64,000 nucleotides of DNA from an uncultured Verrucomicrobiota bacterium (GTDB taxonomy: Bacteria; Verrucomicrobiota; Verrucomicrobiia; CAIQCK01). Positions 1 to 64,000 of this stretch are shown here, in pieces. The stretch's first letter is position 1; every line of letters begins with the position of its first letter. A model generated the notes under the pieces. The model was not told the origin of the DNA. It saw only the letters and a program-made list of their open reading frames with translations, and ran no database searches. The position numbers and the translations under genes were made by a program. Location: assembly GCA_964524715.1 (NCBI GenBank), contig CAZGGF010000362.1:9968-73967 (forward strand), written 5' to 3'.

Positions 1-11
1 CGCAGCTTGTC

Positions 12-575
12 TTACGGCGCGGTGACCCGCAGCGCCGTTTCAAACCACAGGTCGTTGAAAACAAGCTGCATCATTTCACCCGGCACAAGTTTGACAAGGT
101 GAAGCGAGTTGGAGCCGGTGGCCAGGGCGAGCAATTCGGAAATGAAACCAGGATCGAACGTCAACAACCGTACGCGCCCGAGCCGCCGGATGTTGCGCCG
201 CGCCAGTTCGACCGTCTTGGCCACGTCGCCGGCGCTTTTCTTGACGATCCAGATGTCGGCATCGCCGAGCTTCAACGTCAGCTTCTCCAGCTTGTGAAGC
301 GAGACTTCCCCACACTCGACCCACAGTTCCGGCCGGCCATCCAACGCCAGCGCAACGAGGTCAGGCACAAACGGCACACCCGGCATCTCCAAGTCCACCT
401 CCAATCGCAACCGATCGCTGTGGAAGATCACAAACGCAAGCGCCTTGAGCAACACATGGTCCAGGGTTTCGCTCTGGCTCTGACTGATGACGATTTTCGA
501 CGGCAGTCTGCGGCTCTTCTCGTCGGAACCGAGGGCGAAGGTGAGCTTGGTGGAAATGGGAGACATGAAAAGCAA
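12..575 (-). CDS. YaeQ-family protein (probable)
   Basis: 187-aa ORF. The blocks SQSETLDHVLLKALAFVIFHSDRLRL and PELWVECGEV resemble the HPSET..RMMLRLLAW..ERL and DLWIELG blocks I recall from E. coli YaeQ. Size fits (~180 aa). The start could be the later Met at 566. Confidence 0.5.
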   Translation of the reverse strand: MLFMSPISTKLTFALGSDEKSRRLPSKIVISQSQSETLDHVLLKALAFVIFHSDRLRLEVDLEMPGVPFVPDLVALALDGRPELWVECGEVSLHKLEKLTLKLGDADIWIVKKSAGDVAKTVELARRNIRRLGRVRLLTFDPGFISELLALATGSNSLHLVKLVPGEMMQLVFNDLWFETALRVTAP

Positions 576-709
576 TAAGTAATTCGCAAGGGCGGGACTA
601 TCTCTTCCTCACCGACTCGGTGAAATCCCACCATAGGTCGTCCAGTGGTTTGCCGGGGCGCTTACCCCAGTAGGCGCGGTCAGGTGTCTGCGAGGTATCC
701 ACAATCACC

Positions 710-1939
710 TCAAATACCCAGCTCTCGTTTCACTTCGGCGAACGCCTGAATGGCAAACTCCAGATCTTCGCGCGAGTGTGCCGCGGAGATTTGCGTGCGG
801 ATGCGCGCCTTGCCTTGCGGCACGACGGGATAGGAGAAGCCGATGACGTAAACGCCCCGGGCCAGCATCGCTTCCGCCACGCGCGTGGCCAGCGCGGCGT
901 CGCCAAGCATGATCGGCACAATCGGATGCGTGCCGGGCAGGATGTTGAAGCCGGACTTCGCCATGCCTTCGCGGAAAAACTTCGTGTTTACCTCCAGCGT
1001 GTCACGAAGCGTGGTGGACTCGGAGAGCAGTTCGATCGCCTTGATGGAGCCGGCGACAATCGGCGGCGCAACCGTATTGGAGAACAAATACGGTCTCGAA
1101 CGCTGGCGCAGGAATTCGACGATCTCCTTGCGCCCGCTGGTGTAGCCGCCGCTGGCACCGCCAAGCGCCTTGCCGAGCGTGCCGGTGATGATGTCCACGC
1201 GGCCCATCACCCCATGATGCTCGTGAGAACCGCGTCCGCGCCGGCCGAGGACGCCCACGGCGTGCGAGTCGTCCACCATCACGAGCGCGCCGTGTTTCTC
1301 CGCGAGATCGCAGATGGCCGGCAGGTTGGCGACGGAGCCGTCCATCGAGAACACGCCGTCGGTGGCGATCAGCCGGAACCGCGCTGAGGCCGCCTCCCGC
1401 AGTTTCGCATCGAGATCGCCCATGTCGTTGTTGCGGTAGCGGAGCCGCTGCGCCTTGCAAAGGCGGATGCCATCAATGATGCTCGCATGGTTCAACTCGT
1501 CGGAGATGACCACATCTTCCGCGCCGAGCAGCGTCTCGAACAACCCGCCGTTGGCGTCGAAACATGATGAGTAGAGGATCGTATCCTCCGTGCCGAGAAA
1601 CTCCGCCAGTTTCGCTTCGAGCTGTTTGTGGATGTCCTGCGTGCCGCAAATGAACCGCACTGACGCCATCCCGTAACCCCATCGCTCCAGCGCCTCGCGC
1701 GCGGCAGCCGCCACCGCCGGGTGCTGGGCGAGGCCGAGGTAGTTATTGGCACAGAGGTTGAGCACCGGCTGGCCGTCGGCGACGCGGACGCGCGTGCCCT
1801 GCGGAGTGGCGAGGACGCGCTCGCGTTTGCAGGTGCCGGCAGCACAGATGTCGTCGAGTTGGCGCTGGAGGTATTGTTGAAAGGAACTGAGCATGGCTGT
1901 CACCGGGTTCGAGTTGCGGTTGTTGCCATCATTTGACAC
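710..1939 (-). CDS. kbl: glycine C-acetyltransferase (2-amino-3-ketobutyrate CoA ligase)
   Basis: 409-aa ORF with hallmark alpha-oxoamine synthase/Kbl blocks [10 protein letters not shown]-like ([15 protein letters not shown]), [26 protein letters not shown] and FSMDG. The start may be the internal Met near 1894. Confidence 0.9.
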
Positions 1940-2059
1940 CGCGCTTCAGGCAGCGGCAAGGAAAACTTCCGACGACTTCCGACGAACAACAGCAGTCCAG
2001 CCAGTGCTTGACCGGCAACAACCGAGAGAGGATGATTCGCGTCCAGCAGGGAACAACCT

Positions 2060-5005
2060 ATGAGTTCGTTGGTGGGTCAAACGTTTGCCGGTTACGAGAT
2101 CGTCTCCCAGCTTGGTCGTGGAGGGATGGGGTCGGTTTACAAAGCCCGTCAGTCAAAACTCAATCGTCTCGCTGCGTTGAAAATCATGGCGCCGGAACTC
2201 GCAGCCGATCCGGATTTCGTCGCCCGATTCAAACGCGAAGCCACCGCCGCCGCCAGCCTCAGCCATCCCAACATCGTACAGGTCTATTCCACCGGCGAGA
2301 GCGAGGAGACGCATTATATCGCGATGGAATTCGTGGACGGCGAGACGTTGAAGCAACACATCGAGCGCCAGGGCCGGTTGGACCCACGTGAGGCCATTGC
2401 CATCACCGTTTATGTTGCCGAAGCGCTGCAATACGGCTGGAACAAGGCCAGACTTATCCACCGCGACATCAAGCCCGAGAACATCTTCCTCTCGAATACC
2501 GGCGAGGTCAAAGTGGGCGATCTTGGCCTGGCAAAGACCGTGGGCGGGGCAACGACGAGCCTGACACAAACCGGCATGATGATGGGCAGCCCGCACTACA
2601 TCAGCCCGGAGCAGGCGCGCGGAGTGAGCGACATCGATTTTCGGACGGACATCTACAGCCTTGGTTGCACGCTCTATCACATGCTGACGGGCCGGCCGCC
2701 TTACGAAGGCCCGGACCCGCTGACGGTGATCACCAGACACGTGAACGATCCGCCGCCGGCGATCTTCAAGGTGTGGCCGACGTGCCCGATACCCGTGGCG
2801 TTGATGGTGGGCAAGATGCTGGCAAAGCAGCGCCATGAGCGGCCCGCGAGTTACGAAGATCTCATTGATCAACTGCGGGAGGTACATGGCAAGCTGAGAC
2901 CGGCCACCGCCGGACCCGCAATTACCGGCGAATCGCCAAAGGCAACGCCGACATCGGTGTCCGCGCAGTCGCAGTCGACACCGAAACCAGTTGTGGCGAA
3001 GGCAACAACCTCGCGGACGGCACCAGCAACGAAGGGGAAACCGGCCACTGGCAACTGGAAATGGGTAATAGGCGGCTTGGCTGGCATGGCGGCGCTGGCT
3101 CTGATCGCGGGCGGGATTTGGTGGTTTGCCGGTCGCCAGCCATCACGCAACGACGGACCCGCAGCAGAGACTCCGCCCGGTCAGCCAACCGCAGTCGCTC
3201 CGCCAAAGTTCGGCACGCTCTTCGACGGACGGGACACGTCCGCATGGCAACATCTTAATGGAGATGCGTGCCAGTGGCAGGTAACCGATGGCGCGCTGGT
3301 GGCTGGTGAAAGCGATCTCGACACGAAGGAGAAGTTTCAGGATTTCGATCTGCACATTGAATTCGCCGTGCCCAGCGACGCCAAGCAAGGCAACAGCGGC
3401 ATCTATCTGCAAGGCCGCTACGAGGTGCAGATTCTCAATTCCTTCGGCAAACCGGCAAACGACGTCTGTTGTGGCGCGATCTTCAGGCTCAAGGCGCCGG
3501 CCGAAAACGCCAGCAAGCCGTCGGACGAATGGCAAAGCTTCGACATCGCCTTCCACGCCGCGCGCTTCGATGCCGCCGGCACCAAGACCGCCAACGCTCG
3601 TGTCAGTGTCATCCACAACGGACGGCTCATTCAGGACGACGTCGAAATTTCAAAAAGCACGGGCAAGGGAGAACCGGAGAGTGCCGCACCCGGCCCAATC
3701 CGTCTTCAGGCTTACGGCAGTCCCGTGCGCTTCCGCAACATTCGCATCAAGCCGTTGGGCACGCCGGCGACATCCGCACCCGCCGCAGCCCAACAGCCGC
3801 GTCAGACTGTCGATCTGCTCGCGATCACCGACCCTTTCAAAGATCGCATCAAAGTGGAGAAAGGCGTCAGTCACTCCAAAGCCAATGCGTGGGAACGCCG
3901 CGGCAGCGCGCTCGCCTACATCAGTGACGGTGGCTCCGGCAAACTTGCGCCGCCCGTCGCAATTAATGCACGCAGTTACGAGATTGAGGTTGATTTCGAG
4001 CGGTTGTCAGGGCCGGGCCGTTTCCACGTGGATTTGCCGCTTGATGCCACTCGAATCATCCCGTTGAATTTCGACAGCAGTTACAAGATGATCAATTGCC
4101 GCGCTGGCGATCCGTGGCCAGCCAGCCGCGGTCCTCGCGCACGCGTCGTTGCGCGGTTGGACCGAGGCGAGGGGGGCACCCAAGACCATATCACCGTCCG
4201 TCTCGACGGGGAACTTGTGGTGGATTGGCGTGGAGATGCAGCAAGCGTCGCCCAAAAAGGCGAACCGCATCCTGACTTCTCCGGCCAGCCGATCACCTCG
4301 CTCTATGTGCACAAGGACAGCTACGAAGTTCGCTCCTGGCAACTGCGAGTCTTCGACGGCGAGGCGACAGTGCTGCGTGGTGCGGCGGCGGCAACGGCCG
4401 CCGATGCCGCCTGGCAAAACGCCATCAACCTGCTGCCGCTGATTGATCCACAACAGGACAAGGTTTCCGGGGATTGGAATGCGGTGAATGGGGAGTTGGC
4501 GGCAACTGACCCAGCGAGCATGTCGCAGAAACTGCAGCCTCCCTACCGGCCCGCCGAGGAGTATGACTACCGCGTCAGCTTCACGACGAAGAGCGGAAAT
4601 GCGGACGTCGCAATCGGGCTGACGGCAACCGGCAGGTCGTTTGTGTTCTACATGAAGAGGTTTGCCAAGGATCACGTCATCGGCTTCGAGGCCATCAACG
4701 GTAAAGCCGTCGGCAACGGACCCACGGCAGTTCACATTCCACATCTGGAACATGGCCGTCGCTACAGCGTGGTAGTTCAGGTCCGCAAGCAAGGTCTCAA
4801 GGCTTACCTCGACGGCAAACTTATGGTCGAGTGGCCGACCGATTACAGCGATATGAGTCCGTGGCCTGTCTGGAGGTTCAAAGACGACACGCTGCTGGGA
4901 TTCGGATGCAGCAAGACGACAGCGGTTTTCGATGAGATCAAACTGATCGAAATCAGCGGCAAGGGCACGTTCACGCGCGGCGCGCCGGCGAGTGCGAACA
5001 AGTGA
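2060..5005 (+). CDS. Ser/Thr protein kinase with TM segment, DUF1080 (3-keto-disaccharide hydrolase-like) ectodomain and two further repeated beta-sandwich-like domains
   Basis: N-terminal Hanks kinase motifs (GRGGMGSVYKA, HRDIKPENIF, DLGLAK, SPEQ). Hydrophobic stretch WKWVIGGLAGMAALALIAGGIWWF. Then LFDGRDTSAWQ...NSGIYLQGRYEVQILNS...VRFRNIRIKPL, typical of DUF1080. Two C-terminal repeats start DLLAITDP / NLLPLIDP. Confidence 0.9.
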   Translation: MSSLVGQTFAGYEIVSQLGRGGMGSVYKARQSKLNRLAALKIMAPELAADPDFVARFKREATAAASLSHPNIVQVYSTGESEETHYIAMEFVDGETLKQHIERQGRLDPREAIAITVYVAEALQYGWNKARLIHRDIKPENIFLSNTGEVKVGDLGLAKTVGGATTSLTQTGMMMGSPHYISPEQARGVSDIDFRTDIYSLGCTLYHMLTGRPPYEGPDPLTVITRHVNDPPPAIFKVWPTCPIPVALMVGKMLAKQRHERPASYEDLIDQLREVHGKLRPATAGPAITGESPKATPTSVSAQSQSTPKPVVAKATTSRTAPATKGKPATGNWKWVIGGLAGMAALALIAGGIWWFAGRQPSRNDGPAAETPPGQPTAVAPPKFGTLFDGRDTSAWQHLNGDACQWQVTDGALVAGESDLDTKEKFQDFDLHIEFAVPSDAKQGNSGIYLQGRYEVQILNSFGKPANDVCCGAIFRLKAPAENASKPSDEWQSFDIAFHAARFDAAGTKTANARVSVIHNGRLIQDDVEISKSTGKGEPESAAPGPIRLQAYGSPVRFRNIRIKPLGTPATSAPAAAQQPRQTVDLLAITDPFKDRIKVEKGVSHSKANAWERRGSALAYISDGGSGKLAPPVAINARSYEIEVDFERLSGPGRFHVDLPLDATRIIPLNFDSSYKMINCRAGDPWPASRGPRARVVARLDRGEGGTQDHITVRLDGELVVDWRGDAASVAQKGEPHPDFSGQPITSLYVHKDSYEVRSWQLRVFDGEATVLRGAAAATAADAAWQNAINLLPLIDPQQDKVSGDWNAVNGELAATDPASMSQKLQPPYRPAEEYDYRVSFTTKSGNADVAIGLTATGRSFVFYMKRFAKDHVIGFEAINGKAVGNGPTAVHIPHLEHGRRYSVVVQVRKQGLKAYLDGKLMVEWPTDYSDMSPWPVWRFKDDTLLGFGCSKTTAVFDEIKLIEISGKGTFTRGAPASANK

Positions 5006-5154
5006 GAACGCAACGTGTGTGGATGTCTCTGATCGTGGGAACGGCGCTGGCCGCGACAGTGCCCGAGCTCGCGCTACCAGCGGAAGTCGGAGACTCACGA
5101 CCGACGCAGCAAGTGCTTTGCGGGAAGCAGTCCCGGTTTTCCGTCCCTGCTGTG

Positions 5155-5256
5155 CTTGACCCGCTGGCGTGACCTGCTAGCGTGACAACGTGCAAACGAT
5201 GAAGACGCTGGTGCTTGGCCTCGGCAACGACATTCTTGCCGACGATGCCGTCGGCA
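5155..5256 (+). repeat. Repeat A1: duplicate of promoter plus first 22 codons of the hydrogenase-maturation-protease gene
   Basis: Hand alignment to 7884-7985 gives 102 bp with 8 mismatches. The 35 bp upstream of the start differ at 1 position. Confidence 0.85.
5156..5183 (+). promoter_or_regulatory. sigma70-like promoter copy: TTGACC-16 nt-TAGCGT
   Basis: TTGACC at 5156-5161 and TAGCGT at 5178-5183. It is nearly identical to the element upstream of the intact protease gene (7885-7912). GTG 5190 and ATG 5199 follow within 7-16 nt. Confidence 0.35.
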
Positions 5257-5381
5257 CCAGCGCCAACATCAACGCCGTGCAACTGTTGGACACCGGCACC
5301 TTCACCGACCCGCCCACCGCCGCCGACCTCATGGCCGTGGCCAACAAACTCAAAGAGTTGATTCAGGCGATGAGGAGATGA
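5190..5381 (+). pseudogene. chimeric ORF: protease N-terminus (22 aa) fused to the conserved ELIQAMRR tail module
   Basis: MQTMKTLVLGLGNDILADDAVG equals the start of the 7919 gene. The rest (TSANINAVQLLDTGTFTDPPTAADLMAVANKLKELIQAMRR) equals the peptide encoded at 6668-6792. It lacks the catalytic body of the protease. Confidence 0.5.
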
Positions 5382-5471
5382 TGAAGAAGTGAGACCACAG
5401 ATGGACACCGATGAACGCGGATGGGATGATCTTTAAATGAAAGGTGTCGTATGTACCGATTCATGATGATG
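5257..5471 (+). repeat. Repeat B1 (tail-peptide codons + 66-nt spacer + first codons of the downstream secreted-protein gene)
   Basis: 215 bp aligned by hand to 6668-6882 with about 17 mismatches. Confidence 0.85.
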
Positions 5472-6449
5472 GTCATCGCGGCGGGGATGGTGGCAGCAGC
5501 AACAGCGGCGGAGAAGGAGACGGCGATTGATTGGCCGCCGAGGGGGGCGTCGTTGGTCATCTCGATTGCGGAGCCGAAGATATGCGGGACGAATTCCGAT
5601 GTCCTCGACCCTAAATCCGGAACCAACGTGGCTAAAGAAGCATGCTTAATGGACGGCAAAATCGGCCCCGGCCAAGTTTTCAACGTCGTCCTGACCAATA
5701 CTTCCAGAAAGACGTTGAAGATCGTCGATGGCTTGAAAGATAGGTTCTCGGGTGAGAAGTTGACTTTCGAGGTCACCGACATGTCAGGCCGGAGATGGAC
5801 TGCGGCAATGAAACCGAGGGATTTCGAGGGGTCGTCCCGAGGCCCGCACTATTTCGTTCTCAAGCCGGGAGACAGTGTGGTGCTGCCTATCAATTTCGCC
5901 GACCAGAATGTCTGGGAGGGATTCCCCAAGCTGCCTTGGAACATACCTACGGAGGTCAACGTGCGGGCCGTGTTGGATGTCGAGCGGAGTAAACAGGCCT
6001 TGCGAGACGGGGCTTGGACCGGGCGCATCGTTTCGCGAATGGAGACGTTCGAGTTCAGTAATATGGTCTATGAGGGAAACAACGCCACTGGCATAGCCGC
6101 GGAGACGAAGGAGTTTGGATGGGTCAGTATCCGCATGGACCTTGGCGGCCCCAAACGGAACCAGAGCGTCGCGAAACTCGCGGTGACCATCCGCGGGAAA
6201 AAAGTGTCCGTGCCAGTCGCCGCGCTCGCCGACATCGAATGGCCCCAATACGAGAGCCTTCGTGTAAATGTGGATCTGGCCGACCCGGCTCGCCCGGTGT
6301 TGCTGGTCCATTTCGCCTTCGGCCGATCGCCGGAAGAGAAGCTGGATGGGCCAGACAAGCGGGTCTATTTCGTGTTCCGCGACGGCCAACTGCTGCGACG
6401 CTACATAACTGAGAAGTTCGAGAAGGAGATCTCCGAATGGAAGCCGTGA
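5451..6449 (+). CDS. secreted hypothetical protein (cassette gene 1)
   Basis: 332-aa ORF with Sec-type signal peptide MYRFMMMVIAAGMVAAATA-AE. Only the first ~35 aa (M-RF-MM ... IDWP-R) resemble cassette gene 2. I recognise no family for the rest. Visibly lower GC than the flanks. Confidence 0.6.
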   Translation: MYRFMMMVIAAGMVAAATAAEKETAIDWPPRGASLVISIAEPKICGTNSDVLDPKSGTNVAKEACLMDGKIGPGQVFNVVLTNTSRKTLKIVDGLKDRFSGEKLTFEVTDMSGRRWTAAMKPRDFEGSSRGPHYFVLKPGDSVVLPINFADQNVWEGFPKLPWNIPTEVNVRAVLDVERSKQALRDGAWTGRIVSRMETFEFSNMVYEGNNATGIAAETKEFGWVSIRMDLGGPKRNQSVAKLAVTIRGKKVSVPVAALADIEWPQYESLRVNVDLADPARPVLLVHFAFGRSPEEKLDGPDKRVYFVFRDGQLLRRYITEKFEKEISEWKP

Positions 6450-6493
6450 CGGCGATTGGACCGTAGGCACCGTCATAAATAATGTAAGAACCG

Positions 6494-6599
6494 TGACCAA
6501 TTCCTTGCAGGCCTAGATTCTGTGTGTATTACAGAACCATGAAGAATTGAGGTCCGACGATGGACGATTATGAGGCGGATGCGGCGTTTGCGCGGCGGC
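6494..6599 (+). repeat. Repeat C1 (3' cassette boundary including start of small MDDY ORF)
   Basis: Aligns to 7601-7706 at roughly 70-80 percent by eye. Shared strings are TGACCRATTCCTT, GAATTGAGG and ATGGACGAYTAYGASGCGGATGCGGYGTTTGCGCGRCGGC. Confidence 0.6.
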
Positions 6600-6792
6600 T
6601 GATCCAGTTCGATGCGGATGATCCGGCGACTTATTCGACCAACAACTCAACGACGCCATCGCCGGCACCAGCGCCAACACCAACGCCGTGCAACTGCTCG
6701 ACACCGGCACCTTCACCAACCCGCCCACCGCCGCCGACCTCATGGCCGTGGCCAACAAACTCAATGAGTTGATTCAGGCGATGAGGAGATGA
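6560..6792 (+). pseudogene. small ORF MDDYEADAAFARR... joined to the ELIQAMRR tail only through a -1 frame change
   Basis: Frame 0 (6560-6772) encodes a low-complexity P/T/S tail. The -1 frame is open from 6622 and encodes SGDLFDQQLNDAIAGTSANTNAVQLLDTGTFTNPPTAADLMAVANKLNELIQAMRR, with its stop at 6790-6792. It could be a frameshifted gene, a programmed shift or a sequencing error. Confidence 0.3.
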
Positions 6793-6882
6793 TGAAGATG
6801 TGAAACCACAGATGGACGCAGATGAAAGCGGATGGGATAATATTTAAACGATAGGTGTCGTATGAACCGATTCTTGATGATG
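6668..6882 (+). repeat. Repeat B2
   Basis: Partner of B1 (5257-5471). Confidence 0.85.
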
Positions 6883-7560
6883 GCGGTGGGCGTGGTGATG
6901 CTAACGGCGGACGGCTACGGTGCGGAAAGTGACGCGGCCAAAAACGCGCAGATTGATTGGCCGGCGCGCGCCGCGATGGTGAAGGTGGGGATGACCCGCG
7001 CGGAGGTGGAGAAGATTTTGCCAGAGTTGCAACCTCCGCGAGGATCGCGAAAAGCCATTTATTTCGGGTCCAAACCAGTGACCGATTCATGGAATGCCAA
7101 TGTTTATTGGGTTTCGCCGGACTGGCGTGTGACGATTAAATATGATTTCACCGGCGCACCGAAACCGCTCACGCCTACGAAGCTACAGGAATCGGTGGGG
7201 CCGGCAAACCGGGTGATTGCGCCAGTGAAGACGCTCAAAATCCCGTTTCCGCCGAAATATGATCCGAAGCTTTTTGATCCCGTTCTCCAGGAGAAGATTA
7301 GTGCCATCATCAAAGAGTGTGCATTGATCAGGCCCGGAATGACCCGCGCCGACCTCTTGAAGGTTTTCACAGAGGAAGGCGGCCTTTTTGTTCCCGACCG
7401 TCGAAGCTACGTTCACCGTTTCTGTTCTTATATCAAAGTGGATGTGGAGTTCTCACTCACCGACCCCAACCAGAGTACGGACTTTCTGGATTCGGAACGG
7501 CCGACGGACATCATTACCAAAACCTCCAAGCCGTATTTGGAGTGGTTTCGCTTTGACTGA
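6862..7560 (+). CDS. secreted hypothetical protein with two BamE/SmpA_OmlA-like motifs (cassette gene 2)
   Basis: 232-aa ORF with signal peptide MNRFLMMAVGVVMLTADGYG-AE. Two GMTRAEVEKIL / GMTRADLLKVF motifs resemble the SmpA/OmlA fold signature. The mature part is unrelated to cassette gene 1. Confidence 0.6.
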   Translation: MNRFLMMAVGVVMLTADGYGAESDAAKNAQIDWPARAAMVKVGMTRAEVEKILPELQPPRGSRKAIYFGSKPVTDSWNANVYWVSPDWRVTIKYDFTGAPKPLTPTKLQESVGPANRVIAPVKTLKIPFPPKYDPKLFDPVLQEKISAIIKECALIRPGMTRADLLKVFTEEGGLFVPDRRSYVHRFCSYIKVDVEFSLTDPNQSTDFLDSERPTDIITKTSKPYLEWFRFD

Positions 7561-7600
7561 TCATGAAACGCGCATTGTCGCCAGGTCGGTTCTTGAATCT

Positions 7601-7706
7601 TGACCGATTCCTTACCGGATAAGATTGTTGCCGATTGCAGAGCTGTGGAGAATTGAGGCAATGACCATGGACGACTACGACGCGGATGCGGTGTTTGCGC
7701 GACGGC
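7601..7706 (+). repeat. Repeat C2
   Basis: Partner of C1. It contains a third MDDY-type start (ATG 7661/7667, MTMDDYDADAVFARRRRRQ...) that diverges after FARR. Confidence 0.6.
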
Positions 7707-7883
7707 GGAGGCGGCAAGTGGGCAGTGGGCAGCCGGAGGGAAGTGGAAACGCGAAACGGGAAAGGCGAATTACGAAATGGTGGAAGTGCCCGTTGCCTCA
7801 TGGATAAATGACACCGAAGGATTCTGAGTAGGCAGGTGTGATGGACTCAAACGCAATGAAAACTTCCGGCTTCCATCTCCCAC

Positions 7884-7985
7884 CTTGACCCGCTGGCGTG
7901 ACCTGCTAGCGTGACATCGTGCAAACGATGAGAACATTGGTGCTTGGCCTCGGCAACGATATCCTCGCCGACGATGCCGTCGGCA
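7884..7985 (+). repeat. Repeat A2 (native promoter TTGACC 7885-7890 / TAGCGT 7907-7912 and 5' end of the protease gene)
   Basis: Partner of A1. Confidence 0.85.
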
Positions 7986-8392
7986 TTCTGGCGGCGCGCG
8001 CACTGAAGGGACAGTTGGGCGACCTTGCGGACGTGCAGGAGACCTCATGGCATGGCGTGGCACTGCTCGAACTGTTCATCGGCTATGACCGCGCAATCCT
8101 GCTCGACGCCGTCATGACCGGCAAGCACGCGCCCGGCACGGTCATCGAGATCGATCCCGACAAGCTTGCGCCCATCCAAGGTGCTTCACCGCATTTCACC
8201 GGCCTGCCGGAGATGATCGCCCTGGCGAAGGATCTCGAACTGGAGTTCCCGAAAAACTTCCGCATCTTCGCCGTCGAGGTGGCCAACCCGCATACCATCG
8301 GCGGCGAAATGACCCCCGCCGTTCGAAACGCGATTCCGGCGCTCTGCGATCGTGTTTGCACTGCGCTTGGCAAGTCCGCCGCCAAGTCGTAG
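7919..8392 (+). CDS. hydrogenase maturation protease family protein (HyaD/HybD-like), orphan
   Basis: 157 aa. MRTLVLGLGNDILADDAVG, ILLDAV and SPHFTG match the GNxxxxDD / D / H metal-ligand blocks of HybD as I recall them. No hydrogenase subunit genes occur in the window. Confidence 0.8.
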   Translation: MQTMRTLVLGLGNDILADDAVGILAARALKGQLGDLADVQETSWHGVALLELFIGYDRAILLDAVMTGKHAPGTVIEIDPDKLAPIQGASPHFTGLPEMIALAKDLELEFPKNFRIFAVEVANPHTIGGEMTPAVRNAIPALCDRVCTALGKSAAKS

Positions 8393-8465
8393 CCCAACCA
8401 GCATTGCGTCTGTCAGACGGGCGTGAGATAAGAAGCGGAAACTGCCCGTCCAAAGGAGAAACGAT

Positions 8466-10439
8466 ATGCGCTTGCCTTGTTGGTTGTCCGTCGCTGCGAT
8501 GACGTTGATCGCCGGAATCGCGCCCGGCTCGTCAGAAGAAGCCAACCTCGTCCATAACGCCGGGTTTGAAGACGGCAAAACCTCCTGGAACCTGCCGAAG
8601 ACGTTTAGCGTCATCGATGACGTTGCCCACTCCGGCACGCATAGTCTGCGGTTGGTCAACACGAACAAGGCGACCTATCTCCTCGCCTCACAGGCCATTC
8701 AGTTCAAGCCTGGCATGAAGTATCGCTACAGCGCGTGGATCAAAACGCGGGGCGTGCAAGGCGAGGAAAGTGGTGCGACGCTCTGCATGGAATGGACCGG
8801 AGCCAAAGGCTGGCTCGGCGGCAGCTACGCCTCCGGCAAGAAGGGTGATCGTGATTGGTTCCACATCGAGGATGTCACCGCGCCGATTCCGAAGGAGGCA
8901 ACCAGCGTTCGTGTCAGTCTTTACCTGCGCAAAGGCATGACCGGCGTAGCGTGGTTCGACGACGTCAACGTGACCGAACACTACCCTCCCGCGCTGGATG
9001 CAGCACTATTGCAGCCCAATTATCGTGGTCGGTTGCCGAAGAATGCCGCCAACCAGCGCGTGATTGTGCGCGTCAAACTCGCCGACTTCATGAAGGGTTC
9101 GCTGAAGCCGGAGCAGACAACTCTTGTGTGCTCGTTGCTCGCTGGCGACAAAACCGTGCGCGAGCAGCATGTCAAACAGCCGCGAGCCGGTTACAATGAC
9201 GTGACGTTCGATGCGAAGTCGCTGGCGGTCGGGGATTACCGCGTGCATGTCGAACTATCCGCCCCCGACGGGATATCGCTGGGCCGGCAGGATTTCGAAT
9301 TGCACAAGCTCGCTGCGAACGCGCCGAAACCGGCCGTTTTCCTGGACAAGCTGAATCGCACGATCGTCAACGGCAAGCCGTTCTTTCCTCTCGGCTGGTA
9401 TTTCGGACCGGGACCGACGACGAAGAATTTTGAAGATCACCTAGACCGCATCGCCGCCAGCTCGTTCAACACGATCATGTGCTACGGCGTCAACGCCGGC
9501 GGCGTCGAGAAGGTCCGCGCCTATCTCGACGCGTTTGCCGCGCGCAAGTTGAAGATCATCTACTCGATCAAGGATGTCTTTGCCGGCACGCAGTATTACC
9601 ACGAGCCGGTGCTCGGCTTCCGTGGAGAAGACGCCATCGTGCGCGGTGTTGTTCCGCTCTTCCGTGACCATCCGGCGCTGCTCGCGTGGTATCTGAACGA
9701 CGAGCTGCCGCTGACCATGCGCGACCGGCTTGACGCGCGCAACCAGCTCGTGCAGCAACTCGACCCGAATCACCCGACATGGGCTGTGCTCTATCAGGTG
9801 GATGAGTTCTACGGTTATCTCAACTCCGCCGACGTGCTGGGCGCCGATCCATATCCGGTGAACGAACGTCCCGTGACGATGGTGTCGGACTGGACACGAA
9901 AATGCGCTGCCGTGTCGGACGGACTGCGGCCGTTGTGGATGGTGCCGCAGGCAATGAACTGGGCCTGCTACCACAAGGATCGCGCTGACAAACTCCGAGC
10001 GCCGACGCTCGATGAAGAACTGGTAATGACCTACCTCTGTCTCATCCACGGTGCGAAGGGTCTCATCTACTACTGCTATCACGACCTGATGCGCGACCAG
10101 CTCGGCTTTGACAAACGCTGGGCCGATATGCTCGTCGTCGGCAACGAGGTGAAACAACTCTTCCCGCCGCTGCTCTCGGCGGCGAAACCGCCGAAGTTTG
10201 ACGTGAAAGCGAGCCGCGATGCCGTGCAATGCGCCACTCGCGCCGATGACGCCAGCCTCCGTTACATTCTGATGGCCAATCCGGACCCGAAGGAAGCCGC
10301 CACCGTCAGCATCGCCGTGTCGCCACGCTCCAAACTCCAGTTGCTCCAACGCGGCCAAGTCAAACCCGTGACCGCAGCCAATGGCCGCTGTGAAATTTCG
10401 TTGGAACCGATGAGCGCCGCGACGCTGATCGTCAAGTAG
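8466..10439 (+). CDS. secreted CBM4_9-like carbohydrate-binding module + TIM-barrel glycoside hydrolase (family uncertain)
   Basis: Signal peptide. N-terminal NLVHNAGFEDG...HSGTHSLRL...GVAWFDDVNV is typical of CBM_4_9-type modules. The C-terminal NGKPFFPLGWY...LLAWYLNDE block is homologous to the C-terminus of the 52198-55044 protein. Confidence 0.7.
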   Translation: MRLPCWLSVAAMTLIAGIAPGSSEEANLVHNAGFEDGKTSWNLPKTFSVIDDVAHSGTHSLRLVNTNKATYLLASQAIQFKPGMKYRYSAWIKTRGVQGEESGATLCMEWTGAKGWLGGSYASGKKGDRDWFHIEDVTAPIPKEATSVRVSLYLRKGMTGVAWFDDVNVTEHYPPALDAALLQPNYRGRLPKNAANQRVIVRVKLADFMKGSLKPEQTTLVCSLLAGDKTVREQHVKQPRAGYNDVTFDAKSLAVGDYRVHVELSAPDGISLGRQDFELHKLAANAPKPAVFLDKLNRTIVNGKPFFPLGWYFGPGPTTKNFEDHLDRIAASSFNTIMCYGVNAGGVEKVRAYLDAFAARKLKIIYSIKDVFAGTQYYHEPVLGFRGEDAIVRGVVPLFRDHPALLAWYLNDELPLTMRDRLDARNQLVQQLDPNHPTWAVLYQVDEFYGYLNSADVLGADPYPVNERPVTMVSDWTRKCAAVSDGLRPLWMVPQAMNWACYHKDRADKLRAPTLDEELVMTYLCLIHGAKGLIYYCYHDLMRDQLGFDKRWADMLVVGNEVKQLFPPLLSAAKPPKFDVKASRDAVQCATRADDASLRYILMANPDPKEAATVSIAVSPRSKLQLLQRGQVKPVTAANGRCEISLEPMSAATLIVK

Positions 10440-10533
10440 AGCATCGCGAGCATTCGCCAGTGAATTATTGCCCAAACCGGTGAAAACCGCCTGCCAACGA
10501 TCTTGCACAGCAACGGGTGTTCCACATGACGGG

Positions 10534-11613
10534 ATGACCAAGAAAGCCGTGCGGCCCGTGACGTTCCGTGCGCAAAGGCTGCATCTTGGAATCATGCTGA
10601 CCGTCTTGTTTGCATGCATCGCAGCCGCGAGCCCGGCGCAGTCCGCATCCCCGACGGAACGAGCGGCAGAACAGATCCTGCGCCACGTGACGAGCGATGG
10701 CGCGATTGTGATGGGCCCCCTCCCGGCGAAGCAATCGCACCTGATCCCCTATTTCGCGAGTTTCGCAGCTCACGGACTTGTCGCCGCTTTTGCCGGGACG
10801 CATGATGCCCGTTTTCTGGATGCAGCCAAACACTGGGTCGCCTGGCATGAGACCCACATGAACGCCGACGGAACCATTTACGATTTTGACGGCGCACCCG
10901 GTGCGTGGAAACCCACAGGCGATTACGATTCGACCGATTCTTATGCAGCGACCTATCTTGAACTGATACTCGCTGTTCATCGTGCTGCGCCAGACCGCGA
11001 CTGGCTGCGGCTACGGCTGCCGGCTGTTCGACAGGCGATTGCTGCCATCCGCCTGACGCTTCAGCCCAACGGCCTGACCACCGCCAAACCGAAATGGCCG
11101 GTGATGTACCTGATGGACAATACGGAGGTTGCCGCCGGTCTTCGTGCGGCGGAGGCCATGGGCCGCATTCTCGGCGATCAAAGGTTGCAGCAGGAGGTGG
11201 GAACGATGGCGGACAGAAGTGAACAGGCGATTGCGCGCGAGTTGTGGGATAACACACGGCAGGCGTATTGCGTCGGCTTGCAGACCGATGGCGCGAAGGT
11301 CAACGATCGGCAGGAATGGTATCCGTATGTCATGGCGAATCTGATGGCGGTTGGCTGGCTGCCACCGCCAGAGCGTCATCGCGAATTACTGCAGAGATTC
11401 AAAGGGAGGTTCTCTTCAAGCATCCCGGCGTCCGTTCGCACGGAGAACGATCTGGGGCGGCTGGTCTGGTGGGGCATCGCGGCTCGCGGCGCGGGGGACC
11501 ACAAGTTGCTGGCAGAAATCGCAGCAAAGCTGGCTGCGTTTGACGCACGCGTGAAGGAATTCGACAATCCAGCACTGCTTGGCCATCTCTGCCGCATCCT
11601 GGCGCGCGATTAG
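10534..11613 (+). CDS. secreted hypothetical protein, possibly (alpha/alpha)6 six-hairpin glycosidase-like
   Basis: ORF with signal-like MLTVLFACIAAASPAQS. Helix-rich repeats contain aromatic/Asp motifs (DGTIYDFDG, YLMDNTEVAAGL, WYPYVMANL). The family is not firmly recognised. The start was chosen at Met 10534 and 10594 is also possible. Confidence 0.45.
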   Translation: MTKKAVRPVTFRAQRLHLGIMLTVLFACIAAASPAQSASPTERAAEQILRHVTSDGAIVMGPLPAKQSHLIPYFASFAAHGLVAAFAGTHDARFLDAAKHWVAWHETHMNADGTIYDFDGAPGAWKPTGDYDSTDSYAATYLELILAVHRAAPDRDWLRLRLPAVRQAIAAIRLTLQPNGLTTAKPKWPVMYLMDNTEVAAGLRAAEAMGRILGDQRLQQEVGTMADRSEQAIARELWDNTRQAYCVGLQTDGAKVNDRQEWYPYVMANLMAVGWLPPPERHRELLQRFKGRFSSSIPASVRTENDLGRLVWWGIAARGAGDHKLLAEIAAKLAAFDARVKEFDNPALLGHLCRILARD

Positions 11614-11674
11614 TTCATTCGTCGCAACCGGACGATTCAATCAACGTTCCGCCACGCCGCAGCGAAGATCCGGC

Positions 11675-12268
11675 TCACCGATAGATATCCACGAGGAAGA
11701 CGATGGCTTCACCCTTGCCGGCATTGACGATGGCATGCGGCACATCGGCGCGATAGGTGGCGGAATCACCGGGCGCCAGTTCCTCTGCATCGCTGCCGGA
11801 TTCGACGCGCACACGGCCTTTCTGGACCGTGAGAAACTCGCGAGTGCCTTCGAAGTGCGGGCTGCTGCGCAAAGCGCCTTCTTCGACGAGGCGCACTTCG
11901 TAAAACTCCACGTCTTTTTCCAGATTCAACGGTGAAAGCGTCCGGATGCGGCAATGCTTGTCGGACCGGTAGTGGTAGGCGCGATCCTCAGCGCGAATCA
12001 CCTCGACAGCCGAGGTCGCCCCTGGCGTTTCCACCAACGCGCCCAACGTCATGCCAAAAGCACGTGCAATGCGGAAGGCGACGGCAAGCGTCGGGTTGGC
12101 GCGGGCACGCTCGATCTGGCTGAGCATGGAACGGCTGACACCGGAGGCCTTGGCCAGCGCATCGAGCGACCACCCGCGCTCGGCGCGGAGCTGCTTCAGG
12201 CGGCGGCAAAGATGTCCGCTGACCGGGTCGGCGGCCGGGACTGACTTGGGAGAAGAGGCATTACTCAT
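11675..12268 (-). CDS. XRE-family HTH transcriptional regulator with C-terminal cupin domain
   Basis: LRAERGWSLDALAKASGVSRSMLSQIERARANPT is a classic HTH_3 motif. The C-terminal GDSATYRADVPHAIVNAG is cupin_2-like. It is divergent from tdh. Confidence 0.85.
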   Translation of the reverse strand: MSNASSPKSVPAADPVSGHLCRRLKQLRAERGWSLDALAKASGVSRSMLSQIERARANPTLAVAFRIARAFGMTLGALVETPGATSAVEVIRAEDRAYHYRSDKHCRIRTLSPLNLEKDVEFYEVRLVEEGALRSSPHFEGTREFLTVQKGRVRVESGSDAEELAPGDSATYRADVPHAIVNAGKGEAIVFLVDIYR

Positions 12269-12414
12269 GGCGTCAATATATTGGAGATAGTTCTTGCATA
12301 CTGGATACGTATATGTTCAATATAATGCACATACTTCCATAATGTTGGAAATAATGCAGACCTGTGGCCGGCTTGGCAACTGTTTTTCCTTCCGGCCCAA
12401 CCGGAGAACAAACG
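12269..12414. promoter_or_regulatory. AT-rich divergent promoter/operator region between the XRE-cupin regulator gene and tdh
   Basis: A sharp local GC drop. Palindromes CAATATATTG (about 12274-12283) and ATACGTAT. A consensus TATAAT lies within TTCAATATAATGC. Confidence 0.4.
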
Positions 12415-13443
12415 ATGAAAGCCTTGGTAAAACGAAACTCAACGAGAGGACTCTGGCTGGAAGATGTGCCGGAGCCGGAAACCGGCTTGAACGACGTGCT
12501 GATCCGGGTGGATCGCACGGGCATTTGCGGCACCGACCTCCACATTTACAACTGGGATGCCTGGGCGCAGAAGACCATTCCCGTGCCGCTGGTGGTCGGC
12601 CATGAGTTCGTCGGTGAAATCGTCAAGGTGGGCTCGAATGTGAAGGACTTCTTCCCCGGCCAGATTGTCAGTGGCGAGGGGCACGTTGTCTGCGGCCGTT
12701 GCCGAAACTGTCTTGCCGGCCGGCGGCATCTCTGCGCAGACACCAAAGGCATCGGCGTGAACCGGCCTGGCGCGTTCGCCGAATACCTGTCACTGCCCAT
12801 GACCAACGTCTGGGTCCACAATGACAACATCGACCGCGATGTGGCCTCCATCTTTGACCCGTTTGGCAACGCGGTGCACACGGCACTGTCGTTCCCGTCG
12901 CTCGGCGAGGATGTGCTTGTCACTGGCGCGGGCCCCATCGGCATCATGGCCGCGGCGGTGGCGCGGCACGCCGGCGCGCGCCACGTTGTGATTACTGACG
13001 TGAACCCGTGGCGGCTGGAATTGGCGCGGAAAATGGGTGTGACGCTGGCCGTGGATACGCGCAAACAGAGTCTGAAGGATGTGCAGAAGCAACTTGGCAT
13101 GAAGGAAGGCTTCGACGTGGGGTTGGAGATGTCGGGCAACGCCGCCGCGTTCCGCGACATGCTGGCGAACATGAGTCACGGCGCAAAGATCGCCATGCTC
13201 GGCATTCCGCCGGAGGCGATGGCGATCGACTGGAACGCTGTAATCTTCAACATGCTCACGATCAAGGGTATCTATGGTCGCGAGATGTACGAAACGTGGT
13301 ATAAGATGACCGTCATGCTGGAAAGCGGTCTCGATATACGGCCGGTCATTACGCACCGGTTTCATTACACGGAGTTTGAAAAAGGTTTTGAAGTGATGAA
13401 CAGCGGTCAATCAGGCAAAGTCGTCTTGGATTGGAAACAATGA
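12415..13443 (+). CDS. tdh: L-threonine 3-dehydrogenase
   Basis: MKALVK...[35 protein letters not shown]...[21 protein letters not shown] matches zinc-ADH Tdh throughout. The start was placed at ATG 12415 rather than the track start of 12364. Confidence 0.92.
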
Positions 13444-13456
13444 ACTGTGCGTTGCC

Positions 13457-14080
13457 ATGAACCTGCCGTCACCCCAGGTGCTGCTTGAACACTTTGGCGT
13501 CTTTGTCTCCGCCATCACGGGTGTGCTGGCGGCGCGTGGCAAGAAGTTCGACTTGTTCGGCGTGTTGGTGCTTGCACTGGTGACGGCGTTTGGCGGCGGG
13601 ACGGTGCGCGACGTGCTTGTCGGTGACTTCCCCGTGGTCTGGCTGCGTGGCCCAGCGCTGTTGATCAACGCGACACTTGCGGCGTTGCTGACGTTCTTCA
13701 TCGCGCGATTCCACAAGTTGCCACACCGCGCGCTCATGGTGGCAGACGCCTTTGCACTGGCGTTCTTCACCATGCTCGGCACGCAAAAGGGCGTGGCGCT
13801 TCATTTCTCGCCACCGGTGGCAGTGCTGCTTGGGGTGGTCACAGGAGTGGCGGGCGGTATTGCGCGTGATGTGCTGACGGGCGAAGTGCCGATGGTGTTC
13901 CGGCCGGAAATACACCTCTACGCCACGGCATCGCTATGCGGCGCGGTCCTGTACGTGGCGCTGCCCGGCGTAGGCGCAGGCGATTCGCTGGCGACATTGG
14001 CAGGCGCGGGACTGGTGTTGGTATTGCGTCTGGCGGCGATTTACTGGAAGCTGTCATTGCCTTTGTTTGAGGCGCGGTGA
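13457..14080 (+). CDS. UPF0126 / prokaryotic TRIC-type channel family membrane protein (Pfam Gly_transporter domain, as I recall)
   Basis: 207 aa and about 7 TM segments. It has two copies of the motif G(G)GxxRD (FGGGTVRDVLVG, AGGIARDVLTG). It lies 13 nt downstream of tdh. Confidence 0.75.
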   Translation: MNLPSPQVLLEHFGVFVSAITGVLAARGKKFDLFGVLVLALVTAFGGGTVRDVLVGDFPVVWLRGPALLINATLAALLTFFIARFHKLPHRALMVADAFALAFFTMLGTQKGVALHFSPPVAVLLGVVTGVAGGIARDVLTGEVPMVFRPEIHLYATASLCGAVLYVALPGVGAGDSLATLAGAGLVLVLRLAAIYWKLSLPLFEAR

Positions 14081-14135
14081 AAATCTTTTGCGTCCGTCGT
14101 TAGAATCGCGGATAGTAGATCAGCTTGAGGCAAGA

Positions 14136-14744
14136 ATGATGAATAGAAGACAGCGTTTTTCGCGTGGCGGTTTCACACTGGTGGAACTGTTGGTGGTGAT
14201 GACGATTTTGGGCATTTTGTCGGCCTTGCTGTTCCCGGCCCTTTCAAAGGGCAGAGGTAACATGGAAAAGGCCGCGTGTGCCAATAACATGCGGCAGATT
14301 TCCCTATTCATCACCCAGTATGCACGTGATAAGGATATTTATCCAGAAAGCGGACGTTGGGCGGGAACCTCCAGTGTTGAAGACGGTCCACTCGGTCGGT
14401 ATGTCAAGGAACCCAAGATTTACATGTGTCCAACCGACACACAGTTGAAGGACGCATTAAAGAACCACAGCAAGCAACGGCTGACGAGTTACTCTTACAA
14501 TAGTTGGTTCGATCGGAAACCGTTCAGCGTCTCAGTGGACTTGTCTCGGGCAATCATTCTGATGGAGCCCAATGTGGGCAGCGGCGGAAGCATGCAGCAA
14601 AGTTTTCAGGGGGCCGGTGCGCCCCGCCTTACCGACCGCCATAACGGTGGTGGCCATATCGCCTATGGCGATGGACACGCGGAGTTCATCACCCAGCAGC
14701 GTTTCCAGAAGAACAAGGACACCATCTTCGAAGTCACGCGCTGA
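14136..14744 (+). CDS. prepilin-type N-terminal cleavage/methylation domain protein, DUF1559 (H-X9-DG) family
   Basis: GFTLVELLVVMTILGILSALLFPAL N-terminal pilin-like motif and a C-terminal DRHNGGGHIAYGDGH (H-X9-DG). Lower GC than its neighbours. Confidence 0.8.
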   Translation: MMNRRQRFSRGGFTLVELLVVMTILGILSALLFPALSKGRGNMEKAACANNMRQISLFITQYARDKDIYPESGRWAGTSSVEDGPLGRYVKEPKIYMCPTDTQLKDALKNHSKQRLTSYSYNSWFDRKPFSVSVDLSRAIILMEPNVGSGGSMQQSFQGAGAPRLTDRHNGGGHIAYGDGHAEFITQQRFQKNKDTIFEVTR

Positions 14745-14786
14745 GCCAACTCAACGCACCGCCGATGCGCGGAGTCGGACGTTGCG

Positions 14787-15788
14787 CTAGCGACTTGCGG
14801 CTTTTCTGTAGGTCTCGATTCCACCCAAAACAGCCAGCGCCAGCCTGTCGCGGTGAGTCGATTGGCTGATCAATCGCACATCGGACACGTTGGAAAGGAA
14901 TCCGCACTCGACCAGCACGCCGGGACACGTCAGGTCTTTGAGCACCTCAAATCGCGCCCGCTTCACACCGCGCTCCACCGCACCTGCCCGCCCAACGAGC
15001 CCCTGCTGGATGCAGTGCGCCAGAACCACGTTGTCATTGTCAAAGCGGTTGCCGGTGAAGCTCACAAAATCCGCGGCATTCAACGTACTGCCCTTGGTGG
15101 AAGTGGACTGCGCACCCGCAGGTGTCAGGCAAAAGGTCTCCGTTCCACGCGGTTCGGCCGATGGCGCGGATGAGTTGAAGTGCAGGCTCACAAACAAATC
15201 CGCCTTTTGCGTCCGCGCAAATGCCGAGCGCGAGTCCAGCGACATCTCTCGGTCGTCGTTGCGCGTGAGCAGCACCCTGTAACCCCTCTGCATCAGCAGC
15301 ACTTGCAGTCGTTTGGCCAGATCGAGCGTTAATGTCTTCTCCAACAACCCGCTCCGGGCATGTGCACCTTGGTCCGTTCCTCCGTGGCCGGGGTCAAGCA
15401 CAATGGTCCGCAACGGCCACGCCGCCGCCAGTCCCGTTCGCCGCAACAGCGGGTCAAGCGTCTTGACCACGTCAATTGCCGGCACCCACACTTGATGGCT
15501 GTGCAACGCCAGCGGCGCACTCAGCCAGTATTTCACCCCCTGCACCTCCGCCTCGCGGCTGTCCAGCGTCAGACGCACCCGCACCAACGGCGATGTCAAC
15601 ATGACCGTCCGGTCATGATTCACCTGCCCCCTCAATCCAAACACTCTCATCACATCCCCCATCGCCACGTACTCACGGCCATACACATGTCGTGTCGTGA
15701 GCACAAGGGATTGCGCCGGCCCAGCCCACGCGCCGATCACGCAGGCAATCCACACGCTCATCCACCCCAAAGGCAACCGCTGTTTCAT
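14787..15788 (-). CDS. N-acetylmuramoyl-L-alanine amidase (Amidase_3, AmiC-like)
   Basis: IVLDPGHGGTDQGA...KADLFVSLHFNS...VLVECGFLSN are canonical Amidase_3 blocks. An N-terminal signal peptide is present. Confidence 0.85.
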   Translation of the reverse strand: MKQRLPLGWMSVWIACVIGAWAGPAQSLVLTTRHVYGREYVAMGDVMRVFGLRGQVNHDRTVMLTSPLVRVRLTLDSREAEVQGVKYWLSAPLALHSHQVWVPAIDVVKTLDPLLRRTGLAAAWPLRTIVLDPGHGGTDQGAHARSGLLEKTLTLDLAKRLQVLLMQRGYRVLLTRNDDREMSLDSRSAFARTQKADLFVSLHFNSSAPSAEPRGTETFCLTPAGAQSTSTKGSTLNAADFVSFTGNRFDNDNVVLAHCIQQGLVGRAGAVERGVKRARFEVLKDLTCPGVLVECGFLSNVSDVRLISQSTHRDRLALAVLGGIETYRKAASR

Positions 15789-15939
15789 GCTTGGCTCAAA
15801 AATACTCGTTTGATTTCAGATACTCGATAACACCACCCTTTTCAAGGTGGAACACGAAGGCTGCGCGCCCCACATATGAGCGTTCCACCCGCGCCGGGTG
15901 TTGTGTTATGTTGACGCCTGTGAAAATGGAGGACGCATC

Positions 15940-16623
15940 ATGAAACTGACCTATTGGAGCCATTCGTGTTTCCTGCTGGAAACCGGCAAGCATCGGCTGG
16001 TGATAGACCCATTCCTGACCGACAACCCCAAAGCACCGATCAAGGCCGGTGAGGTCAAGTGTGATTATGTGTTCGTTTCGCACGGCCACAATGACCACTT
16101 GGGCGACGCCATCGCCATTGCCCGCCGTAACAACGCCACGATCATTGCCAACCATGAGATCGCCGTGTTCTGTGGCCAACAAGGCGCAAACGTCCACCCG
16201 ATGCACATCGGCGGCAGCCATCCGTTCCCGTTCGGCCGCGTCAAGCTGACCATTGCCCACCACGGCTCCGGTTACGAGACGGACACCGGCTTCCTCTACA
16301 TGGGCAGCCCGACCGGCATTCTCGTCACCGCCGAGGACAAGACGGTCTATCACGCCGGTGATACCGGTTTGTTTCTCGACATGCAACTCATTGGCCGGCT
16401 GAATCGCATTGACGTGGCGTTATTGCCCATTGGTGACAACTTTACCATGGGCGTGGACGATGCTGTTGAGGCCGTTGTAATGTTGAAACCGAAAGTCGTC
16501 ATCCCGATGCACTACGATACGTTTGACGTCATCCACGCAAATCCCGCCGAGTTCGCGCGCAGGGCCGCCACCACCGGGACAGAAGCCAACCCGCTTCGCG
16601 TCGGCGAGAGCTTCGAGTTCTGA
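15940..16623 (+). CDS. metal-dependent hydrolase, UPF0173 / MBL-fold
   Basis: MKLTYWSHSCFLLE...DPFL...VFVSHGHNDHLGD...HAGDTG...PIGDNFTMG matches the UPF0173 beta-lactamase-fold family. Confidence 0.8.
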   Translation: MKLTYWSHSCFLLETGKHRLVIDPFLTDNPKAPIKAGEVKCDYVFVSHGHNDHLGDAIAIARRNNATIIANHEIAVFCGQQGANVHPMHIGGSHPFPFGRVKLTIAHHGSGYETDTGFLYMGSPTGILVTAEDKTVYHAGDTGLFLDMQLIGRLNRIDVALLPIGDNFTMGVDDAVEAVVMLKPKVVIPMHYDTFDVIHANPAEFARRAATTGTEANPLRVGESFEF

Positions 16624-16665
16624 TGACTACCGTGAGAAATTTTTTTCGTGGATTGAAATACGTGA

Positions 16666-16693
16666 TTGACCCTTGGGAAGAATGGTGTAAGTT
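16666..16693 (+). promoter_or_regulatory. sigma70-like promoter TTGACC-16 nt-TAAGTT
   Basis: TTGACC at 16666-16671 and TAAGTT at 16688-16693, inside the intergenic region downstream of the hydrolase gene. Confidence 0.35.
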
Positions 16694-16802
16694 GTAGTGC
16701 AGTGGGCGAGGGCCCACATGGATTTCGCGGCGGTCCAGATCCAAAAGATAGGCTTGCCGCGGTAAAGGTTCGGGCGACCTTCGGGTCGCCTGAACCGTTT
16801 TT
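16694..16802 (+). ncRNA. candidate small RNA or leader transcript (about 100 nt), unclassified
   Basis: It is bounded by the promoter-like element above and a strong intrinsic terminator. It contains the hairpin GTGGGC-GAGG-GCCCAC (16702-16717) and a possible 15-codon ORF (16718-16765, MDFAAVQIQKIGLPR). Confidence 0.3.
16767..16802 (+). terminator. rho-independent terminator
   Basis: A 13-bp stem GGTTCGGGCGACC / GGTCGCCTGAACC (one G-U pair) with a TTCG tetraloop, followed by GTTTTT. Confidence 0.7.
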
Positions 16803-16808
16803 GGCCCC

Positions 16809-16836
16809 TTGACTTGCCCGGTTGCTCCTTTAAGCT
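16809..16836 (+). promoter_or_regulatory. sigma70-like promoter TTGACT-16 nt-TAAGCT upstream of aroB
   Basis: The -10 element ends 10 nt before the aroB ATG (16847), implying a very short leader or none. Confidence 0.35.
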
Positions 16837-16846
16837 GCCGTCATTC

Positions 16847-17935
16847 ATGAGTTCCATCGTTCACGTCGCGCTAGGAGAGCGCAGCTATGACATCCTGATC
16901 CGCGAGGGCTTGCTGGGTCAGATGCCGGAGTTGCTGCAACCACTCAAACTTGGCCGTCGTTGTGCCATTCTCACCGATACAAACGTCAGCCCGCGGTATG
17001 CCACCCCCCTTCGCGAGGCGCTCGTCGCAAGGGGATGGAGTGTCAGCGTCCACACGGTGCCGGCTGGAGAGAGTTCCAAGTCGCTCAAAATTGCCGGAAA
17101 ACTCTACGAAGAACTTGTCGAAGCGCGGTTGAACCGCAGTTCGTTTGTGCTGGCGCTCGGCGGCGGTGTTGTGGGCGATCTGGCTGGCTTTATCGCGGCA
17201 ACGTACCTGCGCGGCGTGGATTTCGTGCAAGTGCCGACGACGCTGCTGGCCATGGTGGACAGTTCCGTGGGCGGCAAGGTTGCGATCAACCTGCCGCAGG
17301 GCAAGAACCTTGTCGGCGCCTTCTACCAGCCGCGAATCGTCGTGGCTGACAGTGCCACGCTGGCGTCCCTGCCAGAGCGCGAGTTCCGCGCCGGTGTCGC
17401 CGAGGTCATCAAATACGGCGTCATTTACGACGCGTCTTTTTTCACCGCGCTGGAACAAGAACTGCCCGCCCTCATGGCGAAGGATGCCGGTGTGCTATCA
17501 CGCGCAATCGCCCGTTGCTGCGAGATCAAGGCCGATGTGGTTTCCAAAGACGAGCGCGAGAGCGGACTGCGCGAAATTCTCAACTTCGGCCACACCGTTG
17601 GCCACGCCATCGAAGCCGTGACCGAATACGGCTGCTATCTGCATGGTGAGGCCATCGCCATCGGCATGGTCGCAGCAGCGCGGCTGTCACAGAAACATGG
17701 CGGTCTTGCAGAAGCGGACGCGAACCGTATCGAGGCATTGTTGCGCCGCGCTGGTTTCGACCTCCAGCCGCCCGACGCGCCGTTGGATCAACTGCTGGCT
17801 GCAATGCGCTCGGACAAAAAAGCGCGTGACGGAGGGTTGCGCTTCGTGCTCGCCCGCCGTATCGGCGAGGTTTTCTCCAGTGCCGTCGTCAGCGAATCGG
17901 ATATCAAGGAGGTTCTCCATGTCAGCCGTCGGTGA
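16847..17935 (+). CDS. aroB: 3-dehydroquinate synthase
   Basis: LGGGVVGDLAGFIAATYLRGVDFVQVPTTLLAMVDSSVGGKVAINLPQGKNLVGAFYQP and NFGHTVGHAIE are canonical AroB blocks. Confidence 0.9.
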   Translation: MSSIVHVALGERSYDILIREGLLGQMPELLQPLKLGRRCAILTDTNVSPRYATPLREALVARGWSVSVHTVPAGESSKSLKIAGKLYEELVEARLNRSSFVLALGGGVVGDLAGFIAATYLRGVDFVQVPTTLLAMVDSSVGGKVAINLPQGKNLVGAFYQPRIVVADSATLASLPEREFRAGVAEVIKYGVIYDASFFTALEQELPALMAKDAGVLSRAIARCCEIKADVVSKDERESGLREILNFGHTVGHAIEAVTEYGCYLHGEAIAIGMVAAARLSQKHGGLAEADANRIEALLRRAGFDLQPPDAPLDQLLAAMRSDKKARDGGLRFVLARRIGEVFSSAVVSESDIKEVLHVSRR

Positions 17936-18539
17936 GTCCATCGTCCGCGAGTTCTTCGAGTTAAACGGTTTCCTGGTGTGCCAGCACCGCAAATACGCAG
18001 TCATGGCGCGGGAGAAAACCGCCGACGAAGAGATTGATTTTCTCGTCCACAATCCTCACGCCGACCTCAGCGCCGGCCCGCCGAATTTCATCCTCGGCCC
18101 TGACGACATGAAGCGCGTCGCACGCGCCATCGTGGTGGTCAAGCCCTGGCACACTGAGCGGTTCGGCCCGTCGGTTGTATCGAAGAAACAGCTGTTGAAG
18201 TTCGTCGAGAAACGTTCGCTCGATGCCGCCGACCGCCGGCTGGGCCATGACGGGCCGTTGTTGAAACTACTGGTGCTGCCGGAACTGCCGGCGAGCGAAT
18301 CGCTCAAGGCCAAGACCATCGAATTGCTCCGCGCTGCCGGAGTGGATGCTGTCATCATTTTCCGCACGATGCTGCTGGAGCTTATCGGTTCGGTGGAAGT
18401 CAATCGCAACTACGCCAAGAGCGACCTGCTGCAAATCATCCGGCTGCTCAAACTCTATCATTTGCTGAAAGGGCCGCAGCTTGAGTTGTTCGGGAAGCGA
18501 ATCGGGACGAAGACAAAAGAAAAACCGGCTGACGCCTGA
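17919..18539 (+). CDS. hypothetical protein (about 206 aa), start overlapping the aroB stop
   Basis: ATG 17919 (MSAVGESIVREFFELNGFLV...) lies 17 nt inside aroB. The upstream part of the track ORF (17643-) is out of frame within aroB and is rejected. I recognise no family. It looks loosely nuclease-fold-like (EEIDFLV ... VVVKPW), but that is weak. Confidence 0.5.
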   Translation: MSAVGESIVREFFELNGFLVCQHRKYAVMAREKTADEEIDFLVHNPHADLSAGPPNFILGPDDMKRVARAIVVVKPWHTERFGPSVVSKKQLLKFVEKRSLDAADRRLGHDGPLLKLLVLPELPASESLKAKTIELLRAAGVDAVIIFRTMLLELIGSVEVNRNYAKSDLLQIIRLLKLYHLLKGPQLELFGKRIGTKTKEKPADA

Positions 18540-18648
18540 CCAGCGGGGCCGAAGTGAACATGAAGGGGAGCTTAACGCAGGGATGCGGAGAGCGTAGAGG
18601 CTCGCAATGGCTCTGCGGATCTTTGTGCTTTGTGTCTGACCGCCAGCC

Positions 18649-19755
18649 ATGAACGCCCGCGACGCCTACATCGCGCTGAACATGATTGATCATGTGGGGC
18701 CGGTGCGCGTGAAGCGGCTGCTCGACCGCTTTGTCCAACCGCAGGCCATCTTGGCGGCCAGTGCTAAGGAACTGATGCAAGTCGAGAGCATCGGGCCAGA
18801 GGTGGCGAAAGCCATCACCGGATGGCAATCGCAGGTCAACCTCGACGCCGAGTTGAAACGCATCGCCGACTTCGGCGCCCGCGTATTGACACTTGCCGAC
18901 CCTGACTATCCCGCCAACCTCCGGCAGATTTACGACCCACCACTGGCGCTTTACATGAAGGGCTCGCTGGAGTCGCGAGATAAACACGCCGTCGCCATCG
19001 TCGGCTCAAGACAGACGACCTACTACGGTTTGGAGAGTGCGCGCAAACTCGGCTACCAGCTCGCTTACGCCGGCATGACGGTCGTCAGCGGTATGGCACG
19101 CGGTATCGACACCGCCGCCCACCAGGGCGCACTTGCCGCCAACGGCCGCACACTCGCCGTGCTCGGCACCGGCCTGGATGTCGTTTATCCGCCAGAGAAC
19201 GGTGTGCTCTACGAGAAGATCGCCAGTGGTGGCGGCGCCGTCCTGACGCAGTTTCCGTTCGGTGTGCGGCCGGATGCGCAGCATTTTCCGCTGCGCAATC
19301 GTATCGTCAGCGGTCTCTCGCTTGGAATCGTTGTTGTCGAAGCGGATAACGGCAGCGGCGCGCTCATCACAGCCAACATGGCACTCGACCAAGGCCGCCA
19401 GGTTTTCGCAGTCCCGGGCAGAATTGACTCACCTCAGTCCCGGGGCTGCCACCGCCTCATCAAAGGAGGTGCCAAACTCGTTGAGGATGTTGAAGACGTT
19501 CTTTCCGAGTTCGAGGATTTGTTCCCCAAAACATCCCGTCCGGACACACCGGCGGCAATCGCACCCGCGCTGGAATTTTCCGCCGCGGAGCAGAAAGTAC
19601 TCGATGCGGTGAGCAACGACGAGACCGACCTCGACCAAGTCATCCGGCAAAGCGGGTTGACAAGCGCAGAGGTTTTCGCCACGTTGCTTCGCCTTGAAAT
19701 GAGACGCCAAGTCCGGCAATTGCCGGGCAAGCGTTTCGTTCGCACCCAAGCATGA
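18649..19755 (+). CDS. dprA: DNA-processing protein DprA (Smf)
   Basis: AIVGSRQTTYYGLESARKLGYQLAYAGMTVVSGMARGIDTAAHQGAL and GSGALITANMALDQGRQVFAVPG are typical DprA Rossmann-like blocks. Its stop overlaps the topA start by 4 nt. Confidence 0.9.
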   Translation: MNARDAYIALNMIDHVGPVRVKRLLDRFVQPQAILAASAKELMQVESIGPEVAKAITGWQSQVNLDAELKRIADFGARVLTLADPDYPANLRQIYDPPLALYMKGSLESRDKHAVAIVGSRQTTYYGLESARKLGYQLAYAGMTVVSGMARGIDTAAHQGALAANGRTLAVLGTGLDVVYPPENGVLYEKIASGGGAVLTQFPFGVRPDAQHFPLRNRIVSGLSLGIVVVEADNGSGALITANMALDQGRQVFAVPGRIDSPQSRGCHRLIKGGAKLVEDVEDVLSEFEDLFPKTSRPDTPAAIAPALEFSAAEQKVLDAVSNDETDLDQVIRQSGLTSAEVFATLLRLEMRRQVRQLPGKRFVRTQA

Positions 19756-22700
19756 GCGCAAAACATCTTGTCATCGTTGAGTCGCCGGCCAAGGCGAAGA
19801 CGATCAATAAGTATCTGGGCCACGACTATGTCGTAAAAGCCTCGATGGGCCACGTCCGCGATTTGCCCAGCACCGGTCTGTGCGTGGACATCAAGAACGA
19901 CTTTGAGCCTACATACGAGGTTTCGCCCAAAAAGAAGCAGGTGGTTGCCGAACTGAAGAAGGCGGCCGAACCTGCCGAGACTGTCTTCCTCGCGCCTGAC
20001 CCCGACCGCGAAGGAGAGGCCATCGCGTGGCATCTGCGCGAACTGCTCGCAAAGAACAAGAAAGACCAGAAGCGGTTTTGCCGCGTCGCGTTCAACGAGA
20101 TCACAAAGAACGCCGTCCAGCAGGCGTTTCAAAACCCGGGCGAAATCGAAATGCCACGCGTGGACAGCCAGCAGGCGAGGCGCGTGCTTGACCGCATCGT
20201 CGGTTATCAGATCAGCCCGTTGCTGTGGCGTCGTGTCCGCGGCGCGCGCAGCGCCGGCCGCGTGCAAAGCGTCGCTGTGCGGCTTATCGTCGAGCGCGAG
20301 CGGGAGATCCGCGCGTTCGTGCCGAAGGAATACTGGTCGGTCGAGGCGGAATTGCGCAAACTGGTGGACCCGCGCGCACCATTCCACGCCCGGTTGGTTC
20401 GTATCAATGACGAGAAGCTGATCGACGTCGAGAAAGGTCTGTTCCTGCTCGGCAACCAGGGCGCCGCCGATGCAGCGAAAGCGGAGCTCGAAGGCGCAGC
20501 GTGGCGAGTCGAGAAGGTGGACGAACAATCGCGCAAGCGGAATCCGTTCCCGCCATTCATGACCAGCACGCTTCAGCGCGCCGCCTCCACCAACCTCCGG
20601 CTTGGCACCGACCTGACCATGCGCATTGCCCAGCAACTCTACGAAGGCGTTGAACTGGGCAACGAGGGTTCCGTGGGTCTTATCACCTACATGCGTACCG
20701 ACTCGCTCACCGTCTCGCGAGACGCGCAGGCCGAGGCGCTTGCCTACATTCGCGAGACGTTTGGGGCGGAGTATGCGCCGGAATCGCCAAACTTCTATCG
20801 CTCGCGCGAGACAGCCCAGGGCGCACACGAGGCGATCCGCCCCACGTCGGTTCAGCGCACGCCAGAGAGTGTGGCGCCGTATCTTGACCACCAGCAACTT
20901 GCGCTCTACACCCTGATTTGGAAACGGTTTGTCGCGAGCCAGATGGCACCGGCACAATTACTCGTCAAGAGCGTGGACATCCTCGCACGCAACGAACACG
21001 TGGCCACTCCTCGCAACTTCGGGTTCCGCGCCAGCAGCACGCAAGTGACATTTCCCGGGTTCCTGAAGGTTCACGGCGTCGAGGAAGGTGACGAGGACAA
21101 GACAGCTGAGGAAGCTGGCGAGGCAATCCCGCCGTTGACCGCCGCTGAGATGTTGGAACTGCTTGGCTTGAAGCCCGAACAACATTTCACCGAGCCGCCG
21201 CCGCGCTATTCCGAGGCGACGTTGATCAAGGTGCTGGAAGAACTCGGCATCGGCCGCCCCAGCACTTACGCGCCGACTATTTCAACGATCCAGAAGCGCG
21301 AATACGTCGAGAAAGAGAAGGGTCGTCTCAAGCCAACGTCACTCGGCGAGACAACGACGGACCTGCTCGTAAAATGGTTCCCCGAACTGCTCGATGTGAA
21401 ATTCACCGCGCAGATGGAGGAGCAACTTGATGAAGTGGAGTCGGGCAAGATCGAGTGGCACGAGTTGCTCAAACGCTTCTACAAGGGTTTCAAACCGGCG
21501 CTCGACAAGGCTCATGAGGTCAAGAAACCGGAAAAAACCAACCTCAAGTGCCAGGACTGCGGCGCTCCGATGGTCATCAAGCACGGTCGCAACGGCGAGT
21601 TCCTGACCTGCTCAAAATACCCGAAATGCAAGAACGCCGCCAATTTCATCCGCGACGAAGCCGGCGTTATCCACATCCAGGAACCGGAAAAACTGCACAT
21701 CAAATGCGAGAAGTGCGGCCAGCCGATGACGGTGCGCAACGCCCCGAGCGGCGAGTTCCTCGCCTGCTCCTCCTATCCAGAGTGCAAGAACACCATGAAC
21801 TTCACGCGCGACGCCAATGGCGTCGTCGTGCCGGAGAAGAAAGAGGAGACCGGCGTCAAATGCGAGAAGTGCGGCGAGTCGATGATCATCAAAAGCGGCA
21901 GGAACGGCGAATTCCTCGCCTGCTCGGCGTATCCCAAGTGCAAGACGACGCGGAACTTCACGCGCGATACCACAGGGGCCATCGTGCCAGAGAAGAAGGA
22001 AGAAACCGGCATCAAGTGCGAGAAATGCGGTTCGGAGATGGTCATCAAGTCCAGCCGCCGCGGGCCGTTCCTGGCTTGCTCCGGCTACCCGAAGTGCCGC
22101 AATGCGATGAGCTTCACCCGCGACGAAAGCGGCAAGATTATTCCCAAGCCGCGAGCCGAATCGCTGATCAAGGTGGAGGAGAAATGCGACAAGTGCGGTG
22201 CGCCGATGGCGTTGAAGGGCAGCCGCCGCGGATCGTTCCTTGCCTGCACCGCGTATCCAAAGTGCAAGAGCACCAAACCGTTGTCGGACAAGTTGAAGGA
22301 AGAACTCGCCGCCGCCCGCGCCAAAATAGCCGCCAGCCAACCCCAAGCCGAAGCTGCTGCAGGTGTCGCGCCGAGCGCAAAGCCCAAGGCGATGCTGACT
22401 AAAATCGAGTGCGAGAAATGCGGCAAACCGATGGCCGTCCGGCAGGGGCCGCGCGGACAATTCCTCGGTTGTTCCGGTTATCCGAAATGCCGCAATGCAA
22501 AACCGATGCCACCCGGCCTCGAACTCGTTGGCGAAACGCCCGCAACCGAACCGGCCGCGCACGGGCCGGTGGAAGCGACGGCGGAACAGTTGAAGCAGAA
22601 GAAAGCCAGCGCGACGGCTCCAAGCACCGAGCCCGTCGCCCCAGCCGATTCGCAATCACCGGCGACAACCGATGAGAAATGCGAGAAATGCGGCGCTCCA

Positions 22701-22793
22701 ATGACCATCCGCAGTGGCCGGTTCGGACCGTTCATGGCCTGTTCGGCCTACCCGAAGTGCAAGACCACGAAAAAAATGCCACCGTCGGAGTAG
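19752..22793 (+). CDS. topA: DNA topoisomerase I with seven C-terminal C4 zinc ribbons
   Basis: TOPRIM start LVIVESPAKAKTINKYLG, plus LITYMRTDS (active-site Tyr region) and GIGRPSTYA. Seven CxxC...C..YP.C repeats follow. Confidence 0.95.
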   Translation: MSAKHLVIVESPAKAKTINKYLGHDYVVKASMGHVRDLPSTGLCVDIKNDFEPTYEVSPKKKQVVAELKKAAEPAETVFLAPDPDREGEAIAWHLRELLAKNKKDQKRFCRVAFNEITKNAVQQAFQNPGEIEMPRVDSQQARRVLDRIVGYQISPLLWRRVRGARSAGRVQSVAVRLIVEREREIRAFVPKEYWSVEAELRKLVDPRAPFHARLVRINDEKLIDVEKGLFLLGNQGAADAAKAELEGAAWRVEKVDEQSRKRNPFPPFMTSTLQRAASTNLRLGTDLTMRIAQQLYEGVELGNEGSVGLITYMRTDSLTVSRDAQAEALAYIRETFGAEYAPESPNFYRSRETAQGAHEAIRPTSVQRTPESVAPYLDHQQLALYTLIWKRFVASQMAPAQLLVKSVDILARNEHVATPRNFGFRASSTQVTFPGFLKVHGVEEGDEDKTAEEAGEAIPPLTAAEMLELLGLKPEQHFTEPPPRYSEATLIKVLEELGIGRPSTYAPTISTIQKREYVEKEKGRLKPTSLGETTTDLLVKWFPELLDVKFTAQMEEQLDEVESGKIEWHELLKRFYKGFKPALDKAHEVKKPEKTNLKCQDCGAPMVIKHGRNGEFLTCSKYPKCKNAANFIRDEAGVIHIQEPEKLHIKCEKCGQPMTVRNAPSGEFLACSSYPECKNTMNFTRDANGVVVPEKKEETGVKCEKCGESMIIKSGRNGEFLACSAYPKCKTTRNFTRDTTGAIVPEKKEETGIKCEKCGSEMVIKSSRRGPFLACSGYPKCRNAMSFTRDESGKIIPKPRAESLIKVEEKCDKCGAPMALKGSRRGSFLACTAYPKCKSTKPLSDKLKEELAAARAKIAASQPQAEAAAGVAPSAKPKAMLTKIECEKCGKPMAVRQGPRGQFLGCSGYPKCRNAKPMPPGLELVGETPATEPAAHGPVEATAEQLKQKKASATAPSTEPVAPADSQSPATTDEKCEKCGAPMTIRSGRFGPFMACSAYPKCKTTKKMPPSE
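21541..22790 (+). repeat. tandem coding repeats (7 Topo_Zn_ribbon units) inside topA
   Basis: The consensus KCEKCG-PM-IK-GR-G-FLACS-YPKCK is seen seven times. Units 1-4 are spaced about 50 aa apart and units 5-7 are separated by Ala/Pro/Glu-rich linkers. Confidence 0.85.
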
Positions 22794-23836
22794 CTGCCTG
22801 GCCCGACGAACTGGTTCGCGATTTCCTGCAATACCTGCAGGCTGAGCGCAATGCCTCGGCCCTCACTCTTCGCAACTACGAACAGTGCCTCCGCGAATTT
22901 CGAGTGTGGATGGCAGAAAGCGGCAAGCGGCAGGCGGCAGGCGGCAAGGGAACAGTGGCAGAAGCCAAGAGCGGTTCACTTCCGCAAACCACGGAGGGCT
23001 CGCCCGTTCCTTCCTCTTTGCCTCCCATCAACTGGCGCTCCATCGAGCCATTTCAGTGCCGGCGCTATCTAATGGCGCTGATGCAAGCGGGGCTGAAACG
23101 TGCAACGGTGGCGTTGCGCATCGCGGGTCTGCGGTCGTTCTACCGCTTCCTCATGCGGCGCGGCACCGTGAAGGACAACCCGCTCAGTGGTCTTATCATG
23201 CCAAAGCGCGAGAAGCGCCTCCCACGATTTCTGACACTCCAACAAGTGAACGATCTCCTCAACGCACCGTTGAAGATCGCCGAGTCCGCATCTGACGACA
23301 AGAAGCGTGGTCCCGGTCGTCCGCCGGCGGCGTTCGTGCCGTGGCGGGACAAAGCCATCCTCGAAACACTCTACAGCGGCGGCCTGCGCGTTCATGAGGT
23401 CTGCAACCTGAACCGTGGACACATTGATGCGCTTAGCGAGGTCATCATCGTGCGCGGTAAAGGCGGTAAGGAACGGCTCTGCCCCGTGGGCCGGCCAGCG
23501 CTGGATGCGATTGAGATCTACTGGTCCAAGCTGCCGCCGCAGGCCCCGCATGGGCGCGACACGCCGGCGTTTCTCGACAGCCACTTGCGCCGCCTCCGAC
23601 CACACGAGGTCCAGCGTAAAATGAAGGCCTATCTGAAGATCGCCGGCATCGGTGCAGACCTGACTCCGCACAAGCTGCGGCATAGTTTTGCCACGCATAT
23701 GCTCGATGCCGGCGCGGATCTGCGCAGCGTGCAGGAACTCCTCGGCCACTCCAGCCTCTCCACGACACAGGTCTACACCCACGTGACGTCCGCCCGGCTC
23801 AAGCAGGTTTACGACAAGACGCATCCGAGAGCCTAA
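22757..23836 (+). CDS. xerC: tyrosine recombinase XerC/XerD family
   Basis: N-terminal SAM-like LVRDFLQYLQAERNASALTLRNYEQCL. C-terminal catalytic blocks GGLRVHEVCNL, VRGKGGKER, HKLRHSFATHML, LLGHSSLSTTQVYTHV. The start is uncertain. No ATG follows the topA stop. GTG 22757 gives a 37-nt overlap and ATG 22679 gives 115 nt. Confidence 0.85.
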   Translation: MQDHEKNATVGVAAWPDELVRDFLQYLQAERNASALTLRNYEQCLREFRVWMAESGKRQAAGGKGTVAEAKSGSLPQTTEGSPVPSSLPPINWRSIEPFQCRRYLMALMQAGLKRATVALRIAGLRSFYRFLMRRGTVKDNPLSGLIMPKREKRLPRFLTLQQVNDLLNAPLKIAESASDDKKRGPGRPPAAFVPWRDKAILETLYSGGLRVHEVCNLNRGHIDALSEVIIVRGKGGKERLCPVGRPALDAIEIYWSKLPPQAPHGRDTPAFLDSHLRRLRPHEVQRKMKAYLKIAGIGADLTPHKLRHSFATHMLDAGADLRSVQELLGHSSLSTTQVYTHVTSARLKQVYDKTHPRA

Positions 23837-23937
23837 CGCTCGCTGCTCACAGAAGTCGCATGGAGTCTGGCAGTCTTGGCCGTCTTTCGACGTGTTGAGC
23901 GGACAGCAATTCCGTTCTCAAAAACTTTTGCTGGACG

Positions 23938-24531
23938 GTGGCGGCGCGGGCCGACAACACTCCTGTTATGCAAGTCAATCTCGCTACTCTCATCACTGAC
24001 GCGAGCCGTGTCATCGGCAGCGTGCTCAACCACGAGGCTGCCATCCGCGCCAGCGCTGACGCCATGACTCGCGCACTGCAAGTGGGCGGGAAGATACTCA
24101 CCGCCGGCAACGGTGGTTCTGCTGCCGACGCGATGCACCTCTCCGAGGAACTTGTCGGCCGCTACAAGGGCAACCGTCGCGCGCTGGCCTCCGTCGCCCT
24201 CAACTGCGATGCCACCGCGCTGACGTGCATCGCCAACGATTTCTCCTTCGACGAGATCTACTCCCGCCAAATCGAGGCACTCGGCCGCAAGGGAGACGTG
24301 CTCGTGATCTTCTCCACCAGCGGCAACTCGCCGAACATCCTCAACGCCTTGGAGGCCGCCAAGAAGTGCGGCATGGTCACCGTCGCGATGCTCGGCAAGA
24401 GCGGTGGCAAAGCCATGGGTCGCGCTGACCACGAAATCATCATCGCCAGCCCCGATGGCGCCCGGGTTCAGGAAGCACATACGCTCATCCTGCACCTATG
24501 GCTGGAGTTGATCGAGACAGCGATAAAATAG
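23938..24531 (+). CDS. gmhA: SIS-domain phosphoheptose isomerase (GmhA/DiaA family)
   Basis: KILTAGNGGSAADAMHLSEELVGRY...DVLVIFSTSGNSPNILNALEAAKKCG matches GmhA. The start may be Met 23968. Confidence 0.8.
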   Translation: MAARADNTPVMQVNLATLITDASRVIGSVLNHEAAIRASADAMTRALQVGGKILTAGNGGSAADAMHLSEELVGRYKGNRRALASVALNCDATALTCIANDFSFDEIYSRQIEALGRKGDVLVIFSTSGNSPNILNALEAAKKCGMVTVAMLGKSGGKAMGRADHEIIIASPDGARVQEAHTLILHLWLELIETAIK

Positions 24532-24582
24532 CACGCTCCGCTATCGCTCAGACTGCTTCAATGACACAGCGCCGCGGCGCAA

Positions 24583-25383
24583 TCACAACGACCGCAGCCA
24601 GATGTTGCGGAATCGTACGGGACAGTGATGCCCCGCCAGACGCAGCGGGCCCTTGCTGATCTTCTGTTTGTATTGGGCAACGATGCGGTGGCCGGTCTCG
24701 CCGTGAATCTCTTCGTTCAGTTGGACCAGCACCCCATTGTGGAAGAGTGTCACACGTGCGGCCTGCACGAGCTTGTCGCCGTCAAACTCCGGCGCTGTGA
24801 AGACAATGTCGTAGCTCTGCCACTCGCCCGGCTTGCGGCAGGCATTCACGAGCGGCGGTTTCAGCCCGTAGATGGCGGCGGCCTGGCCATCGGGATAGAG
24901 CTTCTCGTTGTAGGAGTCGAAGATCTGGATCTCGTAGAGGCCCATCAGCATGACGCCGTTGTTGCCGCGGTTATACCACGGGCCTTCGAAGTTGGCCGGG
25001 CACATCCATTCGATGTGAATCTGGCAACTCCCGAATTCCTCTTTCGTCGTGAGGCTGCCTGAAACCGCTTCAATGCAGCCATCCACGACCTTCCAGGTGT
25101 TCGTCTGCCACTGCGCGAGATCCTTGCCGTTGAAGAGCGAGATTGCGTCTGACGGCGGCGGCGCGGGTGCGGGCGCGGGGCCGGGGTCGATTCGCTTCGG
25201 CGCGGGCCGGTCGGGATCGTGCACAAGCCAGCCATACCACGGCAGCTTGGGCGTATCCTTGTAGCCGGAGACGCCGGAGCCATCCTTGGCATGAACCAGT
25301 TCAGCGGCGTGAACGCCGAAGGAAAACGAGAGCAGTATGAACCCCACAAAGAGTGCCCGTATGAAAGAGGAGACGTTTTTCAT
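24583..25383 (-). CDS. secreted DUF1080 (3-keto-disaccharide hydrolase family) protein
   Basis: Signal peptide MKNVSSFIRALFVGFILLSFSFGVHA. LFNGKDLAQWQ...NNGVMLMGLYEIQIFDS...VRFRNIWLRSL are DUF1080 hallmarks. Confidence 0.8.
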   Translation of the reverse strand: MKNVSSFIRALFVGFILLSFSFGVHAAELVHAKDGSGVSGYKDTPKLPWYGWLVHDPDRPAPKRIDPGPAPAPAPPPSDAISLFNGKDLAQWQTNTWKVVDGCIEAVSGSLTTKEEFGSCQIHIEWMCPANFEGPWYNRGNNGVMLMGLYEIQIFDSYNEKLYPDGQAAAIYGLKPPLVNACRKPGEWQSYDIVFTAPEFDGDKLVQAARVTLFHNGVLVQLNEEIHGETGHRIVAQYKQKISKGPLRLAGHHCPVRFRNIWLRSL

Positions 25384-25579
25384 AAGTGGGCACGATATTA
25401 CGGCGGCATCCGCACACGGACAAGAACTGGATTTCGCCGACCCGCGGTTCACTCGCGGATGAACATCGCTATCACCACCCAACTTCACGGCGGAGATTCG
25501 TGTTTACGAACAGCCACAGGAACAGATAAGAGGAAGGCGAAGATTATTCTCGCTGATCCGCGACAACAAAAAGGATGCC

Positions 25580-27787
25580 ATGATCCGTTTACGATTCACC
25601 ACTCTTTTGCTCGCCTCAAGCGTTGGCCTGTGCGCCACCGACGAAACCCCGCCGACGCCGAAGTGGTTCTACGACATCACGCGCGTGGCCTACACCGACC
25701 TGCCAAACATCCAGACGCTCGGCGATTGGCCGGAGAAACTCATCGAGGACTGCGCCAAGGCCGGGGTGCAGTTGTTCATCTCCCGCGCGCACAGCGGCGA
25801 GCACTGGAACGAACTGGCTTGGAAGAGCGCGTTCGGCAAACCCGACCCGAAGATGGGCGACCGCGACCGCACACGCGAGGTGGTGGCGCTTTGCCGCAAA
25901 CACGGCATCCGCTACATCCCCTATTATTGGGCGCAGCGCGAACCGGCATCGGTCGCGGAAGCGCATCCCGACTGGCGCTGCGTGAACAGCAAGGGCAAAC
26001 CGACCTCTTACCTCTGCATGAACACGCCTTACCGCGACCTCGTCCGCAATCGCATCGTCGAATTGGTCAAGGAAGTCGGCGTGGACGGCATCTTCTTCGA
26101 CATGTTCCACGCGCGCAGCGACGAATGCTATTGCGCAGCGTGCAAGGCGAAGTTCAGCAAGGAGACCGGTCAGGAACCGCCGTTGAAGGAGGATTTCGAC
26201 AGCGTGCTGTGGCAGCAATGGACAAACTTCAAGTACCGCTCCATCGAAAGCGCGATGCTGGAATTCAACCACGCCATCAAGGCGGCAAATCCCGAAGCCG
26301 CGCTCCTGGTGAATTCCTGGAACGCGTGGGTCTATCGCCAGCCCGACCGGACGTCGCACAACATCCGCAACTCCATCCGTGTCGCCGAAGTCGTGGACGG
26401 CATGTTGGAGGAGACCGGCTGGTATGACACGGTGGACCCCTCGTTCTTCGCGTTCCCGGCGCTGCACAATTTCATGAGCTGGCACCTCGGCGGCCTCTGC
26501 AAGGACAAGCGGGCGTTCATGTGGTCCTCGCCAAGCTACATGCGCACGCAGCCGGTGGGCTACACCGAAGCGGCGATTCGCGTGCTGGCGATGATGGCTA
26601 ACGGCTCTGTCCCGGCGCAATCGGTGCCGGGCCGCGACGTGATGGCGCGCTACATGGCCGACATCGCCGCGCGCGACGAGCACTTCCGCAACGACCGTCT
26701 CCATCCGTGGTGCGGGCTGGTCGTGTCGGAGAAAACCGAGCTGTGGTATGGCCGCAACGACCCCAAGAACCGCTACGTCAAAGGTGTCTACGGCGCATTC
26801 CAGACGATGATGGAACGCCATCTGCCCGTCTCGCTCGTCACCGACCGCGACCTGGAGCGCGGCAAACTCGACGGTTGCAAGGTGCTCTTCATGCCGAACT
26901 GCGCCGCGATGAGCGACGCCGAGATGGAAACCGTTCGCCGCTTCGTCCGCAACGGCGGCGGCCTCGTCGCGACCTATGAAACATCCCTCTACGACGAGCA
27001 CGCGAAGCCGCGCGACACCTTCGGCCTCGCCGACGTGCTCAATGCGAAGAAGACCGGCGCGTTTGACTGCCAGCGCGTGGTCATCAGTTGGGATGTGAAG
27101 CACCAGCACGGCGCCCATCTGCATCTGGCCCCGCAGCACCGTTGGTCCTCGGACCCGGTCATCCGCGAAACGCTGATGCGGCACAGCGCGACGCAGCCAC
27201 TCACCAACATCAGCTACGGTCTGCCACTCAACTCCCGGATGCTTCTGGTCGAGCCGGCGAAAGGCAGCGCCAGCCCGATGCGAATTGCGACGGCCACGGC
27301 CGACAAGAAAACCGGCGAGGTCAAACGCACAAACACGCCGGCAATCATCGAGAGCACCTACGGCAAGGGCAAGGTCATCTACCTGCCGGACGACATCTCC
27401 ACCTCGTTTTTCCGATTCGGCCACGAACACTGGGCGCGGATGATGGAACTAGCGTTGCGCGAGACGGCCTCTGCTCCGCCGCCAGTCGAGGTCACGGCGC
27501 CGCGCCTCGTGCAGGCGATGACACACACCCAGGGCAACCGTCTCGTGGTTCACCTGCTCAACGACGTTTCCTCCCTTGGCCGTTCGCAGAACGTTGTCGG
27601 CGAATCGCTCTACGAACGCCGCGAGGTCATCCCGATCCATGACATCACGTTGACCTTCCGCGATAAAAAACTGCATCGGTTTCAATTCGTTCCCGGCAAC
27701 ACGGAGCTGAAGGCCACGCAAACGAAGGACGGCTGGCTCGTGACCGTGCCGCGGCTGGACATGCATGGCATGGTCGTGGCGGAGTGA
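25580..27787 (+). CDS. secreted glycoside-hydrolase-like TIM-barrel protein (GHL6-like?) with GATase1-like beta-galactosidase middle-domain-like C-terminal region
   Basis: Signal peptide. GVDGIFFDMFHARSDECYCAACKAKFSKETG resembles the hypothetical glycosyl hydrolase 6 family motif. LFMPNCAAMSDAEMETVRRFVRNGGGLVATY resembles beta-galactosidase trimerisation/GATase-like domains. The family call is tentative. Confidence 0.55.
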   Translation: MIRLRFTTLLLASSVGLCATDETPPTPKWFYDITRVAYTDLPNIQTLGDWPEKLIEDCAKAGVQLFISRAHSGEHWNELAWKSAFGKPDPKMGDRDRTREVVALCRKHGIRYIPYYWAQREPASVAEAHPDWRCVNSKGKPTSYLCMNTPYRDLVRNRIVELVKEVGVDGIFFDMFHARSDECYCAACKAKFSKETGQEPPLKEDFDSVLWQQWTNFKYRSIESAMLEFNHAIKAANPEAALLVNSWNAWVYRQPDRTSHNIRNSIRVAEVVDGMLEETGWYDTVDPSFFAFPALHNFMSWHLGGLCKDKRAFMWSSPSYMRTQPVGYTEAAIRVLAMMANGSVPAQSVPGRDVMARYMADIAARDEHFRNDRLHPWCGLVVSEKTELWYGRNDPKNRYVKGVYGAFQTMMERHLPVSLVTDRDLERGKLDGCKVLFMPNCAAMSDAEMETVRRFVRNGGGLVATYETSLYDEHAKPRDTFGLADVLNAKKTGAFDCQRVVISWDVKHQHGAHLHLAPQHRWSSDPVIRETLMRHSATQPLTNISYGLPLNSRMLLVEPAKGSASPMRIATATADKKTGEVKRTNTPAIIESTYGKGKVIYLPDDISTSFFRFGHEHWARMMELALRETASAPPPVEVTAPRLVQAMTHTQGNRLVVHLLNDVSSLGRSQNVVGESLYERREVIPIHDITLTFRDKKLHRFQFVPGNTELKATQTKDGWLVTVPRLDMHGMVVAE

Positions 27788-27856
27788 ACTCCGGCACATC
27801 GCCGCCGTTTTGAGTTTGAACTTCGGCAGCGCACATGTCATTTAGCGGTTGCTGCC

Positions 27857-29074
27857 ATGCACCATCCAATATCTCACTCCATCGGGCTGTTCTTCCTGTT
27901 CACTGTGGCGACGGCTGTCGCTGCCACCACCGAGAAGTCCGCCGCCCCGCCGTGGAATCTGCGCCAGCTTTCAAAAGCGCCACAGACTTATCCCGCGCCC
28001 GGCTTTGAGACCAACGGCGTGCGCGCGGTTTTCTTCGACGGCCTGCCGTGGCAGGGCAAACCGACGCGTGTGTTCGCCTTCATCGGTGTGCCAGAACACA
28101 AGCGTGGCGAGAAAGTGCCCGGCATGGTGCTCGTGCACGGTGGCGGCGGCACGGCGTTCGCCAACTGGGTCAAACGCTGGAACGATCGCGGCTATGCGGC
28201 CATTGCGATGGACACTTGCGGCGCGGTGCCGCGAGGTTCCTACGGCAAGTGGCAGCGCCACGACGCCGGCGGCCCTCCCGGCTGGGGCGGTTTTGACCAG
28301 ATCAACGAACCCATCCAGGATCAGTGGACCTATCACGCCGTCGCCGACGCCGTCCTCGCGCACACGCTGCTGCGCTCGATGCCTGACGTGGATAACACGC
28401 GCATCGGCCTTACAGGCATTTCGTGGGGCGGCTATCTCACCTGCATCATCGCCGGCGTGGACGATCGTTTTCGCTTTGCGTCGCCGGTTTATGGCTGCGG
28501 TTTCCTCGGCGACAACTCGGCGTGGCTGAAAAACTTCGAGCAAATGGGCAAGGAGACTGCTGCGAAGTGGCTGAAGCTCTGGGACCCGTCGCGCTATTTG
28601 TCGCGCGCAAAGATGCCGATGCTCTGGGTCACGGGCACGAATGACTTCGCTTATCCGTTTGACTCGCTCCAGAAATCCTATCGCCTGCCGCCCGGCAAAC
28701 GCACGCTCTGTATCCGCGTCCGCATGCGGCACGGCCACGGCCCGGCCGGTGAAGGGCCGGAGGAAATCCGCGCGCTGGCTGACAGCATCCTCAAGAAGGG
28801 CAAGCCGCTTGCGCGCATCACGGCTCAGGGCCGCAAAGGAGACGAGACCTGGGCAACGTTCGAGTCAAAGACGAAGATCGCGAAGGCCGAGTTGAACTTC
28901 ACCAAGGACACCGGCGTCTGGCAGAAGCGGTTGTGGGAGACAACCCCGGCAAACCTGGACCCGGCCCGGCGCAGAGTCACAGCCGCCGTGCCCGCCGGCG
29001 CGACAGTTTTCTATCTCAATCTCTTTGACGAACAAGGGTTGGTTGTGAGCACGGAACACATCGAGTCGAAATGA
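27857..29074 (+). CDS. secreted alpha/beta hydrolase (acetylxylan-esterase / dienelactone-hydrolase-like)
   Basis: Signal peptide. PGMVLVHGGGGTAF and nucleophile elbow GLTGISWGGY (GxSxG). Its stop overlaps the next start (ATGA at 29071-29074). Confidence 0.7.
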   Translation: MHHPISHSIGLFFLFTVATAVAATTEKSAAPPWNLRQLSKAPQTYPAPGFETNGVRAVFFDGLPWQGKPTRVFAFIGVPEHKRGEKVPGMVLVHGGGGTAFANWVKRWNDRGYAAIAMDTCGAVPRGSYGKWQRHDAGGPPGWGGFDQINEPIQDQWTYHAVADAVLAHTLLRSMPDVDNTRIGLTGISWGGYLTCIIAGVDDRFRFASPVYGCGFLGDNSAWLKNFEQMGKETAAKWLKLWDPSRYLSRAKMPMLWVTGTNDFAYPFDSLQKSYRLPPGKRTLCIRVRMRHGHGPAGEGPEEIRALADSILKKGKPLARITAQGRKGDETWATFESKTKIAKAELNFTKDTGVWQKRLWETTPANLDPARRRVTAAVPAGATVFYLNLFDEQGLVVSTEHIESK

Positions 29075-32000
29075 AAACGAAATTGTCATTCCTGGTAACG
29101 CTGGCGCTGGCCGCCAACAGCTTCGCAGCAGAAACCGTTGGCGAACGGCCCTACGAGATGGTTTGGGCCAACCGCACCGAGGACACGCACGCGCCGCTGA
29201 TTGATTTCGAGAACCTCGACGGCTGGAAAGTGGAGACGAAGGACGCCATTGCCACACTCACGCTCTCGCGTGAACAACAACTTTGGGGCAAATACGTTGG
29301 CAAGCTGGTCTATCGTGCCGATGGCAAACTGCCGCGTGTCACGCTCCGTCCGCCGAAGCCCATCGCGTTGCCGCAGTCGTTCGATTGCATCAACTTCTGG
29401 GTTTACGGCAACAACTGGGCGTGGGTGACCGACAAGACCACGCCGCCGGTGGAGTTCGCCGTGCTCCTGCGTGGAAAAGGCGGCGCAGAGGTGCGCGTCA
29501 CAATGAGCAGCGTGCGCTGGAAGGAGTGGTGGGTGATGCACCGCAAGCTCACCGTCGAACAGCTCGACCTGCTCAAGGACGGCCCGACGCTTGAGGGCAT
29601 CCAGATCAGCAACGGCCGCAACAAGGACGACCGCACGCTCTATCTCGACAACCTCGCCATCTATAAAGAGGAGTTGAAACCGCTGGCGTTCGAGCCGCGC
29701 CGCAAACGCGGCATTGAGATGTTCCCCGGCCAAGGCGACGGCACGAATACCGGTTCCGGCAAGCTGCCGTTCCCGACCCGCGAGGAAACGATCCTGCCAG
29801 ACAACCTCACGAAGAGTTTCAGGACCACACTGACGAAAGATGGCGATGCGTTTGTGTTCCGCTATCGCGGCAAGGACGGCGATCTGGAGTATCGCTATGA
29901 GCCGAAGACAGGCACGCTGGGTGATGTGACCGCGCGCTGGGCGGGACGCGGGGATTGGTTTCAACCGATGGCGGACGGCGGCATTTTCTTTTCGTCAGCC
30001 CAACCAGGCAAAGCACTCGCGCCGGAAAAGCTCGAACCGCTTGGCTGCGAGCGCGTCCGGGACACGGTGATCTCGCGTTGGCGCTGCCGGCTTGGCGAGC
30101 GCAGCGGGGAAGTTGCCTACACGTTCCGGCTCTGGCAGAAGTCGCTGGTGGTGGATGTGAAGTGTCCCGGCGGCGAGGTCGGTGAGATTCGTTTCGGCAA
30201 GGCAATCGGCGTCGAGAATCCGCGCCTCGTGACGCTGCCTTATATGAGCTACGGCGGGCCGCGCCCCGCAGTGCTCGTCGCCGGCCCGCAAGAGAAGCCG
30301 CTCTTCGTCTTCGGTCTGCCCGACTATTACCGCTCCAATGCGTCGTTGCTCTGGGCGGTCAACACGGTCGCAGCCAACGGCGTCACCTACAACGGTGGCA
30401 CACGCTACGAGCCCAAAACCGACGGCAAGCGCAACGACTGCTTCGAGCGGCTTTTCCTGACGATCTCGCCGCGGTTTGAGGAGGTGCTGCCCAACATCCC
30501 GAACCCGAAGTCGCAGTGGATGCACGTCGCCGGCAATCGGCTGTGGCGCGCGCATGGCGCGAGCAACCGCGAGAGCGACTACGAGTATTGGAAGAACGTC
30601 GCGCGTTACGGCATGACCCAGGTGGTCATTACCGATCACGAAACCGGCTGGCGCGACGGCGGTGAGAGCTTCACGTTCCGTACGCGCACGGCGCCCAAGC
30701 GGGGCGGCGATGAGAGCCAGGCCGAATACTCCCGCAAGATTCAGGCGCTCGGTTTCCGCTACGGCATTTACAACAACTACACCGATTATGCGCCGGTCAA
30801 CGAGCATTGGAGCGAGGACATGGTCACGCGCCTGTCGAATGGCGACTGGCGGCCCGCCTGGGCGCGCTGCTACAACCCGAAGCCCACGCGCGCGGTCGAA
30901 TACGAAGCGAAACTGACGCCGATCATCCAGCAGAAGTTTCATCTCTCGACGGCCTACTGCGATGTGCATACGGCGGTGACACCGTGGGCCTATTGCGACT
31001 ACGACGCGCGGGTGCCGGGCGGGGGGACGTTCGCGGCGACATTCTACGCCTACGGCGAGATCATGCTCCACCAGAAGGCGACGTGGAACGGGCCGGTCTA
31101 TAGCGAGGGCAACCACCACTGGTTCTACTGCGGACTTACCGACGGCAACTATGGCCAGGATCAGGCCGCGAAGCTGCCGGTGAACCCGTGGCTCGTGGAC
31201 TTCGACCTGCGCAAACTGCACCCACTCTGCTGCAACTTCGGCATGGGCAACCCCGGCATGTTTTATGGCCGCGAAGAAAACCTCGGCAAGACACCGGCCG
31301 ACCGCGACGCGCATCTCGACCGTTTCCTCGCCGCGACGCTGGCGTTCGGGCACACGGGTTTTCTGGTGATGGAAGGTGGCATTCAGAACGCCATCCGCAG
31401 CTATTTCACGCTCCAGCAAGTCCACGCCGCCTATGCGCAGCAAACCGCCACCGACATCCGCTACGCCGACGAGCGCGGCCAACTGCTTGATGTCACCGCC
31501 GCCGTTGCAAGCGATGCCTTCCGCCGCTCGCAGGTCACCACGCGTTACGCGAACGGCCTGCGCGTAACCGTCAATGGCCATCCCAGCGAAACATGGCGCA
31601 TCGAAGTGCCACCCGCAGCCCTGACGGCCCTGTTCGGTTCGCGGGGCAACAACACCAACAGGAATGCCAGCGCTACGCTGACACTGCCGCCGAACGGCTG
31701 GTTCGCCCGCAGTGCTGACGGCAAACTGATCGCGCTCAGCGCCATCGTGGACGGTCATCGCGCCGACTATGTGGACTCGCCGGCCTATCTCTACGCCGAC
31801 GGGCGCGGGCAGTTCACCCGCTTCTCGAAAGCTGCCAGCGACGGTCAACTGATCGTCCACAAGCGCGACGGCGGCGCGGTGGAGGTCATTCCGGCTGGCA
31901 AGTGCACGTCGCTGGGCATTTCGCTCAACGGCAAGACCGCCTCCGCCGTTGCGCTCGACAAGGAAGGCAAGGAGATCGGCACTGCGGAGACACGTTTCAG

Positions 32001-33486
32001 CCGCGGGCTGGTTTACGTCATGCCGCAGACCAACGCGTTCAGTTACGTGTTGAAACCCGCCGCAAAACCGGCCGCGACGCTCGCCTGCCCGCGCAGCGAA
32101 GTGGTGCCGGGCGAGACCGTTGTTGTGCTCGGACGTGAGCGGCACGAATTCCGTGTGCCAGCCGATACGAAACCCGGTGCGCGGCTGTGGCAACAGTTTG
32201 AGGACATGTGGATTGATTTCACCGTTGTGCCGCTGGCCGACGTGAAGCTCTCGCTCAATGACAAGTTGCAGCTCGACATCACGCCACATCTCGCGCAGCC
32301 AACGCGCGCCGAGGTGACGCTGTCTGAGATGAACCAGACCGTCTCAGTTCTTCTTGTGCCGGAACAGCCTGCGCAACTCTCTTTCAACTTTGCGCAACCT
32401 GTCCGCGAGGAAGCCCGCCAAGTGTCGATGAAGATCGTCGCGGGCGACCTCCGCCACGAGCAAAAGTGGTGGTTGCTGACCGAGGAATCCATCGAGTCCA
32501 TCGCAGCCATGCCGGAGAAATACGAGACCGGCCAGTGTTTTCGCAAGGGTTCGCCCACCGGACTCGACGGCAAGTCCGGCGCAAACGTGCATCCCGACGT
32601 TCACATGACTTGCGGCAACGAGACGAAGCCCGGTCTCTTCATGCACCCGCCCTACCAAGGCGGCACCGGAGTTGCATTTGCGTTCTACGATCCGGTCACA
32701 CTCCCGCGCAAGCCGGCGGCGTTCCGTTGCGACATCGGCAAACGTGACGGCAGCGACCGCGGTGACGGCGTCCTGTTTCGCGTTGCTGTGGTCGAAACCG
32801 GCGGCAAAGAAACCATCGTCGCAGAAAAACAGTGGGCCGAACACGCGTGGGCGCCGCTCGAAGCCGACCTGTCGCGATGGGCCGGCCGGACAATCCGCAT
32901 CAAACTCATCAGCGATGTCGGCCCGGCCAACAACTCCAGCGGCGATTGGGCGTGCTGGGCGAACCCGCGCATCGAGAACCGCGAGCCTGTCTTGAAGACC
33001 ACGTTGCACGACCACGCGGCGCAACTGCGCCATGAACCGGCGCCGCATCCCGTCGCCAACCTTGCCATCGCCGACTTGCGCGCCGCCAAGCGCGGCTGGC
33101 TGCATTTCGAGAGCATCGGTCTCCAGCACGGCGGCGGGTATATTTCGCAGGGCCAGCTTAACAGCGTCTCGATCGGCGAACTGCCCGGATCGCAGGGCAG
33201 CGAAACCAAGGGCATATGGTCGCCAGCGGTCTCAATCCCACTGCTCGCCGAAGCCATCGCGAAGCTGGGCAAGGAGAACATCTTCAAAATCCAGAATCCA
33301 TCTGCGGATAGCTTCAAAGTCCGCCGTTTTTGGATCGAACTGGAACTGGCCGACGGGCGCAAGTGCTCGTCCAAAATCCACGCACTAACCTACACGCAAC
33401 CCTCCGGATGGTTCTACGCCGAGGGCATCGGCGTGCCCGCCGACGAGAACATCGAGGTGGACATCCGTTTCCCGGCAGGCAAGTAG
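29071..33486 (+). CDS. large secreted protein of unknown function (1471 aa), probably glycan-active
   Basis: Signal peptide MKTKLSFLVTLALAANSFA. Uninterrupted ORF, translationally coupled to the esterase. The central region (about aa 480-760) looks like a TIM-barrel-type hydrolase, but I cannot name a family. Confidence 0.65.
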   Translation: MKTKLSFLVTLALAANSFAAETVGERPYEMVWANRTEDTHAPLIDFENLDGWKVETKDAIATLTLSREQQLWGKYVGKLVYRADGKLPRVTLRPPKPIALPQSFDCINFWVYGNNWAWVTDKTTPPVEFAVLLRGKGGAEVRVTMSSVRWKEWWVMHRKLTVEQLDLLKDGPTLEGIQISNGRNKDDRTLYLDNLAIYKEELKPLAFEPRRKRGIEMFPGQGDGTNTGSGKLPFPTREETILPDNLTKSFRTTLTKDGDAFVFRYRGKDGDLEYRYEPKTGTLGDVTARWAGRGDWFQPMADGGIFFSSAQPGKALAPEKLEPLGCERVRDTVISRWRCRLGERSGEVAYTFRLWQKSLVVDVKCPGGEVGEIRFGKAIGVENPRLVTLPYMSYGGPRPAVLVAGPQEKPLFVFGLPDYYRSNASLLWAVNTVAANGVTYNGGTRYEPKTDGKRNDCFERLFLTISPRFEEVLPNIPNPKSQWMHVAGNRLWRAHGASNRESDYEYWKNVARYGMTQVVITDHETGWRDGGESFTFRTRTAPKRGGDESQAEYSRKIQALGFRYGIYNNYTDYAPVNEHWSEDMVTRLSNGDWRPAWARCYNPKPTRAVEYEAKLTPIIQQKFHLSTAYCDVHTAVTPWAYCDYDARVPGGGTFAATFYAYGEIMLHQKATWNGPVYSEGNHHWFYCGLTDGNYGQDQAAKLPVNPWLVDFDLRKLHPLCCNFGMGNPGMFYGREENLGKTPADRDAHLDRFLAATLAFGHTGFLVMEGGIQNAIRSYFTLQQVHAAYAQQTATDIRYADERGQLLDVTAAVASDAFRRSQVTTRYANGLRVTVNGHPSETWRIEVPPAALTALFGSRGNNTNRNASATLTLPPNGWFARSADGKLIALSAIVDGHRADYVDSPAYLYADGRGQFTRFSKAASDGQLIVHKRDGGAVEVIPAGKCTSLGISLNGKTASAVALDKEGKEIGTAETRFSRGLVYVMPQTNAFSYVLKPAAKPAATLACPRSEVVPGETVVVLGRERHEFRVPADTKPGARLWQQFEDMWIDFTVVPLADVKLSLNDKLQLDITPHLAQPTRAEVTLSEMNQTVSVLLVPEQPAQLSFNFAQPVREEARQVSMKIVAGDLRHEQKWWLLTEESIESIAAMPEKYETGQCFRKGSPTGLDGKSGANVHPDVHMTCGNETKPGLFMHPPYQGGTGVAFAFYDPVTLPRKPAAFRCDIGKRDGSDRGDGVLFRVAVVETGGKETIVAEKQWAEHAWAPLEADLSRWAGRTIRIKLISDVGPANNSSGDWACWANPRIENREPVLKTTLHDHAAQLRHEPAPHPVANLAIADLRAAKRGWLHFESIGLQHGGGYISQGQLNSVSIGELPGSQGSETKGIWSPAVSIPLLAEAIAKLGKENIFKIQNPSADSFKVRRFWIELELADGRKCSSKIHALTYTQPSGWFYAEGIGVPADENIEVDIRFPAGK

Positions 33487-33568
33487 ATCTGGCCGCCGGC
33501 GGTTGACGCCGCTCCATACGGCATACTCGTCAGCGTTGGGGGGGTCGCGGTCATGGCCTGACCGTTTG

Positions 33569-35371
33569 CTATGCCGCCGTCCTGAGCTGCTCGCGACGCA
33601 GCGACAGGTTCCTGGCAATCCGCCATCCACCATCCACCAGCACAATGATCACGCAAACGATCATCACAACAGTGAGTGCGGCGTTGATGTAGCCGTTGAC
33701 ATTCCCCGCCTGGCCTTTGGGAATGAAATTGTCGAAGACGTTGGAGTAGCCAGCCACCAGCGTCGTGGCAGCCATGAACACGGCGGGCAGCGCCGTGATC
33801 AGCGCGTAGGCAGGTTTCGTGGCGTGCTTGACGAGATAGCCGGTGCCCACCACCAGCGCGAGCGTGGCGAGCAATTGGTTGGCAACGCCGAACATCGGCC
33901 AGATGCTGGTGATGTCGTTCGCGCAGAGCAAATAACCCCACGCGACCGAGATCAGTCCGCCCGTGAGCAGGACCGTGGGCCAGTAGTTCACATCGCCCAG
34001 CTTTGGGTGGATGCGGCCAAGCACTTCCTGGATCATGTAACGTCCGACGCGCGTGCCGGCGTCCACCGTGGTGAGAATGAACAAGGCCTCGAACATGATC
34101 GCGTAGTGATACCAGTAAGCGATGAAATGACTCATGCCGGGCAGCTTCGCAAAAATGTGCGCCATCCCGACCGCCAGCGTGACTGCGCCACCCGTGCGGC
34201 CGGCGAGGTCTTCGTTGACCATCTTCGAGAAATGGTCGAGTTCCACCGGCACAATGCCCAGAGCCGACCACTTGGCCGGGTCAACGTTGATGGCCAGATA
34301 GTCGTTCGGCAGCAACACCGTGGCTGCGATCAGCGCCATCACCGCTACGAACGTCTCCATCAACATTGCGCCGTAGCCAACGAACAACGCCTCCGGCTCG
34401 TGCGCCAGCATCTTCGGCGTCGTGCCCGACGCGATCAGCGAATGCCAGCCCGAGATGGCGCCGCACGCGACCGTGATGCACACGAACGGCCAGACCTTGC
34501 CGGGAATGATCGGCCCGCCGCCGTTGATGAACTCCGTGACTGCCGGCATCCGGATTTCGGGGCAGACGACGATGATGCCAAGTGCCAGCAGCGCGATGGT
34601 TCCAATCTTCATGTAGGACGACAAGTAATCGCGCGGCGCCAGCAACAGCCACACTGGCAGCACCGACGCCAGGAATCCATACACCGTAATCCCGATGGAA
34701 AGCTGCCCCTTCGAGTAGGTGAACAGCCGGGCGAATTCCGAGTGATGCACCCAGGCGCCAACCACGACCGCCAGCAATACCAACACCACGCCTACTATGG
34801 ACGCCTCTTTCACCTTGCCCTTGCGCCAGACTTCCATGTGGACTCCCACCAGCATTGCGATGGGGATCGTCAGCAGGATCGTAAACGTCCCCCACGCACT
34901 ATCGGCCAGCGCATTGACCACGACCATCGCCAACCCCGCCAACGCCGTCGTGATGATGAACAGGATGGCCACCATCGTCACCGCGCCCGACAGGGGCGAC
35001 AGGTTTTCCTTGGCAATCTCCGCCAGCGACCGGCCGTTGGAGCGGATCGAGGCGACCAACACCACGAAATCATGCACGCCGCCTGCGAGCACGCCGCCGA
35101 TCAGCAACCACAACATGCCGGGCAAATAGCCGAACTGCGCCGCCAGAACCGGCCCCACCAGCGGCCCCGCGCCGGCGATGGCGGCGAAGTGATGGCCGAA
35201 AGTGACGTATTTGTTGGTGACGTGGAAGTTCTTGCCGTCTTCGAATTGCTGCGCGGGCGTCTTGGCATCGGCACGCAAAACCAATGCGCGGCTGGCCAAA
35301 AATGCCCCGTAAAACCGATATGCCAGCGCCAACACCAAAGCCGAAATAACAACCAATCCAAGTCCGTTCAT
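33569..35371 (-). CDS. cstA: carbon starvation protein A (pyruvate/peptide transporter family)
   Basis: YRFYGAFL...FGHHFAAIAGAGPLVGPVLAAQFGYLPGMLWLLIGGVLAGGVHDF is the canonical CstA N-terminus. 600 aa and polytopic. Confidence 0.92.
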   Translation of the reverse strand: MNGLGLVVISALVLALAYRFYGAFLASRALVLRADAKTPAQQFEDGKNFHVTNKYVTFGHHFAAIAGAGPLVGPVLAAQFGYLPGMLWLLIGGVLAGGVHDFVVLVASIRSNGRSLAEIAKENLSPLSGAVTMVAILFIITTALAGLAMVVVNALADSAWGTFTILLTIPIAMLVGVHMEVWRKGKVKEASIVGVVLVLLAVVVGAWVHHSEFARLFTYSKGQLSIGITVYGFLASVLPVWLLLAPRDYLSSYMKIGTIALLALGIIVVCPEIRMPAVTEFINGGGPIIPGKVWPFVCITVACGAISGWHSLIASGTTPKMLAHEPEALFVGYGAMLMETFVAVMALIAATVLLPNDYLAINVDPAKWSALGIVPVELDHFSKMVNEDLAGRTGGAVTLAVGMAHIFAKLPGMSHFIAYWYHYAIMFEALFILTTVDAGTRVGRYMIQEVLGRIHPKLGDVNYWPTVLLTGGLISVAWGYLLCANDITSIWPMFGVANQLLATLALVVGTGYLVKHATKPAYALITALPAVFMAATTLVAGYSNVFDNFIPKGQAGNVNGYINAALTVVMIVCVIIVLVDGGWRIARNLSLRREQLRTAA

Positions 35372-35432
35372 ATCAATTCAATTCCACTTCCAACAGTTTG
35401 TTAAAGTTCATGGGGTGGCCACGATCCTCGCA

Positions 35433-35639
35433 CTAATACTTCGTGCGAAAACCCATCGCCCGCATCACACACCATCCTTTGGCGGCCTCGAAAAACTGAA
35501 ACGTCGCCAACGCCAACAGCACGCCAGCGACGCTGCTTCGGCCACACCACCAGCAACCCACCGCCACGGTGAGGCACAACAAGCCGCTCGCTGTCCGCCA
35601 CAGCCGGCCGGCGCGGTCAATGTTGCATTCCAGCCTCAA
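35433..35639 (-). CDS. DUF2892 (YgaP-like) small membrane protein
   Basis: 68 aa. CNIDRAGRLWRTASGLL ... FFEAAKGWCVMRAMG resembles the DUF2892 pattern (N-x-G-x-DR-x-R ... C-P-x-Y). TTG start overlapping the bfr stop (TTGA). Confidence 0.55.
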   Translation of the reverse strand: MRLECNIDRAGRLWRTASGLLCLTVAVGCWWCGRSSVAGVLLALATFQFFEAAKGWCVMRAMGFRTKY

Positions 35640-36181
35640 GCTTGTGCGTTGGGAGCGCCACCCTGACTGGCCACAAAACCAAGCGCCGGGGCGCCTTCGG
35701 CCGCGCCGCCGACCTGCGTGGCGAGATAGGCGCTGCCGAGTTCTTCGATGTGTCCGATGATGTCCTGAAAATGATCCAGATGGATCTGCTCTTCGGTGAC
35801 GAGCTGCTCGAAGAGCTTCGCGCTCAGAGAATCGCGACTATCGCGGCAGACTTGGTGCGCTTCGTTGTAGTCGCGCACGGCAATCTCTTCCAGTTCGGCG
35901 TCATACTTCATGATCTCCAGCACCGGCAGTTTCTTCTTCGCCGGCATGTCGGGCTGGCTGGTGGGCGTGCCACCGAGGATGAGGATGCGCTCGGCCAGCA
36001 TCTCCGCGTGGCGCATTTCGTCGATGGCAATGAGCTTGAGCTGCTGGGCAAACTGGCCGTAATCGCTGTCGGCCAGTTCATAGTGCTGGGACATGTACTG
36101 CAGGATCGCGGCCAATTCGGAAGCGCGTGCCTTGTTCAGGACATTGATGACGGTCTGTTTGCTATCGGGTTTCGCAGCCAT
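35636..36181 (-). CDS. bfr: bacterioferritin-like protein with Gly/Ala-rich C-terminal extension
   Basis: VINVLNKARASELAAILQYMSQHY...IDEMRHAEMLAERILILGG shows ferritin-like di-iron ligand spacing (E..E..H). About 25 extra C-terminal residues. Confidence 0.75.
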   Translation of the reverse strand: MAAKPDSKQTVINVLNKARASELAAILQYMSQHYELADSDYGQFAQQLKLIAIDEMRHAEMLAERILILGGTPTSQPDMPAKKKLPVLEIMKYDAELEEIAVRDYNEAHQVCRDSRDSLSAKLFEQLVTEEQIHLDHFQDIIGHIEELGSAYLATQVGGAAEGAPALGFVASQGGAPNAQA

Positions 36182-36382
36182 GATCTTTTCTCCAGGTTAT
36201 CTGCTTGTTCCAGTTGCCACACATCTCTCAAAACATGGTTATTCGTAATCCTGCGTGGCAATGCCAACGCATGCCACTTCAGTCTGTAGCCCCGCCATGC
36301 GCAGGTTCAAGTCTCTTTTCATGTCTGAAATACTGAAAAGGAAGTTGACTGGCACGGCTGAAACTGTTCAATCAAATGCACA

Positions 36383-37156
36383 ATGAAGCGGCTCGCGATC
36401 CATTTGAGCTTGTTGTTCCTCTTCCCCACATGCGGACTGCTGACGGGTTGTGGCAAGCCCTCTTCGCGCGAACAAGCCACGCTGCGGGTGCTCTGCGGCA
36501 GTTCGATGGCGACGCCGGTGCAGGAGACGGGCCGGCAGTTTGGCGAAACACGCAAAGCGCGGATCGAGTATGACCTCGGAGGTTCGGAAACGTTGCTGCC
36601 CAAGATCCTCGCGGGCGCCCGTGGCGATGTTTTCGTTTGCCATGACCCGTTTGAGGAAAAGCTCAAGGCAGCCGGCCGGTGCGCGAACGCGGTGGCGGTT
36701 GGGTGGCTCGAACCGGTGCTGGCCGTCCGGCCCGGCAACCCGAAAGGCATTCGCTCTGTCGCGGATCTGGCCAAGTCCGGCCTGAAGATTGGCCTGGGTG
36801 ACCCGCGGTATTCCACGTGCGGCGAACTGTTCGTCAACGCGTTGCGGCAACGCAATCTCTACGACGGCGTGATGGCGAACGTGGTGCTGCAAGGCCGCAC
36901 TCATGCCGAGGTTGCCAACGGGCTGATTGTCGGCCCACTGGACGCGGTGGTTGTCTGGAACTTCGTCATGCGCCTGTATGCAGGCAAACTGGAAGCCGTG
37001 CCCGTTGGCATCCAATATCCCGCAACGCGCGTGACCGTGGTGGGACTGACCACGAGCGAGAACCCGGCATTGCGCGATGCATTCCTGGCTTGGTGTAATC
37101 AGCCGCAGGTGAAGGCAGTGTTCCGCCAGCACGGCTATAACCGTGAGGGTGAGTGA
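36383..37156 (+). CDS. ModA-like periplasmic substrate-binding lipoprotein (molybdate/tungstate-type SBP fold)
   Basis: Lipobox LLTGC. LRVLCGSSMATPVQE...EYDLGGSETLLPKILAGARGDVFVCHDP resembles ModA-type SBPs. No permease or ATPase lies adjacent. Confidence 0.6.
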   Translation: MKRLAIHLSLLFLFPTCGLLTGCGKPSSREQATLRVLCGSSMATPVQETGRQFGETRKARIEYDLGGSETLLPKILAGARGDVFVCHDPFEEKLKAAGRCANAVAVGWLEPVLAVRPGNPKGIRSVADLAKSGLKIGLGDPRYSTCGELFVNALRQRNLYDGVMANVVLQGRTHAEVANGLIVGPLDAVVVWNFVMRLYAGKLEAVPVGIQYPATRVTVVGLTTSENPALRDAFLAWCNQPQVKAVFRQHGYNREGE

Positions 37157-37180
37157 TCCGCAAGAAACGCCGACGAAACC

Positions 37181-37657
37181 ATGAAAACCGTTTTCCTTGA
37201 AAACTGCTACACGTTCCTGCTGATCGTGCATCTGCTGGCCACGTTCGTGTTGATCGGGAGCATGAGCCACAATCTCCAGGGCGTGATCGCCTACTGCCGC
37301 GGGCGATTCGAACGCCAGGCATTGGAGAAGCGTAACGCGCGAATATTCTTCTGGTCCTATCTGGTTTGCTACGTCATCGGCTGCATCATTTATCCGACCT
37401 ACCGCGTCTACATGCGCCCATACTTCGATCCGCAGTTGCCGTGGGCAACCGGGTTGTTTGAGGTGAAGGAGCACTGGGGCGCGCTGGCGACGGCGATGCT
37501 GCTGGTGTATTACCTGCTGCGAAAGCAGTTCCAACCCTCGGAAGATCGCAGCAAGCTGGCGCTCTACATCCCGCTCTGTTTCCTGCTGAACATCATCGTC
37601 TGGTATAAGGTCATCATCGGCGTCTGGCTCACCATACTGAAAGGATCCTGGTCGTGA
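37181..37657 (+). CDS. hypothetical 4-TM membrane protein
   Basis: 158 aa with four hydrophobic segments and His residues in TM1 (VHLLATFVLIGSMSHN). It lies 24 nt after the SBP gene. Confidence 0.5.
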   Translation: MKTVFLENCYTFLLIVHLLATFVLIGSMSHNLQGVIAYCRGRFERQALEKRNARIFFWSYLVCYVIGCIIYPTYRVYMRPYFDPQLPWATGLFEVKEHWGALATAMLLVYYLLRKQFQPSEDRSKLALYIPLCFLLNIIVWYKVIIGVWLTILKGSWS

Positions 37658-38019
37658 AAAAGGCGGACCTCACTTATCTCGTCGGCTCGGTCTTCATCGC
37701 GTTGACCGCCCTGTTCTATTGCTCCACGATCTGGTTCTCGATCACCGTGCCGCGCTACTACCCGCTGGAACACACCTGGAAATGCGTGAACCAGAAGGGC
37801 GTGATCTCGCAGGGATGGTATGGGACGCAGGGCTTTGCGTTCCTCGCGGCGGGCATTGTCAGCCTGCTGGTTTATCTCGCGCTGAAGCGGTTTTGTTCGC
37901 CGAACACCGCCTTGACGCCCACAACGACGCGATGGATAGCCGCAGCCACTTTTCTTGTCGTGCTCCCGTGCATGGGCTACCTCCTTTGGCACGAGTTTGT
38001 CAGGTGGAAGATATTCTGA
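37654..38019 (+). CDS. hypothetical 3-4-TM membrane protein
   Basis: 121 aa. GTG start overlapping the previous stop (GTGA). Confidence 0.45.
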   Translation: MKKADLTYLVGSVFIALTALFYCSTIWFSITVPRYYPLEHTWKCVNQKGVISQGWYGTQGFAFLAAGIVSLLVYLALKRFCSPNTALTPTTTRWIAAATFLVVLPCMGYLLWHEFVRWKIF

Positions 38020-38128
38020 CCGTTCGTATCTGAACTCGCGTCCAGTTTGCTGCGGTCGAGACGATGTTGAACCCGCTGCGGAAAAAGCGGCTTCCGCTGA
38101 CGGTGTTTTTGTGCGAAAAACTCTTGTT

Positions 38129-39034
38129 ATGAACACGACCATCACCCGTCGCAAGTTTCTCGAAACCGCCAGCGTGTTCGGTGCCGGAATAGGATTGTCG
38201 AGTCTGCCCACCTGCCTCCTGGCCGCGGAGCCCCCCAAGGGCGCTCCGCACGCCGAACGGCTCGGCTGGCGTCTGGCCTGTAATGCATACAGTTTCAACA
38301 AGCTCACGTTCTACGAGACGATCGACAAGGTGGCGGCGCTGGGATTGAAATGGATCGTCGGCTTCAACTGGCAAAAACTCGACCCCAAGACGCCGGAAGC
38401 GATCTTCAGCGAACGAATGTCAGCAGCCGAGCGCCAGGAAACGAAGAAACGCCTGCGCGATGCCGGAATCAAGCTGGTCGCGTGTTATTGCCGGGACTTG
38501 GCGCACGAAGATGTTTGTCGCCGAGTGTTCGATTTCGCCCGCGAGATGGGCATGGAAATGCTCGACGGCGAGCCTCCCGTCGAAGCCTTCGACATGTTGG
38601 ACAAGCTCTGCAACGAGTATCAAATCAACCTCGCGGTGCACAATCACACCAAGCCGTCGAAGTATTGGAGTCCCGAGACGCTGCTGGGCATCTTTCAGGG
38701 ACGAAGCCGGAGAATCGGCGCCTGTTGCGACACGGGACACTGGACCCGATCCGGGCTTCCTTCGGTCGAAACTCTCGCCAAGTTCCAAGGCCGCGTTCTC
38801 ACCTTCGACTTGAAAGACGTGAACGAACAGGGAGCGTGCATGCCATTCGGCACGGGCAAGGGCGACATCCGCGGAATCCTCAAGGAACTTCAGCGGCAAC
38901 GATTTCGCGGTGTGGTGGGAATCGAATACGGTTTGCGGTCGCCAGAGGCCGAGGGCGAGATTGCCCAATGCGTGGCCTTCTTCGAGAAGGTGGCCCGCGA
39001 ACTGTGCGATTCCTGCCCAACGCAATCGAAGTAG
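38129..39034 (+). CDS. Tat-signal sugar phosphate isomerase/epimerase (xylose-isomerase-like TIM barrel)
   Basis: MNTTITRRKFLETASVFGAGIGL twin-arginine signal. AVHNHTKPSKYW, GACCDTGHWTRSG and VGIEYG are AP_endonuc_2/xylose-isomerase-like metal-ligand blocks. Confidence 0.8.
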   Translation: MNTTITRRKFLETASVFGAGIGLSSLPTCLLAAEPPKGAPHAERLGWRLACNAYSFNKLTFYETIDKVAALGLKWIVGFNWQKLDPKTPEAIFSERMSAAERQETKKRLRDAGIKLVACYCRDLAHEDVCRRVFDFAREMGMEMLDGEPPVEAFDMLDKLCNEYQINLAVHNHTKPSKYWSPETLLGIFQGRSRRIGACCDTGHWTRSGLPSVETLAKFQGRVLTFDLKDVNEQGACMPFGTGKGDIRGILKELQRQRFRGVVGIEYGLRSPEAEGEIAQCVAFFEKVARELCDSCPTQSK

Positions 39035-39062
39035 AACAATACATCAATCCCCGGATACGCAT

Positions 39063-40445
39063 ATGCAACGGCGACAGTTCTTCTCGGCAATGCTGGGTGC
39101 GACAGCAGCTCTTGGTGCGACCTCGGCCAAGGCAGCGGCTGCAGACAGCCTGAGCGCGGGCGAGGGCGTGGCCGATATCACGCCGCCCTTGGGCGTCGAG
39201 TTGGCCGGTTTTCACAAGCCACCGGGGCAGGAGCGGCGGGCCAAAGAGATTCGTCAACCGTGCGAGGTGCGCGCTCTGGTGCTGGCGTGGGGTTCAACCC
39301 GGGTGGTTGTCTGTTCGCTCGACGCACTTGGCGTAAGCGAGACGATGACCGCGCGGATTCAGCAGGCTGCCGCCAAGCGCACAGGAATCCCGGTCGAAAA
39401 CATCCACGTAGCCACCACGCATGATCACAGCATGCCCACCTTCAAGAAGATACGGCAATGGGGTGCGATGCCCCCGGAGTTCGTAGCCACCGTGGAGCAA
39501 CGCACCGTGGAGGCGATCGTCGCAGCTCAGGCCGATCTGGCGCCGGCGGAGTTGTCGCTGGGCAAGTGCCGCGTGCCGGGAGGCAATCACAATCGCACCG
39601 TGAAAAAAGGCGTGGTCCGTACCGATGCTGAATTCGGCCCCCAATCCACTGACGCAGAACGCTGGCTAGATACGATGCTCCACGCCCTGGTATTCCGCCG
39701 GGCAGGCAAAAAGCCGGACCTGGTGTGGTATCACTTCTCGGCGCATGCCGTCTGTTATGCCGATGAACAGGCCGGGCCTGACTGGCCGGGCGAGGTGGCC
39801 CGGGAGATCCGCAACCAGTTGGGTCTGCGCCCGTCATTCCTTCAAGGTCACATCGGCGACGTAAACCCCGGTGACGGCAGCGACTGGCGCGGCGAGATCC
39901 GGCAGACCGTGGCCGCCATTACTCCCGCCTTGAAACAGGCGATTGCGGCCGCCAGCCCGCAGCGCGTCAATTGCCTGCGCACGTGCAGCACGCGATTCAA
40001 CGTGCCGTTCGACATGGAACGGTTCGAGCAATGGATTGACGAGTATCGCAGCGACCCGAGCAAGTGCAAATCGGGGCGATGGGTCGATGCGGGTTTCGCC
40101 GCCGATTGGTATGGTGGAAATCAGAAGCGTGATCGGAATCTCAAGCATCTTCCGATCACACTCAGCGCCATCCAACTCGGACCGGTGGGGATGCTGTTGC
40201 ACCCGGCCGAGCTCTACAGCTATTACGGGCTGGCAATCCGCCGTGGCTCGCCATTTCACGATACACTCGTGGTGGGCTGCGCCGATGGCTCAATCGGCTA
40301 CCTGCCCGACCCTGCGGCCTACCAACTTGGCGAGTATTCGGCACTGGTCGTGCCCAAAATTGTGGACAACCCTCCGTTTCAGCCCACCGCCGCGAGAGAA
40401 TTGACCGCCGCGGCAATCGCGCTGCTCAAGCGGATCGCTGGATGA
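39063..40445 (+). CDS. Tat-signal neutral/alkaline ceramidase-like N-terminal domain protein
   Basis: MQRRQFFSAMLGATAALGA twin-arginine signal. GVADITPPLGVELAGF ... LDALGV ... VATTHDHSMP resemble the Ceramidase_alk N-terminal domain. It is a paralog of the convergent 40515-41939 gene. Confidence 0.65.
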   Translation: MQRRQFFSAMLGATAALGATSAKAAAADSLSAGEGVADITPPLGVELAGFHKPPGQERRAKEIRQPCEVRALVLAWGSTRVVVCSLDALGVSETMTARIQQAAAKRTGIPVENIHVATTHDHSMPTFKKIRQWGAMPPEFVATVEQRTVEAIVAAQADLAPAELSLGKCRVPGGNHNRTVKKGVVRTDAEFGPQSTDAERWLDTMLHALVFRRAGKKPDLVWYHFSAHAVCYADEQAGPDWPGEVAREIRNQLGLRPSFLQGHIGDVNPGDGSDWRGEIRQTVAAITPALKQAIAAASPQRVNCLRTCSTRFNVPFDMERFEQWIDEYRSDPSKCKSGRWVDAGFAADWYGGNQKRDRNLKHLPITLSAIQLGPVGMLLHPAELYSYYGLAIRRGSPFHDTLVVGCADGSIGYLPDPAAYQLGEYSALVVPKIVDNPPFQPTAARELTAAAIALLKRIAG

Positions 40446-40514
40446 CGATCCCTCTCTGTGGTGTCAGCGCGGTTTGAATGACCAGGCCTGCCCTGCCCTG
40501 CGCGCCGGGCCAAC

Positions 40515-41939
40515 TCAGGATGTGCCTCGTCGCAACGGCGGCGCTGCATCGTAGAGTTCATTCAGCATCGTCACCACTTGATCGACCATTGCTTCCCCTG
40601 TGCCGGCCTCCAACATGCTGTGCCAGCCCACCCATGTCTGGTAACCGCCGTCGGCATAGGCCTGGCGATCCGGAACGTAGCTGATCTGCTCGTTGGCCAG
40701 CCCGACGATGCATGTGTGCCGGAAGGGCGACCGGCGCCGGAGTTCCAACCCGAGGCGGGCGAACATCTCGCCGGGAATACCCACGAATGCAATATCGCCC
40801 AATCGGATGATTTGCAGGCGCGCCTGCCGCGCCTCACCTTGATGCGGTGCCATCTCTTCCCGCATTTTGCGGAACCACTCGCCCTGACTCACGGCGCGAC
40901 GCGGCGCATACTTTTCCAGATAGGACTTTACCGCCAGGGCTTCTTTCGCTTCGTCGAAGCGGCGCACGTGGTAGGTGAACTGCCGGTTGAGCACTTGGAC
41001 GGGACCGGGCAGGACCGGCTGCAAACGGCCCAGCGCCTCTTCGATCGCAGCGACGACGCGGTGCACACACTCCTCTGCGGGGACACCGCTATTGTTATAG
41101 GTGGCGTTGTGCGTGGAGCCGAACGCACCCGGCAGGAACAAGGCTGTGGCGCTGTGCCGCCGTTCGATCTCCAGCGCCGCCAGACCGTAGAAGCACGGTG
41201 ACATGCAGTCTTTACGGACGTGGCCAATGTTGTGTACCGAATGGTTAAATGCAAAGCCGCCATACTTGCCGTCCGCGCGTCGTAGAGCCAATACATACAA
41301 GTCCGGGTCGTACGGACCCGTTGGCCGGACCACGTCCTGCTCCTCGTAACCATCCCAGCCGATGAGGCCATCCTTGAGCAAGAGCCGGCTATTGCGGCCG
41401 ACCGTGGCCTCCTGGCTCTGGCCGAACAACACCGTGCTCTGAGCGGCGGCCTTTGTTTTGTCAATCGCGTCAACCGCTTTGACGGCAGCCAGAACGCTCC
41501 CCTCCTCCAACCGACGAACATACTCCGCGTCCGGTTTTGCCCCGACGAAGTCGCCTGTGCGCGGGCCACGGTGGGTATGCGTCGCGCAAATAAGAATATT
41601 ATCTTCCGGTATGCCCGTGGCGACGGCGATTCGTTTGGCTGCGGGACGCGTTACATACGGTCGTATGTTCATCGAATCCAACGACACGAGGCAGATCCGC
41701 TGCTGGGCGTCGATCACCAACGCATTGGCCCGAAACTCTCCCTCCCAAGGCCGGTCAAAGACCTTTTTCGTGGCGCGCAACTCCGCCATGTTGTCGTCGG
41801 TCAATTTCACGGATGCCGACGCAGCCCGGACTGTGGGGGTCGTGTGCCGCTCCGGTTGCGCCCCATGCGAGCGCGAGGTCGCCAACGCGCCGAGTCCGGC
41901 AGCAGTGAGCATGAAGTTGCGGCGAGTCAGTTCTTTCAT
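40515..41939 (-). CDS. Tat-signal neutral/alkaline ceramidase-like domain protein (paralog)
   Basis: MKELTRRNFMLTAAGLGALA twin-arginine signal. VSLDSMNI ... ICATHTHRGP and the C-terminal IVGLANEQISYVPD parallel VVGCADGSIGYLPD of the neighbour. Confidence 0.65.
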   Translation of the reverse strand: MKELTRRNFMLTAAGLGALATSRSHGAQPERHTTPTVRAASASVKLTDDNMAELRATKKVFDRPWEGEFRANALVIDAQQRICLVSLDSMNIRPYVTRPAAKRIAVATGIPEDNILICATHTHRGPRTGDFVGAKPDAEYVRRLEEGSVLAAVKAVDAIDKTKAAAQSTVLFGQSQEATVGRNSRLLLKDGLIGWDGYEEQDVVRPTGPYDPDLYVLALRRADGKYGGFAFNHSVHNIGHVRKDCMSPCFYGLAALEIERRHSATALFLPGAFGSTHNATYNNSGVPAEECVHRVVAAIEEALGRLQPVLPGPVQVLNRQFTYHVRRFDEAKEALAVKSYLEKYAPRRAVSQGEWFRKMREEMAPHQGEARQARLQIIRLGDIAFVGIPGEMFARLGLELRRRSPFRHTCIVGLANEQISYVPDRQAYADGGYQTWVGWHSMLEAGTGEAMVDQVVTMLNELYDAAPPLRRGTS

Positions 41940-42057
41940 CGTATGCAGCAGCCCAATGTTGTCATCAGAGTTGACCCGCCCACAGACTCCCGCGCAACCA
42001 CAGCAGCAACATCCGCGCCGTGCTGCGCAGTTGCGTTCCGGAGTCTCGCAAGGTTGT

Positions 42058-43311
42058 TTAACCTTCGCGGATTTCGCGCTTTTGCGGGTCAAAAATCTGG
42101 CGCTTGCCGGTGTCCATGGCGCGGACGCCCATCATCACAGGGACGGAATGGTAGTAGCCAGCCTCGATAGGCGCGTTGGTCGTCTTGCGCGTGCGCAGGC
42201 ATTGCAGCCAGTCCAGGAAGTGGTCCGGGATCTCGACCGGTTCGACGACCGTGTCCACCTTGGGCAGCTTGCTGGGCTTGATGGCCCCGGCCAAGGAATA
42301 GGTGGGGCCTTTTCTGTTGGTCAAATCGATCGTCCCCTCGTCGCCGTAAATCTTCTGCACACTGCCGCTCGAGTTGCCGAAATTGGTGGAGTAGTGCACC
42401 AGGAAGCCCTCGGGATAAATCCATGTGGCCTCGCAGTGGTCGGGACAGGTGAAGCCCTCATCCTTCCAAGTGAAGGTGCCGCCCTGGGCCACGCAACTCA
42501 AGGGAAGCTTCGAGCCGACGATGTAGTTGTTCAGATCAATGAAATGGCACCCCAGGTTGGCAATGGGGCCGTCGGTGAATTCGCGGAATCCATACCAGCC
42601 GGTCAATAGTTTGCCGTCGAAGGGCCGCACGGGCCGATCCATGAGGAATTCCTTCCAGTCCACATCCTCGGCCTTGACCGGTTCGGCCCGATTCATCCAC
42701 GAATACCAATAAGGCTTGGCGCCATTGCGGCACTGCTCGATGCGCGAGACCTTGCCAATGGCACCAGACTCAAAGAGTTTCTTACAACCGGCACTGGTGG
42801 CATAGCTGCGGACTTGAGTGCCCATCTGCACGACTTGGGAACTGGCCTTGACCAGGTCGAAAACGCGGTTGAGGGCCTCCATGTTCATGGCCAGCGGTTT
42901 TTCCACATAGACGTCCTTCTTGGCCTTGATGGCGGCTTCCAAGTGCAGGCAGTGCTGGTGATCACACGAGGCAATCATCACCGCGTCGACGTCGTCCAGA
43001 GCCATGATGTCCTGATAAGAAACGAACTGCCGCGCCGGGCGGCCATACCATTCCTTGGCCCGAGCCGCAGCCCGCTCGCGGCGCTGCCGCCAGGGATCAC
43101 TGACCGCGGTAAACTCGACGTTCTGCGCCTTGTCGTAAGGATGAACGCCCTTCATATGGGCGTCGAAGCCGCGACCGCCGCAGCCGATGAGGCCCAGCGA
43201 AATCCGTTCGTTGGCGCCCGCGATCCTGGCGTAGCTGGCAGCGGTGAAGGCCATGGCGGCCCCAGCCGAAGCTGTCTTGAGGAACTGCCGACGAGAAGCG
43301 AATGCTTTCAT
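42058..43311 (-). CDS. Tat-signal Gfo/Idh/MocA family oxidoreductase
   Basis: MKAFASRRQFLKTASAGAAMA signal. LGLIGCGGRG Rossmann motif and VYVEKPLA. Confidence 0.9.
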   Translation of the reverse strand: MKAFASRRQFLKTASAGAAMAFTAASYARIAGANERISLGLIGCGGRGFDAHMKGVHPYDKAQNVEFTAVSDPWRQRRERAAARAKEWYGRPARQFVSYQDIMALDDVDAVMIASCDHQHCLHLEAAIKAKKDVYVEKPLAMNMEALNRVFDLVKASSQVVQMGTQVRSYATSAGCKKLFESGAIGKVSRIEQCRNGAKPYWYSWMNRAEPVKAEDVDWKEFLMDRPVRPFDGKLLTGWYGFREFTDGPIANLGCHFIDLNNYIVGSKLPLSCVAQGGTFTWKDEGFTCPDHCEATWIYPEGFLVHYSTNFGNSSGSVQKIYGDEGTIDLTNRKGPTYSLAGAIKPSKLPKVDTVVEPVEIPDHFLDWLQCLRTRKTTNAPIEAGYYHSVPVMMGVRAMDTGKRQIFDPQKREIREG

Positions 43312-43489
43312 GAGTCTATCTCCGGTAGGTGAATCGAGTGCATCCTAGCGCGCCGATGTCGTGCGGCAAGCTCAAAGAGAGCCAATCGTCAATCGCGACC
43401 CGTTCAACTCCATATCCGATTGAAGCCGGAGGTCAAAGCTGACCCCACAGGCAAATCCCAAATATTGCAGAGACAGCCCGCCGTCTCAC

Positions 43490-44848
43490 CTAGATGGCCC
43501 ACGGTTTGCGCATCGGGCGGTCCAGCATTCGGTTGGCCTCGTCGTCGTCGAGGAAAGCCTCCCGGGCCGAATCCCATCTCAGTTTCCGCCCCAGCTTGAT
43601 CGCGATCTGCTGCAAATGGCACATCGCGTCCGAGTGGAAAGCGATGTCTATGGGCGCCGCCGGCTGCGCTTTTCCTTTCACAGCATCAATGAAGTTCACA
43701 TGGTGGTTGTCGCTCTTGAAAAGATTGATTTCGTTGGGACCCACCTTCTCTTTGATCAGCGACTGCGGATTTGCGTCCAGTTTGCGTCGATCCACGTGCA
43801 CCCATCCCCCGGTGCCGATAAACATCACACCATGGCCATGGTCGTTGGCCTGCATGGGATGCTTCTTGCTTGTGCCATCGTCCATGTGGATCAGGGTGAC
43901 GCCATTGGCATACCGGTTCTCGACCTGCCAGTGTGTTGCGGCATCGGTGAGCATTCCTTTCGGGAATTCCCCCTTCCCTTCAATCGTTGTCGGCCCGGAA
44001 AGGTCGGTGCCATTTCCCCACTGCGCAATATCGAGATGATGAATTCCCCAGTTGCCGATCATTCCCATGCAGTAGTCTGATATGGAATACCAGACGCTGT
44101 AGCCTTTGCCCTGGACGTGGGGCCGGCATCGCTCGTAGCAATAGGGCGCCATGGGCGCAGGTCCGAGCCACATCTCATAGTCCAGTTCCTTGGGCACAGG
44201 CTCGGTGGGTTGAATGGGGCACGTCCAACTGCCCGGAACACCAACGAGAATGGTCTTCAACCGGCCTATTCTTCCGTTGCGCACCAGTTCACACGCACGC
44301 CGGAAATTGCCACCGGACCGTTGCTGGGTTCCGAACTGAAAAACAACACCGCTTTCCTTGACGGCTTTTCGGACGGCCTGCGCAGCGCGAAAACTCCAGC
44401 CGATGGGCTTCTCGCAATACATGTGTTTCTTCTGCCGGGCGGCTTCGAGGACGATCAGCGGATGCCAGTGGTCGGGCGCGGTAATCTGCACGGCATCAAT
44501 GTCTTTCCGCGCCATCAGTTCCCGGAAATCCTTGAAGGCTGCACAAGCTGTGTTCTTATACCATTCATCCACAGCCTTCTTGGCATTGAGCCGTTGGGTC
44601 TCATGCACATCGCACACGGCCACCACTTGAACGTCCTCCGCATTCCCTCGAAACGTCCGCATGTTGCCCAATCCCTGGATACCCATGCCGATGCAACCCA
44701 AGGTGACTTTGTTGCTGGGAGCGGTTGCGCCGTCCTTCCCCAAGACCGACGACGGGATTATCTGCGGGAAAGCAGTGGCTCCGGCAACCGCTGCCATTTG
44801 TTTCAGAAACTGCCGGCGGGCAACAATGTTTGTGGTCATGGTTTTCAT
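43490..44848 (-). CDS. Tat-signal Gfo/Idh/MocA family oxidoreductase (size and architecture compatible with GH109-like NAD-dependent glycosidases)
   Basis: VARRQFLKQMAAVAGA signal. LGCIGMGIQG Rossmann motif and MYCEKPI. 452 aa. Confidence 0.88.
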   Translation of the reverse strand: MKTMTTNIVARRQFLKQMAAVAGATAFPQIIPSSVLGKDGATAPSNKVTLGCIGMGIQGLGNMRTFRGNAEDVQVVAVCDVHETQRLNAKKAVDEWYKNTACAAFKDFRELMARKDIDAVQITAPDHWHPLIVLEAARQKKHMYCEKPIGWSFRAAQAVRKAVKESGVVFQFGTQQRSGGNFRRACELVRNGRIGRLKTILVGVPGSWTCPIQPTEPVPKELDYEMWLGPAPMAPYCYERCRPHVQGKGYSVWYSISDYCMGMIGNWGIHHLDIAQWGNGTDLSGPTTIEGKGEFPKGMLTDAATHWQVENRYANGVTLIHMDDGTSKKHPMQANDHGHGVMFIGTGGWVHVDRRKLDANPQSLIKEKVGPNEINLFKSDNHHVNFIDAVKGKAQPAAPIDIAFHSDAMCHLQQIAIKLGRKLRWDSAREAFLDDDEANRMLDRPMRKPWAI

Positions 44849-44872
44849 GGGATCAACTCCTGGATTGTTTGT

Positions 44873-47068
44873 TCATTTCTTCTCGTGGTCACGCCCTGAA
44901 TCAAAACCGGTGATGTGGTTGCCGGTCGATTTGAACCGACCGGTGACGACGATGGCCTGCGTCGCGTTGGTGGCACCGCCGCGCTCAATGAGGTTGTCGC
45001 GGAACAACGACGTGTCACTACCGTGACTGGTGAGTGCGACCGGCTGTGCGCAACCGGTGATGGTGTTGTCGTGGAGATTCCAATTGGCCGAGGGCGCGAA
45101 CACCTCAAAACGGTCACCCACTTTCATCGCGCGCGGCTGCTTGAGTTTGAAGCAAAGCGTCTCGGGATCGAAAGACTCGATGACGGAGGCTCCGTCAGGC
45201 TTCGTGCCGCGAAACCACGCAACATTCCAACCACGATAGCGATGAGACAACCGCCGCTCCAGGGGGATTCTGCCGCGGCGGACAATGAAACTCGTTGAAT
45301 CCACAACCTCGGTGACGGTGGAGAAAGCGGTATCACCCGCGATGCCCTCGCCGCAGTTGCGCAAGAGGTTGTCGTGAACAATGAGGTTGATGGCCGGCTC
45401 AGTCAGGCGGATCGCGGTGACATTGGTGTCGCACGCGCCACGCGTATAAACTTGATTGTCGCTGACGATGACATCGGAAGAGGCGACGTGAATGGCGGTT
45501 CGGGCGCGTGACGGTTCGCCAATGGCCGTCATGTCCATGATGTTGCCGGCGATGGTGCAGTTGCTGGTCGGCAGGCTGCGCTCGTCACCGCCAGCGACAA
45601 CCTCGATGCCGCACGAGTTGTAATTCACGAAAAGGTTGTTGCGGATAATCACCTGCGTGGCGCCGTCGGTGGCGCGAACAATGTAGCCGCCGGGGCGACC
45701 GCCGTAACAAGTGCGGCCCTCGAACACATTGTCCGCGACGATATGCTGGGCGGAACCCAGTTGTTCGAGGTGCTCGGCGCGGCTGCGGATGTTGCCCATC
45801 GCGACGGTGCCGGAGTTGCGGACGTAGTTGCCGATGAACCGCACGAACCGCGAAGCGCCTTCCCACGTGCAACCGCCCACGTCCACGACGCGGCATTGCA
45901 GCACGCTGGTGTTTTCGGCCATGTCGTTGTTGTTGAAAGCGTTCCGGGCGCAATCCACGACGGAGCAGCGCAGGTAGGTAATGGCCCTGGTATAGCTCCG
46001 CGGCTCGCGCGCGCCGCGACGGCTGGAGCCGGCCGAGTAGAAGCACTCGGCTGACATCCGTCGCGCGTGGCAGTTCTCCACCAACACGCGCTCGGTGTTG
46101 CTGATGCCAACCGCGTTGCAGTGTTTGAAATAGAAGCCCCAGACGGCCGTGCCACCCAACGTGCGCATCACACCCGCCCGGTCGCTTTCGTCGAATCCCA
46201 TGTGGCCAACCATGCTGAAATTGCGAAGGGTTACGTCGATGCCGCCCTTCACGTGGAAGCACGAGCCTTCCCCCTCGCTGAGATCAAGCACGGTGCCGGG
46301 CGCATTCTGGCCCTCGATGACGATGGCCGCGGCGTTGTTGACCGTGACCGGCCCCGAGAGGCGGTAGTTGCCAACGGGAACGAAGACATTCTTCTTCTCC
46401 TTGATCGCGCGGTCCACAGCGGACTGCAACGCGACGGTGTCGTTGTGACGAACGACTGCGTCCTTGACCGCGCGCGTCGCGGCATCTTTCAACGTCAGTG
46501 TGTTGCCCTCGATCTTCTCGATCGTGGTGATGAGCTGGTCGCGCGCGATGAAGGTGGCTGTGTAACCGGATTCCCAATCGTGTTTGCCGAAACGGACCTC
46601 GATGCCGCCGCCAAGCGGCTGCCAATCGCCGGTGATCGGCGTCTTCTCGTGCCACGTCCGGCCGAGATCGTCCGTCCAGCGAAAGGTGTGTGACGCGCCG
46701 GCGGGCACATCGAGCACATATACGACCCAGCTGCCCGCGCTGCCATCATAGCCGCGCATCTGGACGAGGTCGCCAACGGGACGTGACTTTGCGTAATCCT
46801 TCCGCGGCCCCCACAGCTTGCCTCCCGTGAATCTGGGGCTGGCCTTCGACACCATCACTCCCTGGCCAACTTTGAAATCGCCGGCGTTCTTGACCGTGAT
46901 CTGCTTCGAGCCCTCACGGGTTGCCGCGATCGTCTCAAACTTCGACCCCGACGCGCCGAAGTCGCAGACGTCGAGCCATGTGTTGGTTTGTCCCGATGCA
47001 ACTGCGAGGCCAAACACCGTAAAGAAGATGAAGGTGGATTGGAATGTGCGGAGAAAGGTGATGTTCAT
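44873..47068 (-). CDS. secreted right-handed beta-helix protein, paralog 1 (pectate-lyase-superfamily-like)
   Basis: Sec signal peptide. N-terminal cap-like DFGASGSKFET...GDFKVGQGVMVS. A second cap-like NDTVALQSAVDRAIKEKKNVFVPVGNYRLS. It has many short repeats with N/G/V periodicity and a C-terminal 110 aa highly similar to three other ORFs in the window. Confidence 0.75.
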   Translation of the reverse strand: MNITFLRTFQSTFIFFTVFGLAVASGQTNTWLDVCDFGASGSKFETIAATREGSKQITVKNAGDFKVGQGVMVSKASPRFTGGKLWGPRKDYAKSRPVGDLVQMRGYDGSAGSWVVYVLDVPAGASHTFRWTDDLGRTWHEKTPITGDWQPLGGGIEVRFGKHDWESGYTATFIARDQLITTIEKIEGNTLTLKDAATRAVKDAVVRHNDTVALQSAVDRAIKEKKNVFVPVGNYRLSGPVTVNNAAAIVIEGQNAPGTVLDLSEGEGSCFHVKGGIDVTLRNFSMVGHMGFDESDRAGVMRTLGGTAVWGFYFKHCNAVGISNTERVLVENCHARRMSAECFYSAGSSRRGAREPRSYTRAITYLRCSVVDCARNAFNNNDMAENTSVLQCRVVDVGGCTWEGASRFVRFIGNYVRNSGTVAMGNIRSRAEHLEQLGSAQHIVADNVFEGRTCYGGRPGGYIVRATDGATQVIIRNNLFVNYNSCGIEVVAGGDERSLPTSNCTIAGNIMDMTAIGEPSRARTAIHVASSDVIVSDNQVYTRGACDTNVTAIRLTEPAINLIVHDNLLRNCGEGIAGDTAFSTVTEVVDSTSFIVRRGRIPLERRLSHRYRGWNVAWFRGTKPDGASVIESFDPETLCFKLKQPRAMKVGDRFEVFAPSANWNLHDNTITGCAQPVALTSHGSDTSLFRDNLIERGGATNATQAIVVTGRFKSTGNHITGFDSGRDHEKK

Positions 47069-47080
47069 GGCAGATGTGGC

Positions 47081-50014
47081 CTAGGGCAACTCTAGCAGCA
47101 ATGGCTTTCTCGACTCAAGAGTGAGCGGGCCTTTGAGCGTCATGGGTTTGCCTGTCACGAGGTCGCGCACTCTCCCAATGGCGCTCTTCGCTTGCAGCAT
47201 GATCTCAACGGCTTGCTTGTTGACGTTGATCAGATAGACGATGCGCTTCCGGCCTTTCTGAGCCGTGCGAAGCTCCACCCCCAAAACCGGCTTGCCATCT
47301 TTTCCGACCACGCGAACAGGCCTTTGGATGCCGGCTTCGTCAAGCAGCTTGTCCAATTGCGGCGCATATTCCTCCGGCGTCGAGCCGGCAAGATGCAGGT
47401 TCTCTGTGAGAAAACCGGGCTGCGTACGCTCGTTGCCATACTCGTCGCAGCGCAGCGATTCGTTTCCAATGACCGCCAACCGGCCTCCGCGTTGGTGATA
47501 CTCACGAATCCTCGCCACAACATCCTCCGGCACGTGTTTCGCAGTCGGGATGACCAGCAGCGCACAGTCAGCCAGCTTCCCTTCGCGAATCATCCGTTCA
47601 GTGACGAAGCCCACCGGGTAATCGAGGAAGTAGAGAGCTTCATAGGCATCGCGGACTTGAAGCGGATACGCCTTGGGATCGTGGATGGCGGATGGCTCGC
47701 TGTAGAAGATGCGCACTTTCCGCTCCAGTTGCGGGAATAGCGCAATGGTATCTGTGAGCCGTCGCAGTTCGAGGACGGTATGCCCCCAGACTTCCAACAA
47801 TTGCGGCTGGGTCAGCAGTCCGCCGAGAAACTCGCCAAAGCGCGGTGTGCCCTCCGGGCTTCTTCCCCACCACCAGAGCAAATGCGCGCCCAAGCCGTGG
47901 AGATGCTCCATCCACAGCGTCGTACGGAAATAGTCCGCTGGCACGCCCAGAGGCGAAATGTGATAGACCGATGTTAGCGTATGGAGTTCAGGATCGAAGA
48001 CAGGTTTCTCCGGACACAGTGACTTGGCGAAGTCGTAGTAGATCATCTCGTCGCGCCAGCCGAGGCTGTACTTGGCCCAATGCGACTCGGGCAGGCGTCG
48101 TGTGGACCGGCCGGCCTCGACAGCAAAGATGCCGCCGTCCCAACCTGACACCGAGCTTTGTCGAATAATGTCCTCGCGGTTCCGCCCATACGCCGGGTCG
48201 AAGCCGCCCAGCGGCGCGCTAACCAGACAACCCGCCGCGGGCCAGCAGGTCCACAAACCGTCCGGGTCCGACTGCTTGATGCCGTCAATTTGTGACTGGT
48301 TGAACCGCGTCAGGCGATCTTCATTGAATGCATTCCAGTCATAAAACTCACCCCGGGTTTGTCGCGTCTGCATCTGGTCTTTCCCGCTGGGCGCAAGCGT
48401 CTGACGGTCATAGTGTCCGCCCTTCGCCGCGGATGATTTCTTCGCCGCGGCTTCCTGGAAATCGCGGTAGCCGGTTCCCCACGCACGATTCAGCGCGGCG
48501 ATCGTTCCATGTTTCGCCTTCAGCCAGTTCTCGTATTGCTGCGCCGTGTGTTTGCCGCGGAATCCCGGATGGCACCACTCCTCGCCCATCAACGAGTAAC
48601 AGAAATTGTTGGGCAGCGCCTTGAGTTGCGCGGCCGCATACTTGAACCACATGCGATTGAACCGTCCGGTCAGCGGATGATCCAGGTCCATGCAGTCGCG
48701 GAACCAACCCTTGTCCTCTTCCAGATCGATGTCCGGCGCAAGCTTCGCCAGCCAGGACGGCGCGCGATAATTCCAAAGGCTTGGGTTCACCAGCATCCCC
48801 TGGGCTTCGGCTGCGTGATAAACCGGAATCACATGCTTCTCGAAATACGATTCGTCAAACGCATCCCATCCGCGCGTGCATCCGTGCGAGATGTGCAGCG
48901 GTCCCAGCAGATTCGCGCCGAGAGCCTTGACTGTTTCGATTTGGGAACCGTCGTCCGATCGAAGCGGAGAACCCAGAATCCCGGAAATAAACACCGGCTT
49001 GTTGCCATCGGAAAATGCGCCATCACGCACGCAAACACGTTGAAGCCCGGCCGGCGGCGTTTTCACACGGAGCGCCGGGCTCTTGATCATTCGCTGCATT
49101 TGCCCGATGGCACGGTCGAGAATCTCTCCCGTCTGCGCAGCCTCGAAGCCGGGCAACGCGTGAATCCTCCGCAATGCTTCTTCGCGACCAAGGATGCGGA
49201 AATCAATCATGTCAGCCGGATAGTCGCTTGCGTCCAGCGAGGCATCCTTGAGAATGAATCCGGCGAACAGCCGTGCAACCGTAAGGCTGACCACCTGGGC
49301 GTCGGCGGGGATTTGCCTCGCTTTCGCAGTCTCGATCAACCGCTCCAGCGTTGCGGCCTTTTCCTCGATGATGGCGACCTTGCGGCGCGCCTCCTCCACT
49401 TCGCGCGGGATCACATACGCCAGCGGGCTGCCTTCGTAGCGCGGCATTCCCTCCGCGCAAGGCGCTGCATGGATGTCGTCAAACCAGGCGACACCGGCAT
49501 GTTTGCCCCGCAACAAGAGAAACACCGACACGCGCCTTGCAGGTTTCGGCAGGGGGATTTTCAGCGAGCGGTATTCCCAATCGTGCGAACCGACGCTGAA
49601 CGGCGCATTCGGACTGTAGAGATTTGTGCCGTCCTCGAAATTGACGTCGATGTAGATCGCATAATTGCCATCCGGCGACCCGGTGACATCCTTTGCCTTG
49701 CTCCAACCACTGATCAGCAACGTGGTCGGTGTCTTGATGCGCGCCACCGGAAGGGAGCAGACCGCCACTGCTCCTTCGCCCTCTCCAGTGGCCGTGAGAC
49801 GGATGCTCTGATTTCCAGTGTGTTTTTCGGCGCGATCAACCACGTAACCTGAACCTTGAGGCTGCCAGGCATTTTTTAGCGCGGCCTCCGAAGCTTCGAA
49901 GCCGGGCTTCTTCACGAGGTTGTCAGACTCCTGCACCGTCCCCTGCTCTGCCGCTCTCACCGGCAAACCACAGAAGACGCCCATCAATAAGATTGATACC
50001 CATCGCTCAATCAT
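47081..50014 (-). CDS. secreted CBM-like module + GH42-like beta-galactosidase-type hydrolase
   Basis: Signal peptide. N-terminal NLVKKPGFE...HTGNQSIRL...GVAWFDDIHA CBM-like module. YENWLKAKHGTIAALNRAWGTGYRDF is typical of GH42-type enzymes. The C-terminal ALLVIPTAKHVPEDVVARIREYHQRGGRLAVIG is like a trimerisation/GATase-like domain. Confidence 0.7.
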   Translation of the reverse strand: MIERWVSILLMGVFCGLPVRAAEQGTVQESDNLVKKPGFEASEAALKNAWQPQGSGYVVDRAEKHTGNQSIRLTATGEGEGAVAVCSLPVARIKTPTTLLISGWSKAKDVTGSPDGNYAIYIDVNFEDGTNLYSPNAPFSVGSHDWEYRSLKIPLPKPARRVSVFLLLRGKHAGVAWFDDIHAAPCAEGMPRYEGSPLAYVIPREVEEARRKVAIIEEKAATLERLIETAKARQIPADAQVVSLTVARLFAGFILKDASLDASDYPADMIDFRILGREEALRRIHALPGFEAAQTGEILDRAIGQMQRMIKSPALRVKTPPAGLQRVCVRDGAFSDGNKPVFISGILGSPLRSDDGSQIETVKALGANLLGPLHISHGCTRGWDAFDESYFEKHVIPVYHAAEAQGMLVNPSLWNYRAPSWLAKLAPDIDLEEDKGWFRDCMDLDHPLTGRFNRMWFKYAAAQLKALPNNFCYSLMGEEWCHPGFRGKHTAQQYENWLKAKHGTIAALNRAWGTGYRDFQEAAAKKSSAAKGGHYDRQTLAPSGKDQMQTRQTRGEFYDWNAFNEDRLTRFNQSQIDGIKQSDPDGLWTCWPAAGCLVSAPLGGFDPAYGRNREDIIRQSSVSGWDGGIFAVEAGRSTRRLPESHWAKYSLGWRDEMIYYDFAKSLCPEKPVFDPELHTLTSVYHISPLGVPADYFRTTLWMEHLHGLGAHLLWWWGRSPEGTPRFGEFLGGLLTQPQLLEVWGHTVLELRRLTDTIALFPQLERKVRIFYSEPSAIHDPKAYPLQVRDAYEALYFLDYPVGFVTERMIREGKLADCALLVIPTAKHVPEDVVARIREYHQRGGRLAVIGNESLRCDEYGNERTQPGFLTENLHLAGSTPEEYAPQLDKLLDEAGIQRPVRVVGKDGKPVLGVELRTAQKGRKRIVYLINVNKQAVEIMLQAKSAIGRVRDLVTGKPMTLKGPLTLESRKPLLLELP

Positions 50015-50018
50015 GACC

Positions 50019-52190
50019 TTACTCCTTTTTTGGCTGCCCTCCCTTCCCGTCGAAGCCGCTGATGTGGTTGTCGATCAACTTGAATTGACCGGTAACGGCG
50101 GCAGCCTGCGTCGCGTGGGTGGCATCGCCGCGCTCAATGAGGTTGTTTCGAAAAAACGACGTGTCGCTGCCGTGGCTGGTCAACACAACCGGTTGCTGGC
50201 AGCCGGTGATGATGTTGTCGTGAATGTTCCAGTTGGCCGACGGCGGAAAGACCTCAATAGAATCACCGACTTGCATGTCGTGAGGCTCCTTCAGCTTGAA
50301 CTGAAGTGCCGTCGCATCGTAGCCATCAATCACAGATTGTCCCGCCGGCTTGTTCGCCTTCAGCCAAACGAGCGTCCAGTTGCGATAGAGATGCGAGGTG
50401 CGCCATTCAAGCGGCAAGCCGATCTGTCGGAACGTGCGCGAGTCGATGACTTCGGTGATCTTCGCGGAAAGCCGTTGTGTCGTGATGCCGCGGCCACAGT
50501 TGCGGATCAGGTTATCGTGCACGTTCACGTTCAGCGCGCCGTCGCGAAATTGAAGACCCGTCACCTTCGGGTCGCATGCGCCGCGCACATAGATCTGGTT
50601 GTCATAAACGAGCGTGTCAGAGGCGCTGACGTTGATGCCGATGCGCGTTGCGGGTTTCTCGCCGGCGTAGGTCAGGTCGATGATGTTGCCGCTGATCGTG
50701 ATGTTGCGCGATGGGTAGTTGTTGTGGACGGTGGCGCTCGCCGCGTGGATGGCGTTGCCGTTGTAGTTGATGAAAAGGTTGTTGGCCACCACGACCTGCG
50801 TGGTGCCGTAGATCACCGTGACACCGCCGCAACGGCCGATGCCTTCAAAGACGTTGTCGCGCACGATGGCCTGGCCGATGCCGAGATCGTGATAATGATC
50901 CAATCGCGGCAGCGTGTGCGGGATATCGCCAATGGTGACGGGGCCGGCATTTCGCACGTAGTTGCCAATGAACCGCACGAATCGGCCCGACCCTTCGTAA
51001 GCGTGCCAACCCGCGCCGTCTATCCGGCAATGCAGAATGCTGGTGTTCTCGGCAAAGTCACAGTTATTGAAGGCGTTTGCGGCGCAGTCGGTCACTGAAC
51101 AACGCAGGAACGTTGCTGATTTCGTGTATTGCTTCGGTTCTTCTGTGCCGCGGCGATAGGGGCCGTAGGAGATGAAACACTCGCTGGCCATGCGGCTGGC
51201 GTGGACGCTCTCGAATAGCACGCGTTCAGTGCCGTTGATGCTGGCGCCGCTGCAGCTTTTCAGCGTGCAGGCCCAGAATGAGAACCCGCTCGATGTCTTG
51301 AACGCGCCCGGTTGTTCCGCCAGCCCCGTGTGGCCGACGAGTTGGAGGTTGCGCACGGTCACCTCCGTGCCTTGAGCGAGAGCGAGACACGCGCCCTGTC
51401 CGTCGGAGATGTCCAGAATCGTGTCCACTGAGCTTTGTCCTTCGATGACGATGGCGCTCGCGTTTCGCACGAACAGGCCGTTGGCCAGCCGGTATCGACC
51501 AACCGGAATGAACACGTTCTTCTTCTCGCGGATGGCGCGGTCAATCGCCACCTGGAGCGCCAGGCTATCACAGTGTCTGACCATGGCGTCGCTGGCTGTG
51601 CGATTCGCTTCGGTTCGGAGCGTCAGAACATTCCCCTCGATCTTCTCGATCACGCTGACAAGCTGGTCGCGCGCGCTGAAACTGACCATGTGTCCCGGCT
51701 TCCAGTCGCGCCGGCTGAATCGCACCTCAACGCCGCCGCCGAGCGGCTGCCAGTCGTATGTGACCGGCACCTTTGTGCCCTTCCAACTCCGCGCGAGGTC
51801 ATCGCTCCAGCGAAACGTCGGACCAGCGCTGTCCATCTCCAACAGGTAAACAATCCAACTGCCCGCGCTGCCGTCGTAGCCGCGAATTTCCAGCCCCGTG
51901 TCCTTGCTGGCGCCGATGTAAGGCTCGCCCGGCCCCCAGAGTGTCGGGTTGACGTAGCGAATGTTGCACCTGGACACCATCACGCCCTGGCCAACCTTGA
52001 AATCGCCCACATTCTTGACAGTGACCTGCTTCGAGCCGGCAGTGGTGGCAGCCTTGGTTTCGAACGCGGAGCCAGATGCGCCACAATCGCGGACATTGAG
52101 CCAGTTGTTCGTCTCGGCAAAAACCGTGCTGCTCGACAACAGTGCAACGCACACAAACGGCACGATGACGGACTTCAGTAGAATTGACAT
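50019..52190 (-). CDS. secreted right-handed beta-helix protein, paralog 2
   Basis: Start placed at ATG 52190 (MSILLKSVIVPFVCVALLSSSTVFA). Same architecture as paralog 1. It lies 4 nt upstream of the 47081-50014 gene. Confidence 0.75.
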   Translation of the reverse strand: MSILLKSVIVPFVCVALLSSSTVFAETNNWLNVRDCGASGSAFETKAATTAGSKQVTVKNVGDFKVGQGVMVSRCNIRYVNPTLWGPGEPYIGASKDTGLEIRGYDGSAGSWIVYLLEMDSAGPTFRWSDDLARSWKGTKVPVTYDWQPLGGGVEVRFSRRDWKPGHMVSFSARDQLVSVIEKIEGNVLTLRTEANRTASDAMVRHCDSLALQVAIDRAIREKKNVFIPVGRYRLANGLFVRNASAIVIEGQSSVDTILDISDGQGACLALAQGTEVTVRNLQLVGHTGLAEQPGAFKTSSGFSFWACTLKSCSGASINGTERVLFESVHASRMASECFISYGPYRRGTEEPKQYTKSATFLRCSVTDCAANAFNNCDFAENTSILHCRIDGAGWHAYEGSGRFVRFIGNYVRNAGPVTIGDIPHTLPRLDHYHDLGIGQAIVRDNVFEGIGRCGGVTVIYGTTQVVVANNLFINYNGNAIHAASATVHNNYPSRNITISGNIIDLTYAGEKPATRIGINVSASDTLVYDNQIYVRGACDPKVTGLQFRDGALNVNVHDNLIRNCGRGITTQRLSAKITEVIDSRTFRQIGLPLEWRTSHLYRNWTLVWLKANKPAGQSVIDGYDATALQFKLKEPHDMQVGDSIEVFPPSANWNIHDNIITGCQQPVVLTSHGSDTSFFRNNLIERGDATHATQAAAVTGQFKLIDNHISGFDGKGGQPKKE

Positions 52191-52197
52191 AATAGGA

Positions 52198-55044
52198 TTA
52201 TTTCCAGTGGTAGATGTGCACGCCGTAAGGACCAAACGTATCCGTGAAACCGCCTTCTTCCGATCGGAGTTGCCGCTTCTCGAAAGGCAACAAGATGCGT
52301 TTCGCCCCGGCGGCGGAGAAACGCACGACAACATCTGCGTTGGCTGAGTTTGCCGCCAGGATGTATTTGTGGCCAGCGTGTTCTTTCAACAACGCGCTGA
52401 TGCTCGGATAACCAAGCGCGTCTTTCGCCGGGCCGCTGAGGATTTGCGGCGGGGGCGGCTGCGGCCCCGTGCGCTCGACCATCACGTCCTGCAGTTGAGA
52501 CAGTTCGCCAGCCAACTCGCAGATGTTCCGCCACGTTTCCGGCGTGTGTGTGACGCCGTGGTTCTTGCCCGTGCCGCCATAGGTGTACCACGTGATGCCG
52601 TGCGCGCCGTGGATGATTGAGAGATAGCTCATCGCCCACAACTCCGCCCGCGTCGGAAACCGTGGCCAACCCCAGCCCTCGAAATCCTGGATGAGCGCCC
52701 AGATGGTTTTGCGCCGCGTGCCGTTCCGAGCCAGATCGCTTGCGATGGTTTTCATGTCGGCAATGACCTGCGGCACGCCTTTGTCGCCGTTGTCGCGGAT
52801 CGGGTAGATCTCCGGCAGGAAACCGTCCGTGGACTTCACGTAGTCCGTGTAACGCGAGGACGGCGGCGAGCCAACGCCGTCGGCCTGCACGGTGATATGC
52901 GCCGGGTCCACGTCATGAATCGCATCCGAAAGCGCGCACAGTTCGTCGTCACCGATGTGGCTTGCCGTGTCGTCGGCCAGATACCACGCCAACAACGCCG
53001 GCTGCGATTCTTCACGCAACACATCCCACAAGACACTTTCAGCGTTCTTGCAGTTTGCGCCGCCGCCGGAGGCGACGAAGAGCTTGATGCCGTGGCGTTG
53101 CGCTGCCGAATAGAACTCCGCGAACGCGGGGCTTCGCGCGCTGTTGTAAGTGTGGGCGAGGTTGAAGCCCGCCGCGCGCAGGTCGCCGAACGCCTTTTCG
53201 AAACTGTCGTCGTTGAACGCTTTTTTCCAAACGGCATATAGCCCAATCGGAAAGAAGGGCTTGCCGTCCACGAGCGTCATGCCGTCGTCGCGCAGCGAAA
53301 CAACGTTTCGCGTGCGCGGCGAGCGCACCAGCAGGAAGAAGTCGCGCCGCATCGCATTACCGGCGAAATCGGACGCGCTCACCGTCATGCGATGGAGATT
53401 GGGCGAATCATCGCGCCGCGCCGGGCGCGGTCCGGCCATCTCGATCTCCGCGATGTCCACGAACGCGCCACCGAAGATATCCGGCTGGTCGAACCCGAAG
53501 CTGATGACGGCGTTGGACGCGCCATCGGGCGCATCCATCTCGTAGACATCCTGGTGCCACCCGGTGTTGGCCGCGCCTAACTCCAGCATCGTCGGTTGTC
53601 CAACAGCAACGCCCTTCGTGTCGAGCCATGTCACGCTGCCGCCGTGTTTTTTTCCACTGCTCATCGCGGCCTTGAGATCCATTGAATGGCGGGTCCAATA
53701 GCCGAGCCGATAGTGCGCGCGCGGGATGACGGGAATCTCGGGCGACTGAACTGAAAAAGACGTGTCGATCCTGTCCGGTTGCCGCGTGATGTGAAATCCC
53801 GGCGGTGCGTCCGGCGTCCGGCGTGCCGTGCGGTCGATGGTGAGCGCGCCATTGTAGTTGCTCACTCGCCAGCGCGCCAACGCGCCGTCAACGGCGGGCG
53901 GCTTGAGTGGACTCGAGGGCCGGTAAACGAATTTGCCACCGGCAAATGCCAACTCGCGGGTCACATCTCTATCATCAAGCGCCAGACGCACTGTCTTGCG
54001 GTCCACTCCGGTCTCATCCGCAAACCGAAACCAGATGGGGGCCTTCGCGTCGGCAGTGCGAGTCGCGCTGTGCGCCGCCAGGCTTGGCGGCTGACAATCG
54101 CGGCCCTGCCACGGTCCGTCGGCAGTGTTGCCGATGGAAACCCTCTTCAACACGGGCGTCTTCGTTGGATCGGCGGTTTCCAGCGTGGCGCTGTAACGAA
54201 CCCACGGCTGATGCTTCTGCGTCTGCCTCCACGCATCGAGTTCCACCGGCTCAGACCAATCACCCGGGCCACCCTGTTCATCTGGCGCGCTGGCGACCCG
54301 AAGTCGTATCGCCGTTCCCGCGGGGATCTCGGCGTTGCAGGTCACGGAACGTGAATCACCTGTCACACGCAACGGGCGCGAGGTCATCGACCCACACCGC
54401 TCGAAGATCGCCGGTTCGACGGGCTGTTCGAATTGGATGTCGTCGAGCGCAAGCCATTCGCCGGGATTCAGGTTCGGGCTGTCAAACCCAATGCGAACCA
54501 CGACACTCGCGGCATTGGCCGGCACGATTCCCGTCAGATTCAGCTCGCGCCACTCGGCCGTTGCGGGACCGAACCGGAACGGCGTTGGCTCCAGCGGTTG
54601 ATCGCTCGCATCGCGCCACTGAAGCTGCGTCAGGCAGTGCCCCTTGTGACCGCTCAACGTGCCAAGCGAAACATTGGCGCGCCAGTGAAGTCGGAACCGG
54701 TAAACGGCGCCGGGCCGCACGCGAACCAGGCGCGAAGAGACCTCGAATGCGGTGTCACCTTTCGCGGATCGGTTCGCGACCCGCAGGCAGTTGCCCGCGC
54801 GTCCCTCGCCCACTACACCGATGTCGAGCGCCTTCCGATAGTTCTCGACCTTCCATTCCTTGATTCCATTCTCAAACCGCTCCGCAAACACCTCTCCCCA
54901 CTGGCGCGCGAGTTGGATTGAACCGCCCACGACCTCGATGTTGCGTCCGTCACAAAAGCTGTCGGAACCCTGAACGGCTGCCGCCAGTGCGCTCAAAACC
55001 AGGAACGATCGAATCATAAGTGGACTCCATCCATTCACGAACAC
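52198..55044 (-). CDS. secreted multi-CBM-like + TIM-barrel glycoside hydrolase (same C-terminal family as 8466-10439)
   Basis: Signal peptide. Three jelly-roll-like N-terminal regions, then DGKPFFPIGLY...LLAWYLADD..., homologous to NGKPFFPLGWY...LLAWYLNDE in the 8466 protein. Confidence 0.7.
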   Translation of the reverse strand: MFVNGWSPLMIRSFLVLSALAAAVQGSDSFCDGRNIEVVGGSIQLARQWGEVFAERFENGIKEWKVENYRKALDIGVVGEGRAGNCLRVANRSAKGDTAFEVSSRLVRVRPGAVYRFRLHWRANVSLGTLSGHKGHCLTQLQWRDASDQPLEPTPFRFGPATAEWRELNLTGIVPANAASVVVRIGFDSPNLNPGEWLALDDIQFEQPVEPAIFERCGSMTSRPLRVTGDSRSVTCNAEIPAGTAIRLRVASAPDEQGGPGDWSEPVELDAWRQTQKHQPWVRYSATLETADPTKTPVLKRVSIGNTADGPWQGRDCQPPSLAAHSATRTADAKAPIWFRFADETGVDRKTVRLALDDRDVTRELAFAGGKFVYRPSSPLKPPAVDGALARWRVSNYNGALTIDRTARRTPDAPPGFHITRQPDRIDTSFSVQSPEIPVIPRAHYRLGYWTRHSMDLKAAMSSGKKHGGSVTWLDTKGVAVGQPTMLELGAANTGWHQDVYEMDAPDGASNAVISFGFDQPDIFGGAFVDIAEIEMAGPRPARRDDSPNLHRMTVSASDFAGNAMRRDFFLLVRSPRTRNVVSLRDDGMTLVDGKPFFPIGLYAVWKKAFNDDSFEKAFGDLRAAGFNLAHTYNSARSPAFAEFYSAAQRHGIKLFVASGGGANCKNAESVLWDVLREESQPALLAWYLADDTASHIGDDELCALSDAIHDVDPAHITVQADGVGSPPSSRYTDYVKSTDGFLPEIYPIRDNGDKGVPQVIADMKTIASDLARNGTRRKTIWALIQDFEGWGWPRFPTRAELWAMSYLSIIHGAHGITWYTYGGTGKNHGVTHTPETWRNICELAGELSQLQDVMVERTGPQPPPPQILSGPAKDALGYPSISALLKEHAGHKYILAANSANADVVVRFSAAGAKRILLPFEKRQLRSEEGGFTDTFGPYGVHIYHWK

Positions 55045-55056
55045 AGACGCTTTGCC

Positions 55057-57240
55057 CTAGGGGGCGGACTTGGCTGGTTCTTTTTTCTCGCTGAAACCGG
55101 CAATGTGATTGCCGATCAGCTTGAACTGGCCCGTGACAATGATGGCCTGCGTCGCATTCGTGGCGCCGCCACGCTCAATAAGGTTGCCGCGGAATAGCGA
55201 CGTGTCGCTGCCGTGGCCGCTGAACACGACAGGCCGTGTGCAGCCGGTGAAGGTGTTGTTGTGGAGGTTCCAATTGGCTGAGGGCACGATCACTTCGAAA
55301 CGATCGCCGGGTTTCATCGAGTGCGGCTCGCGCAGTTTGAAGCGGAGCGTTTCAGGATCGAACGACTCGATGACAGAGGTGGCGCCGGTCGGTTTGGATT
55401 TCTTGTCCAGCCAGGCGAGACGCCAACCGACGCACATCCGGGGGCGAATGCGTTCCTGTGGCAGGCCGGGAGGCGAAAAAGAACGCGTGAAGGTGCGATC
55501 GTCCATGACTTCGCCGACCCACGCCTCCCCGCGTTCGGCGACCATGCCGACGCCGCAGTTGCGGACAAGGTTGCCGTGGACGTTCATGTTCAACGCCGGC
55601 TCGCGAAGCCGGATGGCGGTCACCGACGGGTCGGCGGCGCCGCGGACATACACCTGGTTCCCGCTGACAATCGTATCGTTGGCGCTGATGTTGATGGCAG
55701 TCCGCGACACCGGTTTCGGGCCGACGCAGGTCATGTCGAAAATGTTGCCGCTGATGATCGTGTTGCCGGAAGCGTAATGAAGCGGATCGGTCGCGCCGGA
55801 TGCCTCGACGGCGGACGAACCGAAGTTGACGAAAAGATTGTCCCGGATGATGACCTGCGTCGCGCCAACGGCGGAGCGGATGGCACAGCCGCCGTAGGGC
55901 GTGATGCTCTCGAAGACGTTGTCGGCAATGATGTGCTGGCCGGCGCCAAGATCGGGATAGGTGTGGTCGCGATTCGCGGGACCGAGGTTGCCCATCGCCA
56001 CGGTGCCGCCGTTGCGCACGTAGTTGCCAATGAACTTCACGAAACGCGAAGCGCCTTCCCACGAACAACCGCCCACGTCCACGATGCGGCACTGCAGGAC
56101 GCTGGTGTTCTCGGTGCCGCACATCACGTCGTTAAACGCGTTGCGCGCGGAGTCGGTAACAGAGCATCGCAGGTAGGTGATCCACCGGGAATATGACTGG
56201 CCGGGCCTCACCGTGCCTCGGCTCGGGCCGCCTGACACGAAGCATTCGCCCGACATCCGGCTCGCGTGGCAGTTCTCAACCAGCACGCGTTCGGTGCCGC
56301 CGATGGTGATGGCGTTGCAGTGTTTGAGGCCGAAGCCCCAGATGTAGGTCGAGCCGCGAGTCCTGATGTAACCCGCCTTGTCCCGCTCCTCGAACCCCAT
56401 GAAGCCAGTCATGCGAAAGTTGCGAATGTTCACCTCCGTCCCGCTCGTCAGTGTGAAACACGCCCCTTCGCCCTCGCTGATGTCGAGCAACGTGTCCACC
56501 GCGCTCGCGCCTTCGATGGTGAGCGCCGCGGCGTTGCGCACCCGGATGCTGTGCGCCAGCCGGTAATGCCCCACCGGGACATGGACGCCGCGCTTTTCCT
56601 TGAGCGCCTGATCCACGGCCGCCTGAAGCGCGAACGTGTCGTTATGCCGGATGACGGCGTCCTTCACCGTCCGGTTGGCCGCGTCAGTCAACGTCAGGAC
56701 GTTGCCCTCGATCTTTTCGATCCGGCTCACGAGCTGGTCGCGCGCGCCAAACGCGATGACGTAGCCGCTCTCCCAGTCGCGTTTGTTCAACTTCACCTCG
56801 ACGCCACCGCCCAGCGGCTGCCAGTCGTGCGTAATGGGAACCTTCGGGTGCCACGTCCGGCCGAGATCGTCGGTCCACCGGAACGCAGGCGAAGCAGACG
56901 CCTCGATATCGACGATGTAGATGACCCAGCTTCCGGCGCTGCCATCATAACCGCGCACCTCCACGGAATTCTCCACTGGCTTGCGGTTGCGATAGGGCTC
57001 GCCCGTCCCCCAAAGCTGCGTCGGTGTGTAACGGATATTGCACTTCGACACCATCACGCCCTGGCCAACCTTGAAATCGCCGACGTTCGCGACGGTGATC
57101 TGCTTCGAACCATCGGTGGTCTTCGCAGTCGTCTCAAATTTCGACCCCGACGCGCCCAAGTCGCGGGCGTTGATCCAATCCGCCGCGCTGGCCTCTGCGA
57201 AACAACAAGTGAGGAAAAGAAATGCAATATTGAGTCTCAT
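55057..57240 (-). CDS. secreted right-handed beta-helix protein, paralog 3
   Basis: Start placed at ATG 57240 (MRLNIAFLFLTCCFAEASA). Same architecture as paralog 1. Confidence 0.75.
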   Translation of the reverse strand: MRLNIAFLFLTCCFAEASAADWINARDLGASGSKFETTAKTTDGSKQITVANVGDFKVGQGVMVSKCNIRYTPTQLWGTGEPYRNRKPVENSVEVRGYDGSAGSWVIYIVDIEASASPAFRWTDDLGRTWHPKVPITHDWQPLGGGVEVKLNKRDWESGYVIAFGARDQLVSRIEKIEGNVLTLTDAANRTVKDAVIRHNDTFALQAAVDQALKEKRGVHVPVGHYRLAHSIRVRNAAALTIEGASAVDTLLDISEGEGACFTLTSGTEVNIRNFRMTGFMGFEERDKAGYIRTRGSTYIWGFGLKHCNAITIGGTERVLVENCHASRMSGECFVSGGPSRGTVRPGQSYSRWITYLRCSVTDSARNAFNDVMCGTENTSVLQCRIVDVGGCSWEGASRFVKFIGNYVRNGGTVAMGNLGPANRDHTYPDLGAGQHIIADNVFESITPYGGCAIRSAVGATQVIIRDNLFVNFGSSAVEASGATDPLHYASGNTIISGNIFDMTCVGPKPVSRTAINISANDTIVSGNQVYVRGAADPSVTAIRLREPALNMNVHGNLVRNCGVGMVAERGEAWVGEVMDDRTFTRSFSPPGLPQERIRPRMCVGWRLAWLDKKSKPTGATSVIESFDPETLRFKLREPHSMKPGDRFEVIVPSANWNLHNNTFTGCTRPVVFSGHGSDTSLFRGNLIERGGATNATQAIIVTGQFKLIGNHIAGFSEKKEPAKSAP

Positions 57241-57332
57241 AGCTGTCTGATCTTCTGCGATGGGTCCTTGCCGTGGCAGTCCGGCTGCTTCATCACGCCG
57301 GCCCGCGGCTCGAATCAACGGCTCTTCAACGC

Positions 57333-58667
57333 TCAGCTTTTCGTCAGTTCCTTGCGGTGCGCCCAGACTTTCTCGAAAGCCTTGATATATTGTTCGTTGA
57401 GTTCGGGCATTTCCTTGGTGAAGAACGGAAGTGAAATCCCATGCTTGTCCACCGCCGCAGCGCCGGGAAACTGGTCCGCCACCACGGGCATGTGATGCCA
57501 CCATTCAATTTCGTGGAAGATCGGATTCTTGCACAGGAACTGTGCGCCCGCGACGCCCACAGAAACACCCTCCGCCCGCAGCGCCTTCACACACGCCGCC
57601 CGTGACATCCCGGCCTCGGCCTCGTCCAGATAAAACCGGTTCGCGGCGTAATACACGCGGTCCACGTCCTTGCGGTTTTGCTGTTCACGGAGACCCGGCA
57701 GCCTGGTGATCCGGTCGTTGAGCCGGCGGACCTGGGCTTTCAACGCGGCGTTCCGCTCGGCGAGTTTCGCCAGTTGGCACTTGGCCAGCGCGGCAGCCAT
57801 CGGATGCATGCGCAGTTTCATTCCAAGTCCGTAAGCGTATTTCTTGCAGGGCCCCTTCAGCTTGGAGGCCCATTCGTAGTGACCGAGTATCGTGGCCCGC
57901 TCGAAGTCCTCCTGATTCTGATAGTTCCCCATGCCGCCTTCGATAGCCGGGAGCGGTTTGCTGGCCTGGAAACTGAAGCACGCCATCCGGCCCCATGCGC
58001 CCATGAATTTGCCGTGCATGGACGCGCCGTGCGCGTGGCAGGCGTCTTCGAGGACGATGAGGCCCTTCTCTTTGCAGAAGTCGGAGATGTAATCCATGTC
58101 CGCAGGCATGCCCAAGTAATGCACGGGGAACACGGCTTTCGTGTTCTTGGTCAGCTTCCGTTTCGCGTCCTCGATGTCGAAGTTCAGTGTGACGGGATTG
58201 ATGTCCACCATGACCGGCACCAGGCCGAAGAACCGCATCGGCGTGATCGTGGCCCAAAACGTGGAGCAAGGCACCATGATCTCGCTGCCAGCTGGAAGAT
58301 TCAGCGCGAAATACATCGCCGTGATGGCGCTCGTGCCGTTGTAGTGCGCCTTGCAATACGGCAGCTTGAAATGCTTCTTCCAATCCGCCTCCAGTGCATC
58401 ATTCGGCGCATAGTCGGGCTTCCGCAGCACATCCAGGACGGCCTTCTCCTCCTCGGCTCCATAGCGTGGCCAGGTCGTGCCGTCCTCGTGCGACGCCGTG
58501 ACCGCTTTCGCGCCGCCCTTCAACGCCAGTGTCTCCGCATCCTTCCCCGCCGCGCCCGCCGTCGAGATGGTGGGCGGCAGCAAGAATCCCGCGCCCGCCA
58601 GCCCCGTGGTCTTGATAAACGTCCTCCTCGTCGCGCCGGTCGTTGAGTTCTCCGTGTTCTTCTTCAT
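57333..58667 (-). CDS. Tat-signal DegT/DnrJ/EryC1/StrS-family PLP-dependent aminotransferase
   Basis: MKKNTENSTTGATRRTFIKTTGLAGAGFLL twin-arginine signal. NGTSAITAMYFAL, LEDACHAHGA and FSFQASKPL (PLP-Lys context) are typical of the DegT family. Confidence 0.8.
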   Translation of the reverse strand: MKKNTENSTTGATRRTFIKTTGLAGAGFLLPPTISTAGAAGKDAETLALKGGAKAVTASHEDGTTWPRYGAEEEKAVLDVLRKPDYAPNDALEADWKKHFKLPYCKAHYNGTSAITAMYFALNLPAGSEIMVPCSTFWATITPMRFFGLVPVMVDINPVTLNFDIEDAKRKLTKNTKAVFPVHYLGMPADMDYISDFCKEKGLIVLEDACHAHGASMHGKFMGAWGRMACFSFQASKPLPAIEGGMGNYQNQEDFERATILGHYEWASKLKGPCKKYAYGLGMKLRMHPMAAALAKCQLAKLAERNAALKAQVRRLNDRITRLPGLREQQNRKDVDRVYYAANRFYLDEAEAGMSRAACVKALRAEGVSVGVAGAQFLCKNPIFHEIEWWHHMPVVADQFPGAAAVDKHGISLPFFTKEMPELNEQYIKAFEKVWAHRKELTKS

Positions 58668-58914
58668 GGCTCCTTTGGGATAACAGTGGTTGCGTCGTTG
58701 ATGGCAGACCGCAGTTTGCCACCGCGCTGCTGCCGCACGCCACAAGAAAAAAGCCATGCTTGGAAGGCGAAGTCAGCGCCGTCGACCTTGGCTTCGGCTT
58801 CACCACCGGCATCGCCACTGGGGCGTGACACCAGCAGCTTATGTCCTTATTCCACATCGCAACTGCCTTGCCAGCCCTTCCGTGTTGCCCTATAACCCCA
58901 CCATCCGGCAATTC

Positions 58915-59133
58915 ATGAACGAGCACCTCGTTTTCCACTACATTTGGTCTGGCGGAATAATCGCTGGTGGATGTTATTTGCTGTGGAAGAGAGAAATCCC
59001 CATTGCTATCAGAGGCGGCCCTGATCTTTTTACGTTGCGAGGAGTACCCGCGATAGTTGTGGCATGCCTGATTATCGCTTTCGGAACATATATATTGTTC
59101 CATCCAGACTTCTTTTCGCACCAACGCCAGTAG
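58915..59133 (+). CDS. possible small 2-TM membrane protein (72 aa)
   Basis: MNEHLVFHYIWSGGIIAGGCYLLW...VPAIVVACLIIAFGTYILF. It lies in a local low-GC patch and I recognise no homology. Confidence 0.3.
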   Translation: MNEHLVFHYIWSGGIIAGGCYLLWKREIPIAIRGGPDLFTLRGVPAIVVACLIIAFGTYILFHPDFFSHQRQ

Positions 59134-59478
59134 GGCCAGATATCGAAGAAGCGAATTCGGGGAGCGATGCGATAACTTTTTCCCCGTTCCAACGGGGTGG
59201 GCATCACTCAGCCCGGCGTTGACCGGTGCCTTCGACCTAGTCGGGTATAGGAAAGAAAACCAATCCCACCCCAAACGGGGTTGTATCATCCTCCCAAGAG
59301 GATTCATCTCCTTAAGAGATGCGAAATGGTCGTTGTCCCGGGGTAGCTGGCGCCTCGCAACCCCGGGCTGAATGATCGAATCCCGTCCGGATTCAGGCTG
59401 CGCCGCGCCGCAGGCGGGTCACGGAGATTCTGCGTCGACGCTGAAAAAAACTGAGTCTCCAACAGCGGGAAACAGCGA
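59134..59478. other. hairpin-dense non-coding region between convergent genes (REP-like / structured RNA candidate)
   Basis: At least six 5-7 bp stem-loops: 59182-59197, 59288-59303, 59305-59321, 59337-59367, 59378-59394 and 59398-59413. No credible ORF. Confidence 0.45.
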
Positions 59479-60789
59479 TTACTTCTTCCCGCCACCAACT
59501 CGCGGTTTTGGCTTGATGAAGATCGCTTCGGCGTAATCAATCCATCCCTTCCGCAGGTCCATGCGGAACCAGCCTTCGCTGTTCTTCGCGTGGAAACGGG
59601 TGGCCGAGCGGGGGCCGAATTCCTTGAGGTCGTATTGCGCCCACGTCTTGCCCATGTCGGTCGAGACGATGATGCCGGTCTTCATCGACGAAGCGGGCGC
59701 GCAGTGCGACGCCAGGATCACGCCGTCCTGGATGATCATGTTGCCGGACTCGACTTTCGGGTTGAACAGCATCGTGTGCTTCTCCGGCTTGGTGATGTCG
59801 GCGGGGTCGCAACAGAAGATGCCGCGATCGTAGTCGCCCTGGTTCCACGGCCTGAAAGCGTTGGCGTCGCTGATCCAGTAGCACTTGCCGTCCACGAAAT
59901 TGATGCCGCCGCATTTGTAACGCGAGTTTGAGTCCACCGATATGAGGAGCTTCCACTGCCACTTGTCCTTCTTCTCGTCGTAGGTGCCGCGCAACCAGTG
60001 GCACTCTAGCCCGGCTCCGCGATTGATATCACCCGTGCAGGCGTAGAACGCGTTTTCAGGCGGGTTATACGCCACCGTGTGGACGTGGCGGCAGAGCAGC
60101 GAATTGTCGGGGTTGCCCAGCACCGTGCCCGTCTTGCCACCGCCGGGCGAGCCGTTGTCGTGGAAATGGGGATTCTGCCCGAAAGCATACGCGATCTTCA
60201 CGGTCCGGCCGCTGTCGGTGGAGTAGTAGATGTTCACGGGGACCGCGCCGCCGACCACGTTGCAGTAGTTCCCCCACACCATCATCTCCCTGCCGTTCAC
60301 GTCCCACGAGATGACGCCCGCGAGCGTATGGAAATACCAGCCGGGGTTGTTGGGATTCTTCGGCGTGTGCGGCAGGTAATCCGCGCCGTTGGTGTCCTTC
60401 ACCGTGATCGGCTGGATCGTCTTCAGCTTGTCGGTGCTGAGGAAAAGTTTCTCGCGCGTGCTGAAGAGAACGTTCCCGTTCTTGAGGATGTGGCTGAACG
60501 TGATGTGCTTCTCCTCGGGGAACGCAATGCGGTGCGGCCATGTGCGGCCGTTGTCCTCGGAGAGCATCACCTGCCCGTCGCCGTGGCCGAACGCCCTGTT
60601 GTCGCACTGCGAGTCAATGTAAGGCCCCGCCGGCTGCGCCCGATACCAGAAGTGATCGTTGGAAGGGAACTCGTCGGTGGCGGCGTTGAGTTTGCGAGCG
60701 CTGGCTATCATTAGTCCTCCGGTGGTTGCCGCGGCAGTGCCCAGAAAACAGCGGCGAGTGATTCGTTGTGGTGGGTTCATGGCGTTCAT
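59479..60789 (-). CDS. Tat-signal BNR/Asp-box beta-propeller protein (sialidase-like glycoside hydrolase)
   Basis: RITRRCFLGTAAATTGG signal. Asp-box motifs SEDNGRTW, STDSGRTV and STDMGKTW. First ATG at 60789 (the track uses TTG 60798). Confidence 0.75.
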   Translation of the reverse strand: MNAMNPPQRITRRCFLGTAAATTGGLMIASARKLNAATDEFPSNDHFWYRAQPAGPYIDSQCDNRAFGHGDGQVMLSEDNGRTWPHRIAFPEEKHITFSHILKNGNVLFSTREKLFLSTDKLKTIQPITVKDTNGADYLPHTPKNPNNPGWYFHTLAGVISWDVNGREMMVWGNYCNVVGGAVPVNIYYSTDSGRTVKIAYAFGQNPHFHDNGSPGGGKTGTVLGNPDNSLLCRHVHTVAYNPPENAFYACTGDINRGAGLECHWLRGTYDEKKDKWQWKLLISVDSNSRYKCGGINFVDGKCYWISDANAFRPWNQGDYDRGIFCCDPADITKPEKHTMLFNPKVESGNMIIQDGVILASHCAPASSMKTGIIVSTDMGKTWAQYDLKEFGPRSATRFHAKNSEGWFRMDLRKGWIDYAEAIFIKPKPRVGGGKK

Positions 60790-60798
60790 CCTTAACAA

Positions 60799-61695
60799 TT
60801 ACGTCGTCTTATCATCAGCGGCTTTGTTGAAACCACCGGATGGAGATCTCGGGTCTGATTCTGTTGACAGACTTTCTGGGAACAGCGGCAACTGCAACGA
60901 CGTGCCGCTGTCCGTTGCGCTATCTTGTTGAACCCTGTCATGCTTCTCCATTGCCACAGTAGGCATTCGGATGCCGGTTGCCGATTCAAGATCCAAGAAC
61001 GCGAGGCACCGTTGCCGCAAGAATTGTGGATTCCATCGGTTGGGTTCGACCTGCGTCTCTTGCAGGGTTTCAAGGAGCGCGCTGACGTGCGAATTTCGGC
61101 AGAAGACTTTCTTGAGCGACTGAATAGCCAGAAACCCAATGAAATCGTCTTCGTCCTCAACCGCTGCGAAGAGAGCTGCATGACATCGAGAATCTTCTGT
61201 AAAATCGCCGAGGGCTTCGACTGCCATCATTCTTGTCCATTGATAGCCCTTTGGAGTGTCGTTCAACATGTCAATGATTGCAGCGGCGGCCTCGCTCCAC
61301 TTCTCTATCTGATACAACGCGTGAGCAGCATGCACACGCAGACATCTATAGCTCGAACGGAATCCGGAACGGAGGCGATTCTTGATGATCGGCGCGGCAG
61401 CGCTGATCCGCATGACGCCAGCCGCGATGAAAGGACGACTGTCATCGGTCTGTTCCAAAGCATTCACAATCATCGCTTCAGCAGTTGCCCGCTCATTGCC
61501 AGAAAGAGACAGAGCCGCCTCGACGTCTAGTCCGTCTCTCCTTGCGCCAAACGAGTTATCGAAACAACTCGCGCGGAAATGTTCAAATTCCTCGGAGACT
61601 GACATGGGCGTGCTTACCATGTTATATTGCGACGCAGGGGACGTTGAGACTTTTTTTCCGGCTCGTCCAGAGGAATTGTGATCGTCGTTCTTCAT
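60799..61695 (-). CDS. HEAT-repeat protein (cytoplasmic, no signal peptide)
   Basis: AVEALGDFTEDSRCHAALFAAVEDEDDFIGFLAIQSLKKV is a HEAT_2/PBS-lyase-type repeat, and the protein is helical throughout. GC is visibly lower than in flanking genes. Its stop abuts the BNR gene start. Confidence 0.5.
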   Translation of the reverse strand: MKNDDHNSSGRAGKKVSTSPASQYNMVSTPMSVSEEFEHFRASCFDNSFGARRDGLDVEAALSLSGNERATAEAMIVNALEQTDDSRPFIAAGVMRISAAAPIIKNRLRSGFRSSYRCLRVHAAHALYQIEKWSEAAAAIIDMLNDTPKGYQWTRMMAVEALGDFTEDSRCHAALFAAVEDEDDFIGFLAIQSLKKVFCRNSHVSALLETLQETQVEPNRWNPQFLRQRCLAFLDLESATGIRMPTVAMEKHDRVQQDSATDSGTSLQLPLFPESLSTESDPRSPSGGFNKAADDKTT

Positions 61696-61698
61696 CCC

Positions 61699-62424
61699 TC
61701 AAAACGGCTGGCTGTTTCGACGGCGGATGTAAATCTCATCAACGGCCGCTTTCTCCGACAGCGACAGAAGGAACATCACCGATTGGGCAATGTCCTCAGG
61801 CCGCATCAAGATCGAACGATCCAGGTCCGGACGGGCGTCGCCGACCATGCCCGTGTCCACGCCGCCGGGCAGGATCGCGCTGACGCGGATGCCGTGCGGC
61901 TGGGCCTCCACCGCGAGCGACTTGGTCAAGCCCATCACGGCGTGCTTGGTGGCCGTGTAGGCAGCCTGGTTGGGATAGCCTTTGAAGCCGACCACGCTGG
62001 AGATGTTGATGATGTAACCGCGGCGCTGCGGGATCATCAGGCGCATGGCCTGCTGGCAGCACCAGAACGTGCCAAGCAGATTGACCGCCACCACCTGCTT
62101 CAGGTCCGCGCTGGCGAAATCCACCAGCGGCCCGAACCGGCCGATGCCCGCGTTGTTGACCAGCACGTCCAGCCGCCCCAGCTTTTCCCTGACCTGCGCG
62201 AACGCAGCGCCTACTTGGTCTTCCTGCGCAATGTCCAGCGGCAAGGCCATGGCCCGGCCACCGGCGGCGACAATCTCCCGCGCCACTGTCTCGATCTCCG
62301 CGCGGCTTCGGGCCGCCGCCACGACGTGAGCGCCAGCCGCGCCCAACGCGCGGGCAATCGCCCGGCCGATGCCCCGCCCCGCTCCAGTGACCAGGGCCAC
62401 TTGTCCTTCAAGCTGTTGCGACAT
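61699..62424 (-). CDS. SDR-family oxidoreductase
   Basis: Start at ATG 62424. VALVTGAGRGIGRAIA (TGxxxGxG), NNAG and the catalytic YTATK (YxxxK). Confidence 0.85.
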   Translation of the reverse strand: MSQQLEGQVALVTGAGRGIGRAIARALGAAGAHVVAAARSRAEIETVAREIVAAGGRAMALPLDIAQEDQVGAAFAQVREKLGRLDVLVNNAGIGRFGPLVDFASADLKQVVAVNLLGTFWCCQQAMRLMIPQRRGYIINISSVVGFKGYPNQAAYTATKHAVMGLTKSLAVEAQPHGIRVSAILPGGVDTGMVGDARPDLDRSILMRPEDIAQSVMFLLSLSEKAAVDEIYIRRRNSQPF

Positions 62425-62453
62425 GAGTGATGGACTCCTTTGCGCCCGCGCGA

Positions 62454-63398
62454 TCAACTGCCGGCCACCAACCGCTCGACGAACAAGCGGCCTTTGCGCG
62501 CCTCGCTGATCAGTTGTGCGGCGTCGCCCGGGACGAGCGTTTCGATGATCAACGGTCCGTGAGTAAAACCTCCCTTGGCCAACCGCGCCATCAGGGCCGG
62601 GAACTTCACCTGTCCGGTGCCGGGCGTGACGGCCACCTTCTTCGGATGCTGGTAATCCTTCACGCACATGCCGCTGACGATGCCATCGAGCACCGCGGCA
62701 TCCTCCACGGGGTCCACTTTGCCGTCAGAGTAAAAGAAAATGTTACCGGGGTCATACATCACGGTGAAGTTCTTGTGGCGCACCGCATCGCACGCCTTGC
62801 GCAGCAACGGACCGGGGCCGGTCAAACCTCCATGCGGCTTCAGCACGATGCCCACCTTTTTCTCCGCGGCGTAGTCGCACACTTCTGCAATCGCCTTGCA
62901 GTGGTTCTCGTAAGTCTTCTCAGTGCCCAGGCTGCCCACCATCATGGACCAGGCGCCTGCGGCAGCGCAGTTGTCAATCATCCGCCGCAAACTCTCCACG
63001 CCGTCCTTCACCGAGCGGTCGCTGGCGAACGCGCCGCCGTAGGCGTTGGGGATTTGCAGACCGCGCTTCCGGGCCTCCTCGCCCATCTTCGCGGCTTCCT
63101 CCAGCGGCGTGGCCGACGCGATCACCCGTTTGGTGGCCGACTTGATCCCCGAGAAACCAATGTATTTGAACCCCGCCTCCGCGATGGCATCGAATGCTTC
63201 GCCGTATTCGCAGGCCGCCCACGGACGCGTGTAACAGCCAATCTGCCAACCCGTCGTCGGGGGAGCGCCGACTGGCACGGGCGCGCCCAGGGCGCTTTGC
63301 TGCGATGCAAACCAGCCGCCAGCCGCTGCGGCGGTCGTCCGGCTCAGGAACTCTCGCCGTGTCAATCGGTCACTGTCGTTGTGCTGCAATCGTGTCAT
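62454..63398 (-). CDS. Tat-signal sugar phosphate isomerase/epimerase (xylose-isomerase-like TIM barrel)
   Basis: LTRREFLSRTTAAAAGG signal. TIM-barrel AP_endonuc_2-like blocks (IVLKPHGG, MYDPGNIFFYSDG, LIIE). Confidence 0.8.
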   Translation of the reverse strand: MTRLQHNDSDRLTRREFLSRTTAAAAGGWFASQQSALGAPVPVGAPPTTGWQIGCYTRPWAACEYGEAFDAIAEAGFKYIGFSGIKSATKRVIASATPLEEAAKMGEEARKRGLQIPNAYGGAFASDRSVKDGVESLRRMIDNCAAAGAWSMMVGSLGTEKTYENHCKAIAEVCDYAAEKKVGIVLKPHGGLTGPGPLLRKACDAVRHKNFTVMYDPGNIFFYSDGKVDPVEDAAVLDGIVSGMCVKDYQHPKKVAVTPGTGQVKFPALMARLAKGGFTHGPLIIETLVPGDAAQLISEARKGRLFVERLVAGS

Positions 63399-63441
63399 GG
63401 TGTGGTCTCCTCGCTGGTGTGGCTGCCGCGACCGTCAAATG

Positions 63442-64000
63442 TCATGGTTTCGATCCCGGCTTGGGCGCCGATTCCTTCCCATCGAATCCAACGATGTTGT
63501 TGTCGATGAGCTTGAACTGGCCGCTGACAACGATGGCTTTCGTCGCGTTAGTGGCGCCGCCGCGCTCGACGAGGTTGTTGCGAAACAACGATGTGTCGCT
63601 GCCGTGGCCATTGAACGCGACAGGCTGGCCGCAGCCGATGATGGTGTTGTCGTGCAGGTTCCAGTTGGCGGAGGGCGCGAAGACTTCGAAGCGGTCAGCG
63701 ACCTTCATCGCGCGCGGCTGCCTGAGTTTGAAGTGGAACGTCTCCGGGTCGAAGGACTCGATGATGGAGAAGCCGTCGGGTTTCGTGCCGCGGAACCACG
63801 CGAGATTGAAGCCGCGATAACGGTGCGACAACCGCCGCTCCATCGGGATGATGCCGCGGCCCGCCTTGAAGGTCGTTGGATCCACGACTTCGCCGACCAG
63901 CGCGTAGGCGGCGTCGCTGAGGACGCCGGTGCCGCAGTTGCGCAGGAGGTTGTCGTGGACGATGAGGTTGATGGCCGGCTCGGTCAGGCGGATCGCGGTG
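63442..64000 (-). CDS. secreted right-handed beta-helix protein, paralog 4 (C-terminal part; continues beyond window)
   Basis: The frame stays open to the window edge. The C-terminus FEVFAPSANWNLHDNTIIGCGQPVAFNGHGSDTSLFRNNLVERGGATNATKAIVVSGQFKLIDNNIVGFD and the DNA at 63890-64000 align closely with paralog 1 (45300-45420). Confidence 0.75.
   Translation of the reverse strand, partial: TAIRLTEPAINLIVHDNLLRNCGTGVLSDAAYALVGEVVDPTTFKAGRGIIPMERRLSHRYRGFNLAWFRGTKPDGFSIIESFDPETFHFKLRQPRAMKVADRFEVFAPSANWNLHDNTIIGCGQPVAFNGHGSDTSLFRNNLVERGGATNATKAIVVSGQFKLIDNNIVGFDGKESAPKPGSKP

Follow-up and report, generated by a model that had tools for sequence, protein, structure and literature searches.

A 2.6-kb block (5257-~7851) in the 5' region of a hydrogenase-protease gene is an insertion that is absent from the closest relatives of the window, i.e. 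of the whole 64,000-nt stretch of DNA analysed here. The block is best read as two tandem copies of a variable locus dispersed in this Verrucomicrobial lineage, both truncated at their ends and acquired either horizontally or from elsewhere in the genome, and its joints look like recombination accidents and not like the work of a dedicated enzyme. The order of elements given in the initial annotation, A1-B1-gene1-C1-B2-gene2-C2-unique-A2-hycI, was recovered in full, as were its three repeat classes, whose identities over 100-250 nt are far above chance level, and the lower GC content of the block (55.5% vs 60-61% in the flanks). Further copies of repeats A, B and C were not found within the window, and all window features described below lie on the + strand.

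The empty site and the two hycI upstream alleles

In five loci of relatives (L046-L050), a kinase gene is followed by a single A and then by hycI, with no block between them. The nearest relative, L046, is colinear with window positions 1-5256 and 7884-9768 and possesses one A only; relative to this empty site, the target is duplicated over at least 102 nt, and the duplicate A is a by-product of the insertion. The two window copies (5155-5256 vs 7884-7985) differ by 8 mismatches in 102 nt (92% identity). A1, which marks the left edge of the insertion, is an extra copy of the hycI promoter-proximal box and of the first hycI codons; the box itself, TTGACC-16-TAGCGT at 5156-5183, is invariant in five relatives and was not among the sites returned by a generic sigma-70 scan. 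The 22 hycI codons originally assigned to A hold if translation starts at GTG 5190, but only 19 of them remain when counted from ATG 5199, which is the likelier start. The hycI/hybD-type hydrogenase maturation protease gene downstream of the block (7928..8392) is intact, and its product matches PF01750 of Pfam (5.9e-11; 42.8 bits, cut-off 23) as well as TIGR00072 (94.6 bits, cut-off 47.45), in keeping with the HyaD/HybD/HycI family.

Compared with the single A of L046, A1 is identical at 98 of 102 positions and A2 at 94. The native hycI upstream region (7852-7883), an L049-like allele that spans 7852..7985 together with A2, is identical to the L049 sequence 5' of hycI at 26 of 30 positions and unlike the sequence 5' of A1. 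The window thus holds two hycI upstream alleles, one of the L046 type (A1 and the sequence upstream of it) and one of the L049 type (the 31 nt upstream of A2), and their sequences would be consistent with a donor. Between C2 and the native upstream region lies the right-end stretch of the insert, 67 nt (7785..7851) that match none of the compared loci.

At the left edge, the N-terminus of HycI is fused in frame with the 41 terminal codons of a collagen-like gene, creating a chimeric 60-aa ORF (5199..5381) that is probably a by-product. Could such an arrangement have arisen during assembly, from a chimeric contig or a mis-join over a repeat? B-type repeats do break assemblies, and many of their copies sit at contig ends. 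However, an independent metagenome contig (P0004, JGI 3300075153) also contains this A1-B1 fusion ORF, at an unchanged distance from both the kinase gene and gene1, which argues that the arrangement is real, and the repeats of the window would not be collapsed or mis-joined because their copies differ by 8-12%. An assembly artefact, a possibility raised at the outset, is therefore the least credible of the readings weighed here.

Elements B and C and the genes between them

What do the repeats inside the block represent? Considered as cassette boundaries, as first proposed, they do bracket the payload genes, but B is made up of the 41-56 terminal codons of a collagen-like gene and the left arm of its former terminator, and C holds the 5' end of a conserved ORF located downstream (MDDYDADAAFARR...) and, after it, heptamer repeats. 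Repeat B (5257-5471 vs 6668-6882; 16 mismatches in 215 nt) was extended by a repeat search to 5240-5489 vs 6651-6900 at 88% identity, and it runs on into the signal-peptide start that the payload genes have in common. The coding remnant of B1 (5257..5381) comprises 41 C-terminal codons and a stop (TSANINAVQLLD...KLKELIQAMRR), is identical to copies elsewhere at 117-120 of 125 nt, and shows homology with the 3' ends of collagen-like genes of full length (L005 1316-2191 and L008 774-1622). That of B2 (6622..6792) retains the last 56 codons and the stop (SGDLFDQQLNDAIAGTSANTNAV...ELIQAMRR) with another stop codon directly upstream, and shares 122-123 of 125 nt with six compared copies (from bin-0333 and metagenome contigs) and 120 with L044. 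Full-length collagen-like genes, encoding 230-370 aa, were found at 37 loci in Verrucomicrobia MAGs, where they are multi-copy per genome and frequently met at contig ends; they combine the same C-terminal motif with a Collagen domain, the sole Pfam domain detected in them, and contain no polymorphic toxin domain. Neither a collagen-like gene nor a further B motif occurs across the 64-kb window, whereas the arrays of relatives L005, L008 and L011 do start with a full-length copy of this gene.

The two spacers (5382..5450 in B1, a remnant of the left arm of the terminator hairpin, and 6793..6861 in B2) correspond to sequence that in L011, L013 and L014 forms the left arm of a hairpin (-40 kcal/mol, z -5 to -6.4) with a U tract behind it; no hairpin was obtained on folding the two spacers of the window (z about 0). 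A promoter-like motif, TGGACA-17-GAT(G/A)AT, is conserved in each B about 20 nt 5' of the payload start, reading TGGACA-17-GATGAT at 5402-5430 and TGGACG-17-GATAAT at 6813-6841. Since each B has a promoter-like motif of its own, the duplicated hycI promoter may serve gene1 but is not required for it, and we infer that both genes are expressed, either from these motifs or by read-through from A1.

Gene1 (5451..6449) encodes a predicted secreted protein of 332 aa and has a coding-type GC3 of 0.73. Its N-terminal ~35 aa (signal peptide and IDWPPR) are common to the gene2 family; beyond them the protein is an ORFan, with no relative but itself among 5.8 billion proteins, no match in Pfam, PHROGs, NCBIfam or PADLOC, and an AF2 model that is unusable. 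The 232-aa protein encoded by gene2 (6862..7560) is predicted to be secreted and contains the GMTRA(E/D) motif twice. Its family of small secreted proteins is large, with 967 cluster representatives at E<=1e-3 and 229 at E<=1e-10, and is composed of an N-terminal module, MNRF...IDWPARAA.VKVGMTRAEVEKILP, and a C-terminal domain of ~90 aa, a relative of which is present in L005 (337-1149). Gene2 may weakly resemble small periplasmic binding or inhibitor domains of the BamE/BLIP type: Pfam BamE was hit at E=0.009, under the cut-off, and the family profile found BLIP in the PDB at E=0.3 in an alignment limited to the GMTRxxV motif; the AF2 model (pLDDT 34) is unusable. The best explanation of the payloads is that they are accessory exported proteins, as predicted from their sequences.

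Repeat C (6494-6602 vs 7601-7709) is identical at 83 of 110 positions with gaps (about 75%), and its core (6556-6602 vs 7663-7709) at 85%. In C1 (6528..6637), the ribosome-binding region precedes 26 codons of the MDDY(E)ADAAFARRLIQFDADDPATYS ORF, counted from ATG 6560; this element aligns with the C elements of L005, L008, L001, L006 and L007, and ends truncated at the B2 junction. C2 (7634..7784), the conserved right-hand element, contains MDDYDADAVFARR (ATG 7667) and continues into GGCAAG(GTGGGCA)x2 heptamers (7716-7732) and then into purine-rich GCGAAAC-type repeats.

The identical order and orientation of B1/B2 and C1/C2, together with the 44 initial residues common to both proteins, could point to a single gene that was duplicated locally in tandem, flanks included, and then diverged, which would make gene1 and gene2 old paralogs. 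Yet their similarity, confined to the signal peptide and the IDWPxR motif, is nil past residue 44, so that the conserved boundaries do enclose unrelated payloads, as had been claimed, and the full-length diverged paralogs named as a counter-case were not encountered. Moreover, there are hundreds of gene2 relatives and none of gene1, B2 is nearer to foreign copies (120-123/125; 122-123 in six of the seven) than to B1 (120/125), and C1 and C2 are distinct variants, with and without the LIDFDADDPATYS segment, each of which also occurs elsewhere. Tandem duplication is accordingly highly improbable and was considered effectively refuted already.

Dispersed modules and their cargo

In agreement with the initial annotation, B and C recur in related genomes with different cargo (L001, L005-L008 and L044); B-cargo-C modules are multi-copy in Verrucomicrobia MAGs, and their cargo is unrelated between loci, comprising an Eco29kI REase, a C5-MTase and Vsr in L005, a TPR protein in L008, a TPR protein and membrane proteins in L006, a 598-aa protein and a membrane protein in L007, a 139-aa protein and a HEAT-repeat protein in L044, and a 231-aa protein in L001. 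Cassette content also varies: L001/L002 and L003 have an identical left flank and truncated B but differ in cargo at the same locus, which amounts to allelic replacement between samples, and the hycI loci of relatives are free of the block. With the exception of the Eco29kI R-M system of L005, no immunity or defence family was matched in the cargo, and no result identifies the payloads as immunity proteins. No locus with precisely the B1...C2 arrangement, as would be expected of a donor, was found.

The ends of the modules are not fixed. Their left ends fall, in L005 coordinates, at 1918, 1934, 1973, 2022 or 2059, the right ends of C also vary between loci, and cargo breakpoints fall at the stop codon, about 47-49 nt past it, or within the signal peptide. 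Given this variation of ends and breakpoints, and junctions formed at microhomology, there is no defined cassette site. A different picture is offered by an integron-like system, in which a recombinase acting in trans on conserved sites (the post-collagen terminator-hairpin spacer and/or GGCAAG(YGGNCAG)n) would insert cargo 3' of the collagen-like gene, the latter serving as an expression/insertion platform. The arrays L004 and L011 of a distant lineage are indeed regular, with 5-6 cassettes in a single orientation, each after a conserved element of 45-150 nt, and heptamer repeats at the end; cargo starts within the former loop of a strong hairpin; the heptamers are array-specific, constant in strand and conserved in distant lineages; and the spacer keeps its promoter-like motif. 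Like integron arrays and CALINs, the modules hold small accessory genes, mostly on one strand and with conserved repeats between them, unknown and exported proteins dominate the cargo, toxin-antitoxin and R-M genes lie inside or beside the modules, and a promoter-like element stands at the head. Unlike them, they have neither IntI, nor attC structure or R boxes, nor fixed cassette boundaries. No attC-type R''(RYYYAAC)...R'(GTTRRRY) pair at 50-150 nt was found on either strand of 5000-8100, and the inverted repeats of the block are weak, all arms >11 nt being 70-79% complementary. As noted from the start, no recombinase is adjacent: Pfam revealed neither a recombinase nor a transposase among ORFs >=150 aa in window 1-18.5 kb, where the longer ORFs encode a kinase, HycI, glycosidase-like proteins, an HTH protein and others, and Pfam lists contain no recombinase or transposase within +/-10 kb of the arrays L004 and L042-L045; nor does a recombinase lie near any other array examined. 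The breakpoints vary by locus on both sides, parent microhomology accounts for both window junctions, and the L005 cargo lies on the opposite strand. We therefore regard an integron-like system as unlikely.

Similarly doubtful is the view that the modules derive by decay from the right ends of prophages, of tailocins or of some other integrative element, with the collagen-like protein as tail fibre, the cargo as morons, and C adjoining the attachment site. The collagen-like proteins match PHROG tail-fibre families, an FN3 protein upstream in L008 and a 334-aa protein in L021 give weak tail-protein matches, an R-M system is among the cargo with toxin-antitoxin genes close by, and the copies are dispersed, multi-copy and truncated. 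The PHROG matches are, however, limited to the collagen repeats; relatives of the C-terminal domain are absent from IMG/VR and, even at E<=1, from the phages and plasmids of GenBank; genes for capsid, terminase, integrase or further tail proteins accompany the collagen-like gene in 0 of about 45 loci; and full-length copies stand alone amid housekeeping genes.

Junctions, a proposed pathway and known systems

The two junctions in the window bear the anatomy of homology-facilitated illegitimate recombination (HFIR), namely joints at microhomology, accompanied by the duplication of recipient sequence seen in A. The microhomology noted earlier at A1|B1 is confirmed as GGCA, which ends a 16-nt patch identical between the parents at 11 of 16 positions, and at C1|B2 (6623..6640) the C and B parents are identical at 13 of 17 positions of a 17-nt patch (CCGGCGAnGTnTnCGCC). 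On balance, we think it somewhat probable that homologous exchange between conserved flanks, combined with HFIR-like microhomology-mediated joins, built the array. In its complete form, the locus would consist of the collagen-like gene, its terminator, one or more variable cargo genes, and the conserved downstream ORF with its heptamer repeats. Ordinary homologous recombination could swap cargo among copies as well as among strains, with crossovers in the conserved collagen-like 3' end, the common leader/signal-peptide segment and the C element. New arrangements would result from the illegitimate joining of an incoming fragment at one of its ends through microhomology, by HFIR or template switching. 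One such join may have placed module 1 (gene1) ahead of module 2 (gene2), truncating C1 and B2, and a second may have fused hycI codon 19/22 to B1, leaving the A1 and A2 alleles on either side of the block; a dedicated recombinase would be unnecessary. The pathway is read from junction anatomy, and the order of events is likewise conjectural.

Several observations count against this account. From locus to locus, the identity of the presumably non-coding B remnants is 96-100% over 125 nt, which would require very recent spread, gene conversion or selection. In addition, both the heptamer element and the spacer have been retained in lineages that share only about 60% identity in their B peptides, a hint of sequence-specific function, and the regularity of L004 and L011 looks more organised than random illegitimate events.

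HFIR with sequential displacement has been proposed for the downstream-displaced orphan gene arrays of Vibrio cholerae T6SS clusters (Kirchberger et al. 2017, PMC5361080), where, as envisaged here, a conserved upstream gene anchors incoming modules, an illegitimate join forms downstream, and older genes are pushed along and retained in heterogeneous arrays without involvement of an integrase. The suggested likeness to orphan-module arrays holds at the level of mechanism. The present system differs in lacking a T6SS, effector or toxin domain, in the nature of its conserved gene, which is collagen-like with a constant, not polymorphic, C-terminus, in a cargo that includes R-M, TPR and HEAT proteins, and in the state of the window copy, which lies inside the hycI 5' region and no longer has the master gene. 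Among the hallmarks of orphan-module arrays (T6SS, Rhs, CDI), a 3' fragment of the master gene precedes each displaced gene here too (41 codons in B1, 56 in B2); the window has no full-length master gene at its head, and the module loci have no polymorphic toxin domain with a downstream immunity gene. Orphan C-terminal modules and C-terminal displacement are reportedly known for Rhs and CdiA (Jackson 2009 and Poole 2011, both cited in PMC5361080). These systems contain strings of 3' gene fragments, each with a small downstream gene and re-recruitable by homologous recombination, which the window modules resemble; an Rhs/CdiA fragment, however, comprises a variable toxic tip with short conserved 5' homology, whereas the fragment here corresponds to the extreme 3' end, which is conserved, and the variability resides in the downstream gene itself.

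The rAID-1 arrays of Bacteroidales (recombinase-associated immunity arrays) likewise contain horizontally acquired small genes separated by repeats, but of their two defining features, a tyrosine recombinase next to the array and immunity genes that match known toxins, neither is seen here. Expression-site switching of Borrelia vlp/vsp genes relies on upstream and downstream homology sequences. Although the block shows no sign of one expression site with silent archives, and its host is a free-living environmental bacterium, the layout is comparable, with left homology in the leader and signal-peptide start, right homology 3' of the gene, and unrelated mature parts between them.

The inserted block at the hycI locus

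Three repeat classes occur in and around the block, all of them as the initial annotation had described: A, carrying a hycI promoter-proximal box and the first hycI codons, has 8 mismatches in 102 nt (5155-5256 versus 7884-7985); B has 16 in 215 nt (5257-5471 versus 6668-6882) and was extended by a repeat search to 250 nt at 88% identity; and C is identical at 83 of 110 positions in a gapped alignment, with a 47-nt core at 85%. No further copies of A, B or C occur in the 64-kb window, and the GC content of the block is 55.5% versus 60-61% in its flanks. A diversity-generating retroelement, with template and variable repeats, was considered and rejected, as the differences between B1 and B2 are not confined to adenines when inspected by eye; neither the Pfam-scanned ORFs of the window nor the precomputed Pfam lists for the metagenome loci include a reverse transcriptase. 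An Rfam search of 4900-8500 returned only two sub-threshold chance matches.

The ORF at 7919/7928-8392 encodes a HyaD/HybD/HycI-type hydrogenase maturation protease, as judged by family profile matches. A scan with the HycI protein recovered the orthologous locus from 10 metagenome contigs, seven of which include the 5' end of the gene. The closest relative, L046 (96% amino-acid identity), is one continuous stretch with a single A, colinear with window positions 1-5256 plus 7884-9768, and a single A is likewise present in L047-L050. Because all of these loci carry only one A, the empty arrangement, i.e. the one without the block, is ancestral, and compared with it the window holds an excess of ~2.6 kb bracketed by duplicated sequence of 102 nt or more. 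Could this excess be an assembly error? The ORF fused across A1 and B1 recurs in an independent metagenome (protein match P0004) at unchanged distances from the kinase gene and gene1; an assembly artefact is therefore effectively excluded.

The two copies of A have different affinities. A1 matches L046 at 98 of 102 positions and A2 at 94 of 102; the 31 nt immediately 5' of A2 (7852-7882) have their homologue upstream of hycI in another relative, L049 (26/30), whereas the sequence 5' of A1 is of the L046 type and has no homology to 7852-7882. Thus, two alleles of one promoter-proximal region reside in a single genome, which fits recombination with a diverged donor better than duplication in situ. 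Sliding identity of the flanks to L046 shows no clear step and gives no indication of which side was the incoming one. The putative promoter capture, which the initial annotation had added to its scenario, is not needed for the explanation.

The box upstream of hycI, CTTGACCCG...TAGCGTG, is invariant in five relatives. The gene itself (7928-8392) is isolated, there being no hydrogenase structural genes within 18 kb (window 1-18500), and its neighbours encode, on one side, a Ser/Thr kinase with a fused 3-keto-disaccharide-hydrolase (DUF1080) domain and, on the other, a CBM/NTTRR-F1 protein. Exact-sequence look-ups gave no record of the window's gene2, HycI or fusion ORF.

A collagen-like gene and the region behind it

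What is the origin of B? Its peptide (...TSANTNAVQLLD...KLNELIQAMRR) retrieved only short proteins, several starting with Gly-X-Y repeats, and a B-motif scan of one genome per species yielded 37 loci, nearly all in Verrucomicrobia MAGs, with several per genome (four in bin-0333 of the CAIQCK01 lineage, seven in JBAYFL01 and five in JAPLTX01) and commonly at contig ends, as repeats tend to show. Extension of the reading frames gave full-length genes of ~150-370 aa (most of them 230-370 aa, a few shorter), each with a conserved N-terminus, MPFDPxxP...MRGQLxAL, followed by a collagen triple-helix region (Pfam Collagen) and a B-type C-terminal tail. Since these genes share the C-terminal tail of B, the coding part of B is the 3' end of such a collagen-like gene. 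The points at which truncated copies are cut off differ, namely 1918, 1934, 1973, 2022 (window B2) and 2059 (window B1) in the coordinates of L005, a bin-0333 locus. Directly upstream of the collagen-like gene, several lineages encode a conserved protein, 190-300 aa long, that matches nothing in Pfam (L011 4175-4864, L016 4229-4945, L020 3977-4867, L033 3720-4589 and L028 4513-5085), its position being occupied in L008 by an FN3 protein.

PHROG tail-fibre matches of the collagen-like proteins weakly suggest that the block descends from a decayed prophage or tailocin end. However, these matches span the collagen repeats only, no virion genes were found nearby, an IMG/VR scan with the B motif returned nothing, and tblastn searches of GenBank phages and PLSDB plasmids with the C-terminal domain were likewise empty at E<=1.

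The non-coding part of B is conserved alongside the coding part. In the distant JBAYFL lineage, a strong hairpin with GAAGAAGTGAAACCACAGATGGACACnGATGAACnCGGATGGGATAAT as its left arm lies behind the collagen-like gene (-40 kcal/mol, z -5 to -6.4) and leads into a U tract (L011 6142-6244, L013 5568-5670 and L014 6142-6244), the two together being an intrinsic terminator; the left arm is the sequence kept in the B spacers of the window. In the window lineage, the right arm is lost, the fold does not surpass that of shuffled sequence, and the cargo starts inside or just past the former hairpin loop. The retained arm happens to match the promoter-like TGGACA-17-GAT(A/G)AT with a TG extension, ~20 nt 5' of each payload start (5402-5430 and 6813-6841). 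The final part of B is the payload start itself, MNRF(M/L)MMA...IDWP(A/P)R, an N-terminus that heads many gene2-family members and further genes on related contigs (L003, L044 twice, L049), and the first ~35 codons of gene1 appear to be derived from a gene with this MNRF...IDWP beginning. In the JAPLTX lineage (L009, L019, L022), the first 110 nt past the stop codon of the collagen-like gene contain the palindrome TCGGGCGTCTCGCCCGA twice, some copies with one or two substitutions, probably representing a different terminator or a REP-like element at the equivalent position.

Variable cargo between B and C

Both predicted secreted payloads, gene1 (5451-6449) and gene2 (6862-7560), have coding-type GC3 and signal-peptide-like N-termini. 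They are alike over their first 44 residues only; moreover, gene1 has no homologue besides itself among 5.8 billion proteins and no family match in Pfam, PHROGs, PADLOC or NCBIfam, whereas the gene2 family is large (967 cluster representatives at E<=1e-3, with nothing from PADLOC or NCBIfam), so that local duplication of one gene, as the source of both, is effectively excluded. The C-terminal ~90 residues of gene2 are also found alone as proteins of 100-140 aa, and its N-terminal module occurs in tandem or joined to other C-termini. A recurring family motif, GMTRA(E/D)(V/L), matches BamE as well as both repeats of the beta-lactamase inhibitor protein BLIP, in each case below threshold, which is no more than a hint of a small periplasmic binding domain; single-sequence structure predictions were unusable (pLDDT 37.7 for gene1 and 34.0 for gene2).

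In the related loci, the cargo between B and C consists of unrelated genes. That of L005 (2225-4464 on bin-0333 contig 051, opposite strand) is a complete set of Eco29kI-type restriction endonuclease, C5 cytosine methyltransferase and Vsr mismatch endonuclease, while other loci contain a 590-aa TPR protein (L008), a TPR protein with two membrane proteins (L006), a 598-aa protein with a DUF4064-like membrane protein (L007), a 139-aa protein with a HEAT-repeat protein (L044) or a 231-aa internally repeated protein (L001). L001 and L002 have their left flank and truncated B in common with L003 but differ from it in cargo, direct evidence that cargo is replaced at a fixed locus. Just past C, L001 (1642-1788) and L045 (209-723) carry ParE-family toxin genes, to which L045 adds an Unstab_antitox antitoxin.

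Two JBAYFL loci have longer arrays of 5-6 small genes each (L004 10175-14260 and L011 6142-11420), placed after a full-length or truncated collagen-like gene and ending in heptamer repeats. Most of their genes start with a common leader and the signal peptide MKTISRNLLLL, some having lipoprotein-like cysteines, and the element between cassettes has a conserved 45-nt core, CGGAGAATGGCCCCGAAGCCGGACGCGAAAGGAATG, in whose alignment no covarying helix was seen by eye.

C, aligned from seven loci, has a 60-nt core comprising a ribosome-binding region and MDDYDADAAFARR, and its substitutions are synonymous or conservative (GAT/GAC, TAT/TAC, D/E/N), as is expected of coding sequence. The ORF goes on as LI(D/Q)FD(A/P)DDPA in window C1, L005 and L008, and in L005 it extends to a longer ORF (...ACDYLAVTWTVAEAKALADVLTPG...) that runs off the contig; this ORF has no Pfam match, and with 57 aa of it as query the sole match was a truncated 96-aa fragment (P0012) ahead of ParE genes. 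An internal segment of C is missing from C2, L001, L006 and L007. Heptamers, GGCAAG(GTGGNCA)2-5, come next, together with purine-rich repeats of the GCGAAAC type, and the point where C stops on its right side varies from locus to locus. The heptamer element, more generally GGCAAG(YGGNCAG)n followed by the same purine-rich repeats, lies at 7716-7780 in the window, L001 1301-1324, L005 4697-4720, L006 8455-8471, L004 12867-12883, L011 9309-9325 and 11400-11416, L044 9645-9668 and L009 5225-5241. It is limited to these loci, is always on the strand of B and is common to the window lineage and the distant JBAYFL arrays, the alignment score being reached in none of 300 shuffles. Its copy number varies from 2 to 5, and the reading frame from the MDDY start of C to the downstream ORF is altered as a result.

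Joints, exchange and related systems

At the C1|B2 joint, the parental sequences are identical at 13 of 17 positions, C having CCGGCGACGTATTCGCC and B CCGGCGAAGTCTCCGCC, and the A1|B1 joint lies in an 11/16-identical patch with GGCA at its end. This anatomy fits homologous exchange via conserved flanks, combined with occasional microhomology-mediated illegitimate joins. The gene1 module would have been joined in front of the gene2 module, cutting C1 and B2 short, and in a separate event B1 would have been fused to codon 19/22 of hycI. The central proposal of the initial annotation, that conserved boundaries around variable payloads provide a substrate for homologous recombination, is upheld, with the related loci behind it.

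A dedicated cassette system served by a recombinase acting in trans is possible, given the regularity of the JBAYFL arrays and the conservation of spacer and heptamer elements across lineages whose B peptides are only ~60% identical. Yet left and right module ends and cargo breakpoints differ among loci, no attC-type boxes, convincing inverted repeats or hairpins were found at the block, and neither the scanned ORFs of 150 aa or longer in window 1-18.5 kb nor the surroundings of the annotated arrays include a recombinase or transposase. The block is not an integron. An improbable elaboration is an undescribed gene-cassette platform of Verrucomicrobia, whose site of insertion and expression would be the terminator region of the multi-copy collagen-like gene, marked by spacer and heptamers. 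Such a platform may combine a conserved hairpin or promoter-like spacer, the conserved GGCAAG(YGGNCAG)n element and cargo that gains a common leader and signal peptide, its cassettes perhaps being moved by an unrecognised trans-acting recombinase or by a hairpin-targeting mechanism. In that case it would amount to a functional counterpart of integrons that handles exported proteins, and the window would contain two cassettes of such an array, relocated as a fragment; were the spacer and heptamer elements recombination sites, they would define a new cassette system.

Returning to homologous exchange with illegitimate joins, homology-facilitated illegitimate recombination leading to sequential displacement has been proposed for the orphan immunity arrays of V. 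cholerae by Kirchberger et al. (PMC5361080), who connect this model with the displacement of Rhs C-termini. The block works in the manner of these orphan-module arrays, but it falls outside the toxin-immunity class: its conserved gene is collagen-like and has a C-terminus that stays constant, the block has no toxin or immunity domain, and the window is without a master gene. The displacement logic already known for toxin-immunity loci would extend to other loci, with accessory genes, mostly for exported proteins and also for a restriction-modification system, being reshuffled in uncultured Verrucomicrobia although no mobile-element machinery is visible. The portable homology arms would be pieces of two conserved genes, and microhomology joins would create new arrays and new insertion sites. 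The combination of a ...TSANTNAV...KLNELIxAxRR tail, the spacer and the MDDYDADAAFARR/heptamer element offers a searchable signature for variable loci in metagenomes.

Elsewhere in the window, the minus strand at 44873-57504 and 63481-64000 carries three to four tandem units of ~5.1 kb, 64-89% identical, each made up of two large ORFs, one for a right-handed beta-helix (pectate-lyase-like) protein (731-815 aa) and one for a protein of ~950-980 aa that is GH42-like or unknown, and the topoisomerase I gene at 19752-22793 contains seven tandem C4 zinc-ribbon repeats.

What the first reader, a model, noticed from the sequence alone, without database searches (positions are those of the whole stretch)
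38129..63398. Dense locus of eight Tat-exported cofactor-type enzymes: candidate periplasmic redox/PLP-assisted glycan deconstruction system
Eight proteins within 25 kb carry clear twin-arginine signals, seen directly in the sequence.
- 38129: TRRKFLE, xylose-isomerase-like TIM.
- 39063: QRRQFF, ceramidase-like.
- 41939(-): TRRNFM, ceramidase-like.
- 43311(-): SRRQFLK, Gfo/Idh/MocA.
- 44848(-): ARRQFLK, Gfo/Idh/MocA.
- 58667(-): TRRTFIK, DegT aminotransferase.
- 60789(-): TRRCFLG, BNR propeller.
- 63398(-): TRREFLS, TIM.
By contrast, the interleaved beta-helix and CBM hydrolases use Sec-type signals.
Established knowledge:
- Tat exports folded, cofactor-loaded proteins.
- Gfo/Idh/MocA-fold enzymes include NAD-dependent glycosidases (GH109) and glycoside 3-dehydrogenases.
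- Xylose-isomerase-like TIM proteins act as lyases/isomerases on 3-keto-glycosides, as in C-glycoside DgpA/DgpBC-type pathways.
- DUF1080 is named for 3-keto-disaccharide hydrolase.
Inference: the locus encodes an oxidation-elimination, and possibly transamination, route for cleaving or remodelling glycosides in the periplasm, downstream of conventional depolymerases. The combination with ceramidase-like amidohydrolases, a PLP enzyme and an SDR is not a described pathway as far as I know.
Basis: partly seen in the sequence, partly recalled or inferred. Interest (0 to 1): 0.75.

Follow-up and report, generated by a model that had tools for sequence, protein, structure and literature searches.

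The report
Glycan-degrading island rich in Tat-exported enzymes
A freshwater or groundwater Verrucomicrobium carries a large sugar-polymer-degrading gene island in which eight enzymes really do have twin-arginine export signals; most of it fits a recently described oxidative way of cutting sugars, but it also holds an uncharacterised exported aminotransferase that may extend that chemistry to amino sugars.

Summary
All eight twin-arginine N-termini and their family assignments are real. They are clustered (8 of 15 cluster genes against 0 of about 33 upstream genes, p=2e-5), and their h-regions are clearly less hydrophobic than those of the five interleaved Sec-type proteins.

Both Gfo/Idh/MocA proteins are closest to AL3/BT_2158, the Tat-exported glycoside 3-dehydrogenase of the oxidation-elimination-hydration pathway (Nasseri et al. 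2024). That part is therefore a known kind of chemistry. The two TIM barrels show no detectable link to that pathway's lyases.

The eight genes are not one co-conserved system. They split into separately conserved modules:
- TIM1-Cer1 | Cer2
- beta-helix -> Gfo2
- TIM2-SDR-BNR | DegT-beta-helix

DegT and Gfo2 bracket one tightly packed seven-gene block with the beta-helix proteins.

The new element is the Tat-signal DegT aminotransferase. It is a widespread orthogroup (68-97% identity across four or more phyla, RR kept in 115/120). It often occurs in tandem arrays inside PULs, next to ceramidase-fold amidases, other amidohydrolases, sulfatases, Gfo, DUF1080 and TIM proteins. I found no published function. 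The working hypothesis is periplasmic transamination of de-N-acylated amino-glycosides to keto-glycosides.

The parts
38129..39034 (+). TIM1: Tat-signal xylose-isomerase-like TIM barrel (301 aa)
   Evidence: RR motif ITRRKFLE. PF01261, 57 bits. Best PDB hit is 3P6L, a Bacteroidales structural-genomics protein of unknown function, E 1e-53. No hit to the AL1/BT1 lyases. A 98% ortholog sits beside Cer1 in L057.
39063..40445 (+). Cer1: Tat-signal neutral-ceramidase-fold Zn amidohydrolase, catalytic domain only (460 aa)
   Evidence: MQRRQFFS. PF04734 N-terminal part, 40.5 bits. Zn ligands and catalytic His/Tyr conserved. Orthologs (73-94%) lie beside Cer2 in L057, L072 and L073.
40515..41939 (-). 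Cer2: Tat-signal neutral-ceramidase-fold Zn amidohydrolase, catalytic domain only (474 aa)
   Evidence: LTRRNFML. 2ZWS E 1e-7. AF2 model pLDDT 85.6; Foldseek finds only neutral ceramidases, E 1e-20 to 1e-23. H121, H123, H236, E391, Y421 and Y433 invariant. Orthogroup 70-95% identical across PVC phyla; GNAT fusions in Armatimonadota.
42058..43311 (-). Gfo1: Tat-signal Gfo/Idh/MocA oxidoreductase (417 aa)
   Evidence: ASRRQFLK; passes TIGR01409. PF01408 plus C-terminal domains. Best PDB hit AL3 8TDF/8TDH, E about 1e-16. Best NCBIfam model BT_2158_fam, 85 bits, below the cutoff of 750.
43490..44848 (-). Gfo2: Tat-signal Gfo/Idh/MocA oxidoreductase (452 aa), last gene of the DegT...Gfo2 block
   Evidence: VARRQFLK. 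PF19051, 100 bits. AL3 8TDF E 2e-21. BT_2158_fam 146 bits over profile positions 2-430 of 487. Orthogroup 72-94% identical. The beta-helix -> Gfo2 adjacency is conserved in L055.
44873..47068 (-). BH1: Sec-signal right-handed beta-helix protein (731 aa)
   Evidence: PF13229 and weak PF12708. 53-60% identical to BH2 and BH3. Sec-type signal.
47081..50014 (-). GH42L: Sec-signal 977-aa protein with weak GH42 catalytic and trimerisation-domain matches
   Evidence: PF02449, 27 bits (cutoff 21); PF08532 weak. Present in L008 and L009 only.
50019..52193 (-). BH2: Sec-signal beta-helix paralog (724 aa)
   Evidence: PF13229, 39 bits; paralogy.
52198..55017 (-). U939: Sec-signal 939-aa protein, no Pfam or NCBIfam family
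   Evidence: Orthologs only in L008 and L009.
55057..57240 (-). BH3: Sec-signal beta-helix paralog (727 aa), directly downstream of DegT
   Evidence: PF13229 weak. DegT-BH3 order conserved in L008-L012. An 80% ortholog lies directly upstream of Gfo2 in L055. No PDB sequence relative.
57333..58667 (-). DegT: Tat-signal DegT/DnrJ/EryC1-type PLP aminotransferase (444 aa), first gene of the DegT...Gfo2 block
   Evidence: ATRRTFIK, with AAGGAG 5 nt before the ATG. PF01041, 211 bits. K237 (SFQASK) and D208 invariant. 1863 homologs; the top 120 are 68-97% identical and 115 keep RR. Best PDB hit is Fic25, E 7e-45.
58668..59478 (-). Variable 811-nt spacer; probable boundary between transcription units
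   Evidence: Terminator-like hairpin with T-run at 59473-59455(-), right after the BNR stop. Not alignable to relatives, where the spacer is 0.4-4.7 kb.
59479..60789 (-). BNR: Tat-signal BNR/Asp-box beta-propeller (436 aa)
   Evidence: ITRRCFLG. PF15902, 35 bits; BNR repeats. 87-98% orthologs upstream of DegT in L008-L012 and a 68% ortholog 4 kb from DegT in a Pirellulaceae MAG, L021. No PDB hit.
60799..61695 (-). HEAT-repeat ORF (298 aa, no signal): strain-specific insertion, probably not part of the system
   Evidence: PF13646, 29.7 bits. GC3 0.56. The segment 60794-61694 is absent from L009-L012.
61699..62424 (-). SDR: classical short-chain dehydrogenase (241 aa), no signal peptide
   Evidence: PF00106, 227 bits. 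92-97% orthologs between TIM2 and BNR in L009-L012.
62454..63398 (-). TIM2: Tat-signal xylose-isomerase-like TIM barrel (314 aa)
   Evidence: LTRREFLS. PF01261, 88.7 bits. TIGR01409 16.5 bits, just below cutoff. No PDB hit with the single sequence; the profile gives only 3TVA and 4OVX at E about 1e-3.
63460..64000 (-). BH4: C-terminal part of a fourth beta-helix paralog running off the window
   Evidence: 75% identical to BH1 residues 551-731. In L009 the full-length gene is preceded by DUF4838, a further RR-signal protein and DUF6259.
24583..25503 (-). DUF1080 (3keto-disac_hyd) protein with a Sec-type signal, outside the finding's coordinates but in the same glycan island
   Evidence: PF06439, 132 bits; signal. 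The neighbouring U1485/U671 genes lie next to TIM1 in L057 and next to BH3 in L011.

Best explanation
The region is part of a large (at least 40 kb) PUL-like glycan-degradation island of an uncultured Verrucomicrobiia bacterium. It has no SusC/D genes and is assembled from several separately conserved modules.

Proposed sequence of events:
1. Sec-exported proteins first fragment a still unidentified polysaccharide. These are at least four paralogous beta-helix proteins, a GH42-like protein and a 939-aa protein of unknown family.
2. Tat-exported, cofactor-preloaded enzymes then work on the oligosaccharides in the periplasm.
3. Gfo1 and Gfo2 act like AL3/BT_2158. With tightly bound NAD they oxidise a ring hydroxyl (C3) of a glycoside to a ketone. 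This acidifies C2-H and allows non-hydrolytic cleavage by elimination and hydration.
4. The candidate lyases/hydratases are the two TIM barrels, the DUF1080 protein at 24.6 kb and possibly the BNR propeller. The cytoplasmic SDR would handle imported keto-sugars.
5. The Tat-exported DegT carries PLP into the periplasm. No nucleotide sugars exist there, so it must act on free or glycosidic amino or keto sugars.
6. I propose that DegT converts a free ring amine to a ketone, after N-deacylation by secreted ceramidase-fold Zn amidases or similar enzymes. This would feed amino-glycosides, which escape the dehydrogenase route, into the same elimination chemistry.

Shown: the signals, the families, the catalytic residues, the gene packing and the module conservation.
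Inferred: export, substrates, the direction of transamination and the coupling between steps.
For: Signals and clustering.

Gfo1 and Gfo2:
- Nearest solved structure is AL3 (8TDF/8TDH).
- Nearest NCBIfam model is glycoside 3-dehydrogenase BT_2158_fam, and Gfo2 covers nearly the whole profile.

Operon-like packing: DegT-92-BH3-39-U939-4-BH2-4-GH42L-12-BH1-24-Gfo2 (gaps in nt).

Conserved adjacencies:
- Beta-helix -> Gfo2 is conserved in L055, among GH5, GH28, GH115 and esterase genes.
- TIM2-SDR-BNR...DegT-BH3 is conserved in L008-L012.

DegT:
- Catalytic Lys237 and Asp208 are invariant.
- RR is kept in 115/120 homologs.
- The 36 non-close DegT-anchored loci are rich in further DegT paralogs (17 within 4 kb, 11 of them with RR signals), Gfo (11), ceramidase-fold proteins (14 ORFs in 10 loci), DUF1080 (at least 6), AP_endonuc_2 (at least 5) and sulfatases.
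- Examples: L023 = SusC, Cer-like, sulfatase, four Tat-DegT. L015 = GH109-like, three Cer-like, Amidohydro_2, four DegT, Gfo. L006 = PIG-L deacetylase, Gfo, DegT, sulfatases. L001 = SusC-SusD plus two DegT.

Cer-like proteins:
- All keep the Zn site.
- The Cer2 fold matches only neutral ceramidases.
- GNAT fusions point to acetyl/amine chemistry.

Literature:
- Nasseri et al. state that 3-amino and other 3-modified glycosides are not substrates of the dehydrogenase route.
- PtaA and PvdN show that Tat export of PLP enzymes is real.
Against: - No biochemical or expression data exist.
- TIM1 and TIM2 are not detectably related to the proven AL1/BT1 lyases.
- Both Gfo proteins score far below the BT_2158 equivalog cutoff (85 and 146 against 750 bits), so a different regio- or substrate specificity is quite possible. 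IolG-type inositol dehydrogenases are the second-best hits.
- The window's own Cer1 and Cer2 lie more than 16 kb from DegT. The Cer2 orthogroup is never next to the DegT orthogroup in 40 anchored loci, so a Cer->DegT coupling is not supported for these particular genes.
- Gfo paralogs are about as frequent near Cer2 anchors (7/40) as near DegT anchors (10/36). They are as frequent far from DegT as near it. Part of the association may therefore be genomic background in these gene-family-rich phyla.
- The source of an amino acceptor in the periplasm is unknown.
- The beta-helix family and U939 have no characterised relatives, so the polysaccharide is unknown.
- No transporter or regulator was seen in the cluster.
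Confidence: 0.55

Rival explanations
1. One reading: the eight Tat enzymes form one dedicated, co-evolving periplasmic pathway (redox + PLP + amidase) for a single glycan.
For: All eight lie within 25 kb. Thirteen of the 15 complete cluster genes are on one strand with mostly short gaps. The near-identical relatives L009 and L057 keep the same order.
Against: At moderate divergence the set breaks up.
- L010-L012 (DegT 90-93%) keep TIM2-SDR-BNR...DegT-BH3. They show no orthologs of TIM1, Cer1, Cer2, Gfo1 or Gfo2 within 10 kb.
- Of 40 Cer2-anchored loci, none has the DegT orthogroup.
- Gfo2 occurs alone in L056.
- A variable spacer and a terminator-like hairpin separate BNR from DegT.
- Gaps of 178 and 118 nt precede Gfo1 and Cer2.
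Confidence: 0.1
2. The Tat enzymes act on free monosaccharides or cyclitols and not on glycosides. This would be an inositol/inosose-type periplasmic module: Gfo as an IolG-like dehydrogenase, TIM as an IolE/IolI-like dehydratase or isomerase, and DegT as an inosose aminotransferase. It would merely be parked next to depolymerase genes.
For: - Second-best NCBIfam hits of both Gfo proteins are IolG (E 6e-19 and 1e-24).
- The best NCBIfam hit of TIM1 is IolE, though weak.
- DegT hits glutamine:scyllo-inosose and 2-deoxy-scyllo-inosose aminotransferases at E 1e-27 to 1e-30.
- Planctomycete DegT loci contain SSF and GntP transporters and LacI-type regulators typical of small-molecule catabolism.
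Against: - The best hits of both Gfo proteins are glycoside 3-dehydrogenases, and Gfo2 aligns over the whole BT_2158 profile.
- DegT and Gfo2 are packed in one block with five large Sec-exported glycan-active-looking proteins.
- Bacteroidales copies sit behind SusC/SusD, which import oligosaccharides.
Confidence: 0.17
3. Gfo + DegT work in the biosynthetic direction (hydroxyl -> ketone -> amine), as in NtdC/NtdA, WbpB/WbpE and GnnA/GnnB, but in the periplasm. They would remodel the cell's own envelope glycans or make an amino sugar product.
For: The dehydrogenase + DegT pair is the classic route to 3-amino sugars (my own knowledge of those systems). NtdA and WbpE are among the PDB hits.
Against: - The neighbourhoods are catabolic: SusC/D, sulfatases, esterases, GH-like proteins and amidases.
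- No glycosyltransferases or flippases lie in the cluster.
- The known biosynthetic pairs use cytoplasmic nucleotide or phosphate sugars.
Confidence: 0.08
4. The clustering is an enrichment without functional meaning. PVC genomes carry very many Tat-signal Gfo and TIM paralogs (my own knowledge, not measured here), and a glycan island simply accumulates them.
For: Gfo paralogs appear at similar rates around unrelated anchors. Each orthogroup is individually widespread and highly conserved in varied contexts.
Against: - 0 of about 33 upstream genes against 8 of 15 in the cluster.
- Specific adjacencies recur at 55-80% identity in other genera: BH3->Gfo2 in L055, BNR near DegT in L021, Cer2-Cer1 in L072 and L073, and a TIM2 ortholog 7 kb from Cer2 in L071.
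Confidence: 0.1

Closest known systems
AL1-5 / BT2156-2160 oxidation-elimination-hydration glycoside cleavage system (Nasseri et al., bioRxiv 10.1101/2024.03.25.586180; Liu et al. 2021, PMC8121099)
   Same: Both have a Tat-exported Gfo/Idh/MocA enzyme, and AL3 is the nearest solved relative of Gfo1 and Gfo2. Both have xylose-isomerase-like TIM barrels and a DUF1080 protein in the same island. Both are set in the periplasm, which requires pre-loaded cofactors.
   Different: Gfo1 and Gfo2 are far below the equivalog threshold. TIM1 and TIM2 are not detectably related to the AL1/BT1 lyases and carry Tat signals, whereas AL1 has a Sec signal. DUF1080 is 13 kb away and not in the operon. No DUF6377-type regulator is present. 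The cluster is embedded in a large depolymerase cluster and adds DegT, ceramidase-fold amidases, BNR and SDR.
Dehydrogenase + DegT aminotransferase couples NtdC/NtdA (kanosamine), WbpB/WbpE and GnnA/GnnB (from my own knowledge; NtdA and WbpE are among the PDB hits)
   Same: A Gfo/Idh/MocA 3-dehydrogenase is paired with a DegT-family PLP enzyme acting on the resulting ketone or amine at a sugar ring carbon.
   Different: The known couples are cytoplasmic, biosynthetic, and act on nucleotide- or phosphate-activated sugars. Here both partners carry Tat signals and sit in catabolic clusters, so the substrates cannot be nucleotide sugars and the likely direction is amine to ketone.
PtaA and PvdN, Tat-exported periplasmic PLP enzymes of pyoverdine tailoring (PMC6206403)
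   Same: A PLP enzyme is folded and cofactor-loaded in the cytoplasm and exported by Tat. In both cases it is an open question how PLP is regenerated from PMP in the periplasm.
   Different: A different aminotransferase family, a different substrate (a peptide-siderophore glutamate residue) and a different biological setting. No relation to glycans.
Neutral ceramidase (P. aeruginosa 2ZWS/2ZXC, human 4WGK)
   Same: Same catalytic-domain fold (Foldseek E 1e-20 to 1e-23). The residues aligned to H97, H99, H204, E411, Y448 and Y460 of 2ZWS are all conserved. Their roles as Zn ligands and catalytic residues are from my memory of the structure paper.
   Different: Cer1 and Cer2 are about 170 residues shorter and lack the C-terminal domain. 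They are 14-18% identical, and NCBIfam gives 24 bits against a cutoff of 1200. They are found in glycan clusters and PULs, and homologs are fused to GNAT acetyltransferases. The substrate is more likely an N-acyl amino sugar or another small amide than ceramide (inference).
Bacteroidota polysaccharide utilisation loci, and PUL-like clusters of PVC bacteria
   Same: Co-localised secreted depolymerases and accessory enzymes. Bacteroidales relatives of DegT lie directly behind SusC/SusD.
   Different: The window has no SusC/D, TonB-dependent receptor, regulator or sugar transporter. It has an unusually high share of Tat substrates.

Membership tests
Tat (twin-arginine) signal peptide | S/T-R-R-x-F-L-K-like motif near the N-terminus | tested here: met
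   All eight have R-R-x-F-[LFMI] within residues 3-19. The motif is conserved in orthologs.
Tat (twin-arginine) signal peptide | Moderately hydrophobic h-region, less hydrophobic than in Sec signals | tested here: met
   Mean 1.43 against 2.48 for the five Sec-type proteins, with no overlap, p=0.0016. TIM2 is the weakest at 0.93.
Tat (twin-arginine) signal peptide | Passes the curated HMM thresholds (TIGR01409 / PF10518) | tested here: inconclusive
   Only Gfo1 passes TIGR01409. TIM2, Cer2 and Gfo1 are near but below cutoff on one or the other model. The others are not reported.
Tat (twin-arginine) signal peptide | Actual Tat-dependent export of the folded protein | not testable with these tools
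   Needs reporter fusions or fractionation in tat+ and tat- backgrounds.
AL3/BT_2158-type glycoside 3-dehydrogenase | Gfo/Idh/MocA Rossmann domain plus C-terminal domain, with a Tat signal | tested here: met
   AL3 carries a twin-arginine signal according to the paper.
AL3/BT_2158-type glycoside 3-dehydrogenase | Scores above the NCBIfam equivalog cutoff (NF058561, 750 bits) | tested here: not met
   Gfo1 scores 85.5 bits and Gfo2 145.6 bits. It is the nearest family, but they are not equivalogs.
AL3/BT_2158-type glycoside 3-dehydrogenase | Active-site residues of AL3 (Gln161, Arg192, Trp195, Asp248, His252, Tyr349) | not tested
AL1/BT1-type 3-keto-glycoside 1,2-lyase | Xylose-isomerase-like TIM barrel | tested here: met
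   PF01261 scores 57 and 89 bits.
AL1/BT1-type 3-keto-glycoside 1,2-lyase | Detectable sequence relation to AL1/BT1 (8TCD-8TCT) | tested here: not met
   TIM1 hits only 3P6L, 4KW2 and 3LMZ. TIM2 hits nothing as a single sequence. The TIM2 profile at E<=10 gives only 3TVA and 4OVX.
AL1/BT1-type 3-keto-glycoside 1,2-lyase | His-Asp-His metal site plus catalytic Glu | not tested
   No alignment to AL1/BT1 was obtainable. TIM2 orthologs have invariant H189, D216/D225, H251 and E286, but their equivalence is unverified.
AL2/BT2-type DUF1080 lyase/hydratase as part of the locus | DUF1080 gene inside the cluster | tested here: not met
   None lies in 38129-63398. The nearest are at 24583-25503 and in a kinase fusion at 2036-5005.
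DegT/DnrJ/EryC1/StrS sugar aminotransferase | Fold-type I PLP domain PF01041 above threshold | tested here: met
   211 bits against a cutoff of 19.8.
DegT/DnrJ/EryC1/StrS sugar aminotransferase | Schiff-base lysine and the Asp that binds the pyridine N | tested here: met
   K237 in SFQASK and D208 in LEDACHAHG are invariant in 20 sequences from four or more phyla. This fits a transaminase and not a His-type dehydratase.
DegT/DnrJ/EryC1/StrS sugar aminotransferase | Nucleotide-sugar substrate, as in the characterised equivalogs (PseC, ArnB, WecE, DesI) | tested here: not met
   All equivalog models are far below cutoff: PseC 142 against 423 bits, ArnB 124 against 631. A periplasmic location also excludes nucleotide sugars (inference).
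Neutral ceramidase | Catalytic-domain fold with the Zn site | tested here: met
Neutral ceramidase | C-terminal domain and equivalog-level similarity | tested here: not met
   474 aa against 646 aa. The Pfam match covers the N-terminal part only. NF041649 scores 24 bits against a cutoff of 1200.
Bacteroidota-type PUL | SusC/SusD pair | tested here: not met
   No TonB-dependent receptor or SusD hit anywhere in the window. The pair is present next to DegT orthologs in Bacteroidales.

The most novel reading that the evidence does not exclude
Tat-exported DegT aminotransferases constitute a second, transaminative entry into the keto-glycoside elimination pathway.
1. Secreted ceramidase-fold, PIG-L or Amidohydro_2 amidases, or sulfamidase-like sulfatases, remove the N-substituent.
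2. The periplasmic PLP enzyme then converts the ring amine of an amino-glycoside into a ketone.
3. TIM-barrel or DUF1080 lyases can then cleave the glycosidic bond.
4. The bound PMP is recycled by a keto-sugar product, in the way that AL3's bound NADH is recycled by 3-keto-glucose.

This would explain how bacteria degrade the 3-amino and other amino-modified glycans and natural products that Nasseri et al. found resistant to the dehydrogenase route.
Probability: 0.25. Interest if true: 0.85.

Novelty: new variant of a known kind. Interest (0 to 1): 0.55.

Why it matters
The non-Koshland, 3-keto route of glycoside cleavage was worked out only recently and in gut Bacteroidales. This locus suggests that environmental Verrucomicrobiota link the same kind of Tat-exported dehydrogenase directly to batteries of uncharacterised beta-helix depolymerases.

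More importantly, it draws attention to a large family of periplasmic, Tat-exported DegT aminotransferases. The family is strongly conserved and spans several phyla. It occurs in tandem arrays behind SusC/SusD and beside N-deacylating enzymes, and I could find no published function for it.

If these enzymes deaminate amino-glycosides in the periplasm, three things would follow:
- They would fill the gap left by the dehydrogenase route, which does not handle amino- or 3-modified sugars.
- They would add a new reaction class to carbohydrate-active enzymology.
- They would bear on the turnover of bacterial cell-envelope glycans, chitosan-like polymers and possibly aminoglycoside-type compounds in nature.

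The hypothesis is directly testable with recombinant proteins.

Tried and rejected
- Structure of the beta-helix family. A profile search against PDB sequences found nothing, nor did the single sequence. The depolymerase type and the substrate remain unknown.
- Promoter and terminator scan. Counts do not exceed shuffled expectation: 6 against 4.4 and 19 against 20.1. Only the hairpin after the BNR stop is mentioned, as a hint.
- Looking beyond the window edge by exact-protein lookup of TIM2 and SDR. Neither is on record. L009 (96% DNA identity) was used as a proxy.
- Reciprocal test of the Cer-DegT link. It is negative for the Cer2 orthogroup (0 of 40 loci). I therefore dropped the idea that the window's own Cer1 and Cer2 are dedicated partners of DegT. 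The link holds only for other subfamilies of the ceramidase fold.
- Near versus far comparison around DegT. Gfo and Cer-like genes are not concentrated within 4 kb relative to 6-10 kb, so the association is at the scale of the island and not of the operon. A true genome-wide background could not be computed.
- Literature. Searches for Tat or periplasmic DegT enzymes and for aminotransferases in PULs returned nothing relevant. The best PDB hit, 8GYH, turned out to be Fic25 of ficellomycin biosynthesis, which says nothing about substrate.
- Rfam and tRNA scans of the window were empty.
- The idea that the SDR carries an upstream signal was rejected. The longer ORF overlaps the TIM2 coding sequence, and the SDR starts at 62424 without a signal.

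Full report
**Origin and context.** The window has about 60% GC. Its upstream 38 kb holds housekeeping genes (topoisomerase I, DprA, DHQ synthase) together with PVC hallmarks: a DUF1559/N-methyl prepilin protein, a Ser/Thr kinase fused to DUF1080, and GHL6/GHL10. The closest relatives of the locus are uncultured Verrucomicrobiia MAGs from groundwater and lakes, 90-97% identical at protein level (L008-L012).

**Observation.**
- Translating the claimed ORFs shows all eight twin-arginine N-termini exactly where stated. Pfam confirms every family label.
- The five large interleaved proteins are three beta-helix paralogs at 53-60% identity, a weak GH42-like protein and a 939-aa protein without any family. 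All five have classic Sec signals.
- A uniform RR + h-region scan of all six frames finds seven of the eight and nothing credible in the first 38 kb. That is 8 of 15 cluster genes against 0 of about 33, p=1.7e-5.
- The RR proteins have clearly less hydrophobic h-regions than the Sec proteins: 1.43 against 2.48, with no overlap, p=0.0016.
- The motif is conserved in orthologs across phyla.
- Curated Tat HMMs are only marginally informative.
- I consider the observation confirmed.

**Anatomy.**
- On the minus strand the genes form tight blocks. BH4-TIM2-SDR-HEAT-BNR has gaps of 61, 29, 3 and 9 nt. An 811-nt spacer follows. DegT-BH3-U939-BH2-GH42L-BH1-Gfo2 has gaps of 92, 39, 4, 4, 12 and 24 nt. 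Gfo1 follows after 178 nt and Cer2 after 118 nt. These converge on the plus-strand pair TIM1-Cer1.
- The spacer begins with a terminator-like hairpin directly after the BNR stop. It is a variable spot in relatives, 0.4 to 4.7 kb long. DegT has a good Shine-Dalgarno sequence.
- The HEAT-repeat ORF is a strain-specific insertion of about 900 bp.
- A fourth beta-helix paralog runs off the right edge. In the 96%-identical L009 the DNA beyond it encodes a DUF4838 protein with GH20b/GH67N-like domains, another RR-signal protein without a Pfam family, and DUF6259.
- To the left, DUF1080, GHL6, an esterase and two large unknown proteins (24.6-35.4 kb) belong to the same island. Their orthologs abut TIM1 in L057 and BH3 in L011.

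**What the proteins are.**
- Gfo1 and Gfo2. The best solved relatives are 8TDF and 8TDH. The supplement of Nasseri et al. identifies these as AL3, the Tat-exported glycoside 3-dehydrogenase. DgpA C-glycoside oxidases come next. The best NCBIfam model is BT_2158_fam 'glycoside 3-dehydrogenase', and Gfo2 matches over almost the full profile, but both are far below the equivalog cutoff.
- TIM1. It matches only Bacteroidales structural-genomics proteins.
- TIM2. It matches nothing except two planctomycete structural-genomics TIM barrels at E about 1e-3 with a profile. The AL1/BT1 lyase entries never appear.
- DegT. It is a bona fide fold-type I enzyme with invariant Lys237 and Asp208. Its nearest structure is Fic25 of ficellomycin biosynthesis. 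All NCBIfam equivalogs are well below cutoff.
- Cer2. It models confidently (pLDDT 85.6) and matches only neutral ceramidases. Every residue aligned to the ceramidase zinc and catalytic site is conserved in Cer1, Cer2 and 14 further Cer-like proteins. The proteins lack the C-terminal domain. Homologs in Armatimonadota are fused to GNAT acetyltransferases.
- BNR, the beta-helix family and U939. None has a characterised relative.

**Is it one system?** No.
- Loci anchored on DegT (47 loci) show that TIM2-SDR-BNR...DegT-BH3 is conserved in the close relatives. The number of beta-helix, GH42L and U939 genes varies, and orthologs of TIM1, Cer1, Cer2, Gfo1 and Gfo2 are not seen within 10 kb.
- Gfo2 belongs to a very widespread orthogroup, 72-94% identical. 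In L055 an 80% BH3 ortholog directly precedes an 83% Gfo2 ortholog, in a cluster with GH5, GH28, GH115 and esterases. In a Pirellulales MAG, Gfo2 stands alone.
- Loci anchored on Cer2 (40 of at least 6 kb) never contain the DegT orthogroup. The only recurrent partner of Cer2 is Cer1.
- The 25-kb locus is therefore a species-level assembly of modules that are individually conserved.

**The DegT family.** This is the most interesting result.
- 1863 homologs were found. The best 120 are full-length and 68-97% identical, from Verrucomicrobiia, Kiritimatiellae, Bacteroidota and Planctomycetota, and 115 keep the RR motif.
- In 36 non-close loci, the commonest families within 4 kb (193 ORFs) are further DegT paralogs (17, of which 11 have RR signals), Gfo/Idh/MocA (7), DUF1080 (at least 5), Ceramidase_alk (at least 5 by Pfam, 10 by BLAST), AP_endonuc_2 (at least 5) and sulfatases (4).
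- Examples. SusC-SusD followed by two DegT (L001/L013). SusC, Cer-like, sulfatase, then four Tat-DegT (L023). GH109-like, three Cer-like, Amidohydro_2, four DegT, then Gfo (L015). PIG-L, Gfo, DegT and sulfatases (L006). Cer-like, BNR, DUF1080, DegT, fucosidase and SDR (L003).
- Gfo and Cer-like genes are about as common at 6-10 kb as within 4 kb, so the link is at island scale. A genome-wide background could not be computed.

**Mechanism.**
- Established: AL3/BT3, with tightly bound NAD, oxidises C3 of a glycoside. A TIM-barrel enzyme (AL1/BT1) or a DUF1080 enzyme (AL2/BT2) then eliminates the aglycone, and the glucal is hydrated. The reduced cofactor is re-oxidised by the 3-keto-sugar product. 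Glycosides modified at C3, including 3-amino sugars, are not substrates.
- Established: PLP enzymes can be exported by Tat with their cofactor (PtaA, PvdN).
- Inferred here: Gfo1 and Gfo2 perform the oxidation step on oligosaccharides released by the Sec-exported proteins. The TIM barrels, DUF1080 and perhaps BNR provide the lyase and hydratase steps.
- Inferred here: the periplasmic DegT cannot see nucleotide sugars, so it transaminates a free ring amine of an amino-glycoside to the ketone, after N-deacylation or N-desulfation. This would open the elimination route to amino sugars.
- The amino acceptor is unknown. A keto-sugar product would make the cycle cofactor-neutral, but that is speculation.

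**Comparison and novelty.**
- The redox part is a new member or variant of a known kind of pathway.
- The Tat-DegT orthogroup and the secreted catalytic-domain-only ceramidase-fold amidases have no characterised members that I could find.
- Overall I rate the finding as a new variant of a known kind. Interest is moderate to good, mainly because it yields a sharply testable hypothesis about periplasmic amino-sugar chemistry.

Noticed in passing
window 60794-61694 (ORF 60799-61695, - strand): A HEAT-repeat ORF with low GC3 (0.56) and no signal peptide. It is a strain-specific insertion of about 900 bp between SDR and BNR, and is absent from all four close relatives, where about 100 nt separate the two genes.
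   Followed up: partly
window 58668-59478: The BNR-DegT spacer is a variable hot spot. It is not alignable to relatives and is 0.4 kb in L009, about 1 kb in L012, 2.4 kb in L011 and 4.7 kb in L010. It contains a terminator-like hairpin (59473-59455, - strand) and a Pfam-less 302-aa ORF (58399-59307) that overlaps the DegT start and is probably spurious.
   Followed up: partly
window 63460-64000 (-); L009:1-6432: The cluster runs off the window. A fourth beta-helix paralog lies at the edge. By proxy of L009 it is preceded by DUF4838 (with GH20b/GH67N-like N-terminal domains), a 316-aa Pfam-less protein with another RR signal (TDRRSFLAQ) and DUF6259.
   Followed up: partly
P0316-P0346 (homologs of window 40515-41939): In Armatimonadota the ceramidase-fold domain (50-58% identical to Cer2) is fused to a GNAT N-acetyltransferase domain, giving proteins of about 600 aa. 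This domain fusion hints at acetyl/amine chemistry.
   Followed up: no
L013/L001, L015, L023, L050, L041-L043: Tandem arrays of two to four mutually divergent (about 30% identical) DegT paralogs, most with their own RR signals. Several lie directly behind SusC/SusD in Bacteroidales. One locus (L001/L013) is a minimal unit of SusC, SusD and two DegT.
   Followed up: partly
window 61699-62424 (-): A classical SDR without any signal peptide is conserved between two Tat-signal genes (TIM2 and BNR) in all close relatives. It is either cytoplasmic or possibly co-exported as a Tat 'hitchhiker'. Nothing tested.
   Followed up: no
window 2036-5005 (+): A 989-aa Ser/Thr protein kinase fused to a DUF1080 (3-keto-disaccharide-hydrolase-like) domain. 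It could be a sensor linking keto-sugar or glycan recognition to signalling.
   Followed up: no
window 29029-33486 (+), 33389-35404 (+), 52198-55017 (-): Three large secreted proteins (1485, about 670 and 939 aa) with no Pfam family. U1485 and U671 orthologs lie next to different modules of the island in different relatives (next to BH3 in L011, next to TIM1 in L057), which shows rearrangement within the island.
   Followed up: partly
window 22676-23836 (+): An XerC/D-like tyrosine recombinase (Phage_integrase plus SAM-like N-terminal domain) lies just upstream of where the glycan island starts (DUF1080 at 24583). Whether it marks an island boundary was not examined.
   Followed up: no
L012:4604-5833: In this relative a distant Cer-like gene (26% identical to Cer2) sits directly upstream of TIM2, in the position occupied by BH4 in the window. 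Ceramidase-fold genes therefore do enter the TIM2-SDR-BNR-DegT module in some genomes.
   Followed up: no
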